A stretch of 64,000 nt of DNA from assembly GCA_965215505.1 (NCBI GenBank), contig OZ244065.1, forward strand, positions 3,104,001 to 3,168,000. Reading direction: 5' to 3'. The stretch is from Capsulimonadaceae bacterium (lineage in GTDB: Bacteria; Armatimonadota; Armatimonadia; Armatimonadales; Capsulimonadaceae). Positions 1 to 64,000 of this stretch are shown piece after piece (position 1 is the first letter of the stretch; each line of letters starts with the position of its first letter). Under the pieces are notes generated by a model. That model ran no database searches. It was not told the origin of the DNA and saw nothing but the letters and a program-made list of their open reading frames with translations. A program made the position numbers and the translations under genes.

Positions 1-492
1 GCGGAGATGAAGAACATGGCCCTGACGGCGGGCACGCCGGCCAGTACTGCCTCACTCACGTCGGACGACATCCAGAAGTCTATCCGGGTGACCAACCCGC
101 CGGGCACCCACACCCTGGTCATCACGGCGGAGGCCGCTGACCCGAAGCAGGCGCAGGACCTCGCGAACGCGGTCGCTAACGCATTCGTCGAATACAAGCG
201 TTCCCTTGCGACGCGCGACATGACCAGTGTCCAATCAAGCCTGGAGCGCAAGGCCGCCCGCGCAGGGCAGGCGCTGGACATGGCGGAGCGGCAGGAGCGG
301 CTGTCCAAGCAGGCCGCTGCGCTCTCGCCAGACGGCTCGGCCCGAATGCATGAGAACACGGAGATCGCGAGGGAGCTTTACCGGCGGCTCCAGACGGCCC
401 TCGCCGCCGCCCGCCTGCAACGCGATCTCGTCTCCGGGGACGTGACGATAGCCCAGTACGCCGAGATGCCCAAGACGCCCTCCTCCCCGTGA
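1..492 (+). CDS. 3' part of a Wzz/polysaccharide chain-length determinant-like protein (probably starts before the window)
   Basis: Frame is open from base 1. The 'LVITAEAADPKQAQDLANAVANAF' motif, a coiled-coil and C-terminal 'AEMPKTPSSP' resemble Wzz/Wzc periplasmic domains. Confidence 0.55.
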   Translation, partial: AEMKNMALTAGTPASTASLTSDDIQKSIRVTNPPGTHTLVITAEAADPKQAQDLANAVANAFVEYKRSLATRDMTSVQSSLERKAARAGQALDMAERQERLSKQAAALSPDGSARMHENTEIARELYRRLQTALAAARLQRDLVSGDVTIAQYAEMPKTPSSP

Positions 493-517
493 AGAGGGCA
501 CCGGCACTGATTCAGGC

Positions 518-643
518 CGAGTGATTGAAATCACTCGCTCCGGCTGGATTTGTCCAAGGGACAAGCGGACAAGGCGGCTCCGAACCTCTGCCTGCTTCTG
601 TCCCCTGGACAGGTCCCCCTCAGCGAGTGAATTCATTCACTTG
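518..643. mobile_element. ~126-bp TIR/palindrome-ended MITE-like element, copy 1
   Basis: Ends are CGAGTGATTGAAATCACTCGCT and AGCGAGTGAATTCATTCACTTG. Internal TTGTCCAAGGGACAAG and CTTCTGTCCCCTGGACAGGTCCC are shared with 13527-13663. Confidence 0.7.
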
Positions 644-732
644 TTCCTGTGTCCTTGACGGCTTCGCATGACATCAGCGGGCGAGCAGAGAAAGCAGGAA
701 AAACGCCGGCCCATCACGAACTTACACAGCAC

Positions 733-1734
733 ATGGAAATCAATGAAGCGACGATCGCGCAGTTCAAGACCGACTTCGCCCGCGTCCGGGCCGAATGCGG
801 CAAGGTCATCGTCGGCAACGCCGACATCGTGGACGGCGTGCTGATCTGCCTGCTGTCCGGCGGACACGCCCTGCTCGAAGGCGTGCCGGGCCTGGGGAAG
901 ACTCTGCTGGTCCGCACCCTCTCGCGCGTGCTGGATTTGGACTTCAACCGCGTCCAGTTCACGCCCGACCTGATGCCCGCCGACATCACCGGGACGAACA
1001 TCCTGATGGAAGACGACTCGGGCCGCAAGATCTTCCAGTTCCAGCCCGGCCCCGTGTTCGCCAACATCGTCCTGGCCGACGAGATCAACCGGGCCACGCC
1101 CAAGACGCAGTCGGCGATGCTGGAAGCCATGCAGGAGCATTCGGTCACGGTTTCGGGCAAGATGTACCAGCTCCAGGAACCGTTCTTCGTGCTGGCAACC
1201 CAGAACCCCATCGAGATGGAGGGGACGTACCCGCTGCCCGAGGCCCAGCTCGACCGGTTCCTGTTCAAGCTGATCGTCCCCTCCCCCACCCTGGGCGAAT
1301 TGTCCGCCATCGTGGAGCGGACGACCGGGGCCGAGACGCCGCTGGTGGAGAAGGTGCTGGACGGCCCGCAGATCATGGCGATGCGCCAGATCGCCCGCGA
1401 GGTGCCCATCGCCTCCCACGTCCGCGACTTCGCCGTGCGCGTGATCCTCGCCACCCACCCGCGCTCCGAGGTGGCGACGCCCATGGTCAACCAGTTCGTC
1501 CGCTTCGGGGCCTCCCCGCGCGGCGCGCAGGCCATCGTCCTGGCCGCCAAGATCCGCGCCCTGCTCGACGGCCGCTACAACGTCGCCTTCGACGACATCA
1601 GCTCGGTCGCCCCCGCCGCCCTGCGGCACCGGCTGATCCTGAACTTCGAGGGCGAGGCCGAAGGCATCGGGGCCGACGCCATCGTCCGGGACGTGCTGAC
1701 CCGGCTTTCAACCCAGGCGGCGGTGGCGGCGTAG
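733..1734 (+). CDS. MoxR-family AAA+ ATPase
   Basis: HALLEGVPGLGKT, RVQFTPDLMPADITG, LADEINRATPKTQSAMLEAM and ATQNPIEMEGTYPLPEAQLDRF motifs. Start placed at ATG 733. Confidence 0.93.
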   Translation: MEINEATIAQFKTDFARVRAECGKVIVGNADIVDGVLICLLSGGHALLEGVPGLGKTLLVRTLSRVLDLDFNRVQFTPDLMPADITGTNILMEDDSGRKIFQFQPGPVFANIVLADEINRATPKTQSAMLEAMQEHSVTVSGKMYQLQEPFFVLATQNPIEMEGTYPLPEAQLDRFLFKLIVPSPTLGELSAIVERTTGAETPLVEKVLDGPQIMAMRQIAREVPIASHVRDFAVRVILATHPRSEVATPMVNQFVRFGASPRGAQAIVLAAKIRALLDGRYNVAFDDISSVAPAALRHRLILNFEGEAEGIGADAIVRDVLTRLSTQAAVAA

Positions 1735-1755
1735 GGGCGCGATTCATCGCGCCCT
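1731..1755. repeat. GTAG-type REP palindrome
   Basis: GTAGGGGCGCGATTCATCGCGCCCT; related copies at 27268 and 27910. Confidence 0.7.
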
Positions 1756-1809
1756 CTTGTGCTACCGCATCCTCAGTCGCGGGGCGGCCCCGGCCATGAA
1801 TGGCCGGGT

Positions 1810-2643
1810 TCACCACGCATCCACCCCCAGCAGCCGACGCCCCAGCGGCGTCAAAGTAGCCGTCTGCCCATGCTCCTGCTCCCACCGGCGCGGGTCGCCG
1901 GGTGCCCAGGAGGCATCGGGCGGCAGGCGGTCACGCCAGCGCATGACCCGATCCTGACGCATCGCGTCATCATCCACGCGGGCGGGGAACATGGAAATGT
2001 ACTGTGCCAGCCGGGGCCGATCCGAGACGTTGTGGCCGTTGCCATGCGGGAAGAGCGCGTTCCAGATGATCAGGTCCCCGGCGCAGGCGGGGATGGGAGT
2101 CACCTGAAAGCCGGTCAAGTCCGGCGCGTGCGGGTTGCGGCCCACGGGCTGGGTCTTGGCCCAGGCTTCGAGGTTCTGGAACAGCGCGGGGACGCCCTGG
2201 AAGCCGCCCATGTCTGCGGTCGTGTCGGTCAAGGCCAGCACGCCCTGGACGCTGAGTTGGCGGGTCAGGACGCGCGAGTCGGTGTCCCAATGGATGAACC
2301 CCTTGTGGTCGTATTCGGGGTGGCCGGGGTGTCGGGGCGGCTTCATGTTCACCCGGTCGAAGCTTGTCCAGAGGTGTTCGGTGCCGAGCAGCTCAGCGAA
2401 CGCCTGGTGGACGCGCGGGGCCTGCCGGTTGTCCCAGAGCGCCTGGTGCTGGTAGACCTCCAGCATCCCGCCGGGCGAGAGCGGCGGACGATACCAGTCG
2501 CCGGGGTCGACGGGGTCCATCCCCAGGAACTCCCAGATCATCGCGATCGTCGCGCGCAGGTTTTCCGGCGGCACGACCTCGCGGGCGACGACGTAGCCGT
2601 GGTCGCGGAAGAACGCATGGTCTTCGGGTGTGAAAATCGCCAT
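1810..2643 (-). CDS. Phytanoyl-CoA dioxygenase (PhyH) family 2OG-Fe(II) oxygenase
   Basis: FFRDHGYVV start, HWD iron-binding motif, and AGDLIIWNALFPHG...R distal His motif. Confidence 0.85.
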   Translation of the reverse strand: MAIFTPEDHAFFRDHGYVVAREVVPPENLRATIAMIWEFLGMDPVDPGDWYRPPLSPGGMLEVYQHQALWDNRQAPRVHQAFAELLGTEHLWTSFDRVNMKPPRHPGHPEYDHKGFIHWDTDSRVLTRQLSVQGVLALTDTTADMGGFQGVPALFQNLEAWAKTQPVGRNPHAPDLTGFQVTPIPACAGDLIIWNALFPHGNGHNVSDRPRLAQYISMFPARVDDDAMRQDRVMRWRDRLPPDASWAPGDPRRWEQEHGQTATLTPLGRRLLGVDAW

Positions 2644-2676
2644 CGTTGAACTCCCCTCGCCGGCCCCAGCCCGGCT

Positions 2677-3723
2677 CTACAGCGTCCCCAGAATCTCCCG
2701 GATAGACAAAGTCGCCCCGCAGATCACCTCGTCGGAGGCCCCGTAGTACACCGTCACCGTGTCGCCGTCCAGCGTGTGGCCGTTGGTGAAGACGACGTTG
2801 CCGAAGAAGCCGGTCAGCTCATAGGGCGCGGTCGGCTCCATGATCGGCTCCTCGGAGCGGGCCAGGACCTTGCTGGGGTCGTCCCGGTCCAGCAGCAGTG
2901 CGCCCAGGCAGTAGCGCGAGCTCTCGTCGGCCCCGTGGTAGATCGCCAGCCACCCGCGCTCGGTCAGGATCGGCTCGGCCCCGGCCCCGATCCGGACCGA
3001 GTCCCATTTGCCGGGGCGCGTGTGGATCAGGCACTGGTGGTTGCCCCAGTGCAGCAGGTCGGGCGAGTGCCCCAGCCAGATGAACGGGCCTCCGATGTAG
3101 AGGTTGGAAGGCCGGTGCAGGCACAGGTATTCGCCGCCGACCTTTTGCGGGAACAGGGCGCAGTCCTTGTTGGAGGGCGGGATGATCATGCCGTGGGCCT
3201 TGAAGTCCTCCCAATCGGTCGTACTGCTCATGCCGACTCCGATGCCGTTGGGCGAGACGGCAGTGTAGGTGAGGTAGAACCGGCCGTCTATCTCGCAGAC
3301 GCGGCTGTCCTCGATGCCGAAAGACTCCAGCTCGCCCCGGCCCATCAAAGTCGGGGCTTCGGCGGCCTGGAAGTGGACGCCGTCGTCGGAGGAGGCCAGC
3401 CGCAGGTGTGACAGGGTGGTGAGGTAGGTCTTGCCCTTGTAATCGAACGAGCGCGGGTCTTTGGCGACCACGTCCGGGTCGTCCAGGCCGTACTCCACGA
3501 TGGCGACGCCGCCGGGCGCGGCGGGGTCCAGGACGGGAGTCGAGATGCGCCCCGGCTCCTGCTTGGGGCGCTCGGCGACGCGCAGCAGCAGCCACGTCTT
3601 GCCCTGCCACCGGAACACGCCGGGGTTCAGCAGGCACTCGACCGCCAGCCCCTCCCGGCTCGGCCTGACATCCGAGGGCCGTAAAATCGGGTTCGTCTCG
3701 AACCGGTGCGCTAGGTCCGCCAT
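2677..3723 (-). CDS. Glycoside hydrolase family 130 (beta-mannoside phosphorylase-like)
   Basis: NPIL, LNPGV, LLLRVAERP, GIEDSRV, NKDCALFP, LHRP and GNVVFTNG...YYGASD motifs. Confidence 0.88.
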   Translation of the reverse strand: MADLAHRFETNPILRPSDVRPSREGLAVECLLNPGVFRWQGKTWLLLRVAERPKQEPGRISTPVLDPAAPGGVAIVEYGLDDPDVVAKDPRSFDYKGKTYLTTLSHLRLASSDDGVHFQAAEAPTLMGRGELESFGIEDSRVCEIDGRFYLTYTAVSPNGIGVGMSSTTDWEDFKAHGMIIPPSNKDCALFPQKVGGEYLCLHRPSNLYIGGPFIWLGHSPDLLHWGNHQCLIHTRPGKWDSVRIGAGAEPILTERGWLAIYHGADESSRYCLGALLLDRDDPSKVLARSEEPIMEPTAPYELTGFFGNVVFTNGHTLDGDTVTVYYGASDEVICGATLSIREILGTL

Positions 3724-3800
3724 GTGTCTCGCTCCCCTTGCATTGTGGTTTCGGGGGGTGATTCGGCATGGCCGGGGGTTTTTCCTGTCTGGGGGGGTTC

Positions 3801-4940
3801 CTAATCCTTCGCCATCGAGGCTTTCAGCAGGATGACGATCTCGCTGCTGGACCGGCTCTTCTGCGTGTGCCGGAACAGATGCCCGAAGAAGGGCAGGTCG
3901 CCCAGGAACGGCACTTTCCGCAGGGCGTAGATGTCGTCGTTCTCGATCAGCCCGCCGATCACCAGAGTCTCGCCGTCCTTGAGGCGCACCTGCGTGTCCA
4001 CGAACCGGCGCGAGATCTGCGGCAGGGCGATCCCCGAGGAGAGCGTCGTGAACTGCACCAGCCGCCCCACTTCCGGGTGCAGGCGCAGCGTGATCGTGCC
4101 GTCCGGGTGGCTGCGGGCGACGACGTTCAGCTCCACGCCCACGCGCACCTGGCCGGTCTGCGAGGTGGTGCCGTTGATCGTCGCCTGCGTGTTCAGCAGG
4201 TAGGTGATCTCGTCGCCGATGAAGATCTGCGCCTTGTGGTCGTCCAACACGAGAATCTTAGGGGCCGCAAGCAGGTGGGCTTTGTTCTCCTGGATGGCGG
4301 CGTCGAGCGTCGCCGTCAGGTTGATGTCGCTACGGCTGATGCGCCCGAACACGATGTCGGAGAAGGTCCCATGCGTCGGCGAGCTGGGTTTCGCCAGCGT
4401 GACACCCGCCGTCGTGCCGGTCGGGGCGAAGTTCCAGGTGACCCCAAGTGCCTGATCGGAGCCGTCCTGGAACTCGATGACCTTGGCCTCAATCATCACC
4501 TGCGGCCGTGCCCGGTCCAGCCGGCCCAGCACCGCAAGCGCCTGGCTCACCGTTGCCGGGTCCCCCGAAAGAACCAGGGTGTAGACGAAGGCGTCGTCCT
4601 CATACTTGATGACCGGCGGGGCGGCTTGCAGTACGCCGGTATTGGCGGGCGCGACCTGCTCGCCCAGCCGCTCCGCCTCGAAGCCGCGCTTGAGGGCGGA
4701 GGGGGACGGCCCGGCGAGGACGGTGACGCCCGGCACGAGCGCCTTGACGAGCCGGATCAGGTCGTCCGGCTCGGCGTGCTTGACCTCATAGATTTCGATA
4801 TTGGGGGCGGGGGCAGTCACCGGGGGCGCGGCGGGTGGAGGAAGGAGCGTCGCGGTGGGCGCGGCCTCCTGTGTGAAGGCAGGCCGTGTGCAGAAGAGGC
4901 ACAGGAGGAGCACCGGGGCGAGGATACGGGGCGGGTTCAT
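3801..4940 (-). CDS. Type II/III secretion system secretin-family protein (short GspD/PilQ-like)
   Basis: Signal peptide, then LDRARPQVMIEAKVIE, APKILVLD..KAQIFIGD and LKDGETLVIGGL...KVPFLGDLPFFGHLFR. Confidence 0.88.
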   Translation of the reverse strand: MNPPRILAPVLLLCLFCTRPAFTQEAAPTATLLPPPAAPPVTAPAPNIEIYEVKHAEPDDLIRLVKALVPGVTVLAGPSPSALKRGFEAERLGEQVAPANTGVLQAAPPVIKYEDDAFVYTLVLSGDPATVSQALAVLGRLDRARPQVMIEAKVIEFQDGSDQALGVTWNFAPTGTTAGVTLAKPSSPTHGTFSDIVFGRISRSDINLTATLDAAIQENKAHLLAAPKILVLDDHKAQIFIGDEITYLLNTQATINGTTSQTGQVRVGVELNVVARSHPDGTITLRLHPEVGRLVQFTTLSSGIALPQISRRFVDTQVRLKDGETLVIGGLIENDDIYALRKVPFLGDLPFFGHLFRHTQKSRSSSEIVILLKASMAKD

Positions 4941-5000
4941 GCGGCCCCTTTCGCCGCCGCCTGCCTGCTTTCCTGCGTGAACACAGAAGGCCCACGCCCC

Positions 5001-7895
5001 TCAGTCCCCCTCCGACAGCGCGTATTCCACGGCCTGCTCCAGCGTCATCGCGCGGCCCGCGTCCCAGGCATCCGAAAAGGCTTCCTCGCCAAGCGCCTCG
5101 CGGGCATCGGCCATCGTCTGCTCGTGGGTCCTGCGCTGCTTGGGCGGCAGGATCGCGGAGATGCCTTCCCGCGCCGACTGCGCGGCCCCGGCCAGACACG
5201 CGGCGCGCGACGGGGCGTTCCCGGCCATCGCCAGGGCGGCGCATTCTTCCAGGGCGTAGGTGATGTCGGTGGTCTTGCCCAGCCGACGGGCGAGGGTCAG
5301 GCTCTGGGCACAGAACGCCCGCGCCCCGGCCAGGTCACCTTCCAGGCGGGAGATCTGCCCCAGGTCGCTCAGGTTCCAGACCTCTTTGCTGCGGTCGCCG
5401 ATCTGGCGGGTGACCGCCAGCGATTGTTCGACAAAGGAGCGGGCCTCGGCGCGGTCACCCAGGCCCCCGGCGACAGCGCCCAGGCCATTGAGGTTCGACG
5501 CCTCGATCCACAGCTCGCCGATCTCGCGCGTGATCGTCAGCGACTGCTGATACCAGGAACGGGCCGATGCGCTCTCGCCCAGGTCACGGGCGATGTTCCC
5601 CAGGTTACAAAGGTTTCCCGCTTCGCCCCGCCGCTCGCCGACCTCGCGGCTGATCGCCAGGGCCGACTCGAAGTAGGAGCGGGCGGCCTCCGCCTCTCCC
5701 TGCTCGTAGGCGATGTTCCCCAGGCCGTTGAGGTTGATCAGCTCGTCGCGGCGGTCCCCGATCGCGCGCGTGATCGCCAGGGACTGCTCGAAAAAATCGC
5801 GCGCCGACGCGACCTGGCCTTGACTGAGCGTGAGGAAACCGAGGGCGATGAGGTTAGAGGCCTCCCTGCTCTGGTTGCCGATCGCGCGGTTGATCGCCAA
5901 AGCCTCCTCCAGAGTCGCCCGCCCCGCCTTGCTCTCGCCCAGGCTGTGGACGAGGAACCCCAGCGTCCCGAGCATCTGCGCCCGTGTCTCGGGTTCCATA
6001 CCGCCCCGCGCCAGGGCCGTTTCCAGGTGGCCGCGCCCCTCGCTCCAGTGTCCGCGCACATACCAGAAGCGGCACAGCGCGGCCACCAATCTGAGCGCGC
6101 CGTGCGGCCCTGTCGCCGTCCCTTCGCCCCAGGCCAGGGCGGCACGCAGGTTATCGTGTTCCGTTTCCAGCCGGGCCAGCCACGCCCCCTGCTCCGGCCC
6201 CCGGAGTTGTGAGGCCGCTTCTTCCGCCAGCGCGGTACACCAGGACAGGTGCCGGTCCCGCATCTTCTCGGCTTCGCCCGTCCCCCGCAGACACTCCTCG
6301 GCGTACTGACGGACGGTTTCCAGCAGATGGTAGCGCGTGCCGTCCCCTGTCGGCTCCATCACGACCAGGCTCTTATCCACCAGGGCCGTCAGCAGGTCCA
6401 GCACTTCCCACTGCTCGATACTACCATCAGGCTCGACTCCGTCGCCCGTACACACCGCCTCCGCCGCCGGGACGGTCCATCCTCCGGCAAACACGCAGGT
6501 CCGCAGCAGTACGATCTTCTCCTGCTCGGTCAGCAGGTCGTAGGACCAGTCAATCAGCGCCCGCAAGGTCTGCTGCCGGGGCAGCGCGACCCGCGAGCCG
6601 CCCGTCAGCAGACGGAACCGGTGGCCCAGCCGCGCGTTGATCTCCTCGACAGTCAGCGAGCGGACGCGGGCGGCGGCAAGCTCCATCGCCAGCGGGATGC
6701 CGTCCAGACGGAAGCACACCTGCGCCACCGCGGGCGCGTTCCCGCTCGTCACCGCGAACGACGGCTGGACCGCCTGGGCACGCTCGATGAACAGACGCAC
6801 CGCCTCGAACTGCGACAGCGCCTCCACCGTCTGCGCCTGCTTCGGGTCGGGCAGCGAGAGGGATGGGACGCGGTAGGTCTGCTCGCCGGCCACGTTCAGC
6901 GGCTCGCGGGAGGAGGCCAGGAGGTGGACGCCGGGGCAGGCGCGCAGCAGGTCGGAGGCAAGGGACGCACAGGCCGAGACCAGATGCTCGCAGTTGTCCA
7001 GGAGGAGCAGCAGGCGCTTGGCCTTCAGCACCTCCACAAGTGTTCGCTGGATCGGCTGCCCCGCCTGCTCCTTGATCCCAAGCACGTCGGCGACGGCCTG
7101 GGAGACGAGGGCGGGGTCGGCAAGAGCGGCGAATTCCACGAGCCAGACGCCGTCGCCGTCGCCGGTGAGCAGGTCGGCGGCCACTTGCAGGGAGAGCCGG
7201 GTCTTGCCGCTGCCGCCCGCGCCGGTCAGCGTCAGCAGGCGCGTCCTGCCCAGCAGTGCCTTGACCTCCTCGACCTGTTTCTCCCGCCCGATGAAACTCG
7301 TGGTCTGCTGGGGCAGGTTGTTGGGCAGGGCAGGATTGTCCAGGGACCGGAGCGGCGGGAAGTCGGCGGGGAGGGACGGGTACTGAAGCTGAAAGATCTG
7401 TTCGGGGCGTCCGAGGTCCTTGAGGCGGTGCCGGCCCAGATCCAGCAGGGAGGTGTTATGCGGGAGGGCGTCCCGGACCAGCCCTTGCGTCACCTCCGAA
7501 AGCAGCACCTGGCCGCCGTGCCCCGCCCCCATGAGGCGTGCCACCCGGTTGAGGGGCTGTCCGAAATAGTCGCCGCCGCGCTCCTCGGCGGCCCCAGAGT
7601 GGAGGGCCATCCGCACCAAGAGCGGCGTCCCGGTTCCCCACGGTTCGGCGGCCAGGGCGAGCTGGGCGGCGAGGGACGCGGCCAGGGCCTGGTTGGCCGT
7701 GGGGAAGGCGGCGCAGAAGGAGTCTCCGACGGTCCTGAAGACGAAGCCGCCGCTGCCCTCGATGCTGCTGCGGAGGAGTTCATCATGGCGTGCGAGGGCG
7801 GGGCGCATGGCGTCGGGGCGCTGTTCCCAGAGCGTGGTGCTGCCCTCGATGTCGGTGAACAGGAACGTGACGGTGCCGGCGGGTGGAAGGGGCAA
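5001..7895 (-). CDS. Class III nucleotide cyclase domain + STAND-type ATPase + TPR repeats
   Basis: TFLFTDIEGST/GDSFCAAF/LNRVARL cyclase core, TGAGGSGKTRL Walker A, LLLDNCEH, LDGIPLAMELAAAR and ~40-aa TPR repeats. Start TTG 7895 follows GGAG; the ORF-track extension runs into a REP pair. Confidence 0.88.
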   Translation of the reverse strand: MPLPPAGTVTFLFTDIEGSTTLWEQRPDAMRPALARHDELLRSSIEGSGGFVFRTVGDSFCAAFPTANQALAASLAAQLALAAEPWGTGTPLLVRMALHSGAAEERGGDYFGQPLNRVARLMGAGHGGQVLLSEVTQGLVRDALPHNTSLLDLGRHRLKDLGRPEQIFQLQYPSLPADFPPLRSLDNPALPNNLPQQTTSFIGREKQVEEVKALLGRTRLLTLTGAGGSGKTRLSLQVAADLLTGDGDGVWLVEFAALADPALVSQAVADVLGIKEQAGQPIQRTLVEVLKAKRLLLLLDNCEHLVSACASLASDLLRACPGVHLLASSREPLNVAGEQTYRVPSLSLPDPKQAQTVEALSQFEAVRLFIERAQAVQPSFAVTSGNAPAVAQVCFRLDGIPLAMELAAARVRSLTVEEINARLGHRFRLLTGGSRVALPRQQTLRALIDWSYDLLTEQEKIVLLRTCVFAGGWTVPAAEAVCTGDGVEPDGSIEQWEVLDLLTALVDKSLVVMEPTGDGTRYHLLETVRQYAEECLRGTGEAEKMRDRHLSWCTALAEEAASQLRGPEQGAWLARLETEHDNLRAALAWGEGTATGPHGALRLVAALCRFWYVRGHWSEGRGHLETALARGGMEPETRAQMLGTLGFLVHSLGESKAGRATLEEALAINRAIGNQSREASNLIALGFLTLSQGQVASARDFFEQSLAITRAIGDRRDELINLNGLGNIAYEQGEAEAARSYFESALAISREVGERRGEAGNLCNLGNIARDLGESASARSWYQQSLTITREIGELWIEASNLNGLGAVAGGLGDRAEARSFVEQSLAVTRQIGDRSKEVWNLSDLGQISRLEGDLAGARAFCAQSLTLARRLGKTTDITYALEECAALAMAGNAPSRAACLAGAAQSAREGISAILPPKQRRTHEQTMADAREALGEEAFSDAWDAGRAMTLEQAVEYALSEGD

Positions 7896-7996
7896 GGCGG
7901 ACTCCAGACTGGCGGTGCCGGGGCAGGCGAACAGGAAGCTGTTCGGCGGGCGGGGCGCGTTTTCCTGCGTGCCCCCGGTTCTGAGGGGCCGGATAT

Positions 7997-8091
7997 GTAG
8001 GGGTGCCGCTTGCCGCGCCCTCTTCCCCGGCCCAGTTCCTCTTCCCCGGCCCATATCCGAGGAAGGAGGGCGCGGCAAGCGGCACCCCTAC
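7997..8091. repeat. Inverted pair of GTAG-type REPs
   Basis: GTAGGGGTGCCGCTTGCCGCGCCCT ... AGGGCGCGGCAAGCGGCACCCCTAC, a perfect 25-bp inverted pair. Confidence 0.8.
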
Positions 8092-8104
8092 GGCCGGTGC
8101 ATCT

Positions 8105-9475
8105 CTAACCCCTGCCGGACGCTTCCCTCACCCCGCCCAGCGGCTCGCGGCTCTTGGCCCAGGCGGGCAGGAACGGGATGAACACGAAGCCTACCAGAGT
8201 GAAGGCCAGGCCCACCCACAGCGAGTAGTCCCAGCCGTGCGTGATCGTCCAGTGGTGGGCGGTGTTCAGCGGGCCGAAGTAGTCATACATGTTCCCGCCG
8301 ATCTTGTCGGACAGCACCCCGGCGATGGCGATGGCGGACATGACCAGCCCGTAGACCGTCCCCTCGACGCCGGGCGGGCAGGCCCGCGCCGCCAGCGTGG
8401 ACAGGCACAGGCTATACCAGGTGCCGATGCAGGCCCCTAGGAAGTAGATGACTTTCGCCGAGTCCGCGGTGTGCAGCAGCAGCAGGATCGGGTAGCCGAT
8501 GCAGTCCATCCCCCAGGCCCCCCAGACCAGCCCCCGCACCGGCATCCGGCGCGAGAAGGCCGCGAACAGGCCCATGGACACGATGGACCCCGCCGAGGAG
8601 TACGCCCCCAGGCTGCCGATGAGCTGCTTGGAGAAATGCAAAACATCGGTCATGTAGTAGATCTGGGCGTTGTTGACGCCGGGCGTCAGAATCAAATAGA
8701 AGACGAAGCCGATGATGGCCCACAGCCCCGGCATGCGGGCGGCTTGGCGCAGGGCGGCGGCGGAGCGGGCGCGCTCTTCCTGGCGGGCCGCGCGGCGCTC
8801 GGCGGGGTGGACGCGGCCCTGGTTCTCGGCGGCGACGGCCGGCTTCTCGTCGATCAGCAGGACGAGGGGCACTTGCAGGAGCATCAGCAGAGCGGCCAGG
8901 CCGAAGGCGTGGTGGTAGGACCAGTGCTGGGTGACATACCCGGACAGCCGGGCGGTGTAGAGGATGGCCAGGACGGAGGGGACGAACACGATCAGGCTCT
9001 GGAGCTGGCTGAGGCGGCGGGTGCGGTTGCCGACGGCGACCATGACGGCGTTGACCATGACGCCCGCCAGGACGCCCCCGGAGGCGAGTACGAGCAGCAG
9101 GCAGACCACGGCGGCGTAGTGGTACTCGGACAGGCAGGCCAGCCCCCAGCGCGCGGCCGCATGCACGAGGACGGACAGGACGTAGTAGGAGCGCCGGTGG
9201 GACCCGAACAGGGGGAACAGGTCGGAGCCGGCCCCGAGGAAGGGCTGGAGGTAGGCAGGGATGCCGACGATTATGCCCAGGGTCCCGATGTCGCCGGGCG
9301 TCAGGTGCATCACCTCTTTGAAGAGGAAGGTCGTCTTCTCGCCGGTCAAGGCCCCGCCGAAAGCGCCGAGGACGACGCTCAGGGTCAGGAAGGCGGCGAT
9401 GCGATGGAAGGCGGCCCGGTCGGCGGGGCCGGCGTCGCCGAGGGCGGGGTCTGCGGTGAGGGCCTGTGTCGCCAC
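8105..9475 (-). CDS. MFS transporter (BT1/folate-biopterin transporter-like)
   Basis: About 12 hydrophobic segments; SDLFPLFGSHRRSY and ARACPPGVEGTVYGLVMS are typical of the BT1 family. Confidence 0.8.
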   Translation of the reverse strand: MATQALTADPALGDAGPADRAAFHRIAAFLTLSVVLGAFGGALTGEKTTFLFKEVMHLTPGDIGTLGIIVGIPAYLQPFLGAGSDLFPLFGSHRRSYYVLSVLVHAAARWGLACLSEYHYAAVVCLLLVLASGGVLAGVMVNAVMVAVGNRTRRLSQLQSLIVFVPSVLAILYTARLSGYVTQHWSYHHAFGLAALLMLLQVPLVLLIDEKPAVAAENQGRVHPAERRAARQEERARSAAALRQAARMPGLWAIIGFVFYLILTPGVNNAQIYYMTDVLHFSKQLIGSLGAYSSAGSIVSMGLFAAFSRRMPVRGLVWGAWGMDCIGYPILLLLHTADSAKVIYFLGACIGTWYSLCLSTLAARACPPGVEGTVYGLVMSAIAIAGVLSDKIGGNMYDYFGPLNTAHHWTITHGWDYSLWVGLAFTLVGFVFIPFLPAWAKSREPLGGVREASGRG

Positions 9476-9557
9476 GGGGGTTCCTTTCTGCGGTCCGGTC
9501 TGCCACGGGGAGGGGCCGGAGGCGACACAGGCCCGGCCCCACCCGTGATCATGCCGA

Positions 9558-11105
9558 CTAGACGCCGCCCGCCGGGGCGGCGGGCGTACCCGCGCCCGCC
9601 GGGTTCAGGACCTCGTGCGGCGTTAGGGTCGTCACCGGGCCGAAGGTCGCAAGGCCCGGCGAGATCGTCTTGCCCTCGCCGACGGCGATCACCTGGACGC
9701 GGCCCGTGCCGAGGTAGGTCTGGGTGACGCGCTGGATGTCGGCGGGGGTCACCGCCTGGATGCGCTGGGGGTAGGTGTCCCAGTAGTCGGCGGGCAGGCC
9801 GTAGTCCACCACGTCCAGCAGGCGCGACAGCACGCCGGCGGGGTTCTCCAGAGTCAGGGCGAAGGACCCGACGATGGACCGCTTGGCGGCCTCAAGCTCG
9901 ACCGGCGTCACCGGGGCGCTCTGCATCTTGGCGAACTCGTCATAGAAGCCGCTCACGGCCGGGGTCGTCACCGCGTTGCGGACGCTCCCCCCCATGGTCC
10001 AGGTGCCGGGGTACTTCGCCACCGAGACGGTGGAGCGGACGCCGTAGGTGTAGCCCTTCTGCTCGCGCAAATCCTGGTTAAGCCGCGAGTTGAAGGAGCC
10101 GCCTAGGATGTAGTTCGCGACGGTCAGGGGGAAGAAGTCCGGGTCGGTGCGCTTGATGCCCAGGTTCGCGAAGGTCAGGAAGGTCTGGGCCGAGCCGGGC
10201 CGGTCCACGAGGTAGATCGCCGTCTTCTCCTCGGGGTGGAACGTCCCGGCGGGCAGGGCGGTTTCGGCCCCGGAGGCGGCGGGCCAGCTCGCCAGGGCGG
10301 CGGCCAGCTTCTTCTCGATGTCGCCGGCCTTGACGTCGCCCGCAACGCCGATCAGCGTATCGGGCGCGTTGCGGTAGTGTTCGGCGTAGAAGGCCTTCAG
10401 GTCGTCGGCGCTGATCGCCTGGATCTGGGCCGGCGTCGGCGCGGGCCGGCCGTAAGGGGTGGAAGCGCCGTAGAGGATCTGGCGCGTGAGCTGGCCGCTC
10501 AAGAACTGCGGGTTCAGCTCCTCCTGCGAGCGCCGGGCGACCGCCTGGAACTTGGCCTTCGTCAGCCGGTCGGCGGGGAAGGTCGGGTGCAGCAGGACGT
10601 CGGCCATCAGCGCGATCAGCTCGTCGGTGTTCTCCGACAGGCCGCTGACGCTGACCTCGGCCCGCTCCGCGCCGGCCGTGGCGCGCAGGTTTGCGCCGAT
10701 CTTCTCGGTCGCCCGCGCGAGCTGTAAATAGTCCTTGGTCTGCGTCCCCTCGTCAAGCTCCGCCGCCGTCAGCTCGGCGACGCCGGGCTTGGCGGCGGAC
10801 TCGAAGAGCGACCCGGCCCGCATGCTGACCGTGATGGTGACGAGCGGCAGCTTGTGGTCCTCGACGACGAGCATGTGCGCGCCGCCGTTCTTGTCGGCCC
10901 CGGCGGGCAGCGTGAACTCCTTGGGCCGGGGCAGCTTGACCTGCAAGATGTCCTTGGCGACCGGGGCCCGGTTCATCGGCGCGGCGATCTGCCCCGCCGG
11001 GGCGGCGATCTGCTCCTGGGCGTTCGCGATATGGGGCGCGAGTGCGGCCCCGGAGGCGAGCAGCAGGGCGGCGAATGCGCCCGTGAGTGTCTGTTGTGTC
11101 TTCAA
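9558..11105 (-). CDS. M16 family peptidase, non-catalytic subunit (exported)
   Basis: VEDHKLPLV, KPGVAELTA and ILGGSFNSRLNQDLREQKGYTYG; no HXXEH; signal peptide. Start TTG 11105. Confidence 0.88.
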   Translation of the reverse strand: MKTQQTLTGAFAALLLASGAALAPHIANAQEQIAAPAGQIAAPMNRAPVAKDILQVKLPRPKEFTLPAGADKNGGAHMLVVEDHKLPLVTITVSMRAGSLFESAAKPGVAELTAAELDEGTQTKDYLQLARATEKIGANLRATAGAERAEVSVSGLSENTDELIALMADVLLHPTFPADRLTKAKFQAVARRSQEELNPQFLSGQLTRQILYGASTPYGRPAPTPAQIQAISADDLKAFYAEHYRNAPDTLIGVAGDVKAGDIEKKLAAALASWPAASGAETALPAGTFHPEEKTAIYLVDRPGSAQTFLTFANLGIKRTDPDFFPLTVANYILGGSFNSRLNQDLREQKGYTYGVRSTVSVAKYPGTWTMGGSVRNAVTTPAVSGFYDEFAKMQSAPVTPVELEAAKRSIVGSFALTLENPAGVLSRLLDVVDYGLPADYWDTYPQRIQAVTPADIQRVTQTYLGTGRVQVIAVGEGKTISPGLATFGPVTTLTPHEVLNPAGAGTPAAPAGGV

Positions 11106-11155
11106 ATTATTGCCTTTTGCGTTGAAAAGAGGGCGCACGCCGGAGAACACCGGAA

Positions 11156-11180
11156 GGGCGAACACAAGGTTCGCCCCCAC
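11156..11180. repeat. GTAG-type REP (reverse orientation, degenerate)
   Basis: AGGGCGAACACAAGGTTCGCCCCCAC, matching copies at 21406 and 25085. Confidence 0.65.
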
Positions 11181-11201
11181 GGGGCTACGGGGCAGGCTCG
11201 A

Positions 11202-12647
11202 TTAGCCGCCCGCCGGGGCGATGGCCGCCGTGCCCGCGCCGCCCGCCGGGGCGGAGTCGGCGGGCATGGTGATGACCACCGCGCGGTTGGCGGGGACCAG
11301 GTACTTCTTGGCGACCCGCTGCACGTCGGCGGGGGTCACTTTTTGCAGGTCCACCAGCAAGGTGTTGACACGGTTCGGGTCGTGGAACTGGACGGCATAC
11401 AGCCCGAGCTGCTGGGCGCGGCCCAGGGCCGTTTGCAGACGCCGGACGGTCCCGACCCGCTCTTCCACCTTGGCCGTCGCCACCTCCTCGTCGGTGACGC
11501 CGTCCGTCTGGACGCGGGCGATCTCCTGGTTCAGAACCGCCTCGACCGAGGCCACGTCCCCGCCGGGCGGCAGGGCCGCCTCGACGGTGAACAGGCCCGG
11601 CCCGGTCGAGTCTTCCGGCCCCGCCCCGACCCCGACCGCCATGTCCTTCTCGACTAGGGCGCGGTACAGCCGGGAGGTCCGGCCGCTGCTCATGATGTTC
11701 CCCAGCACGGTCAGGGAATAGAAGTCGGGGTCGTTGCCGGCCACGGTGACATAGCCGGCCTCATACTGCGGCTGCCGGGCCAGGGCGTCGGACAGCGTCT
11801 TGCGCCGCTCGCCGGGGTAGGCGGTCGGCTCGGCGAAAACGGTGGGCGTGGAGGCGGTGCCGGCCTTGATCGGGCCGAAGTAGCGCGCGATCAGCGACCG
11901 GACGTTGGCGTCATCGAACCGCCCCGTGACCGTCAGGACGGCGTTCGCGGGTTCGTAATACTGGCTGTGGAAGGCGCGGACGTCCTCCAAACTGGCGGCG
12001 TCGAGGTCGGCCATGGAGCCGATGGTGGTGTGCTTGTAGGGGAAGCTGCTGTAGGCCTCATCCAGCAGGGCCTCGTAGGTGTGTCCGTAAGGCTGGTTGT
12101 CGTAGGACTGGCGCTTTTCCTCCTCGACCACCTGCCGCTGGTTGTCGAGGTTCGCCTGGCTGATGTCCAGCGCGCGCATCCGGTCGGCCTCCAGGAACAG
12201 GCCGAGGGCGAGCTGGTTCGCGGGCAGGCTTTCAAAGAAGTTCGTCCGGTCCTGGTTGGTGGTGCCGTTCATGGAGCCGCCGTTTGACTCGATCAGCCGG
12301 ATGTGTTCGGTCTTGGCGACGTTCTCCGACCCCTGGAACATCATATGTTCGAACAGGTGGGCGAAGCCGCTGCGCCCCGGCCGCTCGCTCCGGGAGCCGA
12401 CGTCGTAGGTGACGTTGACGGCGATGACGGGCGGCGCGGCGGCGCGGCTGTCCGGGGCGAGGATGACGCGCAGGCCGTTCGGCAGCGTGTACTGCGTGAA
12501 GGCGATCTGCGGGAAGGCGGCGGGGGCCGCCGAGGCCGCGCCGGGGGCGATTGCCAGCCCGCCCAGCAGGGCGGCGGCGAGGCAGGCCGCGCGGGCAGTG
12601 CGGGCGGCGGGCCGGAGGGAGAATGATAGCATGGTTTTTCCTGTCAT
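11202..12647 (-). CDS. M16 family zinc peptidase, catalytic subunit (exported)
   Basis: LPNGLRVIL, YDVGSRSE..GRSGFAHLFEHMMFQGS (HXXEH) and NGTTNQDRT. Start ATG 12647. Confidence 0.92.
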   Translation of the reverse strand: MTGKTMLSFSLRPAARTARAACLAAALLGGLAIAPGAASAAPAAFPQIAFTQYTLPNGLRVILAPDSRAAAPPVIAVNVTYDVGSRSERPGRSGFAHLFEHMMFQGSENVAKTEHIRLIESNGGSMNGTTNQDRTNFFESLPANQLALGLFLEADRMRALDISQANLDNQRQVVEEEKRQSYDNQPYGHTYEALLDEAYSSFPYKHTTIGSMADLDAASLEDVRAFHSQYYEPANAVLTVTGRFDDANVRSLIARYFGPIKAGTASTPTVFAEPTAYPGERRKTLSDALARQPQYEAGYVTVAGNDPDFYSLTVLGNIMSSGRTSRLYRALVEKDMAVGVGAGPEDSTGPGLFTVEAALPPGGDVASVEAVLNQEIARVQTDGVTDEEVATAKVEERVGTVRRLQTALGRAQQLGLYAVQFHDPNRVNTLLVDLQKVTPADVQRVAKKYLVPANRAVVITMPADSAPAGGAGTAAIAPAGG

Positions 12648-12898
12648 AGCGTCTTTCTTTGTCTGCGTGCTGTGGGAGTAAGTCGGCGCTGACTTCGGCG
12701 GGAAGCGGGAGGAGGAGCGCGCCGACGCGCATGGCGTCGGCGGTCGCCCGGCATTGGGCGCGGCAGTAAAGCAGACCACGACGGCGATGTCCTGGCGGAA
12801 AGGTCGGTAACATTATACACCAAAAACCGCCAAACGCGCCGGTATTGTTGCGGGGCTGGCAAGGCAATCGCGTCGGAAGGGCGGACACGGAGCAAGGA

Positions 12899-12964
12899 AG
12901 GGCAGGCACGGGGGCCTGCCCCTACGGGCCGCCGGAACGTAGGGACAACCCCGTGGTTGCCCTC
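12899..12964. repeat. Pair of GTAG-type REPs
   Basis: AGGGCAGGCACGGGGGCCTGCCCCTAC and GTAGGGACAACCCCGTGGTTGCCCT. Confidence 0.65.
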
Positions 12965-13075
12965 CGTGTCCGGTTGCCCTGGCATGGTCATCTCCGTATG
13001 GCCTACGAATGCTCCCGTGTGGCTAGCCCTTGACGTCCGGGCACGGCTTGTGGTATGACTAGGGCGAGCCGCTCA

Positions 13076-13495
13076 ATGACGCCTACCCACGTTGTTTCCT
13101 ACATCGCTTTCGCTTTCTTTTTTGGCGCTGTCGGCCTGCTCATCGCTGCCGCTCACTATGTAGTGCTTTTCGAGGCGTGGCGCAAGGGCCTGACCGCCTT
13201 CGGGCGCTGGCTCCTGCCGTCCGCGCTGGCTTCCACCATCTCCACGATCTCCTGGCTCTTGGGCGTCCTGAGTCCTAGTCTCGGCTTCCGTACCCCTTAT
13301 ACTGCTCGCCTGTGCAGGTATGGCCTCGACACACTCGCGGCGGCGCTCGCGGCCATCGCCCTGTTCCGACTGTGGAAGATGATCCGGGGCTGGCCCGCGG
13401 GCGCATGGGCAGGAGGAGAACATCCGCCGGGCGGGCAGAACGCCGAACATCCGCAGGAAGGCATATGGCCGCCGCCGCCCACCGACCCGGCGTGA
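13076..13495 (+). CDS. Small membrane protein with C-terminal WPPPP motif
   Basis: Three hydrophobic segments; ends EGIWPPPPTDPA. Start uncertain (13055 or 13076). Confidence 0.6.
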   Translation: MTPTHVVSYIAFAFFFGAVGLLIAAAHYVVLFEAWRKGLTAFGRWLLPSALASTISTISWLLGVLSPSLGFRTPYTARLCRYGLDTLAAALAAIALFRLWKMIRGWPAGAWAGGEHPPGGQNAEHPQEGIWPPPPTDPA

Positions 13496-13526
13496 AGAGT
13501 GCGCCGCAGGGAAGCGGACGGATGAA

Positions 13527-13663
13527 GGACGAGTGATTGAAATCACTCGCTACGCTGGAAGTTGTCCAAGGGACAAGGGAACGGCCCCGGATGGGGCAAG
13601 ATTTTCTCCTTCTTCTGTCCCCTGGACAGGTCCCAATCAGCGAGTGATTTTAATCACTCGTCC
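13527..13663. mobile_element. ~137-bp TIR MITE-like element, copy 2
   Basis: 25-bp terminal inverted repeats, GGACGAGTGATTGAAATCACTCGCT / AGCGAGTGATTTTAATCACTCGTCC (1 mismatch); interior shared with 518-643. Confidence 0.75.
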
Positions 13664-13682
13664 AACCCGCCTCGTCCGACCC

Positions 13683-13731
13683 GACCTGACGCCCTGACCT
13701 GACGCCCTGACCTGACGCCCTGACCTGACGG
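13683..13731. repeat. 13-bp tandem repeat GACCTGACGCCCT (3 full copies + partial)
   Basis: Read directly from the sequence. Confidence 0.9.
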
Positions 13732-13751
13732 CTGACAGAGGACCAAAAACC

Positions 13752-14126
13752 GTGCGTATTTCAGACGAGACGGAGCCGCTGCCGCTCTCCGAGGTCCGGC
13801 GCTATGAGGCGGCCTGGCAGCGATACCGCGTGTCTTCAGCCTGGTACTGGCTGGTCTTCCTCGGCTACGTCCCCGGCGTCTTCCTCTTCGGCTGGCTCCT
13901 GTCGTTCGCGGTCAACGACAACCTGGCCCACGAAATCGTGGCCTTCGGGTGGATGGCGCTGTGGATGGTGTCGGGGCAGGGCTATGTCCGGTTCCGGTGC
14001 CCGCGCTGCGGCGAGAAGTTCTTCGCGCGGAAGGGCTTCAGCAACATCTTTTCCGGCAAGTGCCTGAACTGCGGGCTACCTAAGTACGCCCACGACCGCA
14101 CGGTCCTCGAGGAGGAAATCCCGTAG
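13752..14126 (+). CDS. Hypothetical membrane protein with C-terminal Zn-ribbon
   Basis: Two TM segments followed by CPRC...CLNC; GAGG upstream of GTG. Confidence 0.7.
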   Translation: MRISDETEPLPLSEVRRYEAAWQRYRVSSAWYWLVFLGYVPGVFLFGWLLSFAVNDNLAHEIVAFGWMALWMVSGQGYVRFRCPRCGEKFFARKGFSNIFSGKCLNCGLPKYAHDRTVLEEEIP

Positions 14127-14230
14127 GGGAGCGCGAGGTCACGGTTGCTTTGTCTCCCCTTTGGCGTTATAATGAGGCCGTCCCCCGCATTCACCGCCGA
14201 GTGCCTGCCACCGAGGCGAAAGGCATTTCT

Positions 14231-16264
14231 ATGGCGACCACCCGACCCGAAGCAGCCCCTAAAGCCGAGCAGGCCGCTCCTCTCCCGATCCGCGCCGGGC
14301 GGCCGGTCACGCCCCGCGCCGTCCTGACCGGGCTTGCCTGTGCCCTGCTGGTCTGCGGCATCACGCCCTACAACGACTACGCCGTGGCAGCTACCTACCT
14401 GTCGGGCAACTTCTTCCCCTTGGGCGCATTGGCCGCCGTCCTGCTGCTCGTCCTTGCCGTCAACCCCGTGCTCATCACGCTGGGGCGGCGGGACAAGGCG
14501 TTCATTCCGAGGCCGTTCAGCCCGAGCGAGGTCCTGACGGTCTGGGCCATGGTCATCATCGCGGCGGGCATCCCGTCGAGCGGCCTGATGCGCTACCTGC
14601 TGCCCCACATCGTCGCGCCCCACTACTTCGCCACGCGGACGAACCACTGGGAGGGACTGTTCCTGGCCCGCCTGCCCTCGTACCTGTTCGTCACCGACCA
14701 TGAGGCCGTGCGGACCTTCTTCGAGGGCCTGCACCGGGGCCAGCCGATCCCGTGGGGTGCGTGGGCCGTGCCGCTTGCCTGCTGGGGCGCGTTCTTCGCC
14801 TGCCTGTTCACGGCCTTCTTCTGCCTGGCGTCCCTGCTGCGGAAGCCCTGGGTGGAACACGAGCGGCTGGCCTTCCCCCTGGTCAGGCTGCCCGTCCTGC
14901 TCGCCGAGTCGCCCGCGCCGGGGCACTCGTTCAACGCCCTCCTGCGCGCGCCCCTGCTGTGGGTGGCGGTAGGGATGGTGACCGCCCTGCACACGGTCAA
15001 GGGCCTGCACCAGTTTTTCCCGACCATCCCCGACATCCCCGTGGTCTGGCATTCCGTGGACAACCTCAGCGGCCGGCCCTGGGACGGCATGGGGGACACG
15101 GCCCTGTACCTCTGGCCCCTCGTCGTCGGGTTCTCCTACCTGATGTCCGGCGAGGTCTGCCTGTCCCTGTGGCTGTTCTATTTGCTGTTCCGGGTGGAGG
15201 TGATGGTCGGCGTGCTGTACGCCTGGGACATGGGCAAGACGGGGACCGGCTTCGCGATGGGGCCGGCCTATACCATCTACCCCGAAGTCGGTGGTGCCCT
15301 GGCCCTGGCCGCCTGGACGGTTTGGACCATGCGCGGGCACCTGGGCGATGTCTGGCGCAAGGCCGTCCATGATGCGCCCGACGTGGACGATTCGGGCGAG
15401 CCACTGTCGTACCGCTTCGCCCTCTTCGGCCTGCTCGGCGGGTACGCGGGCATGTTCGCCTGGCTGACGCTCGTCGCCCGCATGCAGCCGCTGATGGCCG
15501 GGGGCGTGCTGTTCGGCAGCCTGGTCATCTTCCTGCTGCTGTCGTGGCTCGTCGCGCAGGCGGGCCTGCTGTTCGTCACGCAGGCCTTCGCGCCGTCCCA
15601 GATCATGACGGTTCTTGGCGGCGGCCTGCCCTTCGACGCCCGCTCCTTAGTCCTGGGGTCCCTGGTGGAGCACGTCGGCTGGCAGGACTCGCGCGAGTTC
15701 ATGCTGCCGCCCCTGCTGAACTCCTTCAAAGGGGCCGCCGAAACCGGCCTCTCCGCCCGCTCCCTGACCCGCGCCCTGGCCCTGTGCGTCCTGTGCGCCG
15801 TCGTCGTGTCGGGCGTGGTTTCTCTCTGGCTGCCCTACACCCACGGTGGCGCGCTGGCCCTCCAGAACCCCTGGATGTACCAGGCCGCCCCGCAGATCCC
15901 CTTCTCCTGGGCGGCGGGCCAGGCGGACAACCCGCACCCGCCCCAGGCCGGCGGGATCGCGCAGATCATCGGCGGCGCGCTGTTCGTCCTGGCCCTGTTC
16001 CTCTGCCGCGCCTATGTTCCCGCGCTGGGTTTGCACCCGGCGGGCTTCCTGGTCGCGGCCTCCTACGCCCTCTACTGCCTCTGGTTCTCCCTATTTCTGG
16101 GCTGGCTGGTCAAGGTCCCCCTGGTGCGCTACGGCGGGATGCGCGGCTACCGCCTGGCCCTCCCCTTCTTCCTGGGCCTCATCTTAGGCGACTGCCTGAA
16201 CGCCCTCGCCTGGGTCGCCGTCGGGTTAGCGACGGGCAAAGGCTACCAGCTCATGCCGGGGTGA
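14231..16264 (+). CDS. Polytopic membrane protein (DUF6785/DUF6784-like putative transporter)
   Basis: Many TM helices; PIPWGAWAVPL..W, LRKPWVEHERLAFPL and K..LVRYGG...YR.ALPFFLGLILGD motifs. Confidence 0.75.
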   Translation: MATTRPEAAPKAEQAAPLPIRAGRPVTPRAVLTGLACALLVCGITPYNDYAVAATYLSGNFFPLGALAAVLLLVLAVNPVLITLGRRDKAFIPRPFSPSEVLTVWAMVIIAAGIPSSGLMRYLLPHIVAPHYFATRTNHWEGLFLARLPSYLFVTDHEAVRTFFEGLHRGQPIPWGAWAVPLACWGAFFACLFTAFFCLASLLRKPWVEHERLAFPLVRLPVLLAESPAPGHSFNALLRAPLLWVAVGMVTALHTVKGLHQFFPTIPDIPVVWHSVDNLSGRPWDGMGDTALYLWPLVVGFSYLMSGEVCLSLWLFYLLFRVEVMVGVLYAWDMGKTGTGFAMGPAYTIYPEVGGALALAAWTVWTMRGHLGDVWRKAVHDAPDVDDSGEPLSYRFALFGLLGGYAGMFAWLTLVARMQPLMAGGVLFGSLVIFLLLSWLVAQAGLLFVTQAFAPSQIMTVLGGGLPFDARSLVLGSLVEHVGWQDSREFMLPPLLNSFKGAAETGLSARSLTRALALCVLCAVVVSGVVSLWLPYTHGGALALQNPWMYQAAPQIPFSWAAGQADNPHPPQAGGIAQIIGGALFVLALFLCRAYVPALGLHPAGFLVAASYALYCLWFSLFLGWLVKVPLVRYGGMRGYRLALPFFLGLILGDCLNALAWVAVGLATGKGYQLMPG

Positions 16265-16283
16265 AGGCAGGCAGAAAAACAGA

Positions 16284-16327
16284 ACGGCCCGGCGGTAATC
16301 GCCGGGCCGTCTTCGGTTCTTCTTTTT
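16284..16327. terminator. Probable bidirectional intrinsic terminator
   Basis: ACGGCCCGGCG-GTAAT-CGCCGGGCCGT stem between convergent genes, with an A-rich left and T-rich right flank. Confidence 0.65.
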
Positions 16328-16339
16328 CGCGCGCCTTTC

Positions 16340-16588
16340 TCAGACCGCCGCCCTGTCGGCGGTCTGGGGCGTGTCCCGCTCCTGGGGTTTCACCCGCGCG
16401 TAATCAAAGGAGAGGGAGTAAGGATTGTCAACACGCTGCGAAGCGTCCAACAGCTCGATTCCGACCGTATTGCCCGCCGTGTCATAGTCAAAGATGACGC
16501 CCGGCTGGACTTCATCGCTGTCGGCGATTGGCGTGTCGCAGAGAGTGATCGTCAGCACGTCAACTTCCTCATCGTATGCCATCTTCAT
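16340..16588 (-). CDS. DUF2283 family protein (putative antitoxin)
   Basis: MKMAYDEEVDVLTI...SDEVQPGVIFDYD..GNTVGIELLDAS signature. Confidence 0.85.
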   Translation of the reverse strand: MKMAYDEEVDVLTITLCDTPIADSDEVQPGVIFDYDTAGNTVGIELLDASQRVDNPYSLSFDYARVKPQERDTPQTADRAAV

Positions 16589-16598
16589 CGTTGATTCC

Positions 16599-16850
16599 TC
16601 AGACCCAGTACTTGTCAATCTGACTCGTGAAATAGACCGTCACGATGACTGCCGGTGTGACATCATCGGCAACGATCAGCCGCAGCAGGAACTCTGAGCT
16701 GCCCCTGTTCCAGCGCGACTGGTAACACTTTTTGCCGTTCACCTCATCCACGACCTGCCCCGGTGCCTGCATCACGGCGTCCACCGCCTGCTCGGGAATG
16801 CCGCGCGCCGCCATTTGCTGCCGCGCGTGCCGTGATATCCGGTAAAGCAT
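16599..16850 (-). CDS. DUF4258 family protein (putative RelE-like toxin)
   Basis: ISRHARQQMAARGI...LRLIV...VIVTVY; lies directly upstream of the DUF2283 gene. Confidence 0.8.
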   Translation of the reverse strand: MLYRISRHARQQMAARGIPEQAVDAVMQAPGQVVDEVNGKKCYQSRWNRGSSEFLLRLIVADDVTPAVIVTVYFTSQIDKYWV

Positions 16851-16956
16851 GGTTCCGACGCCTCCGCTACAGAACTCTGCAACGGTGCGAGTGTACCACT
16901 TCCGTACAGCACGAAACAAGTGGTAGAATGCTTCTGCACAAAGGAAGAGGTGTCTC

Positions 16957-17469
16957 TTGAGTTAGCCTTCTGTCGTCACGTTCCGGGTTGAGTTCCCGCC
17001 CGAGGTCGAGGCGGAGCGTGAGCCTGTTTTTGAGGCGATCCGGCGGGGCCTGTCCGCCGCCACCCCCGCGTCGGTCGCGGAGGCGAGCCGGGCGCAAAAG
17101 GCTTGGCTGGAGCGTTACCCGGATGACTACGCCATGTGGGACGTCGGCGGAACGATCTCACTGCTGGCCGACGCACTGGAGGCCGAGCCACCGGCGGAAG
17201 CACAGCGCGAAGAAGCTTTCCAGGCCCTGGAACGGGCCATGCGCGACCGCACGGAGGAAGCGGTCCAGACAGGGCTGGCGCTCGCCCGCGCCTGGCTTGC
17301 CCGTCGCCCCGATGATTGGACCATGCGCGATGCGGGCGAGCCGGTCGCGATGCTGGCCGACGCCTTGGAGATCGTCGCCCGTGAGGCGCGGGAAGAAAAG
17401 GCGCGCGAAATGCGGGACGCGCCCGCCGTCGCCGCCCAGCGCAGGAAGGCAGGGAGCCAGGCGTCATAG
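16957..17469 (+). pseudogene. Two-repeat helical hypothetical protein with in-frame TAG at codon 3
   Basis: AAGGAAGAGG, then TTG 16957 and TAG 16963-16965. The frame is then open to 17469 and encodes two similar ~60-aa units (AWLERYPDDY..LLADALE / AWLARRPDDW..MLADALE). Confidence 0.5.
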
Positions 17470-17571
17470 CCCGTCAGAGCCGCGCACCGGTTTAGGCGCG
17501 GCCTGCGCGGGGCATGAGAGCAGGAAGAGGCCGGGACCGCCTGCCCACCGGAAAGGACGCGAAAGACGCTC

Positions 17572-18021
17572 ATGGAAGCCGCGGACGAGAGTGAAGCCGC
17601 CCACCTAGCCGGCGGGGGACAGGAGGCAGGGCAGGAGGGAGATTCCGGCACCGCCTCCGCGCGGGCGCAGAACCGGAAAGGCGGGTGGCTTATACTCGGG
17701 GCCGTCGCCGTCATCCTCCTGCTCTGCGTTCTCAACGTGCTGTACAGCCACTTCGCGGAGTTCCGCTACTTCCGGCCCGGCATCCGCGACTTCGACGCGC
17801 GGAGGTATCCGGCGGCGGAGGCCGAGTTCCGCACCTATCTACACTGGGTCAATGACGCCGACGGGCATTATTTCCTGGGGCAGACCTTGCTGGCGGAGGG
17901 GCAGATCTCGGCGGCCCGCGCCGAGTTCCTGCGCGACGTCGCTGTGCGGCCCGGCAACCAGACCGGAAGGCGGTCGGCCCTCAGCGCCCGGTCTGCCGCG
18001 ATCCTTCGCGGGCTGCACTGA
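17572..18021 (+). CDS. Membrane-anchored TPR-repeat protein
   Basis: One TM helix, then TPR-like 'YPAAEAEFR...DGHYFLGQTLLAEGQISAARAEF'. Confidence 0.65.
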   Translation: MEAADESEAAHLAGGGQEAGQEGDSGTASARAQNRKGGWLILGAVAVILLLCVLNVLYSHFAEFRYFRPGIRDFDARRYPAAEAEFRTYLHWVNDADGHYFLGQTLLAEGQISAARAEFLRDVAVRPGNQTGRRSALSARSAAILRGLH

Positions 18022-18102
18022 TGCCGGGGGCGGCTGCCTCCTCCCCCTTGCCCTCCTTCCTCCCCCCCGCCCTCCTTCCTTTCCTCGCGCCGCCTGCCGG
18101 TT

Positions 18103-18118
18103 TGGCACGGTTCTTGCG
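18103..18118 (+). promoter_or_regulatory. Sigma54-like -24/-12 promoter upstream of the aminopeptidase
   Basis: TGGCACGGTTCTTGCG matches the TGGCAC-N5-TTGC consensus. Confidence 0.55.
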
Positions 18119-18237
18119 CTGGCAGAAATCAGGTATAATTGGCGGCACGTTACCCCGGCATCGTCGCCGCATCTACCGATCTCCCAATCCCTACCGACAG
18201 AAAAGACAGGCAGCAGAGAAAGACAGAAAGAGGCGTC

Positions 18238-20916
18238 ATGTTTCGATTCCCCGGCTGCCCCGCCGCCCTGGGCCTCGCCGCCCTGGGCCTCGCCGCCCTC
18301 GGCCTCGCCCTGGGCGCGGCCACCCCCGCCCGGTCCCAGACACCCACCCCGACAGCCGCCCCGGCGCCCGCGCGCCAGCAGACGCGCGGGGACACGCTGC
18401 CGCTACACGAGATGCGGGCGCGCACGTTCCACGCCACGCACTACGCGCTGCGCCTGCGCGTGGACCAGGTGCGCCAGACGCTGGCCGGCACCGTCACCAT
18501 TGACCTGACGCCGTTCGCGGACGACTTCCGCACCCTGACGCTGGACGCGGACGGGCTGACCATCGCGGACGTGACGCGGGCGGGGCGGACGGCCCCGCTG
18601 CCGTTCCAGGTGTCCGACGGGCACCTCGACATCACGCTCGACCGCCCCTACCATGCCGCCGAGCCGCTGACCGTCACCGTCCGCTACCAGGCGGTCAAGC
18701 CCAAGCGCGGGGCCTGGTTCATCGCCGCCCACCCGAAATCCCACACGCCGCGCGTCCTGTGGACGCAGGGCGAGTCCGAGGACACCCACGCCTGGTTCCC
18801 CTGCTACGACTTCCCCAACGACCGGGCCACGTCGGAGATCTGGGCGACGGTGGACGCGGACGACCTCACGATCTCAAACGGCGCGCTGGTCGGGCAGGAG
18901 AAGAACGCGGACGGGACGCGCACCGACCACTGGGTCGAGTCCACGCCCCATTCCACCTACCTGACATCGCTGATCGCCGGACCTTACGAGAAAGTGACGG
19001 ACCATCTGGGCAGCCTGGAAGTCTCCTACTACGGCTACCGGGGCGACTCGGACCGGCTGCGGCGGTCGTTCGGCATGACCCCGGACATCATCGCCTTCTA
19101 CCAGACGGCCCTGGGCGTCCCCTACCCCTACGAGAAGTATTCGCAGACCGTCGTCCCCGACTTCATCGCCGGGGGCATGGAGAACATCTCGGCGACCACC
19201 CAGAGCGACAATGTGCTGCACGGGCCGGGCGGTGAGCCGGATCACGAGTCGGAAAGTCTGGCCGCCCACGAGCTGGCCCACCAGTGGTTCGGGGACCTGG
19301 TGACCTGCCGGGACTGGTCGAACATCTGGCTCAACGAGGGGTTCGCCACCTACTTCGCCTCGCTCTACACCGAGCACGCCCACGGCGAGGCCGCTTTCCA
19401 GGCGGAGATGCGTCAGCAGCAGGCCTCGTATCGCCGGGAGGATGCGGACCGCTGGCGGCACCCGATGGTGGAGATGCGCTATGACACCCCGGAGGACCTC
19501 TTCACCGGCCACAGCTACGACAAGGGAGCGTCCGTCCTGCACATGCTCCGGTTCGTCCTGGGCGATGCCGCCTTCTTCCGCTCCCTGCACCGCTATTTGA
19601 CCGACCATGCCGGCGGGAACGTGGACACCGAAGACCTGCGCCGGGCCGCCGAGGCCGAGACCGGCCAGTCGCTGGGCTGGTTCTTCGATGAGTGGGCCGC
19701 TGAGGGCGGCTTCCCCGCCTTCCAGGTCAGCCATGTCTACGATGACACCGCGCATACCGTCTCGGTGACGGTGGCGCAGACGCAGACGGAGGACGCGGCG
19801 ACGGCGACGCCCGCCGTGTACCGGATGCCGGTCGAGATCGGGCTGCTCTCCGATCTGGGGATGACGACGACGCGGCTCCAGATCACCGGGCGCGAACAGA
19901 CCTTCGTGCTGCCCGCCGCCTCGCGGCCCCGCGCCGTGCTGCTGGACCCGGCGGGCTGGCTGCTCAAGACCGTCTCCGACGACAACGGGCGCGACGCCCA
20001 GATCGCCGTCCTGGCCCGCGCCCCCGCCGTGCCGGCGCGTCTAACAGCCGCCGAGGCGCTGGGCCGACTGCCCGACGACCCGGCGGCCGAGGCCGCCCTG
20101 GCATCCGCCCTGGCCGCCGACGCCTTCCCCGGCGTCCGCGCGGCCTGCGCCGCTGCCCTGGGCGGGATGACCACACCCGGTGCCGAGGCCGCCCTGCTGC
20201 GGGCATCACGGGCCGAGGCCGACGTGCCGGTGCGGGGGGCGGTCCTGTCCGGGCTGGGGCACTTCACCGACGCCCCCGCGCGGGCCATCGTCCGGGAGGC
20301 TTTGGCGGACCCACACTACGCCATCCAATCAGCGGCGATCCGGGCATCCGTGCGGCAGAAGTCGCCCGACTTTCCGCGTTTGCAAGCCATCCTGACCACT
20401 GCAAGCTCCGACCGGGCCTACGACCGGGTGCGCTCCGCGGCCCTGGATGCCCTGCTGGTCCCGGCCAATCCGGGGGCACTGCGGGAGGCCCTGGCCTACC
20501 TCGCCCCCGCCCAGCCGGACAGCCTGCGCTACGTCGCCGCTTCGAGCTTGGGCACGCTGGGCCTGGGCCGCCCCGAGGTGACCGCGCATCTGACGGCCCT
20601 GCTGGGCGAGACCCCCCCGGTCCGGTTTCTGCGCCGCATTGCGCTGGATGCCCTGAAGACGCGCGGCGACGCGCGTGCCGTTCCCGCCCTGCGCCGGCTC
20701 GCCTCGGCCCCGGACACGGACGCCGCCACGCGCCAGTCAGTGACGGACGTGGCCGACGCCTTGCAAGCCGGGGGGACGCCGGAGGGGCGGGTGACGACGC
20801 TGGAGCGCGAGGTCAAGACGCTGACGACCCAGAACACCGAGATGAAGGCCCGCCTGGACGCCCTCGCCCCTCCGGCCCGTCCCACGCTCAGGGCCGCGCC
20901 CAAGCCCGCCCCCTAA
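18238..20916 (+). CDS. M1 family aminopeptidase with C-terminal HEAT repeats (exported)
   Basis: Signal peptide, WTQGE, WFPCYD.PND, GGMEN, HELAHQWFGD..WLNEGFA and YDKGA; HEAT-like C-terminus. Confidence 0.93.
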   Translation: MFRFPGCPAALGLAALGLAALGLALGAATPARSQTPTPTAAPAPARQQTRGDTLPLHEMRARTFHATHYALRLRVDQVRQTLAGTVTIDLTPFADDFRTLTLDADGLTIADVTRAGRTAPLPFQVSDGHLDITLDRPYHAAEPLTVTVRYQAVKPKRGAWFIAAHPKSHTPRVLWTQGESEDTHAWFPCYDFPNDRATSEIWATVDADDLTISNGALVGQEKNADGTRTDHWVESTPHSTYLTSLIAGPYEKVTDHLGSLEVSYYGYRGDSDRLRRSFGMTPDIIAFYQTALGVPYPYEKYSQTVVPDFIAGGMENISATTQSDNVLHGPGGEPDHESESLAAHELAHQWFGDLVTCRDWSNIWLNEGFATYFASLYTEHAHGEAAFQAEMRQQQASYRREDADRWRHPMVEMRYDTPEDLFTGHSYDKGASVLHMLRFVLGDAAFFRSLHRYLTDHAGGNVDTEDLRRAAEAETGQSLGWFFDEWAAEGGFPAFQVSHVYDDTAHTVSVTVAQTQTEDAATATPAVYRMPVEIGLLSDLGMTTTRLQITGREQTFVLPAASRPRAVLLDPAGWLLKTVSDDNGRDAQIAVLARAPAVPARLTAAEALGRLPDDPAAEAALASALAADAFPGVRAACAAALGGMTTPGAEAALLRASRAEADVPVRGAVLSGLGHFTDAPARAIVREALADPHYAIQSAAIRASVRQKSPDFPRLQAILTTASSDRAYDRVRSAALDALLVPANPGALREALAYLAPAQPDSLRYVAASSLGTLGLGRPEVTAHLTALLGETPPVRFLRRIALDALKTRGDARAVPALRRLASAPDTDAATRQSVTDVADALQAGGTPEGRVTTLEREVKTLTTQNTEMKARLDALAPPARPTLRAAPKPAP

Positions 20917-21000
20917 GCCGCCGTAGGGGCGGCCCTAGGCCGGGCTAGGCTTATGCAAAAAAGGAGTGATAGGAATGAGTGATAGGAATGAGTGGAGCCG

Positions 21001-21291
21001 ATGAGTGAGGAGCAAGAGCGGCTGAGGGAGCGCGAAGAACTGATCTCCGCCCTGCGGAACTTCGCCGAACACTTCGGGGCCGCCGAAGTCTACCAGCAGG
21101 CGCGGGCGATCTACCTGGAGAGTCCCGCCGGGCGGGCCGAGCGGGAGCAGGAGGCGGCGGACGCCTTCGCCTCCGCCCTGCGCGGCAGCGGCCAGTCCCC
21201 CTCCGAGCGCCCGACGCGGGCGACGCCGGGCAGGAGATCAGGCGGAGGGTCGTCGCCCCTGGCGGACGCCAAGAAGGCGCTCGGGGGCTGA
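21001..21291 (+). CDS. Small hypothetical protein
   Basis: Helical, charged ORF with GC3-rich codons and GGAG upstream. Confidence 0.55.
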   Translation: MSEEQERLREREELISALRNFAEHFGAAEVYQQARAIYLESPAGRAEREQEAADAFASALRGSGQSPSERPTRATPGRRSGGGSSPLADAKKALGG

Positions 21292-21371
21292 ACGAAAGGG
21301 AAGAAACGCCTCCCGCCGCCGCCTGAGAATGGATAGCAGGGCGGGAAGAGAAGAGGGCGGGGGGACATGGG

Positions 21372-21469
21372 AGGGTGGGGGGACTCCGCCCCTACGCCGT
21401 CATCCGTAGGGGCGAACCTTGTGTTCGCCCTCCTCTCCGGGAAGAGGGCGCAGCAAGCGGCGCCCCTAC
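21372..21469. repeat. Cluster of three GTAG-type REPs
   Basis: ..CTCCGCCCCTAC, GTAGGGGCGAACCTTGTGTTCGCCCT and AGGGCGCAGCAAGCGGCGCCCCTAC. Confidence 0.75.
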
Positions 21470-21488
21470 ACGTCCGCCCCACGTCCCC

Positions 21489-22292
21489 CTAACCCTTCAG
21501 CAGCGTCCCCGCCGCCGCCTTCTCCGAATGCGTATCGCCCCCCTTGTCCGCCTGGGGCGTCAGGACCGGCTCGCCCGTGGAGGGCCAGCGGCGGGCGAGG
21601 ACTTCGTGCAGGGCCAGGCAGGCGATCAGCCACGGGACGCCCGCCGTCCACCCCGCCAGGACGTCGGTGGGATAGTGGACGCCCACATAGATCCGCGAGA
21701 CGCCGATGGAGAAGACGACCAGCACGGTGACGATCCGCACCAGGAGCCGCGCCGCATGGTTCTTGAACAGGTGCAGGACGAAGTACCCGAGCAGGCCGTA
21801 GACCACCATCGCGATGAGCGAGTGGCCGGACGGGAATGAGAAGCCCGATTCGTGCAGCAGCGGCGCGAAGAACGAGGGCCGGGGCCGCTTGATGAACAGC
21901 TTGACGCCCTGGATAATGACGCCCGACCCGATGACGGCGATGGGCAGGGTCCAGGCCGCCCCGCGCACCTTGCGCCAGACCAGACCCAGCAGGGCTGCCC
22001 CGGCGGCGATCCCGACGATGACCGGCGGCGACCCGGTGCGGGCCAGGATCGTCGCCGCTTGGGTGAAGGCGGGCGCGCGGTGGGCGCGCATCCAGTAGAG
22101 GATGTTCCGGTCGAAGGGCGTCACGTCGCTCCCGTTGTCTTTGACGAAGTCCAGCAGCTTGGCGAAGACCACGGTGAAGACGACGGCCAGGACCAGCCCG
22201 ACGGCGACGTGCCGCAGGACGATGTTCGGGGCCGCCTGAGTGGCGTTGGCCCGGTCTGCGGCCTGACGGGCTTGATGAATGACATTGCTCAT
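21489..22292 (-). CDS. PAP2-family phosphatase (undecaprenyl-diphosphatase-like)
   Basis: K...RPRP, SFPSGH and SRIYVGVHYPTDV motifs. Confidence 0.9.
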   Translation of the reverse strand: MSNVIHQARQAADRANATQAAPNIVLRHVAVGLVLAVVFTVVFAKLLDFVKDNGSDVTPFDRNILYWMRAHRAPAFTQAATILARTGSPPVIVGIAAGAALLGLVWRKVRGAAWTLPIAVIGSGVIIQGVKLFIKRPRPSFFAPLLHESGFSFPSGHSLIAMVVYGLLGYFVLHLFKNHAARLLVRIVTVLVVFSIGVSRIYVGVHYPTDVLAGWTAGVPWLIACLALHEVLARRWPSTGEPVLTPQADKGGDTHSEKAAAGTLLKG

Positions 22293-22440
22293 AACCGCGT
22301 TTGTACCCGCTTTTTCGCCTCATGGGCGTCCCCTTGCGGAACGCCATTGCCTTCCGGCGTGTTAATACGGTATAATTGGGAGTTGGCTGTCTTTAAGGCC
22401 CGCCGATGGGTGTTCCCACGGCATTGATAGGAGAAACGAC

Positions 22441-22647
22441 ATGAAGACCGGAATCCATCCCGAATACAAAGACGTCTCGATCACCTGCGGGTCGTGCGGC
22501 CACGTCTACCAGACCCGCTCGACCGGCGAGAAGCTGTCCACCGAGATCTGCGGCAATTGCCATCCCTTCTACACCGGCAAGCAGAAGCTGCTCGACAGCG
22601 CGGGCCGCGTGGACAAGTTCCTTTCCAAGTACGGCCTGAAGAAGTAG
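22441..22647 (+). CDS. rpmE: 50S ribosomal protein L31 (Zn-binding type)
   Basis: [29 protein letters not shown] and GRVDKF. Confidence 0.97.
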
Positions 22648-22666
22648 TAGCGGGCGCAATCCTCGG

Positions 22667-22726
22667 AGGGCGCAGCGAGCGGTGCCCCTACAGCCAAAAC
22701 CGTAGGGGCGCTGCTTGCTGCGCCCT
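22667..22726. repeat. Inverted pair of GTAG-type REPs
   Basis: AGGGCGCAGCGAGCGGTGCCCCTAC-N10-GTAGGGGCGCTGCTTGCTGCGCCCT. Confidence 0.8.
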
Positions 22727-22765
22727 TGAACTCTTAAAGCTTGCACTCTTGAGGCGGCGGTGAAA

Positions 22766-23812
22766 ATGGACGAGCGGACACAGTACGGCGGCCAGGCGGT
22801 GGTCGAGGGCGTGATGATGCGAAGCCCGCGTTTCTTCGCCGTCGCCTGCCGCCGCCTGTCCACGCAGGAGATCGTCGTCGCCCTCGAACCCATCGAGAAG
22901 CACCTGCGCGCCTTCCAGTGGCTCAACAAGCCCTTCCTGCGCGGCTCGCTGGCATTAGTGGATGCCATGGCGCTGGGCATCAAGGCGCTCACCTACGCCG
23001 CCAACGTCCAGGCGACGGATACAGGCACCCCCGAGGACAGGGCGGCCGGGGTCGCGGCGGGCGCGGTAAATCTGGCGATGGGCGAGGGCGTGGCCGAGAA
23101 GCAGAAGTCGTCCGACGGCACCATCAACGGCATCGCCATCGGCATCACGACGGTACTCTCGCTAGTCATCGGCTACGCCGGCTTTTGGGTCGTCCCGGCC
23201 CTCCTGACCGACCGCTTCCTGCCGGGCCACGGGCAACTGCTGTCCAACCTGATCGAAGGGGCGATCCGGCTCAGTTTCTTTTTCCTCTATATCACGGCCA
23301 TCTCGCAGGGGAAGAACATCCAGCGCGTTTTCCAGTACCACGGCGCGGAACACAAGGCGATCAACACCCTGGAAGCGGGCCTGCCGATGACGGTGGGGAA
23401 CGCGCTCCAGGCCAGCCGCATCCACCCGCGCTGCGGCACCAACTTCATCTTCATCGTGCTGATCACGTCCATCGTCGTCTTCTCGGTCGTCCCGCGCCAC
23501 GCCTTCTCCGAAGGCATCCTGCCGGTGCTGACCACGGTCGGCCTGCGCCTCCTGCTGCTGCCCTTCGTCGCCGGCATCGCCTTCGAGATATTGAAGTGGG
23601 CCGGGGCCAATCGAGATAAAGCCTGGGCGCAGGCGTTGATCGCGCCGGGCCTGTGGACGCAGTATCTAACGACGCGCGTGCCCGACGAAAGCCAGATCGC
23701 GGTCGCCATCGCCGCGCTGGACGCGGTCTGGGCGCGCGAGCATTCCGGCGTGCGGCTGTGTCCCGTGGACGTGGAAGGCCAGACAGAGGGCGAGATTGCG
23801 GCGCTGGCCTAG
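22766..23812 (+). CDS. DUF1385 (YqhQ-like) membrane protein
   Basis: YGGQAVVEGVMMRS, RVFQYHGAEHKAI and SRIHPRCGTNF; usual position after rpmE. Confidence 0.9.
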   Translation: MDERTQYGGQAVVEGVMMRSPRFFAVACRRLSTQEIVVALEPIEKHLRAFQWLNKPFLRGSLALVDAMALGIKALTYAANVQATDTGTPEDRAAGVAAGAVNLAMGEGVAEKQKSSDGTINGIAIGITTVLSLVIGYAGFWVVPALLTDRFLPGHGQLLSNLIEGAIRLSFFFLYITAISQGKNIQRVFQYHGAEHKAINTLEAGLPMTVGNALQASRIHPRCGTNFIFIVLITSIVVFSVVPRHAFSEGILPVLTTVGLRLLLLPFVAGIAFEILKWAGANRDKAWAQALIAPGLWTQYLTTRVPDESQIAVAIAALDAVWAREHSGVRLCPVDVEGQTEGEIAALA

Positions 23813-23922
23813 CGGCCGGGATGTGGTCATGCTGTAGGGGCGGGGTCCCCCCGCCCTCCTTCCCTGTCCAGGCCTTTCCGTCCTGTGCGGGCCGTCCCGT
23901 CTCCATCCCGAGGATCATCCCT

Positions 23923-24996
23923 ATGTTCGAGAAGCTAGCCGAAGTCGAAGAACTCTACCAGGAGCTGGAGCGGCGCATGTCCGACCCCGCCCTGGTCGGA
24001 GACATGGACGAGTACCGGCGCGTCCACAAGCAGTACAGCGACCTCACCGAGATCGTCGCCAAGTTCCGCCAGTATAAAGAAACCCAGAAGCAGACCGAGG
24101 AAACCGAGGAGATGCTGCGCGGGTCGCTCGACGACGACATGCGCGACCTCGCTCAGTCCGAGTTCGACGACCTGCGCGCCCGGAAGGTCACCCTGGAAAA
24201 CGACCTGAAGGTCATGCTCCTGCCCAAGGACCCAAACGACGACAAGGACATCATCCTGGAAGTGCGCGCGGCGGCGGGCGGCGAGGAGGCCGCGCTGTTC
24301 GCGGGCGAGCTGCTGCGGATGTACATGCGCTACGCCGAGAAGCGCGGCTGGAAGATGGAGCTGCTGAACTCCAACGAAACCGGCATCGGCGGCTACAAGG
24401 AGGCCGTGATCGAGATCCACGGCACGGGCGCGTACTCGGCCCTGAAGTTCGAGAGCGGGGTACACCGGGTCCAGCGCGTGCCCGTGACGGAGGCCAGCGG
24501 GCGGCTCCAGACGAGTACGGCGACCGTCCTTGTCATGCCCGAGGCCGAAGACGTCGAGATCGAGATCCCCGACAAGGACATCAAGCGCGAGCATACGCTG
24601 TCCCAAGGCGCGGGCGGCCAGAACGTCCAGAAGAACGAGACGGCGGTGCGGCTGACCCACCTCCCCACCGGCATCGTCGTGACCTGCCAGGACCAGCGTT
24701 CCCAGCTCCAGAACTACGAGAAGGCCATCCGCGTGATGAAGTCACGCCTGTACGACATCGAGATGCAGAAGCAGACGGAGGCCCTGGGCAGCACGCGCAA
24801 GGACCTGATCGGGTCGGGCAAGCGCGAGGAGAAGATTCGCACCTACAACTTCCCCCAGGACCGCCTGACCGACCACCGCATCGGCCTGACCGTCCACAAC
24901 CTGCCGACCATCATGGGCGGCGAGATCCAGCACATCATTGACACCTTGGTCAACGCCGACCAGGCCGAGAAGCTGAAGCACGAGACGGGGGCGTGA
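23923..24996 (+). CDS. prfA: Peptide chain release factor 1
   Basis: LLPKDPND, GGEEAALFAGEL.RMY, FESGVHRVQRVPVTE (PxT), GAGGQ and KIRTYNFPQDRLTDHRIG. Confidence 0.96.
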   Translation: MFEKLAEVEELYQELERRMSDPALVGDMDEYRRVHKQYSDLTEIVAKFRQYKETQKQTEETEEMLRGSLDDDMRDLAQSEFDDLRARKVTLENDLKVMLLPKDPNDDKDIILEVRAAAGGEEAALFAGELLRMYMRYAEKRGWKMELLNSNETGIGGYKEAVIEIHGTGAYSALKFESGVHRVQRVPVTEASGRLQTSTATVLVMPEAEDVEIEIPDKDIKREHTLSQGAGGQNVQKNETAVRLTHLPTGIVVTCQDQRSQLQNYEKAIRVMKSRLYDIEMQKQTEALGSTRKDLIGSGKREEKIRTYNFPQDRLTDHRIGLTVHNLPTIMGGEIQHIIDTLVNADQAEKLKHETGA

Positions 24997-25034
24997 CGGG
25001 GCAGGGCTTACCGGGGGCGTGACGGGCAGGGTTT

Positions 25035-25110
25035 GTAGGGCGATGAATCGCGCTCTCCTTCGGAGAGGGCGCACACATTAAAGAAGGGCGAACACAAGGT
25101 TCGCCCCTAC
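25035..25110. repeat. GTAG-type REP cluster left of the Uma2 gene
   Basis: GTAGGGCGATGAATCGCGCTCT and AGGGCGAACACAAGGTTCGCCCCTAC. Confidence 0.7.
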
Positions 25111-25129
25111 GCCGTTCAGGAGGCAGACG

Positions 25130-25705
25130 ATGGCCGTCGAAACCCACCGCCGGCAGTGGACCGTAGACGAGTTCCAGCGCGCCTACGACCTGGGCGCGTT
25201 CGGCTTTGAGGCCCGGCTGGAACTCATCGAGGGCGACCTTTTCAGGAAGGCAAGCCAGGGCGCGGCCCACGCCTGGGTGATTTGCGCCATGACGGAGGCC
25301 CTGCGCGGCCTCTTCCCCTCCGGCCACGATGTCCGCTGCCGGTTGCCGCTCATCCTCGGCCCTCGGAGCAAACCGGAGCCGGATCTCGCCGTGGTCACCG
25401 GCTCCTTCAATGACTACAAGCAGGCCCATCCGACGACAGATACACTCGTGGTAGAGGTTTCCGACACCACTTTGGCGATGGACCGCTCCACCAAAGCCGC
25501 CCTCTACGCCCGCGCGGGCATCGAAGACTACTGGATCGTCAACCTCCCCGACGGCGTTCTGGAAGTCCATCGGCAGCCCGCCGCCATGGCCGACCAGCCG
25601 CTGGGCCACCACTACCGCAGCATTATCCGCCTCACCCCGACTGATACCGTCTCGCCGCTGGGCCGCCCGGACGCCGCCGTCGCCGTGTCTTCTTTGTTGC
25701 CGTGA
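25130..25705 (+). CDS. Uma2 family (DUF820) putative endonuclease
   Basis: WTVDEF, RLELIEG, PEPDLAVV and LVVEVSDTTL..DR..KA.LYARAGIEDYWIVNL. Confidence 0.9.
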   Translation: MAVETHRRQWTVDEFQRAYDLGAFGFEARLELIEGDLFRKASQGAAHAWVICAMTEALRGLFPSGHDVRCRLPLILGPRSKPEPDLAVVTGSFNDYKQAHPTTDTLVVEVSDTTLAMDRSTKAALYARAGIEDYWIVNLPDGVLEVHRQPAAMADQPLGHHYRSIIRLTPTDTVSPLGRPDAAVAVSSLLP

Positions 25706-25715
25706 CGCCGGATGT

Positions 25716-25837
25716 GTAGGGGCGCCGCTTGCCGCGCCCTCTTACGGCACGGAGGGCACAGGCGGGGGAAGAAGGGCGCAGACTTGTGAAGGAGGGCGCA
25801 GACTTGTGAAGGAGGGCGCGGCAAGCGGCGCCCCTAC
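25716..25837. repeat. Inverted GTAG-type REP pair with internal 20-bp duplication
   Basis: GTAGGGGCGCCGCTTGCCGCGCCCT ... AGGGCGCGGCAAGCGGCGCCCCTAC; AGGGCGCAGACTTGTGAAGG occurs twice inside. Confidence 0.8.
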
Positions 25838-25878
25838 GGGGCGGAAGATGGGGGCCATCTTCCGGGTATAACTCCTCT

Positions 25879-27132
25879 ATGCGCTACCTCTTGATTGCCG
25901 GCCTCGTGGCCGTCGGCGTCGCCGTGCTGCTCCTGCCGCCCCCCGTTAAGGCCGCGCCCGCCGCGTCGCCCGCTTCAGCGCCCACCCCGTCACCCACCGA
26001 ACAGGGCGACGACGTCCGGCCGCCGGTCGTCACGCCGCAGATGACGCGCTACTCGCGGACGCGCTACGGGCTGTACTTCGCCGGGACGGCTTACGGCCTG
26101 CTCGCGCTCTGGGGCGTCCTGGCGACGGGCCTATCCGCGAGACTGCGGCGCTTCGTCCAGCCCTTGCACTACTCGTTCTTCCAGCTTGCGGGCTACTACG
26201 CCCTGCTGACTCTCGTTCTCCTCGCCGTCCAAGCCCCCCTCTCCTGGTACAGCGGGTACTATCTGGAACACGCCTACGGGTTGTCTTCACAAAGCTTTCC
26301 CGCCTGGGCGGGCGATAGGACGAAGGGGGTGGCGGTGGACGTGGCGACGACGGTGCCCATCCTGTGGGGGCTGTTCTGGCTCATTAATCGTTCGCCGCGC
26401 CGCTGGGCCTTGTGGTTCTGGGGGGCGCTCATCCCGCTCATCGCCTTCGGCATCTTCGTCTCGCCCCTCGTCGTGGACCCGCTGTTCAACAAGTTCACGC
26501 CCCTGCCGCCCAGCCCGCTGAAGACGCGGATCGAGGCGCTGGCGGCCAAAGCGGGCATCCCGAACGCCCCCGTTTATGTTGTGGACAAGAGCCGGCAGAC
26601 GCACTCGACCAACGCCTATGTGACCGGCATCGGGTCGTCGGCCCGGATCGTGCTGTGGGACACGACCATTCAGAGGATGCCCGAGGACCAGATCAGCGCC
26701 GTGGTCGCGCACGAGATGGGGCATTATGTCCTCAAGCACCTTTACTGGGGCTTCGCCCTGTCCGTCGGCGGCCTGCTGGTCGGCCTGCCGCTGGCCCAGA
26801 AGTTCACCGAGGCGATGCTGGCCCGCTTCAGCCCGCGCTGGGGCGTCACCAGCCTTTCCGACTACGCCGCCACGCCCGCCCTGCTGCTGACCGTCGCGCT
26901 GGCCGGCTTCCTCCTGGCCCCGCTGACCAACGGCGTCTCGCGCGTCATCGAACACCAGGCGGACGCCTACGGGCTGGAAGTGAACGGGAACGGCCCGGCG
27001 ATGGCGCGCGCCTTCGTCTCCCTCTCCGAGCAGAACCTGAGTGACCCTGACCCACCCGCCTTCATCAAGTTCTGGTTGTTCACCCACCCGCCCCTCCGGG
27101 AGCGGATCGAGTTCGCGCTGGGGAAGAAGTGA
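25879..27132 (+). CDS. M48 family (STE24-like) metallopeptidase
   Basis: PLFNKFTPL, NAYVTGIG..ARIVLWDT, AHEMGH, EHQAD and THPPL.ERI. Confidence 0.92.
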   Translation: MRYLLIAGLVAVGVAVLLLPPPVKAAPAASPASAPTPSPTEQGDDVRPPVVTPQMTRYSRTRYGLYFAGTAYGLLALWGVLATGLSARLRRFVQPLHYSFFQLAGYYALLTLVLLAVQAPLSWYSGYYLEHAYGLSSQSFPAWAGDRTKGVAVDVATTVPILWGLFWLINRSPRRWALWFWGALIPLIAFGIFVSPLVVDPLFNKFTPLPPSPLKTRIEALAAKAGIPNAPVYVVDKSRQTHSTNAYVTGIGSSARIVLWDTTIQRMPEDQISAVVAHEMGHYVLKHLYWGFALSVGGLLVGLPLAQKFTEAMLARFSPRWGVTSLSDYAATPALLLTVALAGFLLAPLTNGVSRVIEHQADAYGLEVNGNGPAMARAFVSLSEQNLSDPDPPAFIKFWLFTHPPLRERIEFALGKK

Positions 27133-27429
27133 CCGGTTCCACGGGGCTGAACCCCCGTGCTGTAGGAGGGCAACTCCTCGCCTTTTACTCCGCTATTAAC
27201 CCCGCTCCGTCCCTACGAGGGGCGGAGCGCAGCGACTAGGAGGCGCGGGCACCAGCGGGCACCAGATGTAGGGGCGCGATTGATCGCGCTCTCCTCTGTT
27301 CTTCGCCCCTTCGACCCGCCCCCTACTACGCAGGAATCTTCCATGCAATCACGAATACTGCGTGTACCGTAGCCCTCTGGCATCGTCCGGCGGCAAGCGG
27401 GTAGAATGAGGTCTGGAGGGAACCGACCG

Positions 27430-27765
27430 ATGACTGCCATTCAGGAAGCGGAAAACCTGTTGCCGAGTCTGACACGCGGAGAAAAGGCACAGCTCTTGCA
27501 GTGGGTCGCGCGTGACCTCGGCGATGCTTTCCCCGGCATCGAGAGCATTCCTGACGTCTGCGGCGGCGAGCCGTGCATCGCCCGCTCGCGCCTCCCCGTT
27601 TGGCTGCTCGAACAGGCCAGGCGGTTGGGGACGAGTGAGGCGGGGCTGCTGCAAGCCTATCCCACGCTGCGCGCCCAGGACTTGGCAAATGCCTGGAACT
27701 ATGTGCGCGCCCATCCTGAAGAGATTGACCGGCAGATCCGCGAGAACGAGGCGGGCAATATGTAG
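27430..27765 (+). CDS. DUF433 family protein (orphan antitoxin-like)
   Basis: PDVCGGEPCIARSRLPVW...LLQAYPTL..QDL..AW.Y motif. Confidence 0.85.
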   Translation: MTAIQEAENLLPSLTRGEKAQLLQWVARDLGDAFPGIESIPDVCGGEPCIARSRLPVWLLEQARRLGTSEAGLLQAYPTLRAQDLANAWNYVRAHPEEIDRQIRENEAGNM

Positions 27766-27789
27766 CAGCCACGTTGCACGAAGGTAGGA

Positions 27790-27934
27790 AGGGCGGGGGG
27801 ACCCCGCCCCTACGCTCCTTCCGGTGGGCCTCTATGTAGGGGCGGGGTCCCCCCGCCCTTCTTTCAGCCTGGGGACCAGGCGAGGCGGGGAATGGGGGCG
27901 CGATGAATGAGGGCGCGATGAATCGCGCCCCTAC
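27790..27934. repeat. Cluster of three GTAG-type REPs
   Basis: AGGGCGGGGGGACCCCGCCCCTAC, GTAGGGGCGGGGTCCCCCCGCCCT and AGGGCGCGATGAATCGCGCCCCTAC. Confidence 0.8.
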
Positions 27935-28042
27935 GCCTTGTGCCCGCGAAGGCGGGCAAACGCTTTGTCGAAGGCCCGGACTTCAGTCCGGGGGTGCATA
28001 CGGCGTCATATCGTTTAGGTCGAATACAAGAAAGACCCACCC

Positions 28043-28573
28043 ATGAGCAACATCACCCTGCGCCGCGCCGAGCGCGCGGACGCCTCGGCGGTCATCGGGC
28101 TGATCATCGCCCTGGCCGAATTCGAAAACCTGCCGCCGCCGGACGCGGAGGCGCAGGCGCGGCTGATCGAACACGGCTTCGGCGACAGCCCGCAGTTCGA
28201 AGTCCTGCTGGCCGAGGTGCCGGGGGCGTCCGGCCCGGTCGGGTACGCCCTGCTGCTCCAGACCTACTCGACGTTCCTGGCCCAGCCGACCCTGCACCTC
28301 GAAGACGTCTTCGTGCTGCCCGAGTACCGCAAGCGCGGCATCGGCAAGGCGCTCCTGCGGCGGTGCGTCCAGGCCGCCTTCGAGCGCGGCTGCGGGCGGC
28401 TGGAATGGACCTGCCTGGACTGGAACACGAACGCGCAGGCATTGTACGAGCGCATGGGCGCGCGCCGGATGAAGGAGTGGTATCTGTACCGGATGACGCG
28501 CGGGGCGATGGCGCGGATGCTGGAAGGGGACACGCTGGGGGCGGACGCGCCGGGGGCCGAAGGGGATGTTTGA
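28043..28573 (+). CDS. GNAT N-acetyltransferase (diamine acetyltransferase-like)
   Basis: YSTF...LHLEDVFVLPEYRKRGIGKALL and RLEWTCLDWN..A..LYE. Confidence 0.9.
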   Translation: MSNITLRRAERADASAVIGLIIALAEFENLPPPDAEAQARLIEHGFGDSPQFEVLLAEVPGASGPVGYALLLQTYSTFLAQPTLHLEDVFVLPEYRKRGIGKALLRRCVQAAFERGCGRLEWTCLDWNTNAQALYERMGARRMKEWYLYRMTRGAMARMLEGDTLGADAPGAEGDV

Positions 28574-28580
28574 GGGAGCG

Positions 28581-29525
28581 ATGTTTAGGCCGGGCGAGGT
28601 CTGGAACGACACGTCGGGCAGGCCGATCCAGGCGCACGGCGGCGGCGTCCTGTACGATGACGGCACCTACTACTGGTTCGGCGAAAACAAGGACGTCCCC
28701 AACGCCGTCGGCGCAGACGGGGCGCTGCTGGCCCGCGTGGATGTCGTCGGCGTCTCGTGCTACTCGTCCTCGGACCTCCTGCACTGGAAGGACGAGGGCG
28801 TCGTCCTGCCCGCCGTGCCGGACGATCCCGCCCACGACCTGCACCCGAGCCGGGTGGCCGAGCGGCCCAAGGTCCTCTATAACGCCCGGACCAGGCAGTA
28901 CGTCCTGTGGCTGCACGTTGACAGCCCCGACTACACCTACGCCCGCATCGGCCGGGCGGTCAGCGACACGCCGACCGGCCCGTACCGCTATGTCGGCAGC
29001 ATCGCCCCGGCGGGCGCGGACAGCCGGGACATGACGGTCTTCCAGGACGCGGACGGTTCGGCCTATGTCTACTTCTCCTCGGACTGGAACAAGACCATCC
29101 GGATCGCCCGGCTGACCGACGACTATTTGGACACGATTGGGCCGGCGACGGAGGCGTTCGTGGGCCGAAAGCGCGAGGCCCCCGCCGTCTGGACCCACGC
29201 GGGCCGGTACTACTTCATTGGCTCCGGCTGCACCGGCTGGGCGGCCAACGCGGCCGAGTACGCCGTCGCGCCCACCCCGCTCGGCCCGTGGGAGGTCAAG
29301 GGCAGCCCGTGCGCCGGGCCTGGAGCGGACACGACGTTCGGCGCGCAGAGTACGTTCGTCCTGCCCGTGGCCGGGAGGCCGGGCGCGTTCATTTTCCTGG
29401 CCGACCGTTGGAACGCCGAGAACCTGCAAGCCTCGCGCTACGTCTGGCTCCCGCTGGAAATGGACGGGGACCGGGTTACGGTGCGCTGGCGGGACGAGTG
29501 GGACATGGGGGTATTCGGGGAGTAG
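28581..29525 (+). CDS. Glycoside hydrolase family 43 protein (galactan 1,3-beta-galactosidase-like)
   Basis: PGEVWNDTSG.PIQAHGGG, YYWFGENK, ERPKV, SRDMTVF, REAPA and SGCTGW. Start 28566 or 28581. Confidence 0.87.
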   Translation: MFRPGEVWNDTSGRPIQAHGGGVLYDDGTYYWFGENKDVPNAVGADGALLARVDVVGVSCYSSSDLLHWKDEGVVLPAVPDDPAHDLHPSRVAERPKVLYNARTRQYVLWLHVDSPDYTYARIGRAVSDTPTGPYRYVGSIAPAGADSRDMTVFQDADGSAYVYFSSDWNKTIRIARLTDDYLDTIGPATEAFVGRKREAPAVWTHAGRYYFIGSGCTGWAANAAEYAVAPTPLGPWEVKGSPCAGPGADTTFGAQSTFVLPVAGRPGAFIFLADRWNAENLQASRYVWLPLEMDGDRVTVRWRDEWDMGVFGE

Positions 29526-29557
29526 GTTTGCCATGGACTAAGGAGGCCGGGGCCTGA

Positions 29558-29968
29558 GCAATCCTGCAACTACTGGTTGCAGAATTACTCGCACAGCTTG
29601 TGCGAGAAATAGATGGGGTCATAACGTCACCATCTTCGAGAAGTACAAGGACGACCTGGAGCGTGAGTTCTACCTGCGGATGACGCAGGTGCAGGGCTGG
29701 TCGCGGAGCGTCTTGGTCCATCAGATCGAGAACCAGACCTACCGGAAGACCGTGCTGAACCAGACCAACTTCGCCGCCACCCTGCCCGCCGGGAGCCAGG
29801 CGCGGGCGATGCTGGCGTCAGGATGAGTACACCTTCGACTTCCTGGATCTCGGCGACGAGTTCAGCGAGCGACAGCTAAAGACGGCCATCCTCGCCCGCG
29901 TCGAGCCGTTCCTCCAGCAGATGGGCGGCGTCTTCGCCTTTGTCGGCAGCCAGTACCGGCTGCAAGTG
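29558..29968 (+). pseudogene. Frameshifted, truncated DUF1016/YhcG PD-(D/E)XK nuclease gene
   Basis: Translating across frameshifts gives LVREI-WGHNVTIFEK..EREFYL...GWSRSVLVHQIE..TNF..DEYTFDFL.L...SER.L...FAFVGSQYRLQV. The match stops next to MITE copy 3. Confidence 0.8.
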
Positions 29969-29975
29969 AAGCAGG

Positions 29976-30110
29976 CGAGTGGTTGAAAACCACTCGCTCG
30001 GCCAAGCGTCCTGCGGACGAAGAGAAAGCAGGCCGACGTGACATGCTTGCTCCCGCGTCTTATTGCCGTCCGAAGGACGCCGCTCCTAGCGAGTGGTTTT
30101 CAACCGCTCG
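29976..30110. mobile_element. TIR MITE-like element, diverged copy 3
   Basis: Ends CGAGTGGTTGAAAACCACTCGCT / AGCGAGTGGTTTTCAACCGCTCG; ~135 bp; followed by 13-bp tandem CCGCTCGGCTTGG (30104-30150). Confidence 0.65.
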
Positions 30111-30265
30111 GCTTGGCCGCTCGGCTTGGCCGCTCGGCTTGGCCGCTCGGACCAAGATGAAGCGGATCGGCAACCTTTCCGCCCGCGCCGGTGTTACAGC
30201 GAACAGGAGTACCTCGACGCCCCTCCTTCCTACTCTGTGGGGGCTTTAGAAAATGGAACGCAACG

Positions 30266-31834
30266 ATGCAAACGTATGACTTTCTCGTGCTGGGGAGCGG
30301 CAGCGCCGGGCTGTCCTTCGCGCTACGGGTATGCGCGCAGGGCCGCGTCGCCCTGGTCACCAAGAAGGACCGCACGGACAGCAACACCAACTGGGCGCAG
30401 GGCGGGATCGCCGGCGTCATGGGCGCGGACGACGATCTGGAGCTGCACGTCCAGGACACCCTGATCGCGGGCGCGGGTCTGTGCCACGAGGACGCGGTGC
30501 GCGTCCTGGTGACCGAGGGGCCGGGGAGAATCCGGGAGCTGATGGAGTTCGGGGCGGACTTCAACCGCGAGCCGGGCGGCGAGCTTTCCCTCGGGCGCGA
30601 GGGCGGGCACTCGCGGCGGCGCATCATCCACACCGCCGACCTGACCGGCAAGGAGGTCGAGCGGACACTGGTCGAGGCCGTCCGGGCGCACCCGAGCATT
30701 ACCGTTTTGGAACACCACTATGCCATAGACCTCATCATGCAGGGCGAACACTGCTGCGGGGCCTATGTGCTGGACGAGGCGACGCAGACCGTCGAGGCGT
30801 ATGTCGCCCCCGCGACCCTGCTCGCGACCGGCGGGGCGGGGCAGGTGTACCAGTTCACGACGAACCCGCCCATCGCGACCGGCGACGGCGTGGCGATGGC
30901 CTGGCGGGCGGGGGCTGAAGTCGCCGACATGGAGTTCATCCAGTTCCACCCGACTTCGCTGTACCACCCGGACGCCAAGAGCTTCCTGATCTCCGAAGCC
31001 GTGCGCGGCGAGGGCGGCATCCTGCGGCGCAAGGACGGCATCGCCTTCATGGCGGAGTACGACCCGGAGCGCAAGGACCTGGCCCCGCGCGACATCGTGG
31101 CGCGCGCCATTGACAGCGAGATCAAGAAGACTGGCGACGACTGCGTCTACCTCGACGTGACGCACCTCTCGCCCGAGGCGATCAGGGCGCACTTCCCGAC
31201 CATCTACGCCCGCTGCCTGTCGTTCGGCATCGACATCACGACCGACTGGATACCGGTCGTCCCCGCCGCCCACTACTCCTGCGGCGGCGTCAGGACCGAC
31301 CTGCAAGGCCGGACCACGCTGGGGGGCCTGTACGCCTGCGGCGAGGCCGCCTGCACCGGCGTCCACGGCGCGAACCGGCTGGCCTCGAACTCCCTGCTGG
31401 AAGCCCTCGTCTTCGGCAAGCGGTCCGCCGACGACGCCCTGGCCCGGACGGACCTCCCCGCCGCCTGCACCGAAGTCGCCCCGTTCCCCGGCCAGAAGGG
31501 CCGGGTCGGCGCGTTGGACCACGCCCTGGTCGCCGCCCTGCGGAACCGGCTCCAGACCGTCATGCAGAAGTACGTCGGCATCGTCCGCAGCGACGCGCGC
31601 CTCCAGAAAGCCCGCACCGCCGTGGACGCCCTGCGGGCCGAGGCGCAGCCGCTCTTCGACGGCTGCATCCTGGCCGACGACGTGCTGGAACTGCGGAACA
31701 TGATCGAGGTCGCGGGCCTCATCATCGCCTGCGCCCGGCGGCGCAAGGAGTCGCGCGGCCTGCACTACACGACCGACTACCCGCAGACGTTGGAAAGCGA
31801 GCGGCACGACACGGTCCTGACGCGGGCGGGGTGA
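30266..31834 (+). CDS. nadB: L-aspartate oxidase
   Basis: GSGSAGL FAD motif, WAQGGIA, REGGHSRRRIIH, EFIQFHPT, LISEAVRGEG, PAAHYSCGG and GVHGANRLASNSLLE. Confidence 0.95.
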   Translation: MQTYDFLVLGSGSAGLSFALRVCAQGRVALVTKKDRTDSNTNWAQGGIAGVMGADDDLELHVQDTLIAGAGLCHEDAVRVLVTEGPGRIRELMEFGADFNREPGGELSLGREGGHSRRRIIHTADLTGKEVERTLVEAVRAHPSITVLEHHYAIDLIMQGEHCCGAYVLDEATQTVEAYVAPATLLATGGAGQVYQFTTNPPIATGDGVAMAWRAGAEVADMEFIQFHPTSLYHPDAKSFLISEAVRGEGGILRRKDGIAFMAEYDPERKDLAPRDIVARAIDSEIKKTGDDCVYLDVTHLSPEAIRAHFPTIYARCLSFGIDITTDWIPVVPAAHYSCGGVRTDLQGRTTLGGLYACGEAACTGVHGANRLASNSLLEALVFGKRSADDALARTDLPAACTEVAPFPGQKGRVGALDHALVAALRNRLQTVMQKYVGIVRSDARLQKARTAVDALRAEAQPLFDGCILADDVLELRNMIEVAGLIIACARRRKESRGLHYTTDYPQTLESERHDTVLTRAG

Positions 31835-31841
31835 GAGGCAG

Positions 31842-31908
31842 AGGGCGGCGGGACCCCGCCCCTACAAAAGCCCGCCAAAGAAACGTAGGGGCGGGGTCCC
31901 CTCTCCCT
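31842..31908. repeat. Inverted GTAG-type REP pair
   Basis: AGGGCGGCGGGACCCCGCCCCTAC ... GTAGGGGCGGGGTCCCCTCTCCCT. Confidence 0.75.
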
Positions 31909-31930
31909 CCACGCTCTAGGAGAACAAACA

Positions 31931-32866
31931 TTGCCCCGCCTCGCCCCGCTCCTGCTCACGCTGCTGTTCTGCCTCCTCGGCACGGCGGCGCGCTCCGCGC
32001 CCACGCCGCCCTTCCGCGTCGTCGCCTATCTGCCCGACTACCGCGTCGGGGCGCTCGACCCCGCCGCGCCGGCCCTGAACGATCTCACCGACCTCATCTT
32101 CTTCTCGCTGGAGCCGACCCCGGCGGGCGGTCTGAACGCCGCCCGCCTGACGCCCGCCCTCACGGCCAAACTTCAGGCCATCAAGCGCCGCCATTCCCTG
32201 CGGCTGTGGGTGGCGGTCGGCGGCTGGGAGCGGTCGGCGGGCTTCGCGCCCGTCGCGACCGACCCCGCAAAGCGCCGCCTGTTCGCTCAGGCTCTGACCT
32301 CCTTCTGCCTGAGCCACGGCTTCGGCGGCGCGGACTTTGATTGGGAACACCCCGCAAGTGCCTCCGAGGAGGCCGGGTACGCCGCCCTGCTGGCCGAAGT
32401 GCGCCGCGCCTTCGCCCCGCACGGGCTGCGCCTGTCCGTCACGATGGCCCCCTGGCAGAAGCTGGCCCCGGACGGCATCGCCGCCGTGGACGCGGTGAAC
32501 CTGATGGCCTACGACCACGACGGCCGCCACTCCACGTCCGCCCAGGCGGACGTGGCCGGGTTCCTGCGCCTCGGCGTCCCGCCCCATAAGCTCCTGCTCG
32601 GCCTGCCCTTCTACGGGCGTCAGATCACCCACACCGACACCGCGCTGGCCTACGCCGACATCCTGCGCCAGTACCACCCCGCCCCCGCCGTGGACGAGGC
32701 CGGCGGCCTGTACTTCAACGGCCCCGCCACCATCCGGCAGAAGACCCGCGACGCGCTCGCCCGGCACCTCGGCGGCGTCATGGTCTGGGAGATCGGCCAG
32801 GACGCGCCCGGCGACGGCTCACTGCTAAGAGTGATCCATCAGGCGGTGGCAGGGGCGGGCCAGTGA
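31931..32866 (+). CDS. Glycoside hydrolase family 18 (chitinase-like), exported
   Basis: Signal peptide, AVGGW, FGGADFDWEHP (DxDxE), NLMAYD, LGLPFYGR and GGVMVWE. Confidence 0.9.
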   Translation: MPRLAPLLLTLLFCLLGTAARSAPTPPFRVVAYLPDYRVGALDPAAPALNDLTDLIFFSLEPTPAGGLNAARLTPALTAKLQAIKRRHSLRLWVAVGGWERSAGFAPVATDPAKRRLFAQALTSFCLSHGFGGADFDWEHPASASEEAGYAALLAEVRRAFAPHGLRLSVTMAPWQKLAPDGIAAVDAVNLMAYDHDGRHSTSAQADVAGFLRLGVPPHKLLLGLPFYGRQITHTDTALAYADILRQYHPAPAVDEAGGLYFNGPATIRQKTRDALARHLGGVMVWEIGQDAPGDGSLLRVIHQAVAGAGQ

Positions 32867-32918
32867 GACTTCGCTAGTATCTATTTACAATATTATCAGT
32901 TTGTGGTACTATGTCGGC

Positions 32919-33200
32919 ATGATACTCAGCTTCAAGTCGCCGGAGGCGGAAGTCATCTTCGGCGGCGGGGTTTCCCGGAGGCTGCCCAGTGACATCCAAC
33001 AGGTGGCGTTCCGCAAGCTAGGCTATGTTGACTCGGCGAGTCGGCTGGATGACTTGCGGGTCCCGCCGGGTAACCGCTTGGAGGCGTTGGAGCGGGATCG
33101 TAAAGGGCAGTATTCTATCCGAATCAATGACCAGTGGCGTGTCTGCTTCGTCTGGGATGAGGGCAACGCGCGGGATGTTGAGATCGTCGATTATCACTAG
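32919..33200 (+). CDS. higB: HigB-family toxin (proteic killer protein)
   Basis: DLRVPPGNRLEAL..DRKGQYSIRINDQWRVCF...VEIVDYH. Confidence 0.93.
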   Translation: MILSFKSPEAEVIFGGGVSRRLPSDIQQVAFRKLGYVDSASRLDDLRVPPGNRLEALERDRKGQYSIRINDQWRVCFVWDEGNARDVEIVDYH

Positions 33201-33210
33201 GAACAAAGCC

Positions 33211-33513
33211 ATGGAACTGCTGGAAAACACCCACCCCGGCCTGATGCTGCGCGAAGACTATCTGGAACCCCTCGGCCTGACGGCTTACAAAGTGGCGAAG
33301 GGAACCGGACTGACCCCGATTCACATCTCGGAACTATTGCGCGGCGAGCGCAACGTCACGCCGCTGACCTCGCTCCTGCTCGGCAAGTACTTGGGCATGT
33401 CGCCCCGGTTCTGGCTGAACTTGCAGAACCGCCATGACGTGATCGAGGCCCAGCGCAACCAGCAGGACCGTCTGGCGCGGGTCACGCCTTACCGCGAACA
33501 GCAGGCGGCGTGA
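33211..33513 (+). CDS. higA: HigA-family antitoxin (HTH)
   Basis: THPGLMLREDYLEPLGLTAYKVAK...FWLNLQ..HD; follows higB. Confidence 0.92.
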   Translation: MELLENTHPGLMLREDYLEPLGLTAYKVAKGTGLTPIHISELLRGERNVTPLTSLLLGKYLGMSPRFWLNLQNRHDVIEAQRNQQDRLARVTPYREQQAA

Positions 33514-33522
33514 GGCGCGCAC

Positions 33523-33568
33523 AGTGTATTACATAAGTGTATTACATAGCGGTTCCATGTGGTACAAT
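33523..33568 (+). promoter_or_regulatory. Putative TA operator (AGTGTATTACATA x2) and extended -10 (TGGTACAAT)
   Basis: 13-bp direct repeat with a palindromic TGTA-T-TACA core, overlapping the -35 region upstream of the antitoxin gene. Confidence 0.5.
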
Positions 33569-33586
33569 GGGCTGGAGGAGAACATC

Positions 33587-33838
33587 ATGGGAAGCGTTCG
33601 TCTGGACCCCAAAGTAGAAGAGAGGGTACGTCAGGTAGCGGCCATCAAGGGGCTGACTCTTTCCGAAGTCCACCGCCTCGCTTTAGCAGAGTATTGCGAG
33701 CGTGAGATGGCACCGGCGAAGACCAGCCGCTACGACGACATCATCGGCATCGGCGAAGGTCCGCGCGATCTGGCCGCCCGCTCTGAGGAGATTTTCGGGG
33801 AGATCATGGATGAAAAGCACCGTAAACACGATCATTGA
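33587..33838 (+). CDS. Ribbon-helix-helix antitoxin (VapB-like)
   Basis: SVRLDPKVEERVRQVAAIKGLTLSEVHRLAL RHH pattern; overlaps the downstream PIN gene. Confidence 0.78.
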   Translation: MGSVRLDPKVEERVRQVAAIKGLTLSEVHRLALAEYCEREMAPAKTSRYDDIIGIGEGPRDLAARSEEIFGEIMDEKHRKHDH

Positions 33839-34238
33839 TACTGGACCGCTCGTTGCTGTTTTGAACCGCAACGATGACTACCACGCGGAGTGTTCCCGTC
33901 TCATCCGGGCCTTGGACAGCCCGTTCTACACGACGATGGCAGTGCTGACGGAGGTGATGTACCTTTTGTGGACGCGGGTCGGATGGGTCGCGCAGGAAGC
34001 CGCGTGGCGGATGGTCTTGCGCGGCGATCTTCTCGTGGAACACCCTTCCCCCGCAGAACTCGTCCGCATGTCGGAACTGATGAGCAAGTACAATGACCGC
34101 CCGATGGACTTTGCGGATGCCTCGCTGGTCGCCCTGGCCGAGCGCCTGACGCTCGACCGCATCTTCACCGTGGACCGCCGCGACTTCTCCGTCTACCGAT
34201 TGCACGGCAAGAAGCCGTTTACCATCATCGGCCCCTGA
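33810..34238 (+). CDS. PIN-domain toxin (VapC-like)
   Basis: IIDTGPLVA...D.YH, VLTEVMYL, MDFADASLVALAE and IFTVDRRDF. Confidence 0.9.
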   Translation: MKSTVNTIIDTGPLVAVLNRNDDYHAECSRLIRALDSPFYTTMAVLTEVMYLLWTRVGWVAQEAAWRMVLRGDLLVEHPSPAELVRMSELMSKYNDRPMDFADASLVALAERLTLDRIFTVDRRDFSVYRLHGKKPFTIIGP

Positions 34239-34284
34239 CGGTTACACTCGAGGGGAACACGCCGATTGCGATACGGGCCGCCCT

Positions 34285-35127
34285 TTGGAGCAACATCGCG
34301 CCTTGAGACTGAACATCCACGTTACCGCCGAACTCGCCCTGCCCGCCCCCACCCCGACCACGCTGCAAGTCGAGGCGACGGTCCTCGACGGGGCGCAGGC
34401 GGTGGAGGAGTCGCAGCTCTCCATCACGCCGTTCGCCCCCGCCGAGCCGTTCCGGGACTTCTACGGCAACCCCTGCCGGCGGCTCCTGATGCCCGCCGGG
34501 GACGTGAGATTGGAGTACACGGCGACGGTCTCGCAGCCGGACACGCGGTTCCCCCTGCTGAAGCCCTACGAGGCCGACGCCCTGCACCTGCCGGTCGAGA
34601 CGCTGCTGTACACCCTGCCCTCGCGCTACTGCCAGTCGGACAAGCTGGTCGCGATGGCGGCCGACATGTTCGGGTCGGTCGCGCCGGGCTTCGCGCGCGT
34701 CCAGACGATCTGCAACTGGATCAACGAACACGTCACCTACCAGTATGGCACCTCGGACGCGGGCACGTCCGCCTACGACACGGCGACGCAGCGGATCGGG
34801 GTCTGCCGGGACTTCGCGCACCTCGGGATCGCCTTCTGCCGCGCCCTGAACCTGCCCGCCCGGTACGTCTCGGGCTACTGCCTGGGGCTGGAGCCGCCCG
34901 ACTTCCACGCCTATTTTCAGGCGTATTTGGACGGCCGCTGGGTGTCCTTCGACGCCACCGAGCGGCAGCCGCGCCCCGCCCTGGTGCAAGTGGCCGTCGG
35001 GCGTGACGCCGCCGACTGCGCCTGGGCGACCTTCTACGGCTTCGGCGAGACGAAGCATCTTTCGGTGGAAGTGACGGAAGTCGCGGAAGAGGACGAGACG
35101 GCGGCGCAAGGAGAGACGACCCCATGA
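34285..35127 (+). CDS. Transglutaminase-like putative cysteine protease
   Basis: LPSRYCQSD, GVCRDFAHL.IAFCRALNLPARYVSGY, DFHA and GRDAAD. Confidence 0.9.
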   Translation: MEQHRALRLNIHVTAELALPAPTPTTLQVEATVLDGAQAVEESQLSITPFAPAEPFRDFYGNPCRRLLMPAGDVRLEYTATVSQPDTRFPLLKPYEADALHLPVETLLYTLPSRYCQSDKLVAMAADMFGSVAPGFARVQTICNWINEHVTYQYGTSDAGTSAYDTATQRIGVCRDFAHLGIAFCRALNLPARYVSGYCLGLEPPDFHAYFQAYLDGRWVSFDATERQPRPALVQVAVGRDAADCAWATFYGFGETKHLSVEVTEVAEEDETAAQGETTP

Positions 35128-35822
35128 GCCAGGAAACCGAGATACTCAAGCACGTCCCCCTGTTCGCGGGTCTGGACGAGGACGCCCTGGCCGCGCTGGC
35201 CTCCCGCCTGCGGCGGCGCAGACTGCCGCCGGGGACGCCCGTCGTCTACAAGGGCGACCCGGCGGGGGCGCTGTACCTGATCGCCTCGGGACGGGTCAAG
35301 GTGCATCAGGCGACATCGGGCGGCGACGAGGTGATCCTGGAGGTGATGGGGCCGGGCAACTTCTTCGGCGAGATGAGCCTGCTGGACGGCCAGCCGCGCT
35401 CTGCCGATGTCAGCACCCTGGCGGCGACCGAGCTTCTGCTGCTGGAAGGCGAGGCCCTGCGCGAGACGATCACGGAGCAGCCCGCCGTCGCCTGGACACT
35501 GCTGCGGATCCTGTCCCAGCGCGTGCGGGACATGGACGACCGGGCGGAGATGCTGATGACGCGGGACGTGGCGGGCCGGGTCGCCGACTGGCTGCTGCGC
35601 CTGGCGAAGTCGCACGGGACGGCCCATCCGGACGGCAAGAGCATCCGGCTAGACGTCTGCCTGACACAGAGCGACATCGCCGCCTTGATCGGCGCGACCC
35701 GCGAGCGCGTCTCGCGCGCCCTGACCGCCTTCCGCAAGTCCGGCGCGATCGCCTGGGACGCCGATACGGGCTGCTGGATCATCCGCAACCGGGCCGCCCT
35801 GGCGAAGCGGGCGGAGATGTAG
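35124..35822 (+). CDS. Crp/Fnr family transcriptional regulator (cNMP-binding, CRP-type HTH)
   Basis: FFGEMSLLDGQPRSADV cNMP pocket and LTQSDIAALIGATRERVSRAL HTH. Confidence 0.92.
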   Translation: MSQETEILKHVPLFAGLDEDALAALASRLRRRRLPPGTPVVYKGDPAGALYLIASGRVKVHQATSGGDEVILEVMGPGNFFGEMSLLDGQPRSADVSTLAATELLLLEGEALRETITEQPAVAWTLLRILSQRVRDMDDRAEMLMTRDVAGRVADWLLRLAKSHGTAHPDGKSIRLDVCLTQSDIAALIGATRERVSRALTAFRKSGAIAWDADTGCWIIRNRAALAKRAEM

Positions 35823-35839
35823 AGGGACGCGCGGGCGTC

Positions 35840-35876
35840 AAAAAGAAGGGGGCAGGCCAGATGGCCTGCCCCCTTC
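35840..35876 (-). terminator. Intrinsic terminator ending the repeat-protein array (possibly bidirectional)
   Basis: GAAGGGGGCAGGCCA-GA-TGGCCTGCCCCCTTC 15-bp stem with an A5 tract (U-tract on the minus strand). Confidence 0.8.
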
Positions 35877-35910
35877 GTCGTCTCGTCGGCCCCGCCTACG
35901 GCCCTGCCGA

Positions 35911-38900
35911 CTACGGCCCGGCGCTGACGGCGGTGGCGCTCCACAGGTTGCCCGGCCCGTTGTCGGTGTAGGGGCCGTAGCCCGCCACGGTGAAGTTGAA
36001 CGAAGGGTCCAAGCCCCACAGCATCGCCCGATTGTCCGTGTTGCCCCAGAGCAGGTGCGAGAGGCCGTCGGGACCCGTCGCCAGGGCGGTGGCGCTCCAC
36101 AGGTTGTTCGCGCCGTTGTCCGTGTACGGCCCGTACCCGGCCAGCGTGAAGTTGAACGCACTGTCTACGTTCCAGAACATGGCCCGCCGGTCGGTGTTGC
36201 TCCACAGCAGGTGGGTCAGGTTGTCCGGCCCGACCGACGCGCCCGTGACGCTCCACTTGTTCTGGGGTGCGCCGTCCGTGTACGGCCCGTAGCCCGCCAG
36301 CGTGAAGTTAAAGGAGCTGTCCACGTCCCAGAGCATGACGCGCCCGTCGGCGTTGTTCCAAGCGATCCGGCTCTTGCCGTCCGGCCCGGTCGCAAGGGCC
36401 GCCGCCGACCAGAGGTTGCCGGAGTCGCCGCTGACGGAGGTGTCGGTATAGGGGCCGTAGCCTGCGAGGCTGAAGTTGAACGCGCTGTCCACGTTCCACA
36501 GCATGACGCGGTGGTCGGTGTTGTTCCACAGCAGATGCACGACGTTGTCCGGGCCGACCGAAACCGCCGTCGCGCTCCACTTGTTGTTCGCCGCCCCGTC
36601 GGTGTAGGGGCCGTAGCCGGCAAGGCTGAAGTTGCCGCTGTCGTCCACCGTCCACAGCATGACGCGCCCATCCGTGTTGTTCCACAGAAGGTGCGAAACG
36701 CCGTCCGCGCCCGTCGCCACCGCCGTCGCGTGCCAGACGTTCTGCGGCGCTCCGTCCGTGTACGGCCCGAAGCCGTTCAGCGTGAAGGAGCCGTCGCCGG
36801 CCACGCTCCACAACATGACGCGACCGTCACTGTTGTTCCACAGAAGGTGCGTGTGCGTGGGGGGCTGCACCGCCAGCGGAGCGGAGGCGGTGGCACCGCC
36901 GGAGACGGCCGAGACGGTGATCGTCGCGGACGCAGTCACCGGGCGCGTGGCGACGGCGAACGTGGCGCTCGTCCGCCCCGCCGCGACGGTGACGCTGGCC
37001 GGGAACGAGGCCACGTCGGAGTTGCTGCTGGACAGCCAGACGGTGACGCCGCCGGCCGGTGCGGGCGCGGACAGCGTGACGGTCCCGGTCGTGGCCCCGC
37101 CGCCGACAACCTGGGCAGGGGAGAGCGTCACCAAGGCGGGCGCGGGCTGGGTGTTCGGGATCAGCGAAGTGCGGACCAGGAAGACCTGGCCGCCGCTGCG
37201 AAAGGCAAGCCCGTCCGCGCCCCAGCGGATCAGGCTGCTGGGGCCGGCGTAGGGGGTCGCGGCGACGCCGGAGACAGTCAGTGAGCCAACCGGGAGGAAG
37301 GTGTTGGGGTCGAAGGCTTGGATGAGGGCCGTCCCGTCATTGCCAAAATTGGGACTGCTCACAAAGAAGACGCGGCCGTCGGCGACATCCGGCTGCACAT
37401 TCGCGTTGTAAGGTACACCGGAGAACGTGCCGACCAGGCTGGCCGCCTCGGGGTCTATGACCTTGCCGTTTGTGGAGAAGAGGAGGCCGCTGTCGAACTT
37501 GATTGCCCCGCCCGGCGCTCCTCCGGTCGGCACATCTCCGACGGCGACGCCGCTGCTGCTGACGTTCAGGCGCACCAAGTTGCCGTTCGAGCCGTAGAGG
37601 CGCGAGGGCGAGGCGGAGAACGCCAGTGTATCAATTTGGTAGGGGTACTGGCCGAGGGCGTTGGGACGCTGGACGCCGTTGTCATAGATGCCCAGGCCGA
37701 CCTGGCCCGGACCGAACACATAAATCCGCTCCGAAATGGCGACGGAGTTCACACTGCCGGGGAGGACCTGGATGTCATTCGGGTAGAAAGGCCCGTCAAA
37801 GCTCGCGTCGCCGCCGAGATGAAACAGCGGATCAGCCGAGTCCGTTGGCAGGTCCAGGTGACGGACGGCCGCCGCGCCGTTCAAGCCGACGAACAAAGAC
37901 TGCCCATTGTCGGAGAGGGCGAGTTTACCCGGCTCGCTGCCGATGAACACCGGGGCATCCATCACGCCCGTCAGTGGGTCGAACCCCACGATGCTGTTGC
38001 CGGGGCGGCCCCCTGGCACGACGGCACCGCTGGGGATGCTAGCATAGATCTTTGCGGTCACGCGGTCATAGATGAGGTCGTTGGAAGGAAGGTTCAGGCT
38101 GCGAACGCCGGCCGGGTAGCCAGGGTCACCAGCCGTATCCTGCACGGCCAGGGTCGCCTGACAACTCTGGGAACCATAGGCGGCGGTGACGCTGAAATTC
38201 GTGGTGGTAGTGACGGTGTTCGCGAGGAGCGGGAATGTCGCGGTCCGCGCGCCCGCCGGGACCGTGACGGAGGCGGGAACGGTGATCGCCTGCGTGTTAG
38301 TGGCGGAGAGAGTTACGGTGGCCCCGTCCGCCGGCGCGGACTGGGTCAGGGTGACGGTCCCTGTGGCCGCGGCCCCTGCGGCAAGGTTCGTCGCGCTGAG
38401 GGTCAGTGAGGCCAAGCCGGGAAAGCTGCGGGAGTCGATCAGGAAGAGCTGCCCACCACTGGTGCGGAACGCAAGCCCGTTCGCGCCGTAGGCGATGAGG
38501 TTGTCAGCCCTCCCGGAGACGCCCGAAAGGGTGAGCGCTCCCACGGGCCGGTAGGTGGCCGTGTCGTACTCGAAGATCTGGGCGGTGCTGCTGTTCCCCG
38601 TCGGGTCTCCGGTCAGGAAAAAGACGCGGCCGTTCGCGGCGTCGGAAGCAAGCGAAGTGCTGGAGCCGCCGAAGTAGGTCGTCGGGAACCCCGTGAAGCT
38701 GCCCAGGAGCGCTTGGGCGGTCGGATCAACCGCCTGCCCTGAGCTGCTGTAAATCAAACCGCCGTCGAACGAGAGGTCGGCGTTCGCCAGGTAGGCATAG
38801 GAACTCGTGTTGACGATGCCAGTTGCATTGGGGGTCATCGTGTAAAGGGTAGAGCCATAATCCCCGGTGCCGTACAGAACGCCTGTGGCGGGGTTAAACT

Positions 38901-39435
38901 TGATGAAGTAGGCACCGTCGTGGTCGGGAGTCGTGGTGGGTCTCTGGACGGCGTCGTCGAAGACCGCTACGCCGGCGATGTCCGGCGACACTCCCGTATA
39001 CCGGCGGGCGACCGCGACTGAGTGAGGGTTGCCGGGCAGGACGGCAAGGCCGGCGGCATTATAGTTGCCGAAAAACGAGGCACTCCCCAGGCTGAACTGC
39101 AAGCCCGCCGTCTGAGTCGGCAGGCTGACGCGGCGGACGGCGGCGGCACCATCCAGGCCGACATACAGGAACTGCCCGTCGTCCGAGACGGCCAGACGAT
39201 TCGGCTCGCTCCCGACGAACACCGAGGGGCCGACCGTGCCGGTGACCGGATCAACCGGCGTGATGCTGTTGCCGCCGACCCCGACGCTGCTGGGGACGCT
39301 GGCGTAGATCTTCGCGGTGTGCGCGTCATAAATGATGTCGTTCGTGACGAGTGAAACCTGGCGCACGTTCTGCGCCTGCGCTGTGGACAGCGGGGCGCAC
39401 GCCAGAGCGGCGAGGAGGGGGGCGATCTTTTTCAA
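35911..39435 (-). CDS. Array member 1: signal peptide + 2x(beta-propeller + Ig-like) + six-repeat SAGP C-terminal module (35911-~36858)
   Basis: TTG start giving MKKIAPLLAALACAPLSTAQA. Duplicated NDIIYD..TAKIYAS/GSEP..LA.SD propellers and TGTVTL..PAPAGG..VTV Ig units; six HLLWNN-DGRVMLW..GPYTD repeats. Confidence 0.85.
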   Translation of the reverse strand: MKKIAPLLAALACAPLSTAQAQNVRQVSLVTNDIIYDAHTAKIYASVPSSVGVGGNSITPVDPVTGTVGPSVFVGSEPNRLAVSDDGQFLYVGLDGAAAVRRVSLPTQTAGLQFSLGSASFFGNYNAAGLAVLPGNPHSVAVARRYTGVSPDIAGVAVFDDAVQRPTTTPDHDGAYFIKFNPATGVLYGTGDYGSTLYTMTPNATGIVNTSSYAYLANADLSFDGGLIYSSSGQAVDPTAQALLGSFTGFPTTYFGGSSTSLASDAANGRVFFLTGDPTGNSSTAQIFEYDTATYRPVGALTLSGVSGRADNLIAYGANGLAFRTSGGQLFLIDSRSFPGLASLTLSATNLAAGAAATGTVTLTQSAPADGATVTLSATNTQAITVPASVTVPAGARTATFPLLANTVTTTTNFSVTAAYGSQSCQATLAVQDTAGDPGYPAGVRSLNLPSNDLIYDRVTAKIYASIPSGAVVPGGRPGNSIVGFDPLTGVMDAPVFIGSEPGKLALSDNGQSLFVGLNGAAAVRHLDLPTDSADPLFHLGGDASFDGPFYPNDIQVLPGSVNSVAISERIYVFGPGQVGLGIYDNGVQRPNALGQYPYQIDTLAFSASPSRLYGSNGNLVRLNVSSSGVAVGDVPTGGAPGGAIKFDSGLLFSTNGKVIDPEAASLVGTFSGVPYNANVQPDVADGRVFFVSSPNFGNDGTALIQAFDPNTFLPVGSLTVSGVAATPYAGPSSLIRWGADGLAFRSGGQVFLVRTSLIPNTQPAPALVTLSPAQVVGGGATTGTVTLSAPAPAGGVTVWLSSSNSDVASFPASVTVAAGRTSATFAVATRPVTASATITVSAVSGGATASAPLAVQPPTHTHLLWNNSDGRVMLWSVAGDGSFTLNGFGPYTDGAPQNVWHATAVATGADGVSHLLWNNTDGRVMLWTVDDSGNFSLAGYGPYTDGAANNKWSATAVSVGPDNVVHLLWNNTDHRVMLWNVDSAFNFSLAGYGPYTDTSVSGDSGNLWSAAALATGPDGKSRIAWNNADGRVMLWDVDSSFNFTLAGYGPYTDGAPQNKWSVTGASVGPDNLTHLLWSNTDRRAMFWNVDSAFNFTLAGYGPYTDNGANNLWSATALATGPDGLSHLLWGNTDNRAMLWGLDPSFNFTVAGYGPYTDNGPGNLWSATAVSAGP

Positions 39436-39541
39436 GGGACGTTCTTTCGTTGGGAAGGGGCCGATGGGGCAGCCGACACGGGGCGACGGGCTCAGGGCGG
39501 GCGCGGCCACGACGGTCGCACCTCTCCTCCCTTTATCATAC

Positions 39542-39557
39542 AGCACGAACCATGCCA
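39542..39557 (-). promoter_or_regulatory. Sigma54-like promoter for member 1
   Basis: Minus strand TGGCATGGTTCGTGCT (GG-N10-GC). Confidence 0.5.
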
Positions 39558-39606
39558 AAACGGCCGGAACCAGGCAGAAATACGAACTAATTTACCGGCG
39601 CGGCCT

Positions 39607-42174
39607 CTACGGCCCCGCCGAGACGGCGGTGGCGGCCCACAGGTTGCCGGGGTCGAGGCTGACGAAATCGTCCGTGTACGGGCCGTAGCCGGCGACGGTG
39701 AAGTCGAACGCGGAGTCCACGCCCCACAGCATAGCCCGGTGGTCGGTGTTGTTCCACAGGATGCGGCTGACGTTGTCCGGGCCGGTCGCCAGGGCCTTCA
39801 CCGACCACAGGTTCTGCGGCGCGTCGTCGGTGTAGGGGCCGTAGCCCGCCAGCGTGAAGCTGAAATCGGCGGCGACGTTCCAGAACATGGCCCGGCGGTT
39901 CGAGTTCCCCCACAGGAGGTGCGTCCCATTGTCCGGGCCGACCGAAACCGCCGTGGCGTGCCAGTCGTTGCCGGGGTCGTAGGAATGGGGATCGGGGATG
40001 ACGGAGTCGTCGGTGTAGGGACCGTACCCGGCATAAGCCAGCAGGCTGAAGCCGCCGTCCACGTCCCAGAGCATGGCGCGGTGGTCGGCGTTGTTCCACA
40101 GGATGCGGCTGACGTTGTCCGGGCCGGTCGCAAGGGCCGTGGCCCTCCAGGGGTTGTAGGACTGGCCGCCTCCCACGCTGTCGTCGGTGTAGGGGCCGTA
40201 CCCGGCCAGCGTGAAGGAGGACTCGTCGGTGCCACCGTTCCAGAGCATGACGCGGTTGTCCGTGTTGTTCCACAGCAGGTGGACCGCGTTGTCCGGCCCG
40301 ACCGAGATCGCCGCCGCGCTCCACAGGTTCGTGGGGGAGCTGTTGACCGAGGTGTCGGTGTAGGGGCCGAAGTAGGCGGCGCCGCTGACGCCGCCCGCGT
40401 CGTCCACGGTCCAGACCATGACCCGGCCGTCGGTGTTGTTCCACAGGACGTAGCTGCGGCCGTCCGGCCCGGTCGCCAGAGCGGTGGCGCTCCACTTGTG
40501 TGTCTTCAGGGGGGCGTTGTCGGCGTAGGGGCCGAAGCCGTGGGGTGTGAAGGTGCCGTCGCCGGCCACGCTCCACAGCATGACGCGCCCGTCGGCGTTG
40601 TTCCAGAGCAGGTGCGTGTGACCGCCCGCGACTCCCGCCGCGCCCTCATAGGCCCCGATGGTGGGCGGGTCCGGGCGACCCTTGCCGTCCTTGTCGGTGG
40701 TGACGCCGCCGAGGAACACGCCCCCGCCGATGCAGGGCGAGCCGGCCCGGAGGTGCAGGTCGCCCCCGGCGGCATTGACGAACAGCGGGTCAGCATCGAT
40801 CACGATGCCGCCTGGCCTAATGTTCCCGCTCAAATAGCCGCCCTGTATGTCACAGCCGTCACAGGAGACGAGATCCACAGTCCGGGCGATCTCTCCGCCC
40901 CTGTCCCCATAGACGATACAGTCGGAGGGGCCGTGCCCATAAAGGCCGTTGTAAAAGCCGCCGCCGTCAGAGGCGGCGTTGCCGGTGATGGTGCAGCTCG
41001 TCACGGAGCCGCTCCCGTTGTAAACGCCGCCGCCGACGGCGGCCGTGTTGCCGCTGATCGTGCAGTCGCCGATCACGCCGACGCTGAAGACGCCGCCGCC
41101 GTTGTAAACGCCGCCGCCGCCGCCGCTGGCCGTGTTGCCGCTGATGGCGCAGCGCGTCACCGTGCCGATGCTGGAAACGCCGCCGCCGTTGCCGCCGGCC
41201 GTGTTGCCGCTGATCGTGCAGCCCGTCACCGTGCCCTCGTTGGTGAGGCCGCCGCCCGCCCCGCCGTTCGGGGAGACGCCGCTGGCCGTGTTCCCACTGA
41301 TCGTGCAGCCCGTCACCGTGCCGCTGTTGTCCATGCCGCCGCTGGAAGGCGCGGTGTTCTCGCTGATCGTGCAGCCCGTCACCGCGCCGCCGTGGAAGAC
41401 GCTGCCGCCGTTGAAGACGCCGCCGCCGCTGACGCCGGCGGTGTTGCCGCTGACCGTGCAGTGCGTCAGCGTGCCCGCGTCGTAGCTTGCAACGCCGCCG
41501 CCGGAGGTGGTGGCCGTGTTACCCGTGATCGTGCAGTCCGTCACCGCGTCGTAGCCGTAGACGCCGCCGCCGACACTGGCCGTGTTGCCGCTGACGGCAC
41601 AGCCCGTCAGCGTGCCCTCGTTGTAGACGCCGCCGCCGAGGTTTGCCGTGTTGCCGGAGATCGTGCAGTCCGTGAGTGTGCCGTAGTTGGCGACGCCGCC
41701 GCCGCCGGAGCCGGCGGACGTGCTGCCGGTAATCGCGCAGTGCGTCACCGTGCCGTAGTTGTAGATGCCGCCGCCGCTGTCCGTGGACTCGTAGCCGTTC
41801 CTGACGGTGAAGCCGCTGACCACCGCGCCCCGCTCGCCGTCCCGCAGGGTGAAGCCCCGGTGGTTGGCGGACGCCGAGCCGCCGCAGTCAATGATCGTCC
41901 GGGCCGGGTCGCCGCTGGCGGACCGGACCGTGAGGCTCTTGCCGCCGAAGTCAATGTCGCGGTTGCCCGGCCCGCCGTAGGTGCCGTCAGCCACGAGGAC
42001 CGTGTCGCCGCTGGACGCAGCGTTGACAGCGGCCTGGATGGTCGGGTAGCCGGCCGTCGGGACGTTGAGCGTGGCGGCATGGCCGGACGCGGCGAGGAAG
42101 GTCAGAGCCAGCAGGGCCAGGAGCGGCCCGCCGGGGGGGAGCAGACGGCGCGGGCGAGTGGTTTCAGGCGGCAT
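39607..42174 (-). CDS. Array member 2: signal peptide + right-handed beta-helix (CTISGNTA..GGG repeats) + six-repeat SAGP module (39607-~40620)
   Basis: YPTIQAAVNAASSGDTVLVADGTY, many ~22-aa T.CTISGNTA-GGGV.N repeats and ADPLFV..DLHL..GSPCI. Confidence 0.88.
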   Translation of the reverse strand: MPPETTRPRRLLPPGGPLLALLALTFLAASGHAATLNVPTAGYPTIQAAVNAASSGDTVLVADGTYGGPGNRDIDFGGKSLTVRSASGDPARTIIDCGGSASANHRGFTLRDGERGAVVSGFTVRNGYESTDSGGGIYNYGTVTHCAITGSTSAGSGGGGVANYGTLTDCTISGNTANLGGGVYNEGTLTGCAVSGNTASVGGGVYGYDAVTDCTITGNTATTSGGGVASYDAGTLTHCTVSGNTAGVSGGGVFNGGSVFHGGAVTGCTISENTAPSSGGMDNSGTVTGCTISGNTASGVSPNGGAGGGLTNEGTVTGCTISGNTAGGNGGGVSSIGTVTRCAISGNTASGGGGGVYNGGGVFSVGVIGDCTISGNTAAVGGGVYNGSGSVTSCTITGNAASDGGGFYNGLYGHGPSDCIVYGDRGGEIARTVDLVSCDGCDIQGGYLSGNIRPGGIVIDADPLFVNAAGGDLHLRAGSPCIGGGVFLGGVTTDKDGKGRPDPPTIGAYEGAAGVAGGHTHLLWNNADGRVMLWSVAGDGTFTPHGFGPYADNAPLKTHKWSATALATGPDGRSYVLWNNTDGRVMVWTVDDAGGVSGAAYFGPYTDTSVNSSPTNLWSAAAISVGPDNAVHLLWNNTDNRVMLWNGGTDESSFTLAGYGPYTDDSVGGGQSYNPWRATALATGPDNVSRILWNNADHRAMLWDVDGGFSLLAYAGYGPYTDDSVIPDPHSYDPGNDWHATAVSVGPDNGTHLLWGNSNRRAMFWNVAADFSFTLAGYGPYTDDAPQNLWSVKALATGPDNVSRILWNNTDHRAMLWGVDSAFDFTVAGYGPYTDDFVSLDPGNLWAATAVSAGP

Positions 42175-42252
42175 GGCAGTAGACTCCTTGATCGGCGCGC
42201 GGGCGGCGCAGGGGGCTTGTCCCCGCTCCCCGCCATATTTACGGTCCCGCGT

Positions 42253-44316
42253 TCACGGCCCCGCCGAGACGGCGGTGGCGCTCCACAGGTCGCCCGGCCC
42301 GTTGTCGGTGTACGGGCCGTACCCCGAGACGGTGAAGTTGAACGCGCCGTCCATGCTCCACAGCATGGCCCTGTCGTCGGTGTTGCCCCACAGGATGCGG
42401 CTCAGGCCGTCCGGACCGGTCGCCACCGATGTGACGCTCCACAGGTTGTTCGCGCCGTTGTCATTGTACGGGCCGAAGCCCGCCAGCGTGAAGGCCCCCA
42501 GGCCGTCCAGGTTCCAAATCATCATCCGCCGGTCCGCGTTGCCCCAGACGAGGTGGATCTTCTCGTCCGAGCCGACCGAGACGGCCTGGGCGCTCCAGAC
42601 GTTCGCGGGCGAATTGCTGACGAAGCTGTCGGTGTACGGCCCGTAGCCCGTCACGCCGAACTGGAAGGCGGGGTTCACGTTCCAGAGCATGACGCGCCCG
42701 TCCACGTTGTTCCAGGCGATGTGCGATTCGTTGTCCGGCCCGGTGGCGAGGGCGACGGCGCTCCACAGGTTGCCGGGGCTGCCGTTGACGGAGTTGTCCG
42801 TGTACGGTCCGAATCCGGCCAGGGTGAAGCTGAAATCCTGGGCGACGTTCCACAGCATGACCCGGTGGTCGGTGTTGTTCCACAGCAGGTGGACCACGTT
42901 GTCCGGGCCGACCGAAACCGCCGTCGCGCTCCACTTGTTCTGGGGTGCCCCGTCCGTGTACGGCCCGTAGCCCGCGTAGGTGAAGCCGCCGCTGTCGTCC
43001 ACGGTCCAGAGCATGACGCGCCCGTCCGTGTTGTTCCACAGCAGGTGCGAGAGGCCGTCCGCGCCGGTCGCCACCGCCGTCGCGTGCCAGACGTTCTGCG
43101 GCGCTCCGTCCGTGTACGGCCCGAAGCCGTTCAGCGTGAAGGAGCCGTCGCCGGCCACGCTCCACAGCATGACCCTGCCGTCCGTGTTGTTCCACAGAAG
43201 GTGCGTATGTGGGGGCAGGACCGTGTGCGTCACATGGCCGTCGGCATAGGCGGTCGTCGGGGAGCCGTCGGCATAGGGCGGCGTGTCCTGGAAGAGTACA
43301 GTGGTAGCCGGGTCAGTGATGGAGGCGAGGCTGACGCCGCTGAGGGCGGCGTTCGGGACAAACGGCTGGCCGCGCGTGTTGGAGAGAGGTTTGAGGCTTC
43401 TCGTATATGGTGCGAGGGCTGCCTGGAACTCCGACACGTTCCCCATCGGCGGGTAGACCTCATCATAGTCCTGAGTGTACTGCACGATGGCGATAAAGAG
43501 TTGTTTCGCGCGGCTCGTCGTGGTGACGTTCGGGTCGCCGAACTCGATGCCGCCGCGTTCCAGGTGGCCGTCCGCATAGGCGATTGTGGGAGCGCCGTCT
43601 ACATAGGGGGCGGTGTCTTGGATGAGGATTGTATGGATCGGGTCGGGGACGGCGCTGAGGAAGACGCCGCTGAGGGCGGCATTAGGGACGAACGGCTGGC
43701 CCGTAGGCGAGTAGAAGATGCGGTGACTGTGAGTGAAAGGATAGACTGCGGTTTGTAGTTCATCCAGCGTGTGCATCGGCGGATATGTCTCGTCGGCATC
43801 CTCCGTGTACTCGATTATGGCAATCGCCACGGCCTTCTCCCGCTCGGTGATGATGGCCGTCGCGTCGCCGTACTCGACGCCGCCGTGTTCCACATGACCG
43901 TCCAGGAACACGACCGTGGCCTGGCCGTCCCCATGCGGCGCGGAGTCGCGGACCACCTCGATGACATCCACATCGGTCGTGTAGGGCGGATACGTTCCTC
44001 GGCTGAGGGCGGCGTTGGGCGTGTAGGGCAGGCCGGTATCCGGGCAGCGGAATACGGAGGCATCCCCGACATACGGCATCAGCGCCGCCTGGAACTCCTG
44101 CGCGTTCCCCATTGGCGGGAAGTTCTCGTCGTTGTCCTGGGCATACCGGGTGAAGGCCGCTTGGAGCCGGTGCAGATTGGCCGCGCAGGCGGCGGTGGTG
44201 TCCGCCCCCGATGCCATGCGACGGGCCGTGCCGAGCCACTGCCCGATCACCAGGAAGGCCAGGAGGCCCAGCCCCAGAAGAACGGCCCCCTCGGCCAGGA
44301 ATGACGGTTTACGCAT
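42253..44316 (-). CDS. Array member 3: N-terminal TM + three DUF1559/H-X9-DG-like units + six-repeat SAGP module (42253-~43209)
   Basis: Start MRKPSFLAEG at 44316; three copies of Y.QD.DE.(F/Y)PPM...PNAALS...(FL/YA)DGH. Confidence 0.8.
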   Translation of the reverse strand: MRKPSFLAEGAVLLGLGLLAFLVIGQWLGTARRMASGADTTAACAANLHRLQAAFTRYAQDNDENFPPMGNAQEFQAALMPYVGDASVFRCPDTGLPYTPNAALSRGTYPPYTTDVDVIEVVRDSAPHGDGQATVVFLDGHVEHGGVEYGDATAIITEREKAVAIAIIEYTEDADETYPPMHTLDELQTAVYPFTHSHRIFYSPTGQPFVPNAALSGVFLSAVPDPIHTILIQDTAPYVDGAPTIAYADGHLERGGIEFGDPNVTTTSRAKQLFIAIVQYTQDYDEVYPPMGNVSEFQAALAPYTRSLKPLSNTRGQPFVPNAALSGVSLASITDPATTVLFQDTPPYADGSPTTAYADGHVTHTVLPPHTHLLWNNTDGRVMLWSVAGDGSFTLNGFGPYTDGAPQNVWHATAVATGADGLSHLLWNNTDGRVMLWTVDDSGGFTYAGYGPYTDGAPQNKWSATAVSVGPDNVVHLLWNNTDHRVMLWNVAQDFSFTLAGFGPYTDNSVNGSPGNLWSAVALATGPDNESHIAWNNVDGRVMLWNVNPAFQFGVTGYGPYTDSFVSNSPANVWSAQAVSVGSDEKIHLVWGNADRRMMIWNLDGLGAFTLAGFGPYNDNGANNLWSVTSVATGPDGLSRILWGNTDDRAMLWSMDGAFNFTVSGYGPYTDNGPGDLWSATAVSAGP

Positions 44317-44358
44317 TGTGCTTCCCTTCCGCGTCCGATCTCCGAACGTGGTGAGGGC

Positions 44359-44387
44359 AGTATAGCACGGACGCGCGGCATTAGCAA
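44359..44387 (-). promoter_or_regulatory. Sigma70-like promoter for member 3
   Basis: TTGCTA-17bp-TATACT with TGn extension. Confidence 0.6.
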
Positions 44388-44416
44388 GGAGGCAGCGGAA
44401 AGGCTTCCGGGACCGA

Positions 44417-46573
44417 TCAAGGCCCGGCGCTGACGGCGGTGACGCCCCACAGGTTGCCGGGCGCGTTGTCCGTATAGGGGCCGTAGCCGGCCACGCTGAA
44501 GTCGAGGGCGTTATCCACGCCCCACAGCATCGCCCGGTCGTCCGTGTTGCCCCACAGCAGGTGCGAGAGGCCGTCGGGACCCGTCGCCAAGGCGGTGGCG
44601 CTCCACAGGTTGTTCGCGCCGTTGTCCGTGTACGGCCCGTACCCAGCCAGCGTGAAGTTGAACGCACTGTCCACGTTCCAGAACATCGCCCGGCGGTCCG
44701 TGTTGCTCCACAACAGGTGCGTCAGGTTGTCCGGCCCCACCGAGAGGCCCACGGCGCTCCACTTGTTCTGCGGCGCACCATCGGTGTACGGCCCGTAGCC
44801 CGCCAGTGTGAAGCCGAACGAACCATCTACGTCCCAGAGCATGACGCGGGTGTCTGTGTTGTTCCACAGGATGCGCGTCAGCCCATCACCGCCAGTGGCA
44901 AGGGCGGTGGCCGTCCACAGGTTGCCTGGTGCGTTGTCGGTGTACGGGCCGTAGCCCGCCAGCGTGAAGGTGAAGTCGGAGGCGACATTCCAGAGCATCG
45001 CCCGGTGGTCGGTGTTGCTCCACAGCAGGTGGACGGTGTTGTCCGGGCCGACCGAGACGCCAACGGCGCTCCACTTGTTCTGCGGGGCGTTGTCCGTGTA
45101 GGGACCGTAGCCCGCCAGCGTGAAGTTGCCGCTGTCGTCCACGGTCCATAGCATGACCCTTCCGTCCGTGTTGTTCCACAGAAGGTGCGAAAGGCCGTCC
45201 GGCCCGGTCGCCACCGCCGTCGCGTGCCAGACGTTCTGCGGTGCGCCGTCGGTGTAGGGGCCGAAGCCGCTAAGGGTGAAGCTGCCGTCTTGTGCGATGC
45301 TCCAGAGCATGACGCGCCCGTCGCTGTTGTTCCACAGAAGGTGCGTGTGGCCGGAGGGGGAGAAGGCACCCGCGTACTCATATGCGCCGATGTCGGGGGG
45401 GCCGGCGCGTCCCGCCCCGCGCTGGTCCGTGGGGGGAGTGCCGACGGCTGTGCCGGCGTCAATACAGGGGGAGCCGGGCAGGAGCGCCCTCGTCTGGGTG
45501 GGGCCACCGTTGTTCTGCAAGGGGCCAAGGCGCGGGTCGGCGCTGAGGTTGCCGCCGCCGTTTGTGTAGACCGCCCCATAAACCGATGCCGAAACGAGAT
45601 CGCAGTGGGTGATGGTCATGGTGCCGGGGTTGCTGCCGTCGCCATTGTTGAAGAAGATCTCGTCGCCTCCACCTTGCGGGGAGCTATCGCCGTAGAAAAT
45701 GTCGTTGGTCAGCGTCGTCGTGCCCCGGACGAGGGCGATCGCGCCGCCGCCGCCGTAGACGTTGTCATAGGTCGTCACCGTGTTTCCCGTGAAGGTACAG
45801 TTGGTCACCGTCAGGATGCCGGTGAGGCTGGAGATGCCGCCACCGCCGTTGCTGCCGGCGACGTTCCCCGTCACGGTGCAGTCGGTCAGCGTCAGCGTGA
45901 CGCCGCCGTTGCCGTTGTAGATGCCCCCGCCGGCACTGCCGCTGGTGTTGCCAACGAGGGTGCAGCCGGTCAGTGTCATCGTGCCATAGGTGAAAATGCC
46001 GGCCCCACCCTGTTGGACAGTGTTACGGGCAACCGTACAGTTGACCAGCGTCAAGGTGCCGTCGTTGAACACACCGCCACCGTTTTCGGCCGTGTTCCCC
46101 TGCATGACGCAATTCGTCAGCGTCAGCGTCCCGAAGCGGTTGTCCAGGCCGCTGCCGGCGGGGTCGTTCTGAATGATCAGGTTGCTGGCGGAAGACGTGG
46201 CGGTGTCGGACCCGAAGACGAGGATGGGCTGGGCGCTCCGCGCTGGGATCGCGCTCCCATCAAGGACCACGCCCGCCGTAGGACCCTGGATGGTCACGCC
46301 GACGTAAGCGAAAAGGAGGCCGTTGACGATGGGGATGGTCTGCCGGGTGGCAAAGACGGTCGGGTCGAAGGTGATGACATCCCCATCGCCGTCCGCCCTG
46401 CTGGTGTCGAGGGCCGCGCGCAGGGACCCCGGCCCACTGTCGGCGGTGGTGGTGACGACCAGCGTGGCGGCGCGGCTCAGGCTCGCAAAGCCGAAGAAGA
46501 GGGCCACGACGGACAGCAGAGTCCAGAAAGCGTGGGACCGGGGGCGGGCGTGAACGACTTGAGTGAGCAGCAT
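44417..46573 (-). CDS. Array member 4: signal peptide + beta-helix/choice-of-anchor-Q-like domain + six-repeat SAGP module (44417-~45349)
   Basis: [20 protein letters not shown] repeats and [30 protein letters not shown]...DQRG..R...DIGAYE. Confidence 0.87.
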   Translation of the reverse strand: MLLTQVVHARPRSHAFWTLLSVVALFFGFASLSRAATLVVTTTADSGPGSLRAALDTSRADGDGDVITFDPTVFATRQTIPIVNGLLFAYVGVTIQGPTAGVVLDGSAIPARSAQPILVFGSDTATSSASNLIIQNDPAGSGLDNRFGTLTLTNCVMQGNTAENGGGVFNDGTLTLVNCTVARNTVQQGGAGIFTYGTMTLTGCTLVGNTSGSAGGGIYNGNGGVTLTLTDCTVTGNVAGSNGGGGISSLTGILTVTNCTFTGNTVTTYDNVYGGGGAIALVRGTTTLTNDIFYGDSSPQGGGDEIFFNNGDGSNPGTMTITHCDLVSASVYGAVYTNGGGNLSADPRLGPLQNNGGPTQTRALLPGSPCIDAGTAVGTPPTDQRGAGRAGPPDIGAYEYAGAFSPSGHTHLLWNNSDGRVMLWSIAQDGSFTLSGFGPYTDGAPQNVWHATAVATGPDGLSHLLWNNTDGRVMLWTVDDSGNFTLAGYGPYTDNAPQNKWSAVGVSVGPDNTVHLLWSNTDHRAMLWNVASDFTFTLAGYGPYTDNAPGNLWTATALATGGDGLTRILWNNTDTRVMLWDVDGSFGFTLAGYGPYTDGAPQNKWSAVGLSVGPDNLTHLLWSNTDRRAMFWNVDSAFNFTLAGYGPYTDNGANNLWSATALATGPDGLSHLLWGNTDDRAMLWGVDNALDFSVAGYGPYTDNAPGNLWGVTAVSAGP

Positions 46574-46668
46574 TGACAGAGTCCTTCCTGACGCACAGGC
46601 GGAAGCCCTCACGGGGCCGCCGCCAAACAAAAACAGGGATGACGAAAATGGGGTCTGGTGTTTTTGCC

Positions 46669-46684
46669 TGCACGAACCGTGCCA
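46669..46684 (-). promoter_or_regulatory. Sigma54-like promoter for member 4
   Basis: Minus strand TGGCACGGTTCGTGCA. Confidence 0.6.
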
Positions 46685-46732
46685 GGTATCAGAAATCCAC
46701 GCTCTAGTTTAGCATTCGGTGGCGGGGGCGTC

Positions 46733-46748
46733 TGTGCCCTTTGTCACA
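46733..46748. promoter_or_regulatory. CRP-like box upstream of member 4
   Basis: TGTGC-CCTTTG-TCACA, 1 mismatch to TGTGA-N6-TCACA. Confidence 0.5.
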
Positions 46749-46826
46749 CGGATCGCAGCGGATGCTCGTCAGGAGCCTGCAAATCTCAGGGCAGAGGCCG
46801 TGCCCGGTGCAGTTTTTTCGCATGGA

Positions 46827-48494
46827 CTATGGCCCAGCGCTGACGGCGGTGACGCTCCACAGGTTGCCCGCGCCGTTGTCGGTATAGGGGCCGTACCCGG
46901 CCACCGTGAAGCTGAACGAGTTATTGATGCCCCACAGCATCGCCCGATTATCCGTGTTCCCCCACAGCAGGTGGCTCATCCCATCCAGGCCGGTCGCCAG
47001 GGCGGCAGCACTCCACAGGTTGCCGGGCGCGTTGTCGGTGTAGGGGCCGTAGCCGGCGAGCGAGAAGCCGAACGCACTGTCCACGTTCCAGAGCATGGCC
47101 CGATGGTCCGTGTTGCCCCACAGCAGGTGCGTCAGGTTGTCCGGCCCGACCGACAACCCGACCGCGCTCCACTTGTTGCCGGCCGCCCCGTCGGTGTACG
47201 GCCCGTACCCGGCCAGGGTGAAGGTGAAGTCCGGGGCGACGTCCCACAGCATGACGCGCCCGTCGGTGTTGTTCCAGACGATCCGGCTGACGCTGTCCGG
47301 GCCGGTGGCGAGGGCAGTGGCTGACCAGAGGTTGCTCGGGCCGTTGTCGGTGTACGGCCCGAACCCGGCCAGGGTGTAGTTAAAGGACGAGTCCACGTTC
47401 CAGAGCATGACGCGGTTGTCGGTGTTGTTCCACAGAAGGTGCGTCACGTTGTCCGGGCCGACCGAAACCGCCGTCGCGCTCCACTTGTTCAGGGCCGCGC
47501 CGTCCGTGTACGGCCCGTAGATCGCCAGGGTGAAGACGCCGGCGTCGTCCACGGTCCAGAGCATGACGCGGCCGTCGGTGCTGTTCCACAGAAGGTGGCT
47601 CTTGCCGTCCGGCCCGGTCGCGAGGGCCGTGGCGCTCCACCGGCTGTCGGGCGGGATGACGACGGCGGGCTGCCCGCCGGGGGCGCGTCTGGCCGAGGGG
47701 ACCTTGTTGCCGGTGTACGGCCCGAAGCCGTGCAAGGTGAAAGAACCGTCGGCGGCGATGCTCCACAGCATGACGCGCCCGTCCGTGTTGTTCCACAGCA
47801 GGTGCGTGTGGCTGGTGGCGGCGGCTGCCGGGGCGGTGGCGATGTCGAAGCGGTTGAGGAACAGGCTGTAGTGCGGGGTGAGGCCGGTGTAGGCGATCCG
47901 GTAGATGTCCGGGGCGGCGTCCAGGATGCCGACGAACGGGGCGGAATTGTCGCCCCTGGCGCTGAACGTGCCGTTCCGGGTGAACGAGGCGAGCAGGCCG
48001 CCGTCCTTGCCGAACGCCTGGACCTGCACGGTGAAGGCCCCCGCGCCGGAGGCTGCCGTCGTGGGCACGGCGAGCTGCGCCCCGCCGCCGTAGACCCCGC
48101 GCGGGAAGGAGAGCGACACCGTGCCGCCGTCCATCGCGTCCAGCACCCGGTCGCCGGGCGCGAAGTTGCCGTTCAGCGTACCCTCCGCCTGGACATTCCC
48201 CGCCTGGAGGAGCGTGGCGAAGAGGCCGCCGTTCGAGTCGGTCAGCCCGTGCCCGGCCTCGCTGACGATGACGGCGGTGCCCAGGGAGGAAACCTGGCCG
48301 AACGGGTCGCTGATGCGGGTGGCGCGGTCCCCCAGGCCCGCCCAGTCCAGGCGGTCGGTGCCGGACAGGGAAGCCCGGCTGGTCAGGAGCGTCTGACACC
48401 GCGCCGGCCCGGCGAGGGCGGCGGCGGCGAGGACGACGGCCAGCAGCAGCAGACAGAGGCGGGCCGGGAGTGCGGCGAGCGTGCGGACTAACAT
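46827..48494 (-). CDS. Array member 5: signal peptide + ~190-aa uncharacterised beta-rich domain + six-repeat SAGP module (46827-~47810)
   Basis: Signal peptide ending ARC-Q; TSRASLSGTDRLDW..GNFAPGD..GDNSAPFVGI domain; long loop insertion in repeat 1. Confidence 0.82.
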   Translation of the reverse strand: MLVRTLAALPARLCLLLLAVVLAAAALAGPARCQTLLTSRASLSGTDRLDWAGLGDRATRISDPFGQVSSLGTAVIVSEAGHGLTDSNGGLFATLLQAGNVQAEGTLNGNFAPGDRVLDAMDGGTVSLSFPRGVYGGGAQLAVPTTAASGAGAFTVQVQAFGKDGGLLASFTRNGTFSARGDNSAPFVGILDAAPDIYRIAYTGLTPHYSLFLNRFDIATAPAAAATSHTHLLWNNTDGRVMLWSIAADGSFTLHGFGPYTGNKVPSARRAPGGQPAVVIPPDSRWSATALATGPDGKSHLLWNSTDGRVMLWTVDDAGVFTLAIYGPYTDGAALNKWSATAVSVGPDNVTHLLWNNTDNRVMLWNVDSSFNYTLAGFGPYTDNGPSNLWSATALATGPDSVSRIVWNNTDGRVMLWDVAPDFTFTLAGYGPYTDGAAGNKWSAVGLSVGPDNLTHLLWGNTDHRAMLWNVDSAFGFSLAGYGPYTDNAPGNLWSAAALATGLDGMSHLLWGNTDNRAMLWGINNSFSFTVAGYGPYTDNGAGNLWSVTAVSAGP

Positions 48495-48499
48495 TCCCC

Positions 48500-48528
48500 A
48501 TTATAACACAGGCCGCCCGCCATGGCAA
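48500..48528 (-). promoter_or_regulatory. Sigma70-like promoter for member 5 (probably leaderless)
   Basis: TTGCCA-17bp-TATAAT with TGn; ATG starts 5 nt after the -10. Confidence 0.65.
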
Positions 48529-48581
48529 ACGCCCGGTTTCCCGCTCCCGCCCCCGCCCCCGCCGATGCTCCCGCGCCCCGT

Positions 48582-50186
48582 TTACGGCCCGGCGCTGACG
48601 GCGGTGACGCTCCACGGGTTGCCCACGCCGTTGTCGGTGTAGGGGCCGAAGCCCGCGACGGTGAAGTTGAAGGCACTGTCCATGCCCCAGAGCATCGCCC
48701 GATAGTCGGTGTTCCCCCACAGCAGGTGGCTCATCCCGTCCGGGCCGGTCGCGACCGCCTGCGCGCTCCACAGGTGCTGGGGCGTGTCGTCGGTGTACGG
48801 CCCGAAGCCCGCCAGCGTGAAGGAGAAGTCCGGGTTCACGTCCCAGAACATCGCCCGGCGGTCGGTGTTCGTCCACAGGATGTGCTGCACGTTGTCCGGG
48901 CCGACCGAGATGCCGGCCGCCGACCACAGGTTCTGGGGTGCCCCGTCCGTGTACGGTCCGAAGCCTGCCAGCGTGAAGCTGGAGTCCGGGTTCACGTCCC
49001 AGAGCATGACGCGGTTGTCCGTGTTGTTCCACAGGATGTGGCTCAGGCCGTCCGGCCCGGTGGACAGGGCGGTGGCCGACCACAGGTGCTGGGGGGTGTC
49101 GTCGGTGTAGGGGCCGAACCCGGCCAGCGTGAAGCTGAAGTCAGACTGGACACTCCACAGCATGGCCCGGTTGTCGGTGTTGCTCCACAGCAGATGCACG
49201 ACGTTGTCCGGCCCGACCGAGACGGCCGTGGCGCTCCACTTGTTCTGCGGTGCCCCGTCCGTGTACGGCCCGTAGCCCGCCAGCGTGAAGGTGCCGGCGT
49301 CGTTCACGGTCCAGAGCATGACGCGCCCGTCGGTGTTGTTCCACAGAAGGTGCGAGACGCCGTCCGCGCCGGTCGCCACCGCCGTCGCGCTCCACTTGTT
49401 CTGCGGCGCACCGTCGGTGTACGGGCCGAAGCCGTTGAGCGTGAAGGAGCCGTCGGCGGCGAGGCTCCAGAGCATGACGCGCCCGTCGGTGTCGTTCCAG
49501 AGCAGGTGAGTGTGAACAGTCGCCGGGGTGATCGAGGAGACGAAGATCAGGTTGCTCGCCTGGACGGCCGCGCCGGACTGGTAGTTGTTGATCAGCGGGA
49601 TATGGTCAAAGGGGGAGCCCTGGTTGGAAACGGGCACGGCGGCGATCTGGTCCATGACGGCGAGGCTGGCGGCGTCCGTGACCTTGCCGAAGACGGTGAA
49701 GCCGCCGTTCTGGTTGTCCAGGTTTGCGGCGTTCGAGTCGGACTCGTTGAAGAACCACTGGCTGGTGGCGCTGTTCGGATCACTGCCGACCTTCGCCATC
49801 GCGATCGTGCCGCGCGTGTTGGACAGGTGGAACTCATTGACGACGGGCGGGAAGGCGGTGATCGTCTGGACTTGGCCGTTCGGGAAGGTGTAGCCGCCCC
49901 CCTGGATGACGAAGCCCGGCGGCGAGCGGTGGATGAATGAGTTGTTGTAGGCACCCGTGGTGACGTAGTGAAGGAAGTTCGCCACCGTCTGCGGGGCCAC
50001 GTCCGGGTAGAGCTGGACGGAGATGTTGCCCAGGCTCGTGTGGAAGACGTAGACGGGGTCCGTGCTGCTCTGCGCGCGCGCCGGGGTGGCCGCGGCCCCC
50101 AGGACGAGGACGCAGAGGACGAGCGCGCGCGCCGGCGGGCAGGCGCGGAGGCAGGCGTTGACGAGGCTCAAGAGGCGGCGGGACAT
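48582..50186 (-). CDS. Array member 6: signal peptide + cyclophilin-type peptidyl-prolyl isomerase + six-repeat SAGP module (48582-~49514)
   Basis: APQTVANFLHYV, IHRSPPGFVIQGGG, NTRGTIAMAK...SATSQWFFN and FTVFGKV. Confidence 0.92.
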   Translation of the reverse strand: MSRRLLSLVNACLRACPPARALVLCVLVLGAAATPARAQSSTDPVYVFHTSLGNISVQLYPDVAPQTVANFLHYVTTGAYNNSFIHRSPPGFVIQGGGYTFPNGQVQTITAFPPVVNEFHLSNTRGTIAMAKVGSDPNSATSQWFFNESDSNAANLDNQNGGFTVFGKVTDAASLAVMDQIAAVPVSNQGSPFDHIPLINNYQSGAAVQASNLIFVSSITPATVHTHLLWNDTDGRVMLWSLAADGSFTLNGFGPYTDGAPQNKWSATAVATGADGVSHLLWNNTDGRVMLWTVNDAGTFTLAGYGPYTDGAPQNKWSATAVSVGPDNVVHLLWSNTDNRAMLWSVQSDFSFTLAGFGPYTDDTPQHLWSATALSTGPDGLSHILWNNTDNRVMLWDVNPDSSFTLAGFGPYTDGAPQNLWSAAGISVGPDNVQHILWTNTDRRAMFWDVNPDFSFTLAGFGPYTDDTPQHLWSAQAVATGPDGMSHLLWGNTDYRAMLWGMDSAFNFTVAGFGPYTDNGVGNPWSVTAVSAGP

Positions 50187-50281
50187 GAAGCACTTACTCC
50201 TAGGACCGGATGAGATCGGACAAGATCGGACAAGATCGGTTGCGATGGCCGGTCGCGGCGGCGGGCCGGGACCGCAGGGCC

Positions 50282-50353
50282 ATTATAACACGGACGGGCG
50301 AACGGCGCAAGGAAGCCGGACGACAAAAACGGGCGCGGCCTCTGCCGCGCCCG
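50282..50353 (-). promoter_or_regulatory. Terminator (for member 7) + sigma70 promoter (for member 6) module
   Basis: Hairpin CGGGCGCGGC-CTCT-GCCGCGCCCG with U-tract (50326-50353); TTGCGC-17bp-TATAAT (50310-50282). Confidence 0.75.
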
Positions 50354-50375
50354 CTCCGACCCTTCCGCGCCTGGT

Positions 50376-53300
50376 TCACGGCCCGGCGGAAACTGCGGTG
50401 ACGCTCCACTGGTTCTGGTCAGCGTTATCGGTGTACGGCCCGTAGCCCGCCACGGTGAAGTTGAACGCCGAGTCCACGCCCCAGAGCATGGCCCGGTAGT
50501 CCGTGTTGGCCCACAGCAGGTGGTTCAGGCCGTCCGGCCCCGTCGCAAGGGCCGCGGCCGACCACAGGTTGCCGGGCGCGTTGTCGGTGTAGGGGCCGTA
50601 CCCGGCCAGCGTGAAGCCGAAGGAGCTGTCCACGTTCCAGAGCATCGCGCGCCGGTCGGTGTTGCTCCACAGCAGGTGCGTCACGTTGTCCGGCCCGACC
50701 GAAACCGCCGTGGCGCTCCACTTGTTCTGCGCCGCCCCGTCGGTGTACGGCCCGTAGCCGGCCAGGGTGAAGCTGAAGTCCGGGGCCACGTCCCAGAGCA
50801 TGACGCGCCCGTCGGTGTTGTTCCAGGCGATCCGGCTGACGTTGTCCGGCCCGGTGGCAACCGCCGCCGCCGACCAGAGGTTGTTCGCGCCGTTGTCGGT
50901 GTACGGCCCGAACCCGGCCAGGGTGAAGTTAAAGGACGGGTCCACGTTCCAGAGCATGACGCGCCCGTCGGTGTTGTTCCACAGCAGGTGCATCACGTTG
51001 TCCGGCCCGACCGAGACGGCCGTGGCGCTCCATTTGTTCTGCGCCGCCCCGTCGGTGTACGGCCCGTAGCCGGCCAGGGTGAAGCTGCCGGCGTCGTTCA
51101 CGGTCCAGAGCATGACGCGCCCGTCCGTGTTGTTCCACAAGAGGTGCGAAACGCCGTCGCCCCCCGTCGCGACGGCCGTGGCGCTCCACTTGTTCTGCGA
51201 GGCACCGTCGGTGTACGGCCCGAAGCCGTTGAGCGTGAAGGAGCCGCCGGGGGCGACGCTCCAGAGCATGACGCGCCCGTCGCCGTTGTTCCACAGAAGG
51301 TGCGTGTGTGTGACGCCCCCCTGGATGGTGAGGGACAGGGCGGCGGAGGTGCCGCCGCCGGGGCCTGGGTTCACGACGGTCACGGGGTACACGCCGACAG
51401 GAAGGAAGACGGACGACGGCAGGTAGAAAGTGAGCTGCGTCCTGTCGTCGCTGAGGCTCTCCGGGGAGAACACATGGCTGCCGAGGTGGATGACCGAGTG
51501 GTGCATGAAGTTGCCGCCGGTGAGCGTCACGGAGGAGCTGCTCCGGATGGGCTGCATGCTGCTCGGGCTGATGCCGGTGAGGACCGGCACGGGGTAGGGG
51601 CCGTCGGTGATGGCTTGGGTGGTGCCGGCCGTGCCGCCGCCGGGGGCGCTGTTGGTCACGCTGACGGTGACGAGGCCCGGCGCAGCCGCGTCCGGGCCGG
51701 AGGCGATCAGGCTGTAGCCGGAAATGAAGGCCGTGACCCGCGTCGGCGAAACATAGGTCGTGCTGAAGTTGAAGCCGCCCCAGTTGACGATGGTGCTGGG
51801 CGTGAACCCCGTGCCGTTGACGGTCAGGGTGAAGCCGGGGAGTCCGTCGGCGACAAGCGAGGGCGGGCTGATGCTCGTGATGGTGGGCGCTGGGTTGACG
51901 ACCGTGAGGGTCGGCTGGGGGGTACTCTGCGCCGCCCCGCGCTGGCCGGGGGTGTAGGCGTAGAACGTCAGGATCGTCCCGACGGTCATCTGGGCGGCCG
52001 GGAGGCGCACGGTGATCCGCGTGTGGTCGGAGGACGCCGACAGCACGGTGAGAGGGGTCTGACCGGGGGCGACGTAGCCGAAGGCGATCTGCGTCTCCGG
52101 GTAGAGGCCCGTGCCGGCCAGGGTGAGGGTGGTATCCGGGCTGCCGGCGGGCAGGGAGGCGGGGCTGACTGAGGTGAGGGTCGGGACGGGGCGCACCGGC
52201 AGGACGACATACGGCCCGGACCCGGCCCGGCCGTCCGGGTTCGTGACGGTGACGGTGTGCGTCCCCGCCGTAAGGTCCGCAGACGGGATGTGGGCGATGA
52301 TCTGCGTCTCCGCGTAGACGGTCGCCGTCAGGGGGACGCCGTCATAGGTGACGACGGCCCCGACCTGGAACCCGGTCCCCGTGATGTCCACCGTCTGGTC
52401 CGGGTCGCCGGCGTCCGGCGGCTGGGGCTGGATGAGCTGGATCGTGGGGGCGGCGGGGGCGGCCCGCCCCGCCGGCGTGAGCAGTAAGGCGTGAAAGCCA
52501 GACGCGGGCTGCCCCGCCGGCTGCCCGATCGCGGCGATCTGCCCGACGTCATTGATGCCGACGGCCTCCCACAACTGGAATGCGCCCGCGTTGGGTGCCT
52601 GTATGTGCAGGTTGAGGTCGTACATCAGCCCGGCTTGTTCCAGGAAAGCGCCCGAAGGCCCGTTGGAAAGGTAGCTCGTGCCCACCAGGTCCTTGGACGA
52701 GTTCAGCGCGGTGGGGTAGGTGCTGAAGGCGGGGAAAGCGGAGTTGCTCAACGAGTAGGGGTCGAAGAACAGCCCGCCGAGGTCCACGGCGCTTATGGTC
52801 GTGTCCGCCGGGTTGAAGGCGGACACATTGGCACTCGCCCAGAAGACCTGGGCGCTTGCCGGCAGTTGTCCGTCCGTCAGCGCCCCCGGAGGCGGCACGG
52901 GCGAGTCCGTGCCGGTGCCGGAGACGAAGTGCCCCGCGGTGGCCCCCAGGTGATCGGGAACCCAGACGAAGGGGTTGACGGACACCGTCGGCGTGGAGAA
53001 GTTCCCGTAAATGTCACCGTGCGCGTCCGTGCGTAGGAGTACGAACCTGTACCCAGAGTACAGCCCGTTCGGGTCGAAACCGGGCGGGTCGCCCAGCGGA
53101 ATCGAGTTCTGCCCGTCGTAAAGAGTCAGCACCCCGTTCAGGAGGCCGATGACACGCCCCGAGTCGTCCAGCAGGGACGGCACCAGCAGGCCGAGGTCCT
53201 TCATCTGCGGGTTGGAAGGGGCGCCGCCCGTGCCGCCCGGCGTCCACAGGAAGCCATGCGGGGGGTCGATGTTGCGGTAGCCCTGGGGGGTCAGGGTGAG

Positions 53301-53837
53301 CGCGTCCGCCGTCCCGAGGACCTGTCCGTGGTTGTTGATGGCGACGGCGGTCGTGCCGATGTCGGCCTGGCTGTTCGCCACCAATGTTCCGAGGTCCTGG
53401 ATCGTGCCCGATCTGTCATCCGGCGCAGGCGTCCACAGGAAGGCGTGGCTGACGGACACTAACTGCCCGTCGCTGGAGAACGAAGCTCTCACCTCGGACT
53501 GCCCGGTGATCTGCCCCTGGTCGTTCATCGCCACGGCGGCCCGGAAACCCTCGGCCGGGTAGGAGCCGGCCGGCCGGTTCTCCGGCAACGCCCCGACGTC
53601 TATCATGCCTCCTTGCGGACTCCAAAAAAAGATGTGGCCCGGCAGGCTCAGGTTGGTGGTCGAGGGGGTGGCGCTGCCGAATACCTGACCCGCCTGGTTG
53701 ATCCCCTGGGGCTGGGCGGAACCGCCCGGCGTGAGGCTCCCGAGGTCTTGAAGGGTGTACTGCGGGGCGGCGGCAGCAACTGGAAGGGCGGCGAGGCAGC
53801 AGAGCGAGAGCGCGGCGAGCAGCCGGAGGGGGGACAT
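50376..53837 (-). CDS. Array member 7: signal peptide + HAF-type extracellular repeats + four IPT/TIG-like domains + six-repeat SAGP module (50376-~51308)
   Basis: YTLQDLGSL..GINQAGQV and HAFLW..DLGTL repeats; P.(L/I)TS.SP...T.TG.(G/N)F IPT units. Confidence 0.87.
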   Translation of the reverse strand: MSPLRLLAALSLCCLAALPVAAAAPQYTLQDLGSLTPGGSAQPQGINQAGQVFGSATPSTTNLSLPGHIFFWSPQGGMIDVGALPENRPAGSYPAEGFRAAVAMNDQGQITGQSEVRASFSSDGQLVSVSHAFLWTPAPDDRSGTIQDLGTLVANSQADIGTTAVAINNHGQVLGTADALTLTPQGYRNIDPPHGFLWTPGGTGGAPSNPQMKDLGLLVPSLLDDSGRVIGLLNGVLTLYDGQNSIPLGDPPGFDPNGLYSGYRFVLLRTDAHGDIYGNFSTPTVSVNPFVWVPDHLGATAGHFVSGTGTDSPVPPPGALTDGQLPASAQVFWASANVSAFNPADTTISAVDLGGLFFDPYSLSNSAFPAFSTYPTALNSSKDLVGTSYLSNGPSGAFLEQAGLMYDLNLHIQAPNAGAFQLWEAVGINDVGQIAAIGQPAGQPASGFHALLLTPAGRAAPAAPTIQLIQPQPPDAGDPDQTVDITGTGFQVGAVVTYDGVPLTATVYAETQIIAHIPSADLTAGTHTVTVTNPDGRAGSGPYVVLPVRPVPTLTSVSPASLPAGSPDTTLTLAGTGLYPETQIAFGYVAPGQTPLTVLSASSDHTRITVRLPAAQMTVGTILTFYAYTPGQRGAAQSTPQPTLTVVNPAPTITSISPPSLVADGLPGFTLTVNGTGFTPSTIVNWGGFNFSTTYVSPTRVTAFISGYSLIASGPDAAAPGLVTVSVTNSAPGGGTAGTTQAITDGPYPVPVLTGISPSSMQPIRSSSSVTLTGGNFMHHSVIHLGSHVFSPESLSDDRTQLTFYLPSSVFLPVGVYPVTVVNPGPGGGTSAALSLTIQGGVTHTHLLWNNGDGRVMLWSVAPGGSFTLNGFGPYTDGASQNKWSATAVATGGDGVSHLLWNNTDGRVMLWTVNDAGSFTLAGYGPYTDGAAQNKWSATAVSVGPDNVMHLLWNNTDGRVMLWNVDPSFNFTLAGFGPYTDNGANNLWSAAAVATGPDNVSRIAWNNTDGRVMLWDVAPDFSFTLAGYGPYTDGAAQNKWSATAVSVGPDNVTHLLWSNTDRRAMLWNVDSSFGFTLAGYGPYTDNAPGNLWSAAALATGPDGLNHLLWANTDYRAMLWGVDSAFNFTVAGYGPYTDNADQNQWSVTAVSAGP

Positions 53838-53908
53838 CGTTTGATCCTTTCGGAACCGATCATTGCAAGAGAATCCCCTTGCATGGGCTTTCGGACCAGG
53901 GCACGGCC

Positions 53909-53982
53909 ATTATAGCACGGCAGGCAAGGGAGCGCAAGCAAGCCGGACAACAGAAAACGGGCGCGGCATCTGCCGCGCCCGT
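53909..53982 (-). promoter_or_regulatory. Terminator (for member 8) + sigma70 promoter (for member 7) module
   Basis: Hairpin ACGGGCGCGGCA-TC-TGCCGCGCCCGT (53957-53982) with U-tract; TTGCGC-17bp-TATAAT (53937-53909). Confidence 0.75.
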
Positions 53983-54006
53983 CCGTGTCTGCCGCCGAAG
54001 AGGCGC

Positions 54007-56238
54007 CTACGGTCCGGCGCTGACGGCGGTGACGCTCCACAGGTTGCCCGGCCCGTTGTCCGTATAGGGGCCGTAGCCGGCCACCGTGAAGTCGAAGGCG
54101 CTGTCCATGCCCCACAGCATCGCCCGGTCGTCCGTGTTATTCCACAGGACATGGCTCAGGCCGTCCGGCCCGGTCGCGAGGGCGGCGGCTGTCCAAAGAT
54201 TCAGGGGAACACCGTCCGTGTAAGGGCCATAGCCGGCCAGCGTGAAGCCGTAGGAGGCGTCCACGTCCCAGAACATCGCGCGCTTGTCCGTGTTGCTCCA
54301 CAACAGGTGCGTGGTGTTGTCGGGGCCGACCGAGACGGCGACCGCCGACCACAGGTTCTGCGCCGCCCCGTCCGTGTACGGCCCATAGCCGGCGAGGCCG
54401 AAGCTGAAATCGGCGGGGACGTTCCAGAGCATGACGCGGTTGTCCGTGTTGTTCCAGACGATGCGGCTGACGTTGTCCGGGCCGGTCGCAAGCGCGGCGG
54501 CCGTCCAGAGGTTTTGGGGGGTGCCGTCGGTGTAGGGGCCATAGCCGGCCAGGGTGAAGGTGAAGTCCGGCGCGACGTTCCACAGCATGACCCGGTGGTC
54601 GGCGTTGGTCCACAGCAGATGCACGACGTTGTCCGGCCCGACCGAGACGGCCGTCGCGCTCCACTTGTTCTGCGGTGCCCCGTCCGTGTACGGCCCGTAG
54701 CCCGCCAGCGTGAAGGTGCCGGCGTCGTCCACGGTCCAGAGCATGATGCGCCCATCCGTGTTGTTCCATAGAAGATGGGAAGCGCCGTCCGGGCCGGTCG
54801 CGACGGCGGTGGCGCTCCACTTGTTCTGGGGTGCGCCGTCTGTATAGGGGCCGAAGCCGTTGAGCGTGAAGGAGCCGTCGGGGGCCACGCTCCACAGCAT
54901 GACGCGCCCGTCACTGTTGTTCCACAAGAGGTGCGTGTGGCCGGAGGCGGGCGGAACGCCCCCGTACTCATACGCGCCGATGTCGGGGGGGCCAACGCGG
55001 GCCGCGCCGCGCTGGTCCGTCGCGGGCGCACCGGTCGCCGTCCCGGCGTCGATGCAGGGCGTGCCGGGCAGCAAGGCCCTCGTCTGGGTCAGGCCGCCGT
55101 TGCCCTGCAAGGGGCCGAGGCCGGGGTCGGCGCTGAGGTTGCCGCCGCCGTCGGTGTAGAGCGGCCCGCTCGCCGGCCCGCGCCCCGGCCCGTAGACGGC
55201 GGACGCGGCGATGTCGCAGTGGCTGATTGTCAGGCTGTTGCCCGCACCGCCCTGGTTGAAGAAGATCTCCTCGCCGCCGCCGCCGGGAGCCGCATCGCCG
55301 GAAAAGATGTCGTTGGTGAGCGTAGTCGTGCCACGGATGATCGCGATCGCCCCGCCGCCGCCGTAGACGTCGTCGTTGGTGGTGGCCTGGTTGCCGGTGA
55401 AGGTGCAGTTGGTCACGGTCAGGGTGCCATCCACGTTGGAGATGGCACCGCCGCCGTCGGTGCCGGCGACGTTGCCCACGAGGGTGCAGTCGGTCAGGGT
55501 CAGGTGGACGCCGCCATTGCCGTTGTAGATGCCGCCGCCGGGGCCACCGGAGGCGTTCCCCGAGAGCGTGCAGCCGATCATCGTGACCGGGCCATAGGTG
55601 AACAGGCCGCCGCCGACCTGCGAGGCGGTGTTATTGGCGAAGGTACAGCGGATCGCGGTCAGGTGGCCGTCGTTGAGCATCCCACCGCCGCTGCTGGCCG
55701 TGTTGTTCTGGAAAACGCAGTCCGTCATCGTGAGCGTCCCGAAGCGGTTCAAGAGGCCGCCACCGATGCCGGCCGTGTTGTTCTGGAAGATCAGGTGGCT
55801 GATGGAGGAGGTGCCGTTGTCGCTGCCGATGATCAGCTCCTCTTGGTCCACGTTGGCCGGGGCGAGGCTGCCGTCCAGTACCACGCCCGCCGGGGGGCCT
55901 TGGATGGTCACGCCGGTGTTGGTGATGAGCGCGGAGGAAACCAGGATGGTGCGCCGGGCGGCGAACACGGCGGGATCAAAGGTGATGACGTCGCCGTCGC
56001 CGTCGGCGACGGAGGCGTCGGTGGCCGCGCGCAGCGACCCCGGCCCGCTGTCGGCGACCGTGGTGACGACGAGGGTGGCGGCGCGGCCCGCCCCGGCCAG
56101 GCCGGAGCAGAGGACGAGCATCGGCAGGAGGGTCCAGGCGGGGCACCGCCGGTGAAGGGGAGTGGCGGGGCGGGTGCCTTCGGGAGTGGCCCGAGAACCG
56201 CTCTGAGGAACGCCAGGGGAAGTGACTGGTGACAGCAT
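54007..56238 (-). CDS. Array member 8: paralog of member 4 (beta-helix/choice-of-anchor-Q-like) + six-repeat SAGP module (54007-~54939)
   Basis: [31 protein letters not shown] shared with member 4; start ATG 56238 after AAAGGA. Confidence 0.85.
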
Positions 56239-56322
56239 TGGGAAAGTCCTTTCGGGGCCGCCGGTGGCTCCCGCGCCGAGATCTGGGGTTCCGCCGTCGG
56301 GGCGGACCCTGGTAGTCTTGCC

Positions 56323-56338
56323 TGCATAAACCGTGCCA
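56323..56338 (-). promoter_or_regulatory. Sigma54-like promoter for member 8
   Basis: Minus strand TGGCACGGTTTATGCA, in the same context (..GCAGGCAA) as the member 4 site. Confidence 0.6.
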
Positions 56339-56359
56339 AGTGCGGGCAAGAGGGCGGGG

Positions 56360-56375
56360 TGTGACAAGAGTCACA
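56360..56375. promoter_or_regulatory. Consensus CRP box upstream of member 8
   Basis: TGTGA-CAAGAG-TCACA. Confidence 0.6.
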
Positions 56376-56423
56376 GGTGGGGCTGGCAGCGCAGCAGGGG
56401 GCTGCGGGCAAGGGAGCCGGGCG

Positions 56424-56454
56424 ACAAAACGGGCGCGGCCTTCGCCGCGCCCGT
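56424..56454 (-). terminator. Array-type intrinsic terminator after member 9
   Basis: ACGGGCGCGGC-CTTC-GCCGCGCCCGT with U-tract. Confidence 0.78.
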
Positions 56455-56481
56455 CCTTGCTCTTCGCTCCCTCAGAGGCCC

Positions 56482-58722
56482 TTACGGCCCGGCACTGACG
56501 GCAGTGGCGCTCCACAGGTTGTTCGCGCCGTTGTCGGTGTACGGGCCGTAGCCCGCCACGGTAAAGTCGAAAGCGTTGCTCACGCCCCATAGCATGGCCC
56601 GGTTGTCCGTGTTGGCCCACAGGATGTGCGAGAGGCCGTCCGGCCCCGTCGCCACGGCGGTGGCACTCCACAGGTTGCCGGGCGCGTCGTCGGTGTACGG
56701 CCCGTACCCGGCCAGCGTGAAGCTGAAGTCCGGGGCGACGTCCCAGAACATCGCCCGCCGGTCCGTGTTGCCCCACAAGAGGTGGGTCACATTGTCCGGC
56801 CCCGCCGAGACGCCCACCGCCGACCACTTGTTGGCCGACGGGTCGCCGCCCACGCTGCCGTCCGTGTACGGCCCGTAGCCCGCGACGCCCAGGACGTTCG
56901 ACCCGCCCGGCCCGCCCAGCGTCCACAGCATGACGCGGTTGTCGGTGTTGTTCCACACGACACGGCTCACGTTGTCCGGCCCGGTCGCGAGGGCGGTCGC
57001 CGACCAGACGTTGCCGGGGTCCGGGCTGACATAGTCGTCCGTGTACGGCCCGTAGCCGCTCAGGCCCAGGAGGTCCCCCTGGGCGTCCAGGTCCCAGAAC
57101 ATCATGCGTCGGTCCGTGTTGCTCCACAGCAGGTGCGTCAGGCCGTCAGGCCCGACCGAGATGCCGACGGCGCTCCACAGGTTGCCGGGGCTGCTGCTGA
57201 CATAAGTGTCCGTGTACGGGCCGTAGCCCGTGACGCTCAGGACAGCGCCCTGGGCGTCCAGGCTCCAGAGCATGACGCGGCGGTCCACGTTGTTCCAGAC
57301 GAGTCGGCTGGTGCCGTCGGGGGCGGCGGCGAGGGCGGTGGCGTGCCACTTGTTGTTCGGGTCGCTGCTGACGTAATCGTCGGTGTACGGGCCATAGCCG
57401 GCGTAGGTGAACGTGCCGTCCTGGGCGACGTTCCAGAGCATGACGCGCCCGTCGGCGTTGTTCCACAGCAGGTGCGTGGTCGAAGGCACAGGGATCTTGA
57501 AGACCGTGCCGGTGTTGTTGGCTCCGCCCGCTGCGGTTGTGCCATATAGAAAGCCATCACCAAGAACAAGCGGAGAGGACACAGGATTAGCACCATCGGT
57601 GACACCACTGAAGTCGTACAGGACTTGGAAGCCCGTGCCATCTGGATGCAAGCGGTAGACACTCCCGAGGCCGCTCGTGCCGCCGTTATTAGTCAACCCG
57701 CAAAGAGATCCATCGCCAAGGACAATGAGTGAGGCCGAAGGCTGCCCATCAGGAAAGGTGAGAAGTGTTTGGAAGCCCGTCCCATCCAGCTTGATTTTGA
57801 AAATGGTTCCGCAGCCACCTCTAGCGTTGGCGAGCTGGTTTGTGCCGTACAAGTAGCCATCCCCCGGAGCAAGTAGGGTGGAACTTGGGTAGGCCCCGTC
57901 AGTGTCACCACGAAAATTGTAAAGCGTTTGAAAGCCCGTGCCGTCTGGATGCAAGCGGTAAATACTGCCGAGGCCGTTCTGAAAACCGGAACTGGTTGTA
58001 CCATAGAGAAACCCATCACCAGGAGCGACCAGCGCGCTCTGTGGGCCGGAGCCGTCACCGCCGCTAAAATTATGCACCACTTGAAAGCCCGACCCATCTG
58101 GATGCAAGCGGTAGACGGTCCCGCCATTCAGGGCACCATTAAAATCGGCCGTGCTATAGAGAAAGCCATCCCCAGGGGCAATCAACGCAGCCTGTGGCCC
58201 ACTGCCATCTATCTCGATGCCGTTTTGCCTATCTTCAAATCTGTAGATCGTTTGGTAGCCGGTTCCGTCGAGTCTGATCCGGAAAATGGTTCCATAACCG
58301 AAGGCGGCACCGTGTTCGGTCGTGCCGTACAAGTAGCCATCGCCCGGAGCAAGTAAGGAAGCAGCCGGATTGGCTCCATCAGCGCCGGTTTGACCACTGC
58401 TGGTGAAAAAATAAAGTGTTTGAAAGGCGGACCCATCGGGCTTGACCTTGAAGACCGAGCCTACGCCGTATGCCCCGCCGTACTGAGTGGTGCCGTACAG
58501 AAAGCCGTCGCCAGGCGCAATCAGTGAACATGTGGGGCTAGCACCATCAGCGCTGAGGCCAGTGCTGGGATCAACTGCGAACGTGTGCAGGGTCGTCAGC
58601 GGCGGACTAGCGGCCTCTGCACCTATCGCAGAAACCATAACAAGGAGTAGGCAAAGCAAGGCCGTGTTCAGCGACCGAAGGAAGAGGATGGCGCTAATGC
58701 GTATGAGGAGACAGACGTGCAA
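56482..58722 (-). CDS. Array member 9: signal peptide + GloVer/TIGR03803-type tandem repeats + six-repeat SAGP module (56482-~57480)
   Basis: About 7 repeats of DGA.P...L..PGDG.LYGTT..GG..G.G..(F/Y)....DG.GFQTL. Start codon uncertain. Confidence 0.85.
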   Translation of the reverse strand: MHVCLLIRISAILFLRSLNTALLCLLLVMVSAIGAEAASPPLTTLHTFAVDPSTGLSADGASPTCSLIAPGDGFLYGTTQYGGAYGVGSVFKVKPDGSAFQTLYFFTSSGQTGADGANPAASLLAPGDGYLYGTTEHGAAFGYGTIFRIRLDGTGYQTIYRFEDRQNGIEIDGSGPQAALIAPGDGFLYSTADFNGALNGGTVYRLHPDGSGFQVVHNFSGGDGSGPQSALVAPGDGFLYGTTSSGFQNGLGSIYRLHPDGTGFQTLYNFRGDTDGAYPSSTLLAPGDGYLYGTNQLANARGGCGTIFKIKLDGTGFQTLLTFPDGQPSASLIVLGDGSLCGLTNNGGTSGLGSVYRLHPDGTGFQVLYDFSGVTDGANPVSSPLVLGDGFLYGTTAAGGANNTGTVFKIPVPSTTHLLWNNADGRVMLWNVAQDGTFTYAGYGPYTDDYVSSDPNNKWHATALAAAPDGTSRLVWNNVDRRVMLWSLDAQGAVLSVTGYGPYTDTYVSSSPGNLWSAVGISVGPDGLTHLLWSNTDRRMMFWDLDAQGDLLGLSGYGPYTDDYVSPDPGNVWSATALATGPDNVSRVVWNNTDNRVMLWTLGGPGGSNVLGVAGYGPYTDGSVGGDPSANKWSAVGVSAGPDNVTHLLWGNTDRRAMFWDVAPDFSFTLAGYGPYTDDAPGNLWSATAVATGPDGLSHILWANTDNRAMLWGVSNAFDFTVAGYGPYTDNGANNLWSATAVSAGP

Positions 58723-58785
58723 AAGGTACTCACTTTCTCACAAGAGGACGAGATTACTCCAACAGAAGTAGAAAATCGCGGGGTT

Positions 58786-58814
58786 ATTATAACACGGTCG
58801 GCGGGCGGGGTCAA
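58786..58814 (-). promoter_or_regulatory. Sigma70-like promoter for member 9
   Basis: TTGACC-17bp-TATAAT with TGn, and the same CCGTGT before the -10 as in the other modules. Confidence 0.7.
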
Positions 58815-58856
58815 GAAAGTCGGACAACAAAACAGGGCAATCGCACATCATACCCG

Positions 58857-59096
58857 GCCGTGCCATGATTAAGCCGTGCCATGATTAAGCCGTGCCATGA
58901 ATGGCACGGCTAGGGTTTTAGTGGGGTAGACGGCCTTCGGCCACAAAGTACCGCTTCTGCACTGGGCAGCACTGACTACCCGGAGGGCAGACCCGGAGGG
59001 CGCGGGGTTAAGATATCTCTTTGACTGCATTCCGAGTGCCGCGAAGCGGTACTTCCTGGCGTCTGCGCCGCGTAGCCGTACCATTCATGGTATGGG
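58857..59096. repeat. Palindrome-bounded insertion (REP/MITE-like) with 16-bp tandem duplication
   Basis: GCCGTGCCATGATTAA x2 + GCCGTGCCATGAATGGCACGGCTA at the left; GTAGCCGTACCATTCATGGTATGG at the right. Confidence 0.55.
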
Positions 59097-59135
59097 CAGA
59101 GGAACCCAGAGTGATGTGCAATCGTCCCAGACAAC

Positions 59136-59166
59136 AGAAAACGGGCGCGGCTTTCGCCGCGCCCGT
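59136..59166 (-). terminator. Array-type intrinsic terminator after the barrel gene
   Basis: ACGGGCGCGGC-TTTC-GCCGCGCCCGT; the 45-bp context matches 53946-53990 except in the loop. Confidence 0.78.
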
Positions 59167-59190
59167 CCGTGTCTCTTGCTGAAGGAGCGT

Positions 59191-60441
59191 CTACCGCCCG
59201 CCGAAGGTCAGGCCGAGGGCGACCTGCTGCTGCGGGTCCGTGCCGGTCGCGAGGTCCAGGCGCGCGCCGCCCAGGGACAGGCCGATGCCGGCCACGAAGC
59301 GGCTCTGGTCGTAGCCGCCGCGCAGGGAGAACGTGCGGCCGAGGGGGTACTCGACGCCCAGGTGGAAGGAGCGCTTGCCGCCGTTGACGTTGCCGAGGTT
59401 GTGCAGCTCGGCGGCATAAGTGACCTTGTTGTAGGTGGACAGGCCGCCCAGGTCTATCTGCGGCTTCATCTGGAAGTTGAAGTCGCCGGCCGGGATGACG
59501 CCGAGCGAGTTGCCGTTGACGACGCGGGGGAGGCGGAAGGTCGGGGACAGCAGGTTGCGGACCACGACCGCGCCCCGGATGTGGTAGAGGGGATCGGGCA
59601 CGGACGTGAAGCCGAGGTCAACGTCGAACTTCTGCTGGTGAACCTCTTTGTAGGTCGCGCCGACGATGTTGCCGTTGGGTGCCCCGGTGGCCGGGTCAAT
59701 GCCGTTGCTGGTGTCGGTCTCGTCCACCAGGAAGCCCGCCGAGGCGAAGGAGGCCTGGGTGAAGCGCGGGCTGATGCCGACCGTCCCGACCGCCACGGGC
59801 AGGGAGAAGGGGACGGCGACGTTGGTCAGGCCCAGGGCACCGTAGCGGGCGTAGACCTTGCCGGTCGGCCCGGCCAAACCCGTGACGGGGATGGCGATGG
59901 GCTGCAAGTCCACGCGGGCGGCCAGCGTCCCGTAGGCGACCAGGCCGACGTTCTTGACCGAGAAGCCGACCAATGGGGCGACCGTGGCACTCAGGGTGGC
60001 CGGGGACCCGGTCCGGTCATTCGCGCCCGCGCCGGTGGCGAAGTTGTAGACCTTCTGAAAGGAGTCGCGGACGGGTGCCAGTGACCCGTTATTGTTGTTG
60101 AACTGGTCGCCTAAGTGTTTCAGGCCGTTGGACAGGTCGTTGATCTTGGCGACGTGGACATTGGAGGTGCGGCCCACGGCGCTCTGCGTCTCGCTGTAGG
60201 AACCCGCCGTCCCGACCGAGGCGGGGTTGAAGGCGGCCCCGCCCACGTCGCCGGGCAGCAGCAGGTCCGTCCCGCCCATGCCCATGGCGCGGGCGCGGGC
60301 CCGGAACTGGGTGCGGTCGAGTTCGGAGGGCGTCACCGGCGCGGGCGCCTGGGCATGAGCCGCCCCGCAGAGCGCGGCCGAAGTGAGCGCGGCGGTCGTC
60401 AGCGCGGCGAGGGCGGGCAAGCCCCGTTGCTTCTTTGTCAT
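59191..60441 (-). CDS. Putative outer-membrane beta-barrel (FadL/PorV/TraF-like)
   Basis: Signal peptide, N-terminal ARAMGMGG..A.FNPA motif, and amphipathic C-terminal strands (FDVDLG, HLGVEY, LRGGY, LGLTF). Confidence 0.7.
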   Translation of the reverse strand: MTKKQRGLPALAALTTAALTSAALCGAAHAQAPAPVTPSELDRTQFRARARAMGMGGTDLLLPGDVGGAAFNPASVGTAGSYSETQSAVGRTSNVHVAKINDLSNGLKHLGDQFNNNNGSLAPVRDSFQKVYNFATGAGANDRTGSPATLSATVAPLVGFSVKNVGLVAYGTLAARVDLQPIAIPVTGLAGPTGKVYARYGALGLTNVAVPFSLPVAVGTVGISPRFTQASFASAGFLVDETDTSNGIDPATGAPNGNIVGATYKEVHQQKFDVDLGFTSVPDPLYHIRGAVVVRNLLSPTFRLPRVVNGNSLGVIPAGDFNFQMKPQIDLGGLSTYNKVTYAAELHNLGNVNGGKRSFHLGVEYPLGRTFSLRGGYDQSRFVAGIGLSLGGARLDLATGTDPQQQVALGLTFGGR

Positions 60442-60470
60442 CTTGGGTTCTCCTGAGTGGTGTGGACTTG

Positions 60471-61199
60471 CTAGCCGGCGCTGACGGTGAGCGTCGTGGT
60501 GTCGAACGTGATCTGCATCGGCGTCCCCCCCGGCACACTCGCGCTGGTCCCGTTCAGCGTCACGACCACCTGCTTGTTCTGATCCTCGCCGGTGATGATG
60601 TTAATCAGCGAGGTCAGGGTCGCCCCCTGGATGCTCACGGCGGCGAGCTGGAACGCGGACGGGTTATCGGCGGAATAGGTCCCGTCCGGCTGCTGCGTGA
60701 ACGAAACCGGGCCGGAGGTCGCCAGGGCGGGCAGGGTGACGCGGTCGGCGACGGCCCCGCCGGCGGCGGCACTCAGGTCGTCCGCCTCGGCGGTGACGGA
60801 GAAGGTCGTGAGGGTGAAGTGGGCCGGCAGGGGGGCGGCCCCGGCCTGGCCGCCATTGGCGGCGGTCAGCGTCACGACCGGCTTGGGGCTGATGCGTAGG
60901 GTCGCGCTCGCCACGCTCGAAAGGTTGATCGTCTGCTTCGTGAACGGGTAGACGTTCGTGTTGGCGTCGTGCGGCGTGCGCGCGGCGGTGCGGGCGGCAC
61001 CGACGACCGGGTTGGTGAGGTCAACGGTGGCGGCCTGCTTGTCCAGCCCGAAGGGGTTGGCGACGGTGACGTTGGGGACGTTCACCTGGGCCGAGTCGAG
61101 GTTCTTGACGACTCCGCTGCACCCGGAGAGGACCGGACCGGCGGCGAGCAGCGCGGCAAGGGCGATGGCGCGCGGCAGAAGGCGGGGACGAAGATGCAT
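60471..61199 (-). CDS. Putative lipoprotein (Thr/Ala-rich beta domain)
   Basis: Lipobox VLSG-C after a hydrophobic stretch; GGAGG RBS; ends 29 bp upstream of the barrel gene. Confidence 0.75.
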   Translation of the reverse strand: MHLRPRLLPRAIALAALLAAGPVLSGCSGVVKNLDSAQVNVPNVTVANPFGLDKQAATVDLTNPVVGAARTAARTPHDANTNVYPFTKQTINLSSVASATLRISPKPVVTLTAANGGQAGAAPLPAHFTLTTFSVTAEADDLSAAAGGAVADRVTLPALATSGPVSFTQQPDGTYSADNPSAFQLAAVSIQGATLTSLINIITGEDQNKQVVVTLNGTSASVPGGTPMQITFDTTTLTVSAG

Positions 61200-61438
61200 G
61201 GGAAATTCCTCCAAAACTAAGGGCATGGTGCGGCGAAGGGAAGCGCTCGGGACGGGGCCGAAAGGGAGGCCGGTTCACGCTCGGGCCGGGAACATTGTTC
61301 CACAAGAGCGTCAGAATCCCCAGCATCTTTTGCAGCCCCGGCACGTCGCCGGCTCACGGCACCACGCCGTCAGTATCGGTAGATTTACCGGGTTTTTGGA
61401 GGGCAGATTTTGGAGGGTAGGTTTCTTGGGGTGGCGGC

Positions 61439-61690
61439 TCACACCCAGACGTTCAGCACGGCCAGCACGAGCAGCCGGGTGACGCTGGGGACGCCGCAGC
61501 GGGTCTGGAGCGCGGCCAGGAGGCGCTGCGCGTCGCCCTGCGACATGCCCAGGGCGGGGGCCGCGTCCGCCAGCGGGTGTCCGGACACCAGCAGCCGCAG
61601 CAGGGCGTGTTCCACCGGTGCCAGCGGTATGCCGGGCGTCAGGCGCACGCGCCCCCGCCCCGCCCCATCGCTCGTCGTTGATTCCGTCAT
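61439..61690 (-). CDS. Small LuxR-type HTH protein
   Basis: LAPVEHALLRLLVSGHPLADAAPALGMS...RCGVPSVTRL resembles the GerE/LuxR C-terminal HTH. Confidence 0.6.
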   Translation of the reverse strand: MTESTTSDGAGRGRVRLTPGIPLAPVEHALLRLLVSGHPLADAAPALGMSQGDAQRLLAALQTRCGVPSVTRLLVLAVLNVWV

Positions 61691-61778
61691 GGTGGTCGTC
61701 CGCTCCCGTTCCCTCGAAGGATGCCGTCAGTATGACCGCCGGGCGCATGTCCGGCTTTACCGCGTGTCACGCCCAGAC

Positions 61779-61841
61779 TGTGACATCGGGCACACCCGCG
61801 AGCGGCGTTTCCTTGACAAAATCCCGCCGTCCTGCCAGAAT
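61779..61841 (+). promoter_or_regulatory. CRP-like box + sigma70 promoter (class I spacing)
   Basis: TGTGA-CATCGG-GCACA (61779-61794) and TTGACA-17bp-CAGAAT (61813-61841). Confidence 0.6.
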
Positions 61842-61892
61842 GAGGCAGTGGGATACTGATGGGCGGGATCAGGAGCGGGTGAAGGCGGCCTC

Positions 61893-62111
61893 ATGCACGA
61901 GATGATCAAGCGGGACGGCAACGTCCTCATCGGGCAGGTGATGAAGATGCAGACGGTCCGCAACTCGAACGTCGTGGACCTGGTCGAGATCCTGTGGGTG
62001 GAACACGGCATGATCCGGCTGCGCTTCATGGAGCGCAGCCGCAAGCCCGTGGTCTGGGTGCCGGTTGACAGCATTTTGGAGTTGCGCGAGACGGACGAGA
62101 ACCTGCGGTAG
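61893..62111 (+). CDS. Small hypothetical protein (possible SH3/Sm-like beta fold)
   Basis: 72-aa beta-rich ORF with GC3-rich codons downstream of a strong promoter motif. Confidence 0.6.
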   Translation: MHEMIKRDGNVLIGQVMKMQTVRNSNVVDLVEILWVEHGMIRLRFMERSRKPVVWVPVDSILELRETDENLR

Positions 62112-62213
62112 TGTCATGCGCCCGTGGTTAGACCCGGCCCTGAAGGGCCGGGACAACAGGAGTCGGGACAACAGGAGCCGGGACAGCGGGGCCGCCGCGC
62201 GAAAGGTGCATCA

Positions 62214-62777
62214 GTGAACATCGTCGCCATCTCGGGGAGCCTGCGCGCCGCCTCGACCAACACAGCCCTGGTGCGGGCCGCCGCCGCACTCGCCCCGGAC
62301 GGCATGGACGTCACGGTCTACGGCGGCCTGGCCGACCTGCCGCACTTCAGCCCGGAACTCGACGGCCCACCCGGCGTCGGGGATGCGCCCCCGCCCGTCC
62401 GGCACCTGCGCGGGCTGCTGGCCGGGGCCGACGGTGCCCTGGTCTGCACCCCCGAATACGCCTACGGGATGCCGGGCAGCCTGAAGAACGCCCTGGACTG
62501 GCTGGTTTCCTCGGGCGAGCTGTGGCGCAAGCCGGTCGTCGCCCTCAGCGCCTCCCCGTCCGCGCTGGGCGGCGAGAAGGCCCACGCCGCGCTCCTCTTG
62601 ACGCTGTCCGCCCTGGAGGCGCGCGTCGTCGCGGCGGGGTCCCTGACCATTCCGTTCGTCCGCACCAAAGTCACGAAAGAGGGCGGGATCGCGGACCCGG
62701 AAACCGCGCGGGCTTTGCGGGCGTCATTGGCGGCGCTGGCGCGGGCGGTCGAGGCGGTGCGGGCAGAGGGGCTGTAA
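62214..62777 (+). CDS. NADPH-dependent FMN reductase
   Basis: IVAISGSLRAASTN and TPEYAYGMPGSLKNALDW; GTG start after GAAAGG. Confidence 0.92.
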   Translation: MNIVAISGSLRAASTNTALVRAAAALAPDGMDVTVYGGLADLPHFSPELDGPPGVGDAPPPVRHLRGLLAGADGALVCTPEYAYGMPGSLKNALDWLVSSGELWRKPVVALSASPSALGGEKAHAALLLTLSALEARVVAAGSLTIPFVRTKVTKEGGIADPETARALRASLAALARAVEAVRAEGL

Positions 62778-62846
62778 CGCGGCGAACTCTTTTCCCGCGT
62801 CCTCCGTATTAGAAGGCAAGTATCGGCGCACCGGGCGCGGGAGGGA

Positions 62847-63089
62847 ATGACGATGCACGTTGACGGACAGCAGATCATCGCGCTGGGCATCGTGGCTGTG
62901 GCCGCGCTGGCGGTCGGGCGGCGGCTGTGGCGGCAGGCATCTGCCTTCCGCGCCCGGCCGGGCCGGGGCGATGGCGGCGGCTGTGACGGCTGCCCGAGCG
63001 GCGGCGCGTCCAAAACGCCCGCCGCCCCGCCGCTGATGCAGATCCAGACCAAGCCGCCGGTGCATCTGCGGAGGCCACCGGCGGGATGA
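62847..63089 (+). CDS. Small Cys-motif membrane protein (FeoB-associated Cys-rich-like)
   Basis: Single TM helix followed by GGGCDGCP. Confidence 0.6.
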   Translation: MTMHVDGQQIIALGIVAVAALAVGRRLWRQASAFRARPGRGDGGGCDGCPSGGASKTPAAPPLMQIQTKPPVHLRRPPAG

Positions 63090-63502
63090 GGCGAGAAAAA
63101 GGGCGCGGCAGACAGCGCCCCCACGTTCTGGTCCTGGCGGGCCTTGCGTTCTGCGCCGGCTGCGCCCCCCACCCCGCCGCGCCGCCCGCCGAGGCGCGGG
63201 ACCCGAACCTGAACCTAGCCCTGGAAATGACGCCGCGCCCGGTCACCTCGCTCGACCCTACCGTCCTGACCGTGCGCGTTACGGACAGCGCGGGGAAGCC
63301 GGTCAGCGGGGCGGACATCATCCTGCACCTGGACATGCCGGCGATGCCGATGGGCGACAACGCGGTGGCGGTGCGCGAGACGGCATCGGGAAGGTACGCT
63401 GGGACGGGCCGGTTCACGATGGCCGGGGAGTGGCGCGTGACGGCAGCGGCCGTGAAGGGATCGGGGCGGGCGGTGCGGGTGTTCCCCGTGGAGGTGAGGT
63501 AG
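63086..63502 (+). CDS. YtkA/FixH-like lipoprotein
   Basis: Lipobox CAG-C, VTDSAGKPVSGA, LDMPAMPMG and GRY...FTMAGEW. Confidence 0.8.
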   Translation: MRREKGRGRQRPHVLVLAGLAFCAGCAPHPAAPPAEARDPNLNLALEMTPRPVTSLDPTVLTVRVTDSAGKPVSGADIILHLDMPAMPMGDNAVAVRETASGRYAGTGRFTMAGEWRVTAAAVKGSGRAVRVFPVEVR

Positions 63503-63509
63503 AGACACG

Positions 63510-63983
63510 ATGGGCACATACGAACCGGGCGAATACGGGGATGGGTTTGGGAATGGGTACGGGCGCGAGCCGGGCAGCGTCGGCGGCGGCTGGCTGGGCA
63601 CCTACTCCTACAAAGGGGCCATGGGGACCCAGCCGCCGGTGCGGTTCGAGGCGACTCTGAGCGAGCCGGACGGCGAGGGCAAATTCCGTGGCACCATCCT
63701 CGACGACCACGGGCTGGGCGAGGCGAACGTCGCGGGCGGACAGAGCGGCGCGGGCGTCCGGTTCTCCAAGCGCTACCGCAAGCGCGGGCAGGCGTCCGTC
63801 TCTTACGAGGGCACTTTGGCCGACGACGGGCGCACGATGCAGGGGACGTGGCGGATTGCGGACATGGCGCACGGCGTCTGGGACGCCCGCCGCCTCTGGT
63901 CCGAAGCGGGCGGCGAGGAGGCAGTGGAGGAGAGCGAGGAGCGCGAAGTGGTGCGCGTCCGTGAAGTGGTCCGGCTCGGGTGA
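63510..63983 (+). CDS. Hypothetical protein (small beta-barrel, W.G.Y...FSKRY...YEG..GTW)
   Basis: ORF track; co-oriented with the upstream gene and closely spaced. Confidence 0.65.
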   Translation: MGTYEPGEYGDGFGNGYGREPGSVGGGWLGTYSYKGAMGTQPPVRFEATLSEPDGEGKFRGTILDDHGLGEANVAGGQSGAGVRFSKRYRKRGQASVSYEGTLADDGRTMQGTWRIADMAHGVWDARRLWSEAGGEEAVEESEEREVVRVREVVRLG

Positions 63984-64000
63984 GCGGCGTCCCGGCAGAT

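Follow-up and report, generated by a model that had tools for sequence, protein, structure and literature searches.

Background

Among the described systems closest to the locus analysed here are the swappable surface anchors, covalent or non-covalent, and sorting signals of exported proteins. PEP-CTERM and LPXTG signals consist of a C-terminal motif, a hydrophobic helix and a basic tail, and the type IX signal is short, Ig-like and strictly C-terminal, and is not known to function from the N-terminus. A further family, W_rich_C (PF07483), is known by name, and in the literature on it we found no fold or function described, the one mention found being a listing in a table of protease domains and architectures. 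The module that we describe sits, like SLH, dockerin, PEP-CTERM and type IX C-terminal domains, in the slot behind choice-of-anchor Q, CoaZ, GloVer and HAF cargo, and like the swappable anchors it has many copies in a genome. It differs from them in being a predicted propeller of 310 aa that also occurs N-terminally or alone.

A tandem array of nine exported proteins

In the window, i.e. the whole 64-kb stretch of DNA analysed, from an Armatimonadota-like bacterium, nine consecutive minus-strand genes between 35911 and 58722 all carry the same C-terminal module, as seen in the ORF listing and the translations. The gene ends (the lower coordinates below) had been given in an earlier note on this DNA and are borne out by the ORF listing, and in all nine translations the module runs as described there, from (H/T)THLLWN to TAVSAGP and the stop codon. 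Likely start codons fall inside several of the longest ORFs and the gene bounds were set accordingly. A hydrophobic N-terminal stretch was found in 9/9 proteins, in agreement with the signal or transmembrane N-terminus assigned earlier to each; all signal-peptide calls come from a crude in-house hydrophobicity rule, by which 171 of the 228 family proteins starting with M also have such an N-terminus.

Gene 1 (35911..39435, likely start TTG at 39435 giving LKKIAPLLAALACAPLSTAQA, ORF open to 39558) has two duplicated cargo units of ~420 aa before its module (35914-36855). Of the double propeller and Ig cargo proposed previously, only the duplication (42% identity, E 8e-82) was recovered; propeller and Ig were not confirmed by name, the matches being weak ones to YncE and choice-of-anchor T. 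Three genes have the beta-helix cargo that had been expected, as judged by family searches. Gene 2 (39607..42174) codes for a signal peptide, a right-handed beta-helix whose match to choice_anch_Q is below the cutoff, and a module (39610-40620) of 337 aa with loop insertions. Gene 4 (44417..46573, likely start ATG at 46573) has a signal peptide, a beta-helix with a choice-of-anchor Q domain and a 310-aa module (44420-45349), the copy that was modelled. Gene 8 (54007..56238, start ATG at 56238 or 56121, module 54010-54939) is its beta-helix/choice-of-anchor Q paralogue, the two cargos being 67% identical. Gene 3 (42253..44316, likely start ATG at 44316, ORF open to 44667) has a membrane-anchor or pilin-like N-terminus, three internal repeats of ~110 aa and a module at 42256-43209. 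The repeats (37-56% identity) fit the triple architecture described earlier as DUF1559-like, although DUF1559 itself was not found by name and the H-X9-DG model gave E 0.08 at best.

The remaining cargos were those named in the earlier note, again by family searches. Gene 5 (46827..48494) has a signal peptide, a cargo of ~195 aa without family match and a module at 46830-47810. A signal peptide and a cyclophilin-type peptidyl-prolyl isomerase precede the module (48585-49514) of gene 6 (48582..50186), and HAF repeats followed by four TIG/CoaZ repeats were found behind the signal peptide of gene 7 (50376..53837, module 50379-51308), where HAF and IPT had been proposed. Gene 9 (56482..58722) codes for a signal peptide, seven GloVer repeats and the most divergent of the nine modules (56485-57480). 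Promoter-like sites lie upstream of gene 5 (48528-48500) and gene 9 (58814-58786). A GC-rich hairpin with a T-run occurs in four copies, after gene 7 (50329..50354, minus strand), gene 8 (53957-53982), gene 9 (56429-56454) and the neighbouring gene P0250 (59141-59166). GH18 and GH43 enzymes are also encoded in the window.

Repeats and evolution of the module

The six repeats and the length of ~310-340 aa attributed to the module were recovered by script in every gene (310-337 aa), with repeats of ~52 aa spaced 52-69 aa. The copies are 69-86% identical to that of gene 4, with a mean column identity of 75% over the nine, and a module profile run against the window matched exactly these nine ORFs and none besides. 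There are 165 residues invariant in the nine copies, among them three Trp in each repeat and the N-x-D-G-R and G-P-Y-T-D loops. What stays conserved when 522 repeats from distant members are compared is LW, G, W, YGPY, W.A and G.D. Six repeats are also found more often than any other number in the family (137 of 237 proteins in which repeats were seen, 240 scanned). Over the 36 module pairs dN/dS was 0.18-0.56 at dS 0.43-0.73. Repeats at the same position in different genes are 74% alike, compared with 61% for different positions within one gene, and in the tree the modules of the window interleave with those of a related genome. Together, these sequence comparisons indicate that the nine modules are old, maintained paralogues under purifying selection.

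Family membership and distribution

By sequence the module belongs to a named, uncharacterised family, PF07483 (W_rich_C), of which the array is a new member; in the earlier note it had not been recognised as a named family. The gene-4 module scanned alone passes the PF07483 model (28.5 bits against a cutoff of 26.2, E 1.6e-6); in full-length scans the window proteins stay below the cutoff (16.4-23.9 bits) and their relatives score up to 49.4 bits. At E up to 1 the model matched 14 of the 21 family members scanned (best 2.2e-12), and a precomputed W_rich_C label is attached to 28 of 120 close relatives among the matches listed (manual count). As in the tryptophan-rich C-terminal definition of PF07483, the module is C-terminal in all nine window genes. 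The Pfam model has 105 positions, which span about two of the six repeats that make up the full propeller here. A profile search with the module, as suggested in the earlier note, matched 1320 protein clusters (at 50% identity), so that "lineage-specific" does not hold in the narrow sense.

Of 158 proteins examined, 130 have the module at the C-terminus, 12 have it at the N-terminus following a signal peptide and 5 at an internal position, and in 11 it stands alone. Frequent N-terminal or solitary occurrence had been named beforehand as evidence against an anchor-like role, and these arrangements are a minority (12 + 11 of 158). P0211, for instance, consists of a signal peptide and the module alone and is predicted to be a stand-alone secreted protein. 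Such a minority speaks for a binding domain and against a signal that depends on position. The idea that the module fills an anchor slot is supported by its C-terminal preference, its varied exported cargo and the swaps seen in relatives of the gene-4 beta-helix cargo, which elsewhere bear dockerin, Ig-like or PKD domains instead of the module (dockerin in 4 of 120 among the matches listed). PEP-CTERM-like tails were found by regular expression in 0 of 114 beta-helix cargo relatives.

Pfam and NCBIfam scans detected no SLH, dockerin or other named anchor module in the nine proteins. Neither does the module resemble a PEP-CTERM or LPXTG signal, since all nine proteins end in ...TAVSAGP inside the last modelled strand, without hydrophobic tail. 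As type IX C-terminal-domain cargo it was rejected for being a 310-aa propeller, N-terminal in 12/158 and internal in 5/158, with a PorV model score of 21.8 bits (cutoff 90) for the barrel considered below. In the window no sortase, exosortase or type IX component was seen and no dedicated processing machinery was identified. The module is probably not a C-terminal secretion signal, and the earlier "sorting system" finds no support, the module being a predicted folded propeller that varies in position and also has a stand-alone form.

The partners found in relatives include cyclophilin (in the related locus L005 and several others), sedolisin/S8 proteases, trypsin, GDSL lipases, M23 peptidase, GH16, polysaccharide lyase, malectin with RHS, Ig-like domains, beta-helices and BamB-like PQQ propellers. 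Of 120 relatives, 17 among the matches listed come from one 3.5-Mb contig (manual count), and tandem pairs and triplets of module genes occur in a related genome (L005, L007). Such a variety of partners would be expected of a tag for retention or targeting in general, not of a substrate-specific accessory domain. The module might nevertheless act in the manner of a carbohydrate-binding module, targeting its cargo to an external polymer or to the surfaces of other organisms (plant, fungal, algal or bacterial walls) and not to its own surface. The GH16, polysaccharide lyase and malectin partners fit this as well as self-retention, and the trypsin and sedolisin partners, the N-terminal and predicted stand-alone secreted forms and the presence of GH18 and GH43 in the same window are also consistent with it. 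However, it is not obvious why cyclophilin and BamB-like PQQ propellers should be directed to foreign polymers, family searches recognised no glycoside hydrolase among the nine window cargos, and all nine proteins have very short linkers joining cargo and module, whereas many enzymes fused to carbohydrate-binding modules carry long Pro/Thr-rich linkers. We regard such foreign targeting as rather unlikely, though the most credible of the alternatives.

Predicted fold and comparison with known propellers

The AlphaFold2 model of the gene-4 module (pLDDT 82.4, pTM 0.83) has 24 strands in six groups of four, a predicted six-bladed, four-stranded beta-propeller, FG-GAP-like in look. PDB profile searches and Foldseek found no close solved relative. 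The Foldseek propeller matches (TM 0.47-0.62, 10-17% identity) include WD40 scaffolds, lactonases and nucleoporins, together with the propeller lectins SapL1 (TMq 0.55), CV39L (TMq 0.54) and UmbA4 (TMq 0.60). UmbA4 is a lectin spoke whose structure entry describes a target-cell surface polymer bound, which is a further point for the targeting of foreign surfaces discussed above. The propeller lectins (the six-bladed fucose lectins AAL/SapL1, PLL/CV39L, UmbA) resemble the module in having six or seven blades and repeated aromatic-rich sites and in being multivalent and secreted, but they are only 13-14% identical to it, and SapL1 and CV39L stand among scaffold propellers that score as well or better. 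As WD40 proteins, lactonases and nucleoporins are matched at least as well as the lectins, the fold alone is no indicator of sugar binding, and Pfam and NCBIfam scans matched no sugar-binding motif or lectin family model.

FG-GAP and FG-GAP_3 (PF01839, PF13517) share with the module extracellular four-stranded propeller repeats of ~50 aa and differ in their usual seven blades, compared with six here. The window modules match neither family, FG-GAP_3 being touched by 2 of 21 relatives (best E 1.8e-4). The module pattern DG-x-x-H-LLW...G-R-x-x-LW resembles the FG-GAP_3 consensus, and where FG-GAP has an Asp-rich calcium loop the module has GPDGxSH. The nearest Atlas clusters (scores 0.85-0.94) are labelled FG-GAP, FG-GAP_3 and W_rich_C together, which we take as a lead only. 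A WD40 repeat propeller was rejected as well, with E 0.0047 or worse in PDB profile searches and a sole Pfam WD match far below cutoff.

These resemblances bear on another possibility, that the module is a protein-protein scaffold or oligomerisation domain bringing exoproteins into a common complex or layer, cellulosome- or S-layer-like, without binding glycans. By sequence and fold searches the nearest solved proteins are WD40-type scaffolds, the Atlas look-alikes bear FG-GAP labels, integrin FG-GAP propellers bind proteins, and dockerin is among the domains that replace the module behind the beta-helix cargo. Nevertheless, the WD40 similarity is marginal (E 0.005 or worse) and the 64-kb window shows no protein with complementary domain repeats that could be the receptor or scaffold, and we consider a pure scaffold improbable.

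An adjacent barrel and lipoprotein

Directly upstream of the array, on the same strand, lies P0250 (59191..60441), a predicted FadL/TbuX/PorV-like outer-membrane beta-barrel. At 29 nt upstream of it P0251 (60471..61226, minus strand) codes for a predicted lipoprotein with an LSGC lipobox and without family match, and the two are probably co-transcribed. Two papers describe PorV as a shuttle for C-terminal-domain cargo (PMC5562754, PMC12618676). By analogy, the module might be a recognition tag for an outer-membrane partner, with P0250 and P0251 as candidates for shuttling or holding the cargo at the surface. This would correspond to the sorting system of the earlier note. P0250 was modelled as a beta-barrel (pLDDT 82.2), for which Foldseek gave FadL, TbuX and, from structure entries of the type IX translocon, PorV chains (E 2.4e-7 to 7e-6). 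PF13729 (TraF_2) is found in homologues of P0250, and the hairpin that follows P0250 is the same as that after genes 7-9. In addition, L005 repeats the order lipoprotein, barrel, module genes, and barrel homologues (down to 62% identity) and module proteins occur on contigs of the same size (10767, 15768, 29323, 33221, 55722 and 107185 bp).

Other observations speak against such docking. The TM-scores are just 0.39-0.49, the PorV family model is missed by far, and FadL-type barrels usually have hydrophobic small molecules as cargo. The P0250-P0251 pair has its own terminator and array genes have promoter-like sites of their own. Within the DNA retrieved, a barrel was near module genes in only 1 of 12 related loci, and the lipoprotein-barrel-module synteny is among fairly close relatives and may be inherited. 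A large propeller that can also be N-terminal is unlike the short Ig-like type IX signals. Docking on this barrel seems to us quite improbable.

Proposed function

The explanation that we prefer, to which we give about an even chance, is that the module serves as a multivalent binding domain outside the cell, by which Sec-exported proteins are retained or targeted. All nine genes would code for Sec-exported proteins with a six-bladed propeller formed by the last 310-337 residues, and a conserved loop surface (WNNTDGR, GYGPYTD..N.W) would be displayed six times over, once by each of the near-identical repeats. These loops may bind a repeating ligand, of which the most probable is a glycan from the envelope, capsule or matrix of the cell itself, and diverse enzymes and adhesin-like proteins would in this way be held at, or sent to, one common site. 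The independence of position fits a binding domain, and the functional likeness proposed is to SLH domains, carbohydrate-binding modules and lectin propellers, by non-covalent anchoring or targeting.

In its widest form, which we advance as a speculation with the odds against it, the W_rich_C propeller could serve Armatimonadota, and perhaps further phyla represented in the 1320 clusters, as a general tag for non-covalent surface display, binding an envelope or capsule glycan or docking on the conserved FadL/PorV-like barrel next to the array. If this were true, one type of multivalent propeller would keep enzymes, foldases and adhesins exported by Sec on the cell, dozens of them in each genome. 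It would do what PEP-CTERM, LPXTG, SLH and the type IX C-terminal domain do elsewhere, and PF07483 would gain a first function, as an anchor of a new class.

Organisation of the array

The minus strand of the window, whose G+C content is 62-72%, carries at 35911-58722 nine consecutive ORFs whose translations all end in one module, which runs from (H/T)THLLWN to TAVSAGP and the stop codon. The nine stop positions read from the sequence in the earlier note (35911, 39607, 42253, 44417, 46827, 48582, 50376, 54007 and 56482, here genes 1 to 9) coincide exactly with those of the ORF listing. By script, all nine copies contain six repeats, usually spaced by 52 aa and by up to 69 aa with loop insertions, and the module size ranges from 310 to 337 aa. 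Identity to the gene-4 copy is 69-86% among the nine modules, and 165 of the 310 residues of the gene-4 module are invariant across all copies. A profile built from the nine modules matched in the window these nine ORFs and nothing else. The shared module noticed in the earlier note is thus confirmed, and chance could not account for it.

A third-position G+C of 0.85-0.95 bears out the reading frames, and in several genes of the array the longest ORF begins too early. The likely starts, all on the minus strand, are TTG 39435 for gene 1, ATG 44316 for gene 3, ATG 46573 for gene 4 and ATG 56238 or 56121 for gene 8. Read from the likely starts, each of the nine proteins opens with a hydrophobic stretch, as judged by a crude in-house rule. 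Going by their sequence, the N-termini of eight of them look like cleavable signal peptides and that of gene 3 like a membrane anchor or a pilin-like segment.

The module as a predicted propeller of the PF07483 family

The AlphaFold2 model obtained from the nine-sequence alignment (pLDDT 82.4, pTM 0.83) has 24 strands arranged as six groups of four, a confident prediction of a six-bladed propeller. Foldseek comparisons against the PDB retrieved only generic propellers (TM-scores 0.47-0.62, identity 10-17%), including lactonases, G-beta, nucleoporins, the lectins SapL1 and CV39L, and UmbA4. Neither Foldseek nor two sequence-profile searches found a close solved relative of the module in the PDB, the two profiles matching only WD40 proteins, and marginally.

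The earlier note did not recognise the module as a named family, but the gene-4 copy scanned alone passes the cutoff of Pfam W_rich_C (PF07483) with 28.5 against 26.2 bits, full-length array proteins falling just below it. Of 21 relatives, 14 matched PF07483 at E <=1 (best E 2.2e-12). Scores of relatives reach 49.4 bits, and a hand count of the 120 close homologues listed found the precomputed PF07483 label on 28. Since the gene-4 copy passes the cutoff and the relatives match, the module belongs to this named family, which is known but uncharacterised and of which it is a new, well-delimited example. The sole paper returned by a text search lists W_rich_C only among protease domain architectures (PMC2605481), and our literature search found no paper that describes the module or the array. 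In the ESM Atlas, the labels FG-GAP, FG-GAP_3 and W_rich_C occur side by side on feature look-alikes of the module; that the PF07483 family is an FG-GAP-like propeller is a lead, and the FG-GAP models gave no match to the module copies of the window.

Two holin identities were rejected, since neither fits an all-beta propeller that follows a signal peptide. These were Phage_holin_9 (PF23809), with 34.4 bits (cutoff 27) over residues 111-202, e.g. in 44420-45349 (-), and the PHROG 565 "holin", with E 9e-9 on the repeat region and no single stretch passing. Both matches are probably false or driven by composition or repeats. Several relatives carry a precomputed PF23809 label, and the PF23809 and PHROG 565 holin families may contain mis-assigned repeat sequences.

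Cargo domains

Most of the names proposed from the sequence for the regions N-terminal of the module (the cargo) agree with the family searches. This is the case for the beta-helices of genes 2, 4 and 8 (choice-of-anchor Q, 84.5 bits in gene 4 and 76.3 bits in gene 8, whose cargos are 67% identical), the cyclophilin of gene 6 (120.5 bits) and the GloVer repeats of gene 9 (seven repeats, 274 bits). Gene 7, described as HAF+IPT, came out as HAF repeats plus four TIG/CoaZ repeats. In gene 1, called a double propeller with Ig, the two-fold duplication is clear (42% identity, E 8e-82), but the propeller hints are weak and the name is plausible rather than confirmed. Similarly, the triple architecture proposed for gene 3 was found as three repeats of 37-56% identity, but the name DUF1559-like is again plausible and unconfirmed, the H-X9-DG model giving no better than E 0.08. 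The cargo repeats of this gene (42253-44316, -), ~110 aa each, follow the pilin-like hydrophobic N-terminus and all terminate in a motif of the DGH(V/L) type. They may represent a divergent repeat related to pseudopilins and joined to the propeller.

The cargo of gene 5, left unassigned in the earlier note, indeed had no match in Pfam or NCBIfam. It spans residues 34-228 (gene 46827-48494, -) and its nearest Atlas clusters are hypothetical proteins of ~200-245 aa (score 0.90). In one Atlas cluster of look-alikes (score 0.85), 14% of the proteins bear PEP-CTERM, which we take only as a lead.

A search for relatives of the gene-4 beta-helix cargo gave 4643 matches among 8000 candidates scored. 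In other lineages a dockerin is found on 4 of 120 listed relatives and, among the matches listed, Ig-like or PKD domains; the propeller of the module is present in only one of the 114 proteins new to this list. Therefore these cargo families swap C-terminal partners, as had been suggested. PEP-CTERM-like tails were found in none of the 114 with a simple regular expression, which real tails may escape.

Distribution and architecture of the family

Searching 1.84 billion representatives with the module profile retrieved 1320 clusters (at 50% identity) at E <=0.001, 702 at 1e-10 and 316 at 1e-30. The position of the module was scored in 158 proteins, namely the best 149 matches excluding that of gene 7 of the window, plus the nine window proteins. 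In 130 of them it was C-terminal; 12 carried it at the N-terminus, directly behind the signal peptide, 11 consisted of it alone and five had it internally. The stand-alone cases are mostly fragments; one family protein, P0211, is complete and made of a signal peptide and the module alone. Six is also the modal repeat number (137 of 237 proteins with repeats, 240 scanned). The partners include enzymes (cyclophilin, sedolisin/S8 proteases, trypsin, GDSL lipases, M23 peptidase, GH16 and polysaccharide lyase), binding or repeat domains (malectin+RHS, RCC1, PQQ_2, Sortilin, LGFP, Golvesin_C and Ig-like domains) and adhesin-like beta-helices.

A genome scan gave 12 true relatives, all in Armatimonadota assemblies, one of them (locus L012) with the module cut by the contig end. 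The only locus from elsewhere, the cyanobacterial L013 (4108-6375, +), proved to be a common WD40 protein unrelated to the module, so nothing in the scan points to module carriers beyond Armatimonadota; having used two narrow peptide patterns, the scan sets no bound on the taxonomic range. Tandem pairs and triplets of module genes occur in a related genome, and one 3.5-Mb contig was reported for 17 of 120 listed relatives (hand count). The family is widespread, and it is expanded and arrayed in Armatimonadota.

Evolution and transcription of the array

Over the 36 module pairs of the window dS is 0.43-0.73 and dN/dS 0.18-0.56. Repeats at the same position of different genes are 74% identical and repeats at different positions about 60%, and in the tree the window's modules are interleaved with those of the related genome, the cyclophilin genes, for example, pairing together. 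Taken together, these comparisons indicate that the six-repeat unit was duplicated whole. The array paralogues are old and under purifying selection, with no recent homogenisation; recent gene conversion among the modules is ruled out by the dS values and the tree.

Promoter-like sites were found upstream of genes 9, 5 and 3 and hairpin terminators downstream of genes 1, 7, 8 and 9, ruling out a single operon as the sole transcription mode; the array genes are therefore at least partly independent transcription units. One GC-rich hairpin with an 11-bp stem and a T-run is present in four copies (50329-50354, 53957-53982, 56429-56454 and 59141-59166), 20-40 nt past the stops of genes 7, 8, 9 and P0250, the barrel gene upstream of the array; chance alone would produce none. 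The hairpin is a terminator that these genes share or else a small palindromic element present as repeats.

Neighbouring genes

Directly upstream of the array on the same strand (59191-61226, -) are a gene for a predicted lipoprotein (P0251, 60471-61226) and P0250 (59191-60441, 416 aa). The model of P0250 is a beta-barrel (pLDDT 82.2) with Foldseek matches to FadL, TbuX and PorV chains. Its homologues carry PF13729 TraF_2, and its PorV/PorQ match is far under the cutoff (21.8 of 90 bits). One lead, and no more than that, is that P0250 with P0251 may be a surface partner of the module proteins. The lipoprotein-barrel-module gene order is kept in L005, a locus of a related genome with module genes, P0250 has its terminator hairpin in common with genes 7-9, and several small contigs appear, going by the matching contig sizes reported for both, to carry a barrel homologue together with a module protein. 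However, the pair ends in its own terminator, the barrel is present in only one of the 12 related loci within the DNA fetched, and the usual cargo of FadL-type barrels is small hydrophobic molecules. A complex prediction of P0250 residues 31-416 with the module, run without controls, gave a score of 0.00 ("no answer") and weighs neither way. Between the window and L005 the barrel is 88% identical and the lipoprotein only 49%.

On the other side of the array, an HTH_3 protein and a PIN-domain protein (33025-34238, +), possibly a toxin-antitoxin pair, precede a transglutaminase-like protein (34285-35127, +) and a Crp-family regulator (35124-35822, +), the last of which converges on the end of gene 1. 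A large DUF6785 + DUF6784 protein (14084-16261, +; 443 bits), unrelated to the module array, is preceded by two M16 peptidase genes (9561-12812, -) and a BT1/MFS transporter (8108-9604, -). A secretin-domain protein (3804-5000, -) points to an outer membrane and to a type II or type IV pilus-like system in the organism. It adjoins a 1028-aa protein (5004-8087, -) with an adenylate/guanylate cyclase domain, a STAND NTPase and TPR repeats.

Possible role of the module

The module may be a multivalent extracellular binding domain. Its most conserved loops in the nine copies are WNNTDGR and GYGPYTD..N.W, which might make up six pockets on a single face, and LW, G, W, YGPY, W.A and G.D form the core conserved across distant members. 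From the loop lengths, the long GPYTD...W loop would be the crossing from blade to blade, the small-residue strand WSATAVS the innermost strand of every blade, and the terminal TAVSAGP strand would close the propeller ring. Such an arrangement would explain an exactly invariant C-terminus with no need for a sorting tail. Handling by a dedicated sorting machinery seems improbable to us. The cargo is broad, there are many copies in a genome, and the module at times stands N-terminally or by itself; for these reasons we prefer a general tag for retention or targeting to a secretion signal that depends on position. The reading with the best support is a role in binding or retention, held with about as much doubt as conviction, and the new surface-display or sorting system suggested in the earlier note is still a hypothesis. 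As ligand we lean towards the envelope or capsule of the producer itself, chiefly on account of cargo like cyclophilin, an external polymer being the other candidate.

For PF07483, which had neither fold nor function in Pfam, the predicted six-bladed fold is new, together with the size of the family (1320 clusters at 50% identity) and its grammar, in which the module mostly sits at the C-terminus, follows exported cargo of many kinds, and is expanded and arrayed in Armatimonadota. If the module were only another accessory binding domain, this would be ordinary modular architecture. If it is a retention domain, it would explain how exoproteins are held at the surface in the poorly studied Armatimonadota, and would provide better annotation for hundreds of "hypothetical" exoproteins and a compact display tag.

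Follow-up and report, generated by a model that had tools for sequence, protein, structure and literature searches.

A tryptophan-rich module of exported proteins in a Capsulimonadaceae bacterium, predicted to form a closed six-bladed beta-propeller

The propellers of the YWTD (LDLR/LRP/nidogen), NHL and TolB groups are non-catalytic binding domains, the lectin RSL consists of three copies of a two-blade unit, and WD40 propellers follow the consensus V.SVAFSPDG..LASGS.DGTVRLWDV. Genuine cyanobacterial W_rich_C domains (PF07483, a Trp-rich C-terminal domain of unknown function) are 105-aa units occurring in tandems of two or four, each made up of one W-rich blade-like stretch and about 60 other residues; the paper found on W_rich_C/PF07483 only lists the domain. 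PLL lectins are described as seven-bladed (PMC12203525), and Pereira and Lupas 2022 (PMC9218822) describe highly repetitive propellers amplified from one or few blades. The module considered below belongs to an uncurated domain family that stands at the head or tail of hundreds of exported proteins in a little-studied bacterial lineage. No description of it was found in the portions covered of the literature on PF07483/W_rich_C, choice-of-anchor domains, Capsulimonas and Armatimonadota propellers (including PMC2605481 and PMC9218822); in the main text of PMC9218822 the terms 'armatimonad' and 'tryptophan' have 0 occurrences and the module family is not mentioned.

The nine-gene array and its six-unit module

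Within the 64,000-nucleotide stretch of genomic DNA analysed here (the window), nine minus-strand genes (35911-58722) each carry the same C-terminal Trp-rich module of 311-338 aa. Gene 1 lies in ORF 35911..39558 (minus strand), where a probable TTG start at 39435 would give a product of 1174 aa (gene 35911..39435); its stop codon occupies 35911-35913 and the focal module forms its C-terminus, at residues 860-1174 of that product or 901-1215 of the 1215-aa ORF. All nine array proteins have an N-terminal hydrophobic, signal-like segment. Their passengers are mutually unrelated except in genes 2, 4 and 8, and their modules share 70-83% DNA identity. The parts of the locus are as follows.

35914..36858, minus strand: focal module of gene 1, 315 aa, predicted six-bladed beta-propeller
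36694..36849, minus strand: unit 1 of the focal module, probably blade 1 strands B, C and D plus blade 2 strand A (WD40-like register)
36538..36693, minus strand: unit 2, even type, ending SVGPDNVV
36370..36537, minus strand: unit 3, 56 aa, D-A loop with 4 inserted residues
36214..36369, minus strand: unit 4, even type
36058..36213, minus strand: unit 5, odd type
35914..36057, minus strand: unit 6, 48 aa, its last strand LWSATAVSAGP probably being strand A that completes blade 1
39610..40623, minus strand: module of gene 2 (gene 39607..42174), passenger a beta-helix with PMP repeats
42256..43212, minus strand: module of gene 3 (gene 42253..44316, probable ATG start), passenger without family match
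44420..45352, minus strand: module of gene 4 (gene 44417..46573), passenger choice_anch_Q plus beta-helix-like repeats
46830..47813, minus strand: module of gene 5 (gene 46827..48494), with a 17-aa loop insertion in unit 1
48585..49517, minus strand: module of gene 6 (gene 48582..50186), passenger a cyclophilin-type PPIase
50379..51311, minus strand: module of gene 7 (gene 50376..53837), passenger HAF repeats plus four TIG / choice-of-anchor Z repeats
54010..54942, minus strand: module of gene 8 (gene 54007..56238), passenger PMP repeats plus choice_anch_Q
56485..57483, minus strand: module of gene 9 (gene 56482..58722), passenger seven GloVer choice-of-anchor repeats
59191..60441, minus strand: P0151, FadL/PorV-like outer-membrane beta-barrel, possibly associated, same strand as the array and immediately upstream of it
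60471..61274, minus strand: P0152, lipoprotein with an LSGCSG lipobox, possibly associated, always paired with P0151 in relatives

A motif scan placed the units of the focal module at ORF residues 904, 956, 1008, 1064, 1116 and 1168, with lengths of 52, 52, 56, 52, 52 and 48 aa. The initial annotation had counted exactly six units of ~52 aa in all nine proteins, and a regular expression allowing Y at the unit start recovered this number (54 units, 9 x 6), whereas a stricter expression found six units in eight proteins and five in protein 2, whose unit 2 starts YVLW. The SAGP terminus noted in the same annotation is present in all nine array proteins, and its three Trp per repeat correspond to 18 Trp that are invariant across the nine modules, as is the GP(Y) motif. 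The modules are 67-86% identical to the first one. Odd and even units end as had been proposed (per-position consensus ATG.DG.S in odd units and SVGPDN in even units, the last cut to SAGP), and unit identity is 61-69% for odd-odd, 59-65% for even-even and 54-64% for odd-even pairs; the alternation is real but modest. In the module DNA a 156-nt period is matched at 73-76% (Tandem Repeats Finder), so that the repeats, announced as 'very similar', are better described as similar.

The module represents a new, uncurated sequence family of a common fold. The family comprises 1243 clusters at 50% identity (E <= 0.001) and is confined, in the genomes sampled, to one Armatimonadota family; no module was found at E <= 1e-10 in 201 genomes of the phylum reached through the WD40 protein L025. 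Among 150 representative homologues, 116 carry the module at the C-terminus and 13 at the N-terminus, while 12 consist of it alone. The unit number, held to be fixed at six, is six in 115 of the 150 (down to ~31-40% identity), in 16 proteins of the genome with a C-terminal module (14 ending in SAGP, one in STGP and one in SAAP) and in one stand-alone module. It is not universal, however, as the genome also holds one protein of 12 units and one of two units (L026, in which the units precede a fibre-like region), showing that other combinations of blades exist.

Among curated families the module touches PF07483 only, through a marginal, local match found in 26 of 69 homologues at E <= 0.01. Scored by itself, the module reaches 35.7 bits (cut-off 26.2), but no single stretch passes, and the full array proteins score 16-24 bits, below the same cut-off; the alignment spans only profile positions ~25-88 of 105, mostly 38-74, and so falls short of the whole domain. 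PF07483 was found neither in the genome itself, with no match in control genomes either, nor in G041. A search of the ESM Atlas returned small FG-GAP/W_rich_C clusters at 0.94 and 0.91, but with low recognition (1192), and these are taken as leads only. When a profile of the nine modules was run against 177,635 PDB sequences, six matches were obtained at E <= 10, with no lectin among them; WD40-type matches were at E 0.004-0.02 overall (RACK1-like chain E 0.0037, ERCC8 E 0.006). Pfam gave no WD40 match for the module at E <= 0.1 and only weak matches to WD_LRWD1 (18.4 against a cut-off of 30.7) and Beta-prop_WDR36 (8 of 69 members). A DNA pattern for DGRVMLW retrieved ordinary WD40 genes, and L024 and L025, picked up in the genome contig scan, are ordinary WD40 proteins and not family members. 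The Pfam match to Phage_holin_9 (28.2 against 27 in gene 4; 5 of 69 homologues) was rejected as a function because the region is an all-beta propeller.

Predicted fold, ring closure and two-blade period

An AlphaFold2 model of the module, built on a 69-row alignment, has a pLDDT of 94.8 and a pTM of 0.92 and contains 24 strands, four per unit, each a short strand of 6-9 residues. The module is thus predicted, with high confidence, to fold autonomously into a closed beta-propeller of six four-stranded blades. This agrees with the fold first suggested from the repeats, as six-bladed propellers top both VIA-align lists. The best VIA-align matches cover model residues 1-315 and include LRP6 (8dvm, Z 24.0), nidogen (1npe, Z 23.2, rmsd 2.5, 244 aligned), 1q7f (Z 23.1) and TolB (Z 22.6 and 21.8); the best 50 rows are all soluble propellers or propeller-containing entries, with no barrel.

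The blade register was deduced by combining the lengths of the loops with a weak match to WD40 structures, in which a 28-residue stretch of the module profile aligns to 7qiy_O (sequence E 0.0037, domain i-E 0.17), in a region that we take to be strands A-B-C of the first WD40 blade of a RACK1-type WD40 fold. In this register strand A would be W.ATAV(A/S)(T/V)G, strand B HLLWNN, strand C RVMLW and strand D FTLAGYG, and PYTD....N would form the long, indel-prone D-A loop. Of 62 inserted residues among the nine paralogues 54 sit in D-A loops, and the C-D and D-A loops are the most variable elements of the module. Residues invariant across the whole family are Trp, Gly and Pro only; these appear structural, and no conserved polar pocket marking a common binding site was identified among the family-conserved residues.

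The module would open with strand B of blade 1 and close with strand A of the same blade, so that the C-terminal ...WSATAVSAGP strand would shut the ring. The terminal SAGP would then be the repeated SVGPDN turn motif, cut after its fourth residue where the chain stops, with no extra sorting motif. The Velcro closure proposed in the initial annotation is backed indirectly by 21 of the 150 homologues, which end in ...GP(Y/F) and both begin and finish one strand earlier. These circular permutants start with the strand that ends the array modules: 20 of the 21 have an extra W.A..(L/V)S.G.D strand just ahead of the first unit, and the remaining one (P0145) has ...TAVSLSVGSD there, without Trp. As read from their sequences, both permutations keep 24 strands. 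The permutants therefore support ring closure by the C-terminal strand, and a closed ring with strand exchange between the termini is the likely arrangement.

Same-parity units are more alike than units of different parity in 86 of 112 homologues, compared with 29 of 112 in a period-3 control. The threefold two-blade periodicity suggested at the outset is thus present but weak, and the propeller probably arose by triplication of a two-blade unit. Within a module, blade identity is 54-72%, which fits the propellers amplified from one or few blades treated in PMC9218822.

Passengers, retention and competing roles

Passengers in the array comprise beta-helix/PMP adhesin-like regions, GloVer, HAF and choice-of-anchor domains, TIG repeats and a cyclophilin, and they include families that NCBIfam calls 'choice-of-anchor'. 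In the genome as a whole, choice_anch_Q-like domains carry the module in five of seven ORFs, and no PEP-CTERM tail was seen by eye in the other two, so that these ORFs gave no in-genome example of a choice of anchor. The genome encodes three exosortases together with PEP-CTERM tails, which means that anchoring need not depend on the propeller alone. No PF18962 (Por_Secre_tail) was found in the genome, but none was found in control genomes either, and the module itself had no PF18962 match in Pfam scans.

The restriction of family-wide invariant residues to Trp, Gly and Pro gives no sign of catalysis. A non-catalytic ligand-binding or surface-retention domain would be the most likely role, proposed tentatively and at somewhat less than even odds: the module may hold Sec-exported passengers on a cell-envelope or matrix polymer, for which a glycan is the leading candidate. 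For the explanation taken whole (closed propeller, two-blade origin and a role in envelope or matrix binding) the probability is put at about 0.5.

Variation is greatest in the C-D and D-A loops, a pattern that ligands specific to each paralogue would explain no less well than a single envelope ligand shared by all. The module might face outward, as an adhesin head or CBM-like domain that binds foreign surfaces or polymers (plant, lichen, fungal or prey glycans) with specificities differing from one paralogue to the next. The enzymes it accompanies (GDSL lipases, astacin, a GH85 C-domain and cyclophilin in homologues, and a sedolisin-type protease, pro-kumamolisin, elsewhere in the genome) would suit such a role, as would the great expansion of the family, with up to 76 module matches in one genome, and the lectins among its structural neighbours (the fucose lectin AAL, 1ofz, at Z 20.1 and CV39L as the top Foldseek match, E 8.8e-11). 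However, Pfam scans and the PDB profile search tied the module's sequence to no lectin or CBM family, and the conserved aromatic residues may all be buried, leaving this reading unlikely. Purely structural conservation across the family would be expected of an oligomerising scaffold without a small ligand, such as a lattice- or S-layer-like assembly, and the 12-unit protein and the two-unit protein with its fibre-like region do combine blades in other ways; stand-alone secreted modules nevertheless exist, and a scaffold is considered very improbable. An autotransporter-type outer-membrane translocator barrel in the C-terminal 310 aa, suggested by an all-beta region of about 300 aa placed C-terminally behind the beta-helix/PMP passengers of genes 2, 4 and 8, can practically be dismissed. 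The module is modelled with high confidence as a soluble propeller with 24 short strands and not as a 12-stranded barrel, no barrel occurs among the best 50 structural rows, Pfam gives no autotransporter match for the module, the chain ends in SAGP and not in an aromatic residue, and in homologues the module is also N-terminal or stand-alone.

Module genes pile up beside the barrel and lipoprotein pair, with 0 to 9 copies at the site. In a further reading the propeller would be a sorting or docking domain for an outer-membrane machine of P0151 and P0152 that exports it or attaches it to the surface, much as T9SS C-terminal domains are handled by PorV. The predominantly C-terminal position of the module agrees with this, and the P0152-P0151 pair is kept in 11 of 11 same-genus loci fetched, with 1-9 module genes directly after it on the same strand in six of 12 loci including the window. 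The P0151 model is a beta-barrel whose best Foldseek match is FadL (2r88, E 8.5e-6, TMq 0.43), with further matches to chain F, presumably PorV, of the T9SS translocon entries 6h3i and 8gl6 (E 3e-5 to 8e-5), and P0151 has a weak NCBIfam PorV_fam match (E 1.2e-4). That match, however, scores 21.8 bits where the cut-off is 90, the P0151 model has a pLDDT of only 68.7, and FadL-type barrels usually import hydrophobic compounds. N-terminal and stand-alone modules are also at odds with a sorting tag, and the two components do not travel together strictly: 11 same-family genomes contain the module without a P0151 match, two contain P0151 without the module, and six loci have the pair but no module gene downstream. 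Given these pair-only loci, and since the pair in G002 abuts the same Crp-like flank as the pair in the window, adjacency may only mark a duplication hot spot. Complex prediction for the module and residues 31-416 of P0151 gave 0.07 and 0.00 against a mark of 0.32 in runs without controls, and is taken as no verdict on the pairing. Docking on this pair is regarded as improbable, and so is the broader proposal of a surface-display system peculiar to one Armatimonadota family. In that proposal the propeller would tag the cargo, anchor it to the cell's own envelope (capsule or glycan) and be serviced by a P0151/P0152-type pair, replacing the PEP-CTERM, T9SS or LPXTG tails that the same 'choice-of-anchor' passengers bear elsewhere.

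Retention on an envelope or matrix polymer remains the preferred role. If the module proves to be a surface anchor, it would add a new means of protein display in diderm bacteria. The predicted closed propeller would in turn offer annotators a domain boundary and provide a stable, expressible unit for ligand tests. The family also presents a clean natural case of propeller evolution, with a constant six blades, a two-blade period and two circular permutations of closure, to which the same genome adds one 12-unit and one two-unit relative.

Comparison with described propellers

Resemblance to W_rich_C lies in a Trp-rich composition and a mostly C-terminal position on exoproteins. In WD40 propellers the A-B-C strand motifs line up with the module's ..A.AV..GPDG..HLLW.N.DGRVMLW.V, but the module has a 52-aa unit in place of about 40, six blades in place of the usual seven and no GH/WD dipeptide pair, and it closes its ring with strand A from the C-terminus. 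CV39L (6gxs, TMq 0.59, 16% identity) heads a Foldseek list that also contains PLL, PLL2, PLL3 and PHL; these lectins have seven blades against the module's six units, their TM values are modest and there is no HMMER match.

The closest structural counterparts are the YWTD, NHL and TolB propellers, which likewise have six four-stranded blades and give the best matches (Z ~22-24 over ~240-250 residues, rmsd 2.5-3.2). Sequence identity to them is nevertheless 5-15%, the module has no Pfam match to their families, and its 52-aa repeat, three Trp and motifs are different. Below these non-lectin propellers rank AAL, AofleA, RSL and SapL1, six-bladed like the module and matching at Z 18.8-20.1 (AAL 1ofz with 266 aligned, 7c37 19.9, 4csd 19.0, 6trv 18.8). 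Of the initial annotation's 'lectin-like beta-propeller', the propeller is therefore supported, while the likeness to lectins is conjectural. These four are stand-alone lectins whereas the module is mostly a C-terminal domain, but AAL-family lectins and RSL are Trp-rich, as is the module, and the build of RSL echoes both the two-blade period of the module and the two-unit protein L026.

Architecture and unit number of the module

A six-frame motif scan of the window placed all 52 G(Y/F)GP(Y/F)TD sites on the minus strand, where they cluster into nine gene ends (genes 1-9), each finished by SAGP and a stop codon. When the nine proteins are cut at each H/R-(L/I/V)-x-W motif, every one yields six units; one unit of gene 2 begins with YVLW, and with a broader pattern the total is 54 units (9 x 6). 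The six-fold count and the SAGP terminus described in the initial annotation are thus borne out, and the odd and even unit endings that it reported are visible in the per-position consensus of the nine proteins' units. Units are typically 52 aa long, the last 48 aa, and some reach 56-69 aa through loop insertions. Modules 2-9 share 67-86% identity with the first, and 18 Trp are invariant, three per unit. In the DNA, the units show a 156-nt period with 73-76% matches, and the nine modules are 70-83% identical. Two pairs of modules, otherwise 81-83% identical, share exact runs of 100 nt (35914-36858 and 42256-43212) and 73 nt (48585-49517 and 54010-54942), which are possible gene-conversion patches.

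The focal module belongs to the following frame:
35911..39558, minus strand: gene 1, 1215 codons, with the module (35914..36858) at its 3' end

Judging from the sequence, the true start of gene 1 is probably the TTG at 39435, preceded by a purine-rich stretch, which would give a product of 1174 aa with a signal-like N-terminus, MKKIAPLLAALACAPLSTAQAQ (TTG read as Met). The longest open reading frame of gene 3 (42253-44667, minus strand) begins within the end of gene 4; its start is probably the ATG at 44316, for a product of 687 aa with a hydrophobic N-terminus (MRKPSFLAEGAVLLGLGLLAFLVIG), and both this length and this N-terminus agree with the representative homologue P0005.

Units were also counted in 150 representative homologues with a 52-position unit HMM. 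Exactly six contiguous units are present in 115 of them, at identities from 87% down to about 31%. The others are mostly five-unit arrays, short fragments, two giant multi-array proteins, or 3+2 and 2+3 patterns whose ~48-aa gap would fit a single missed unit. The window's own genome (G000, 6.18 Mb) encodes 16 proteins that end in a six-unit module and one stand-alone module protein, in which six units can be counted by eye and the HMM found three. Two loci of this genome carry other numbers:
G000:C1:1827012-1830437: L027, a frame of 1141 aa in which GloVer repeats and a Pro/Thr-rich linker accompany 12 propeller units
G000:C1:2769128-2770579: L026, a signal peptide and two propeller units (B-C-D, A-B-C-D, A)

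The sequence of L027 points to a tandem pair of six-bladed propellers, not to a single one. L026 continues past its two units into a Gly-rich region and then a domain with a weak DUF5907 match, unrelated to the module; by analogy with RSL, which forms its six-blade ring as a trimer, an L026 trimer could complete such a ring. The fixed number of six originally proposed therefore holds for those 115 representatives and 16 C-terminal modules, but L027 and L026 depart from it, and unit numbers in G000 are better described as multiples of six, the two units of L026 being the single exception.

The two-blade alternation, which had been described as a 3x(2-blade) periodicity, is, on sequence comparison, real and old, if weak in the window. 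Units at the same position in different window paralogues are 68-79% identical, and unit pairs are 61-69% (odd-odd), 59-65% (even-even) and 54-64% (odd-even) identical. In 86 of 112 six-unit homologues, units of the same parity are more alike than units of different parity (the identity margin is above 5 points in 46 and above 10 points in 20); the period-3 control gives only 29 of 112.

Predicted fold and proposed ring closure

An AlphaFold2 model of the focal module was built from 69 aligned rows (the focal module, the remaining eight of the window, and 60 homologues taken whole from the representative library). It has a mean pLDDT of 94.8, a pTM of 0.92, 24 strands and no helix. The top VIA-align matches are six-bladed propellers, covering residues 1-315 of the model.

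VIA-align matches of the focal module model (48,161 PDB representatives searched)
Nidogen YWTD, 1npe: Z 23.2, rmsd 2.5, 244 aligned
Brat NHL, 1q7f: Z 23.1
ApoER2, LRP4, LDLR: Z about 22
TolB: Z 21.8
CylK: Z 21.8
Kelch: Z about 20
AofleA: Z 19.9
Monomeric RSL, 4csd: Z 19.0
SapL1: Z 18.8
PknD: Z 18.8
Sialidases: Z 18-19

Foldseek itself ranked the seven-bladed lectin CV39L first (E 8.8e-11, TMq 0.59, 16% identity), followed by 6-phosphogluconolactonases, WD40 proteins, SapL1 and PLL/PHL lectins; re-scoring its list agreed with VIA-align (LRP6 8dvm, Z 24.0; AAL 1ofz, Z 20.1, 266 aligned). Because of this model and these structural matches, the predicted fold is a six-bladed propeller. The AlphaFold model that the initial annotation had proposed as a check is a propeller with four strands per unit.

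We infer blade register and closure from loop lengths, a WD40 alignment and natural circular permutation. Three of the connections in each modelled unit are tight turns, and the fourth, which follows FTLxGYG, is a long one of about 10 residues. The nine-module profile aligns weakly with solved WD40 proteins (7qiy_O, E 0.0037, domain i-E 0.17; ERCC8, E 0.006), and a 28-residue stretch of the profile falls on the part of 7qiy_O that we take to form the first blade's strands A, B and C (RACK1-type WD40 fold). On the alignment to 7qiy_O, strand A would be W.ATAVATG, B HLLWNN, C RVMLW and D FTLAGYG, so named, and window modules would open with strand B and close with strand A. Of the 150 representatives, 21 have ...GP(Y/F), where strand D ends, as their exact C-terminus; 20 of these show, in the printed upstream sequence, an extra W.A..(L/V)S.G.D strand just before the first unit, and the remaining one, P0145, has ...TAVSLSVGSD there, without the Trp. 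Since this strand precedes the first unit, both natural forms would hold the same 24 strands and appear to be circular permutations, with the ring cut at different points, as predicted for a closed toroid. The invariant SAGP is the internal SVGP|DN turn motif, cut at the chain end, and no signal of its own. Model and sequence comparison support the fold and the repeat constancy well, and ring closure indirectly.

The nine paralogues carry 62 inserted residues, 54 of them in D-A loops; C-D loops are least conserved, and strands, A-B turns and B-C turns are equally conserved. Trp, Gly and Pro are the family-wide invariants.

Passengers, neighbours and function

All nine window module proteins have signal-like N-termini. 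Outside the module, their passengers are:
Genes 2, 4 and 8: beta-helix with PMP repeats and choice_anch_Q, the only related trio
Gene 9: seven GloVer repeats
Gene 7: HAF repeats and four TIG / choice-of-anchor Z repeats
Gene 6: cyclophilin
Gene 1: large region with weak matches only
Genes 3 and 5: no family match in Pfam or NCBIfam

Other passengers in G000 include a pro-kumamolisin protease and further HAF, GloVer and choice_anch_Q proteins, and those of homologues include lipases, astacin, and Ig-like and fn3 domains. G000 further encodes three exosortases and proteins with PEP-CTERM tails. The module is C-terminal in 116 representatives, N-terminal in 13, alone in 12 and otherwise placed in nine.

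The array is flanked by conserved genes on one side and by a gene pair directly upstream:
34285-35127, plus strand: transglutaminase-like gene, preceding the regulator gene
35124-35822, plus strand: Crp/Fnr-type regulator (cNMP-binding and HTH_Crp_2), convergent with the first module gene
59191-61274, minus strand, as the array: P0151 and P0152

P0151 (416 aa, with a signal peptide) is modelled as a beta-barrel (pLDDT 68.7) with Foldseek matches to FadL (E 8.5e-6) and to chain F, presumably PorV, of the T9SS translocon entries 6h3i and 8gl6 (about 3e-5 to 8e-5), and has a weak NCBIfam PorV_fam match; it is a putative FadL/PorV-like outer-membrane barrel. P0152 is a lipoprotein. Elsewhere in the window (3801-8087, minus strand), a secretin-domain protein adjoins a 1028-aa adenylate/guanylate cyclase, STAND NTPase and TPR protein.

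The preferred functional reading makes the module a binding or retention domain of exported proteins with no catalytic role. Its structural neighbours point to no one function, and its lectin-likeness stays an analogy. One main rival is an outward-facing adhesin or CBM role; the other is a sorting or docking tag for P0151. The P0151/P0152 pair is kept in all 11 same-genus loci fetched, and with the window included it is followed directly by one to nine module genes in six of 12 loci (three each in G006, G016 and G015, one in G017, two in G012, nine in the window) and by none in the other six. In one of the latter, G002, antisense frames resembling those that overlie the Crp gene of the window indicate a Crp-like gene immediately after the pair, as at the distal end of the array in the window, where the transglutaminase-like gene lies beyond it. 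Modules are present, and a P0151 match is absent, in eleven genomes of the family. A functional link between the pair and the module is possible, and the site is read as a hot spot of module-gene multiplication.

Distribution and relation to known families

The representative library holds 1243 clusters at E <= 0.001 and 210 at E <= 1e-30. Of 41 relatives, 24 match the module profile (21 of 24 members of the same family and two of 16 of the sister family), with up to 76 matches in one genome. At E <= 1e-10, nine genomes of a phylum-wide sample of 201 match, all of that same family (8 of 11), and none of 189 in the other 39 families; nor was the module found in any of 201 phylum genomes reached through L025, an ordinary WD40 protein. 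The nearest named public records to the window are Capsulimonadaceae and Armatimonadales MAGs.

No Pfam or NCBIfam model covers the module. Phage_holin_9 (PF23809) scores 28.2 bits (cut-off 27) on the propeller region of 44417-46630 (minus strand; protein residues 539-629), and also matches genes 5 and 8 and five of 69 homologues. The all-beta, soluble nature of the domain makes a holin identity implausible; Trp-rich propeller-like sequence may be part of the Pfam model. ESM Atlas neighbours fall in FG-GAP/W_rich_C clusters and serve as leads only.

We regard the module as a sequence family that is new and uncurated, with a fold that is very common. Of the curated families, it touches W_rich_C (PF07483) alone, which scores under its cut-off on full window proteins and 35.7 bits against a cut-off of 26.2 on the module alone, with no single stretch passing and coverage always limited to about profile positions 38-74 of 105. 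Genuine W_rich_C proteins, from cyanobacterial genomes, repeat a 105-aa unit two or four times in tandem, and each unit combines one Trp-rich blade-like stretch with ~60 other residues; by sequence, the module would at best be a distant blade-level relative of W_rich_C rather than a member.
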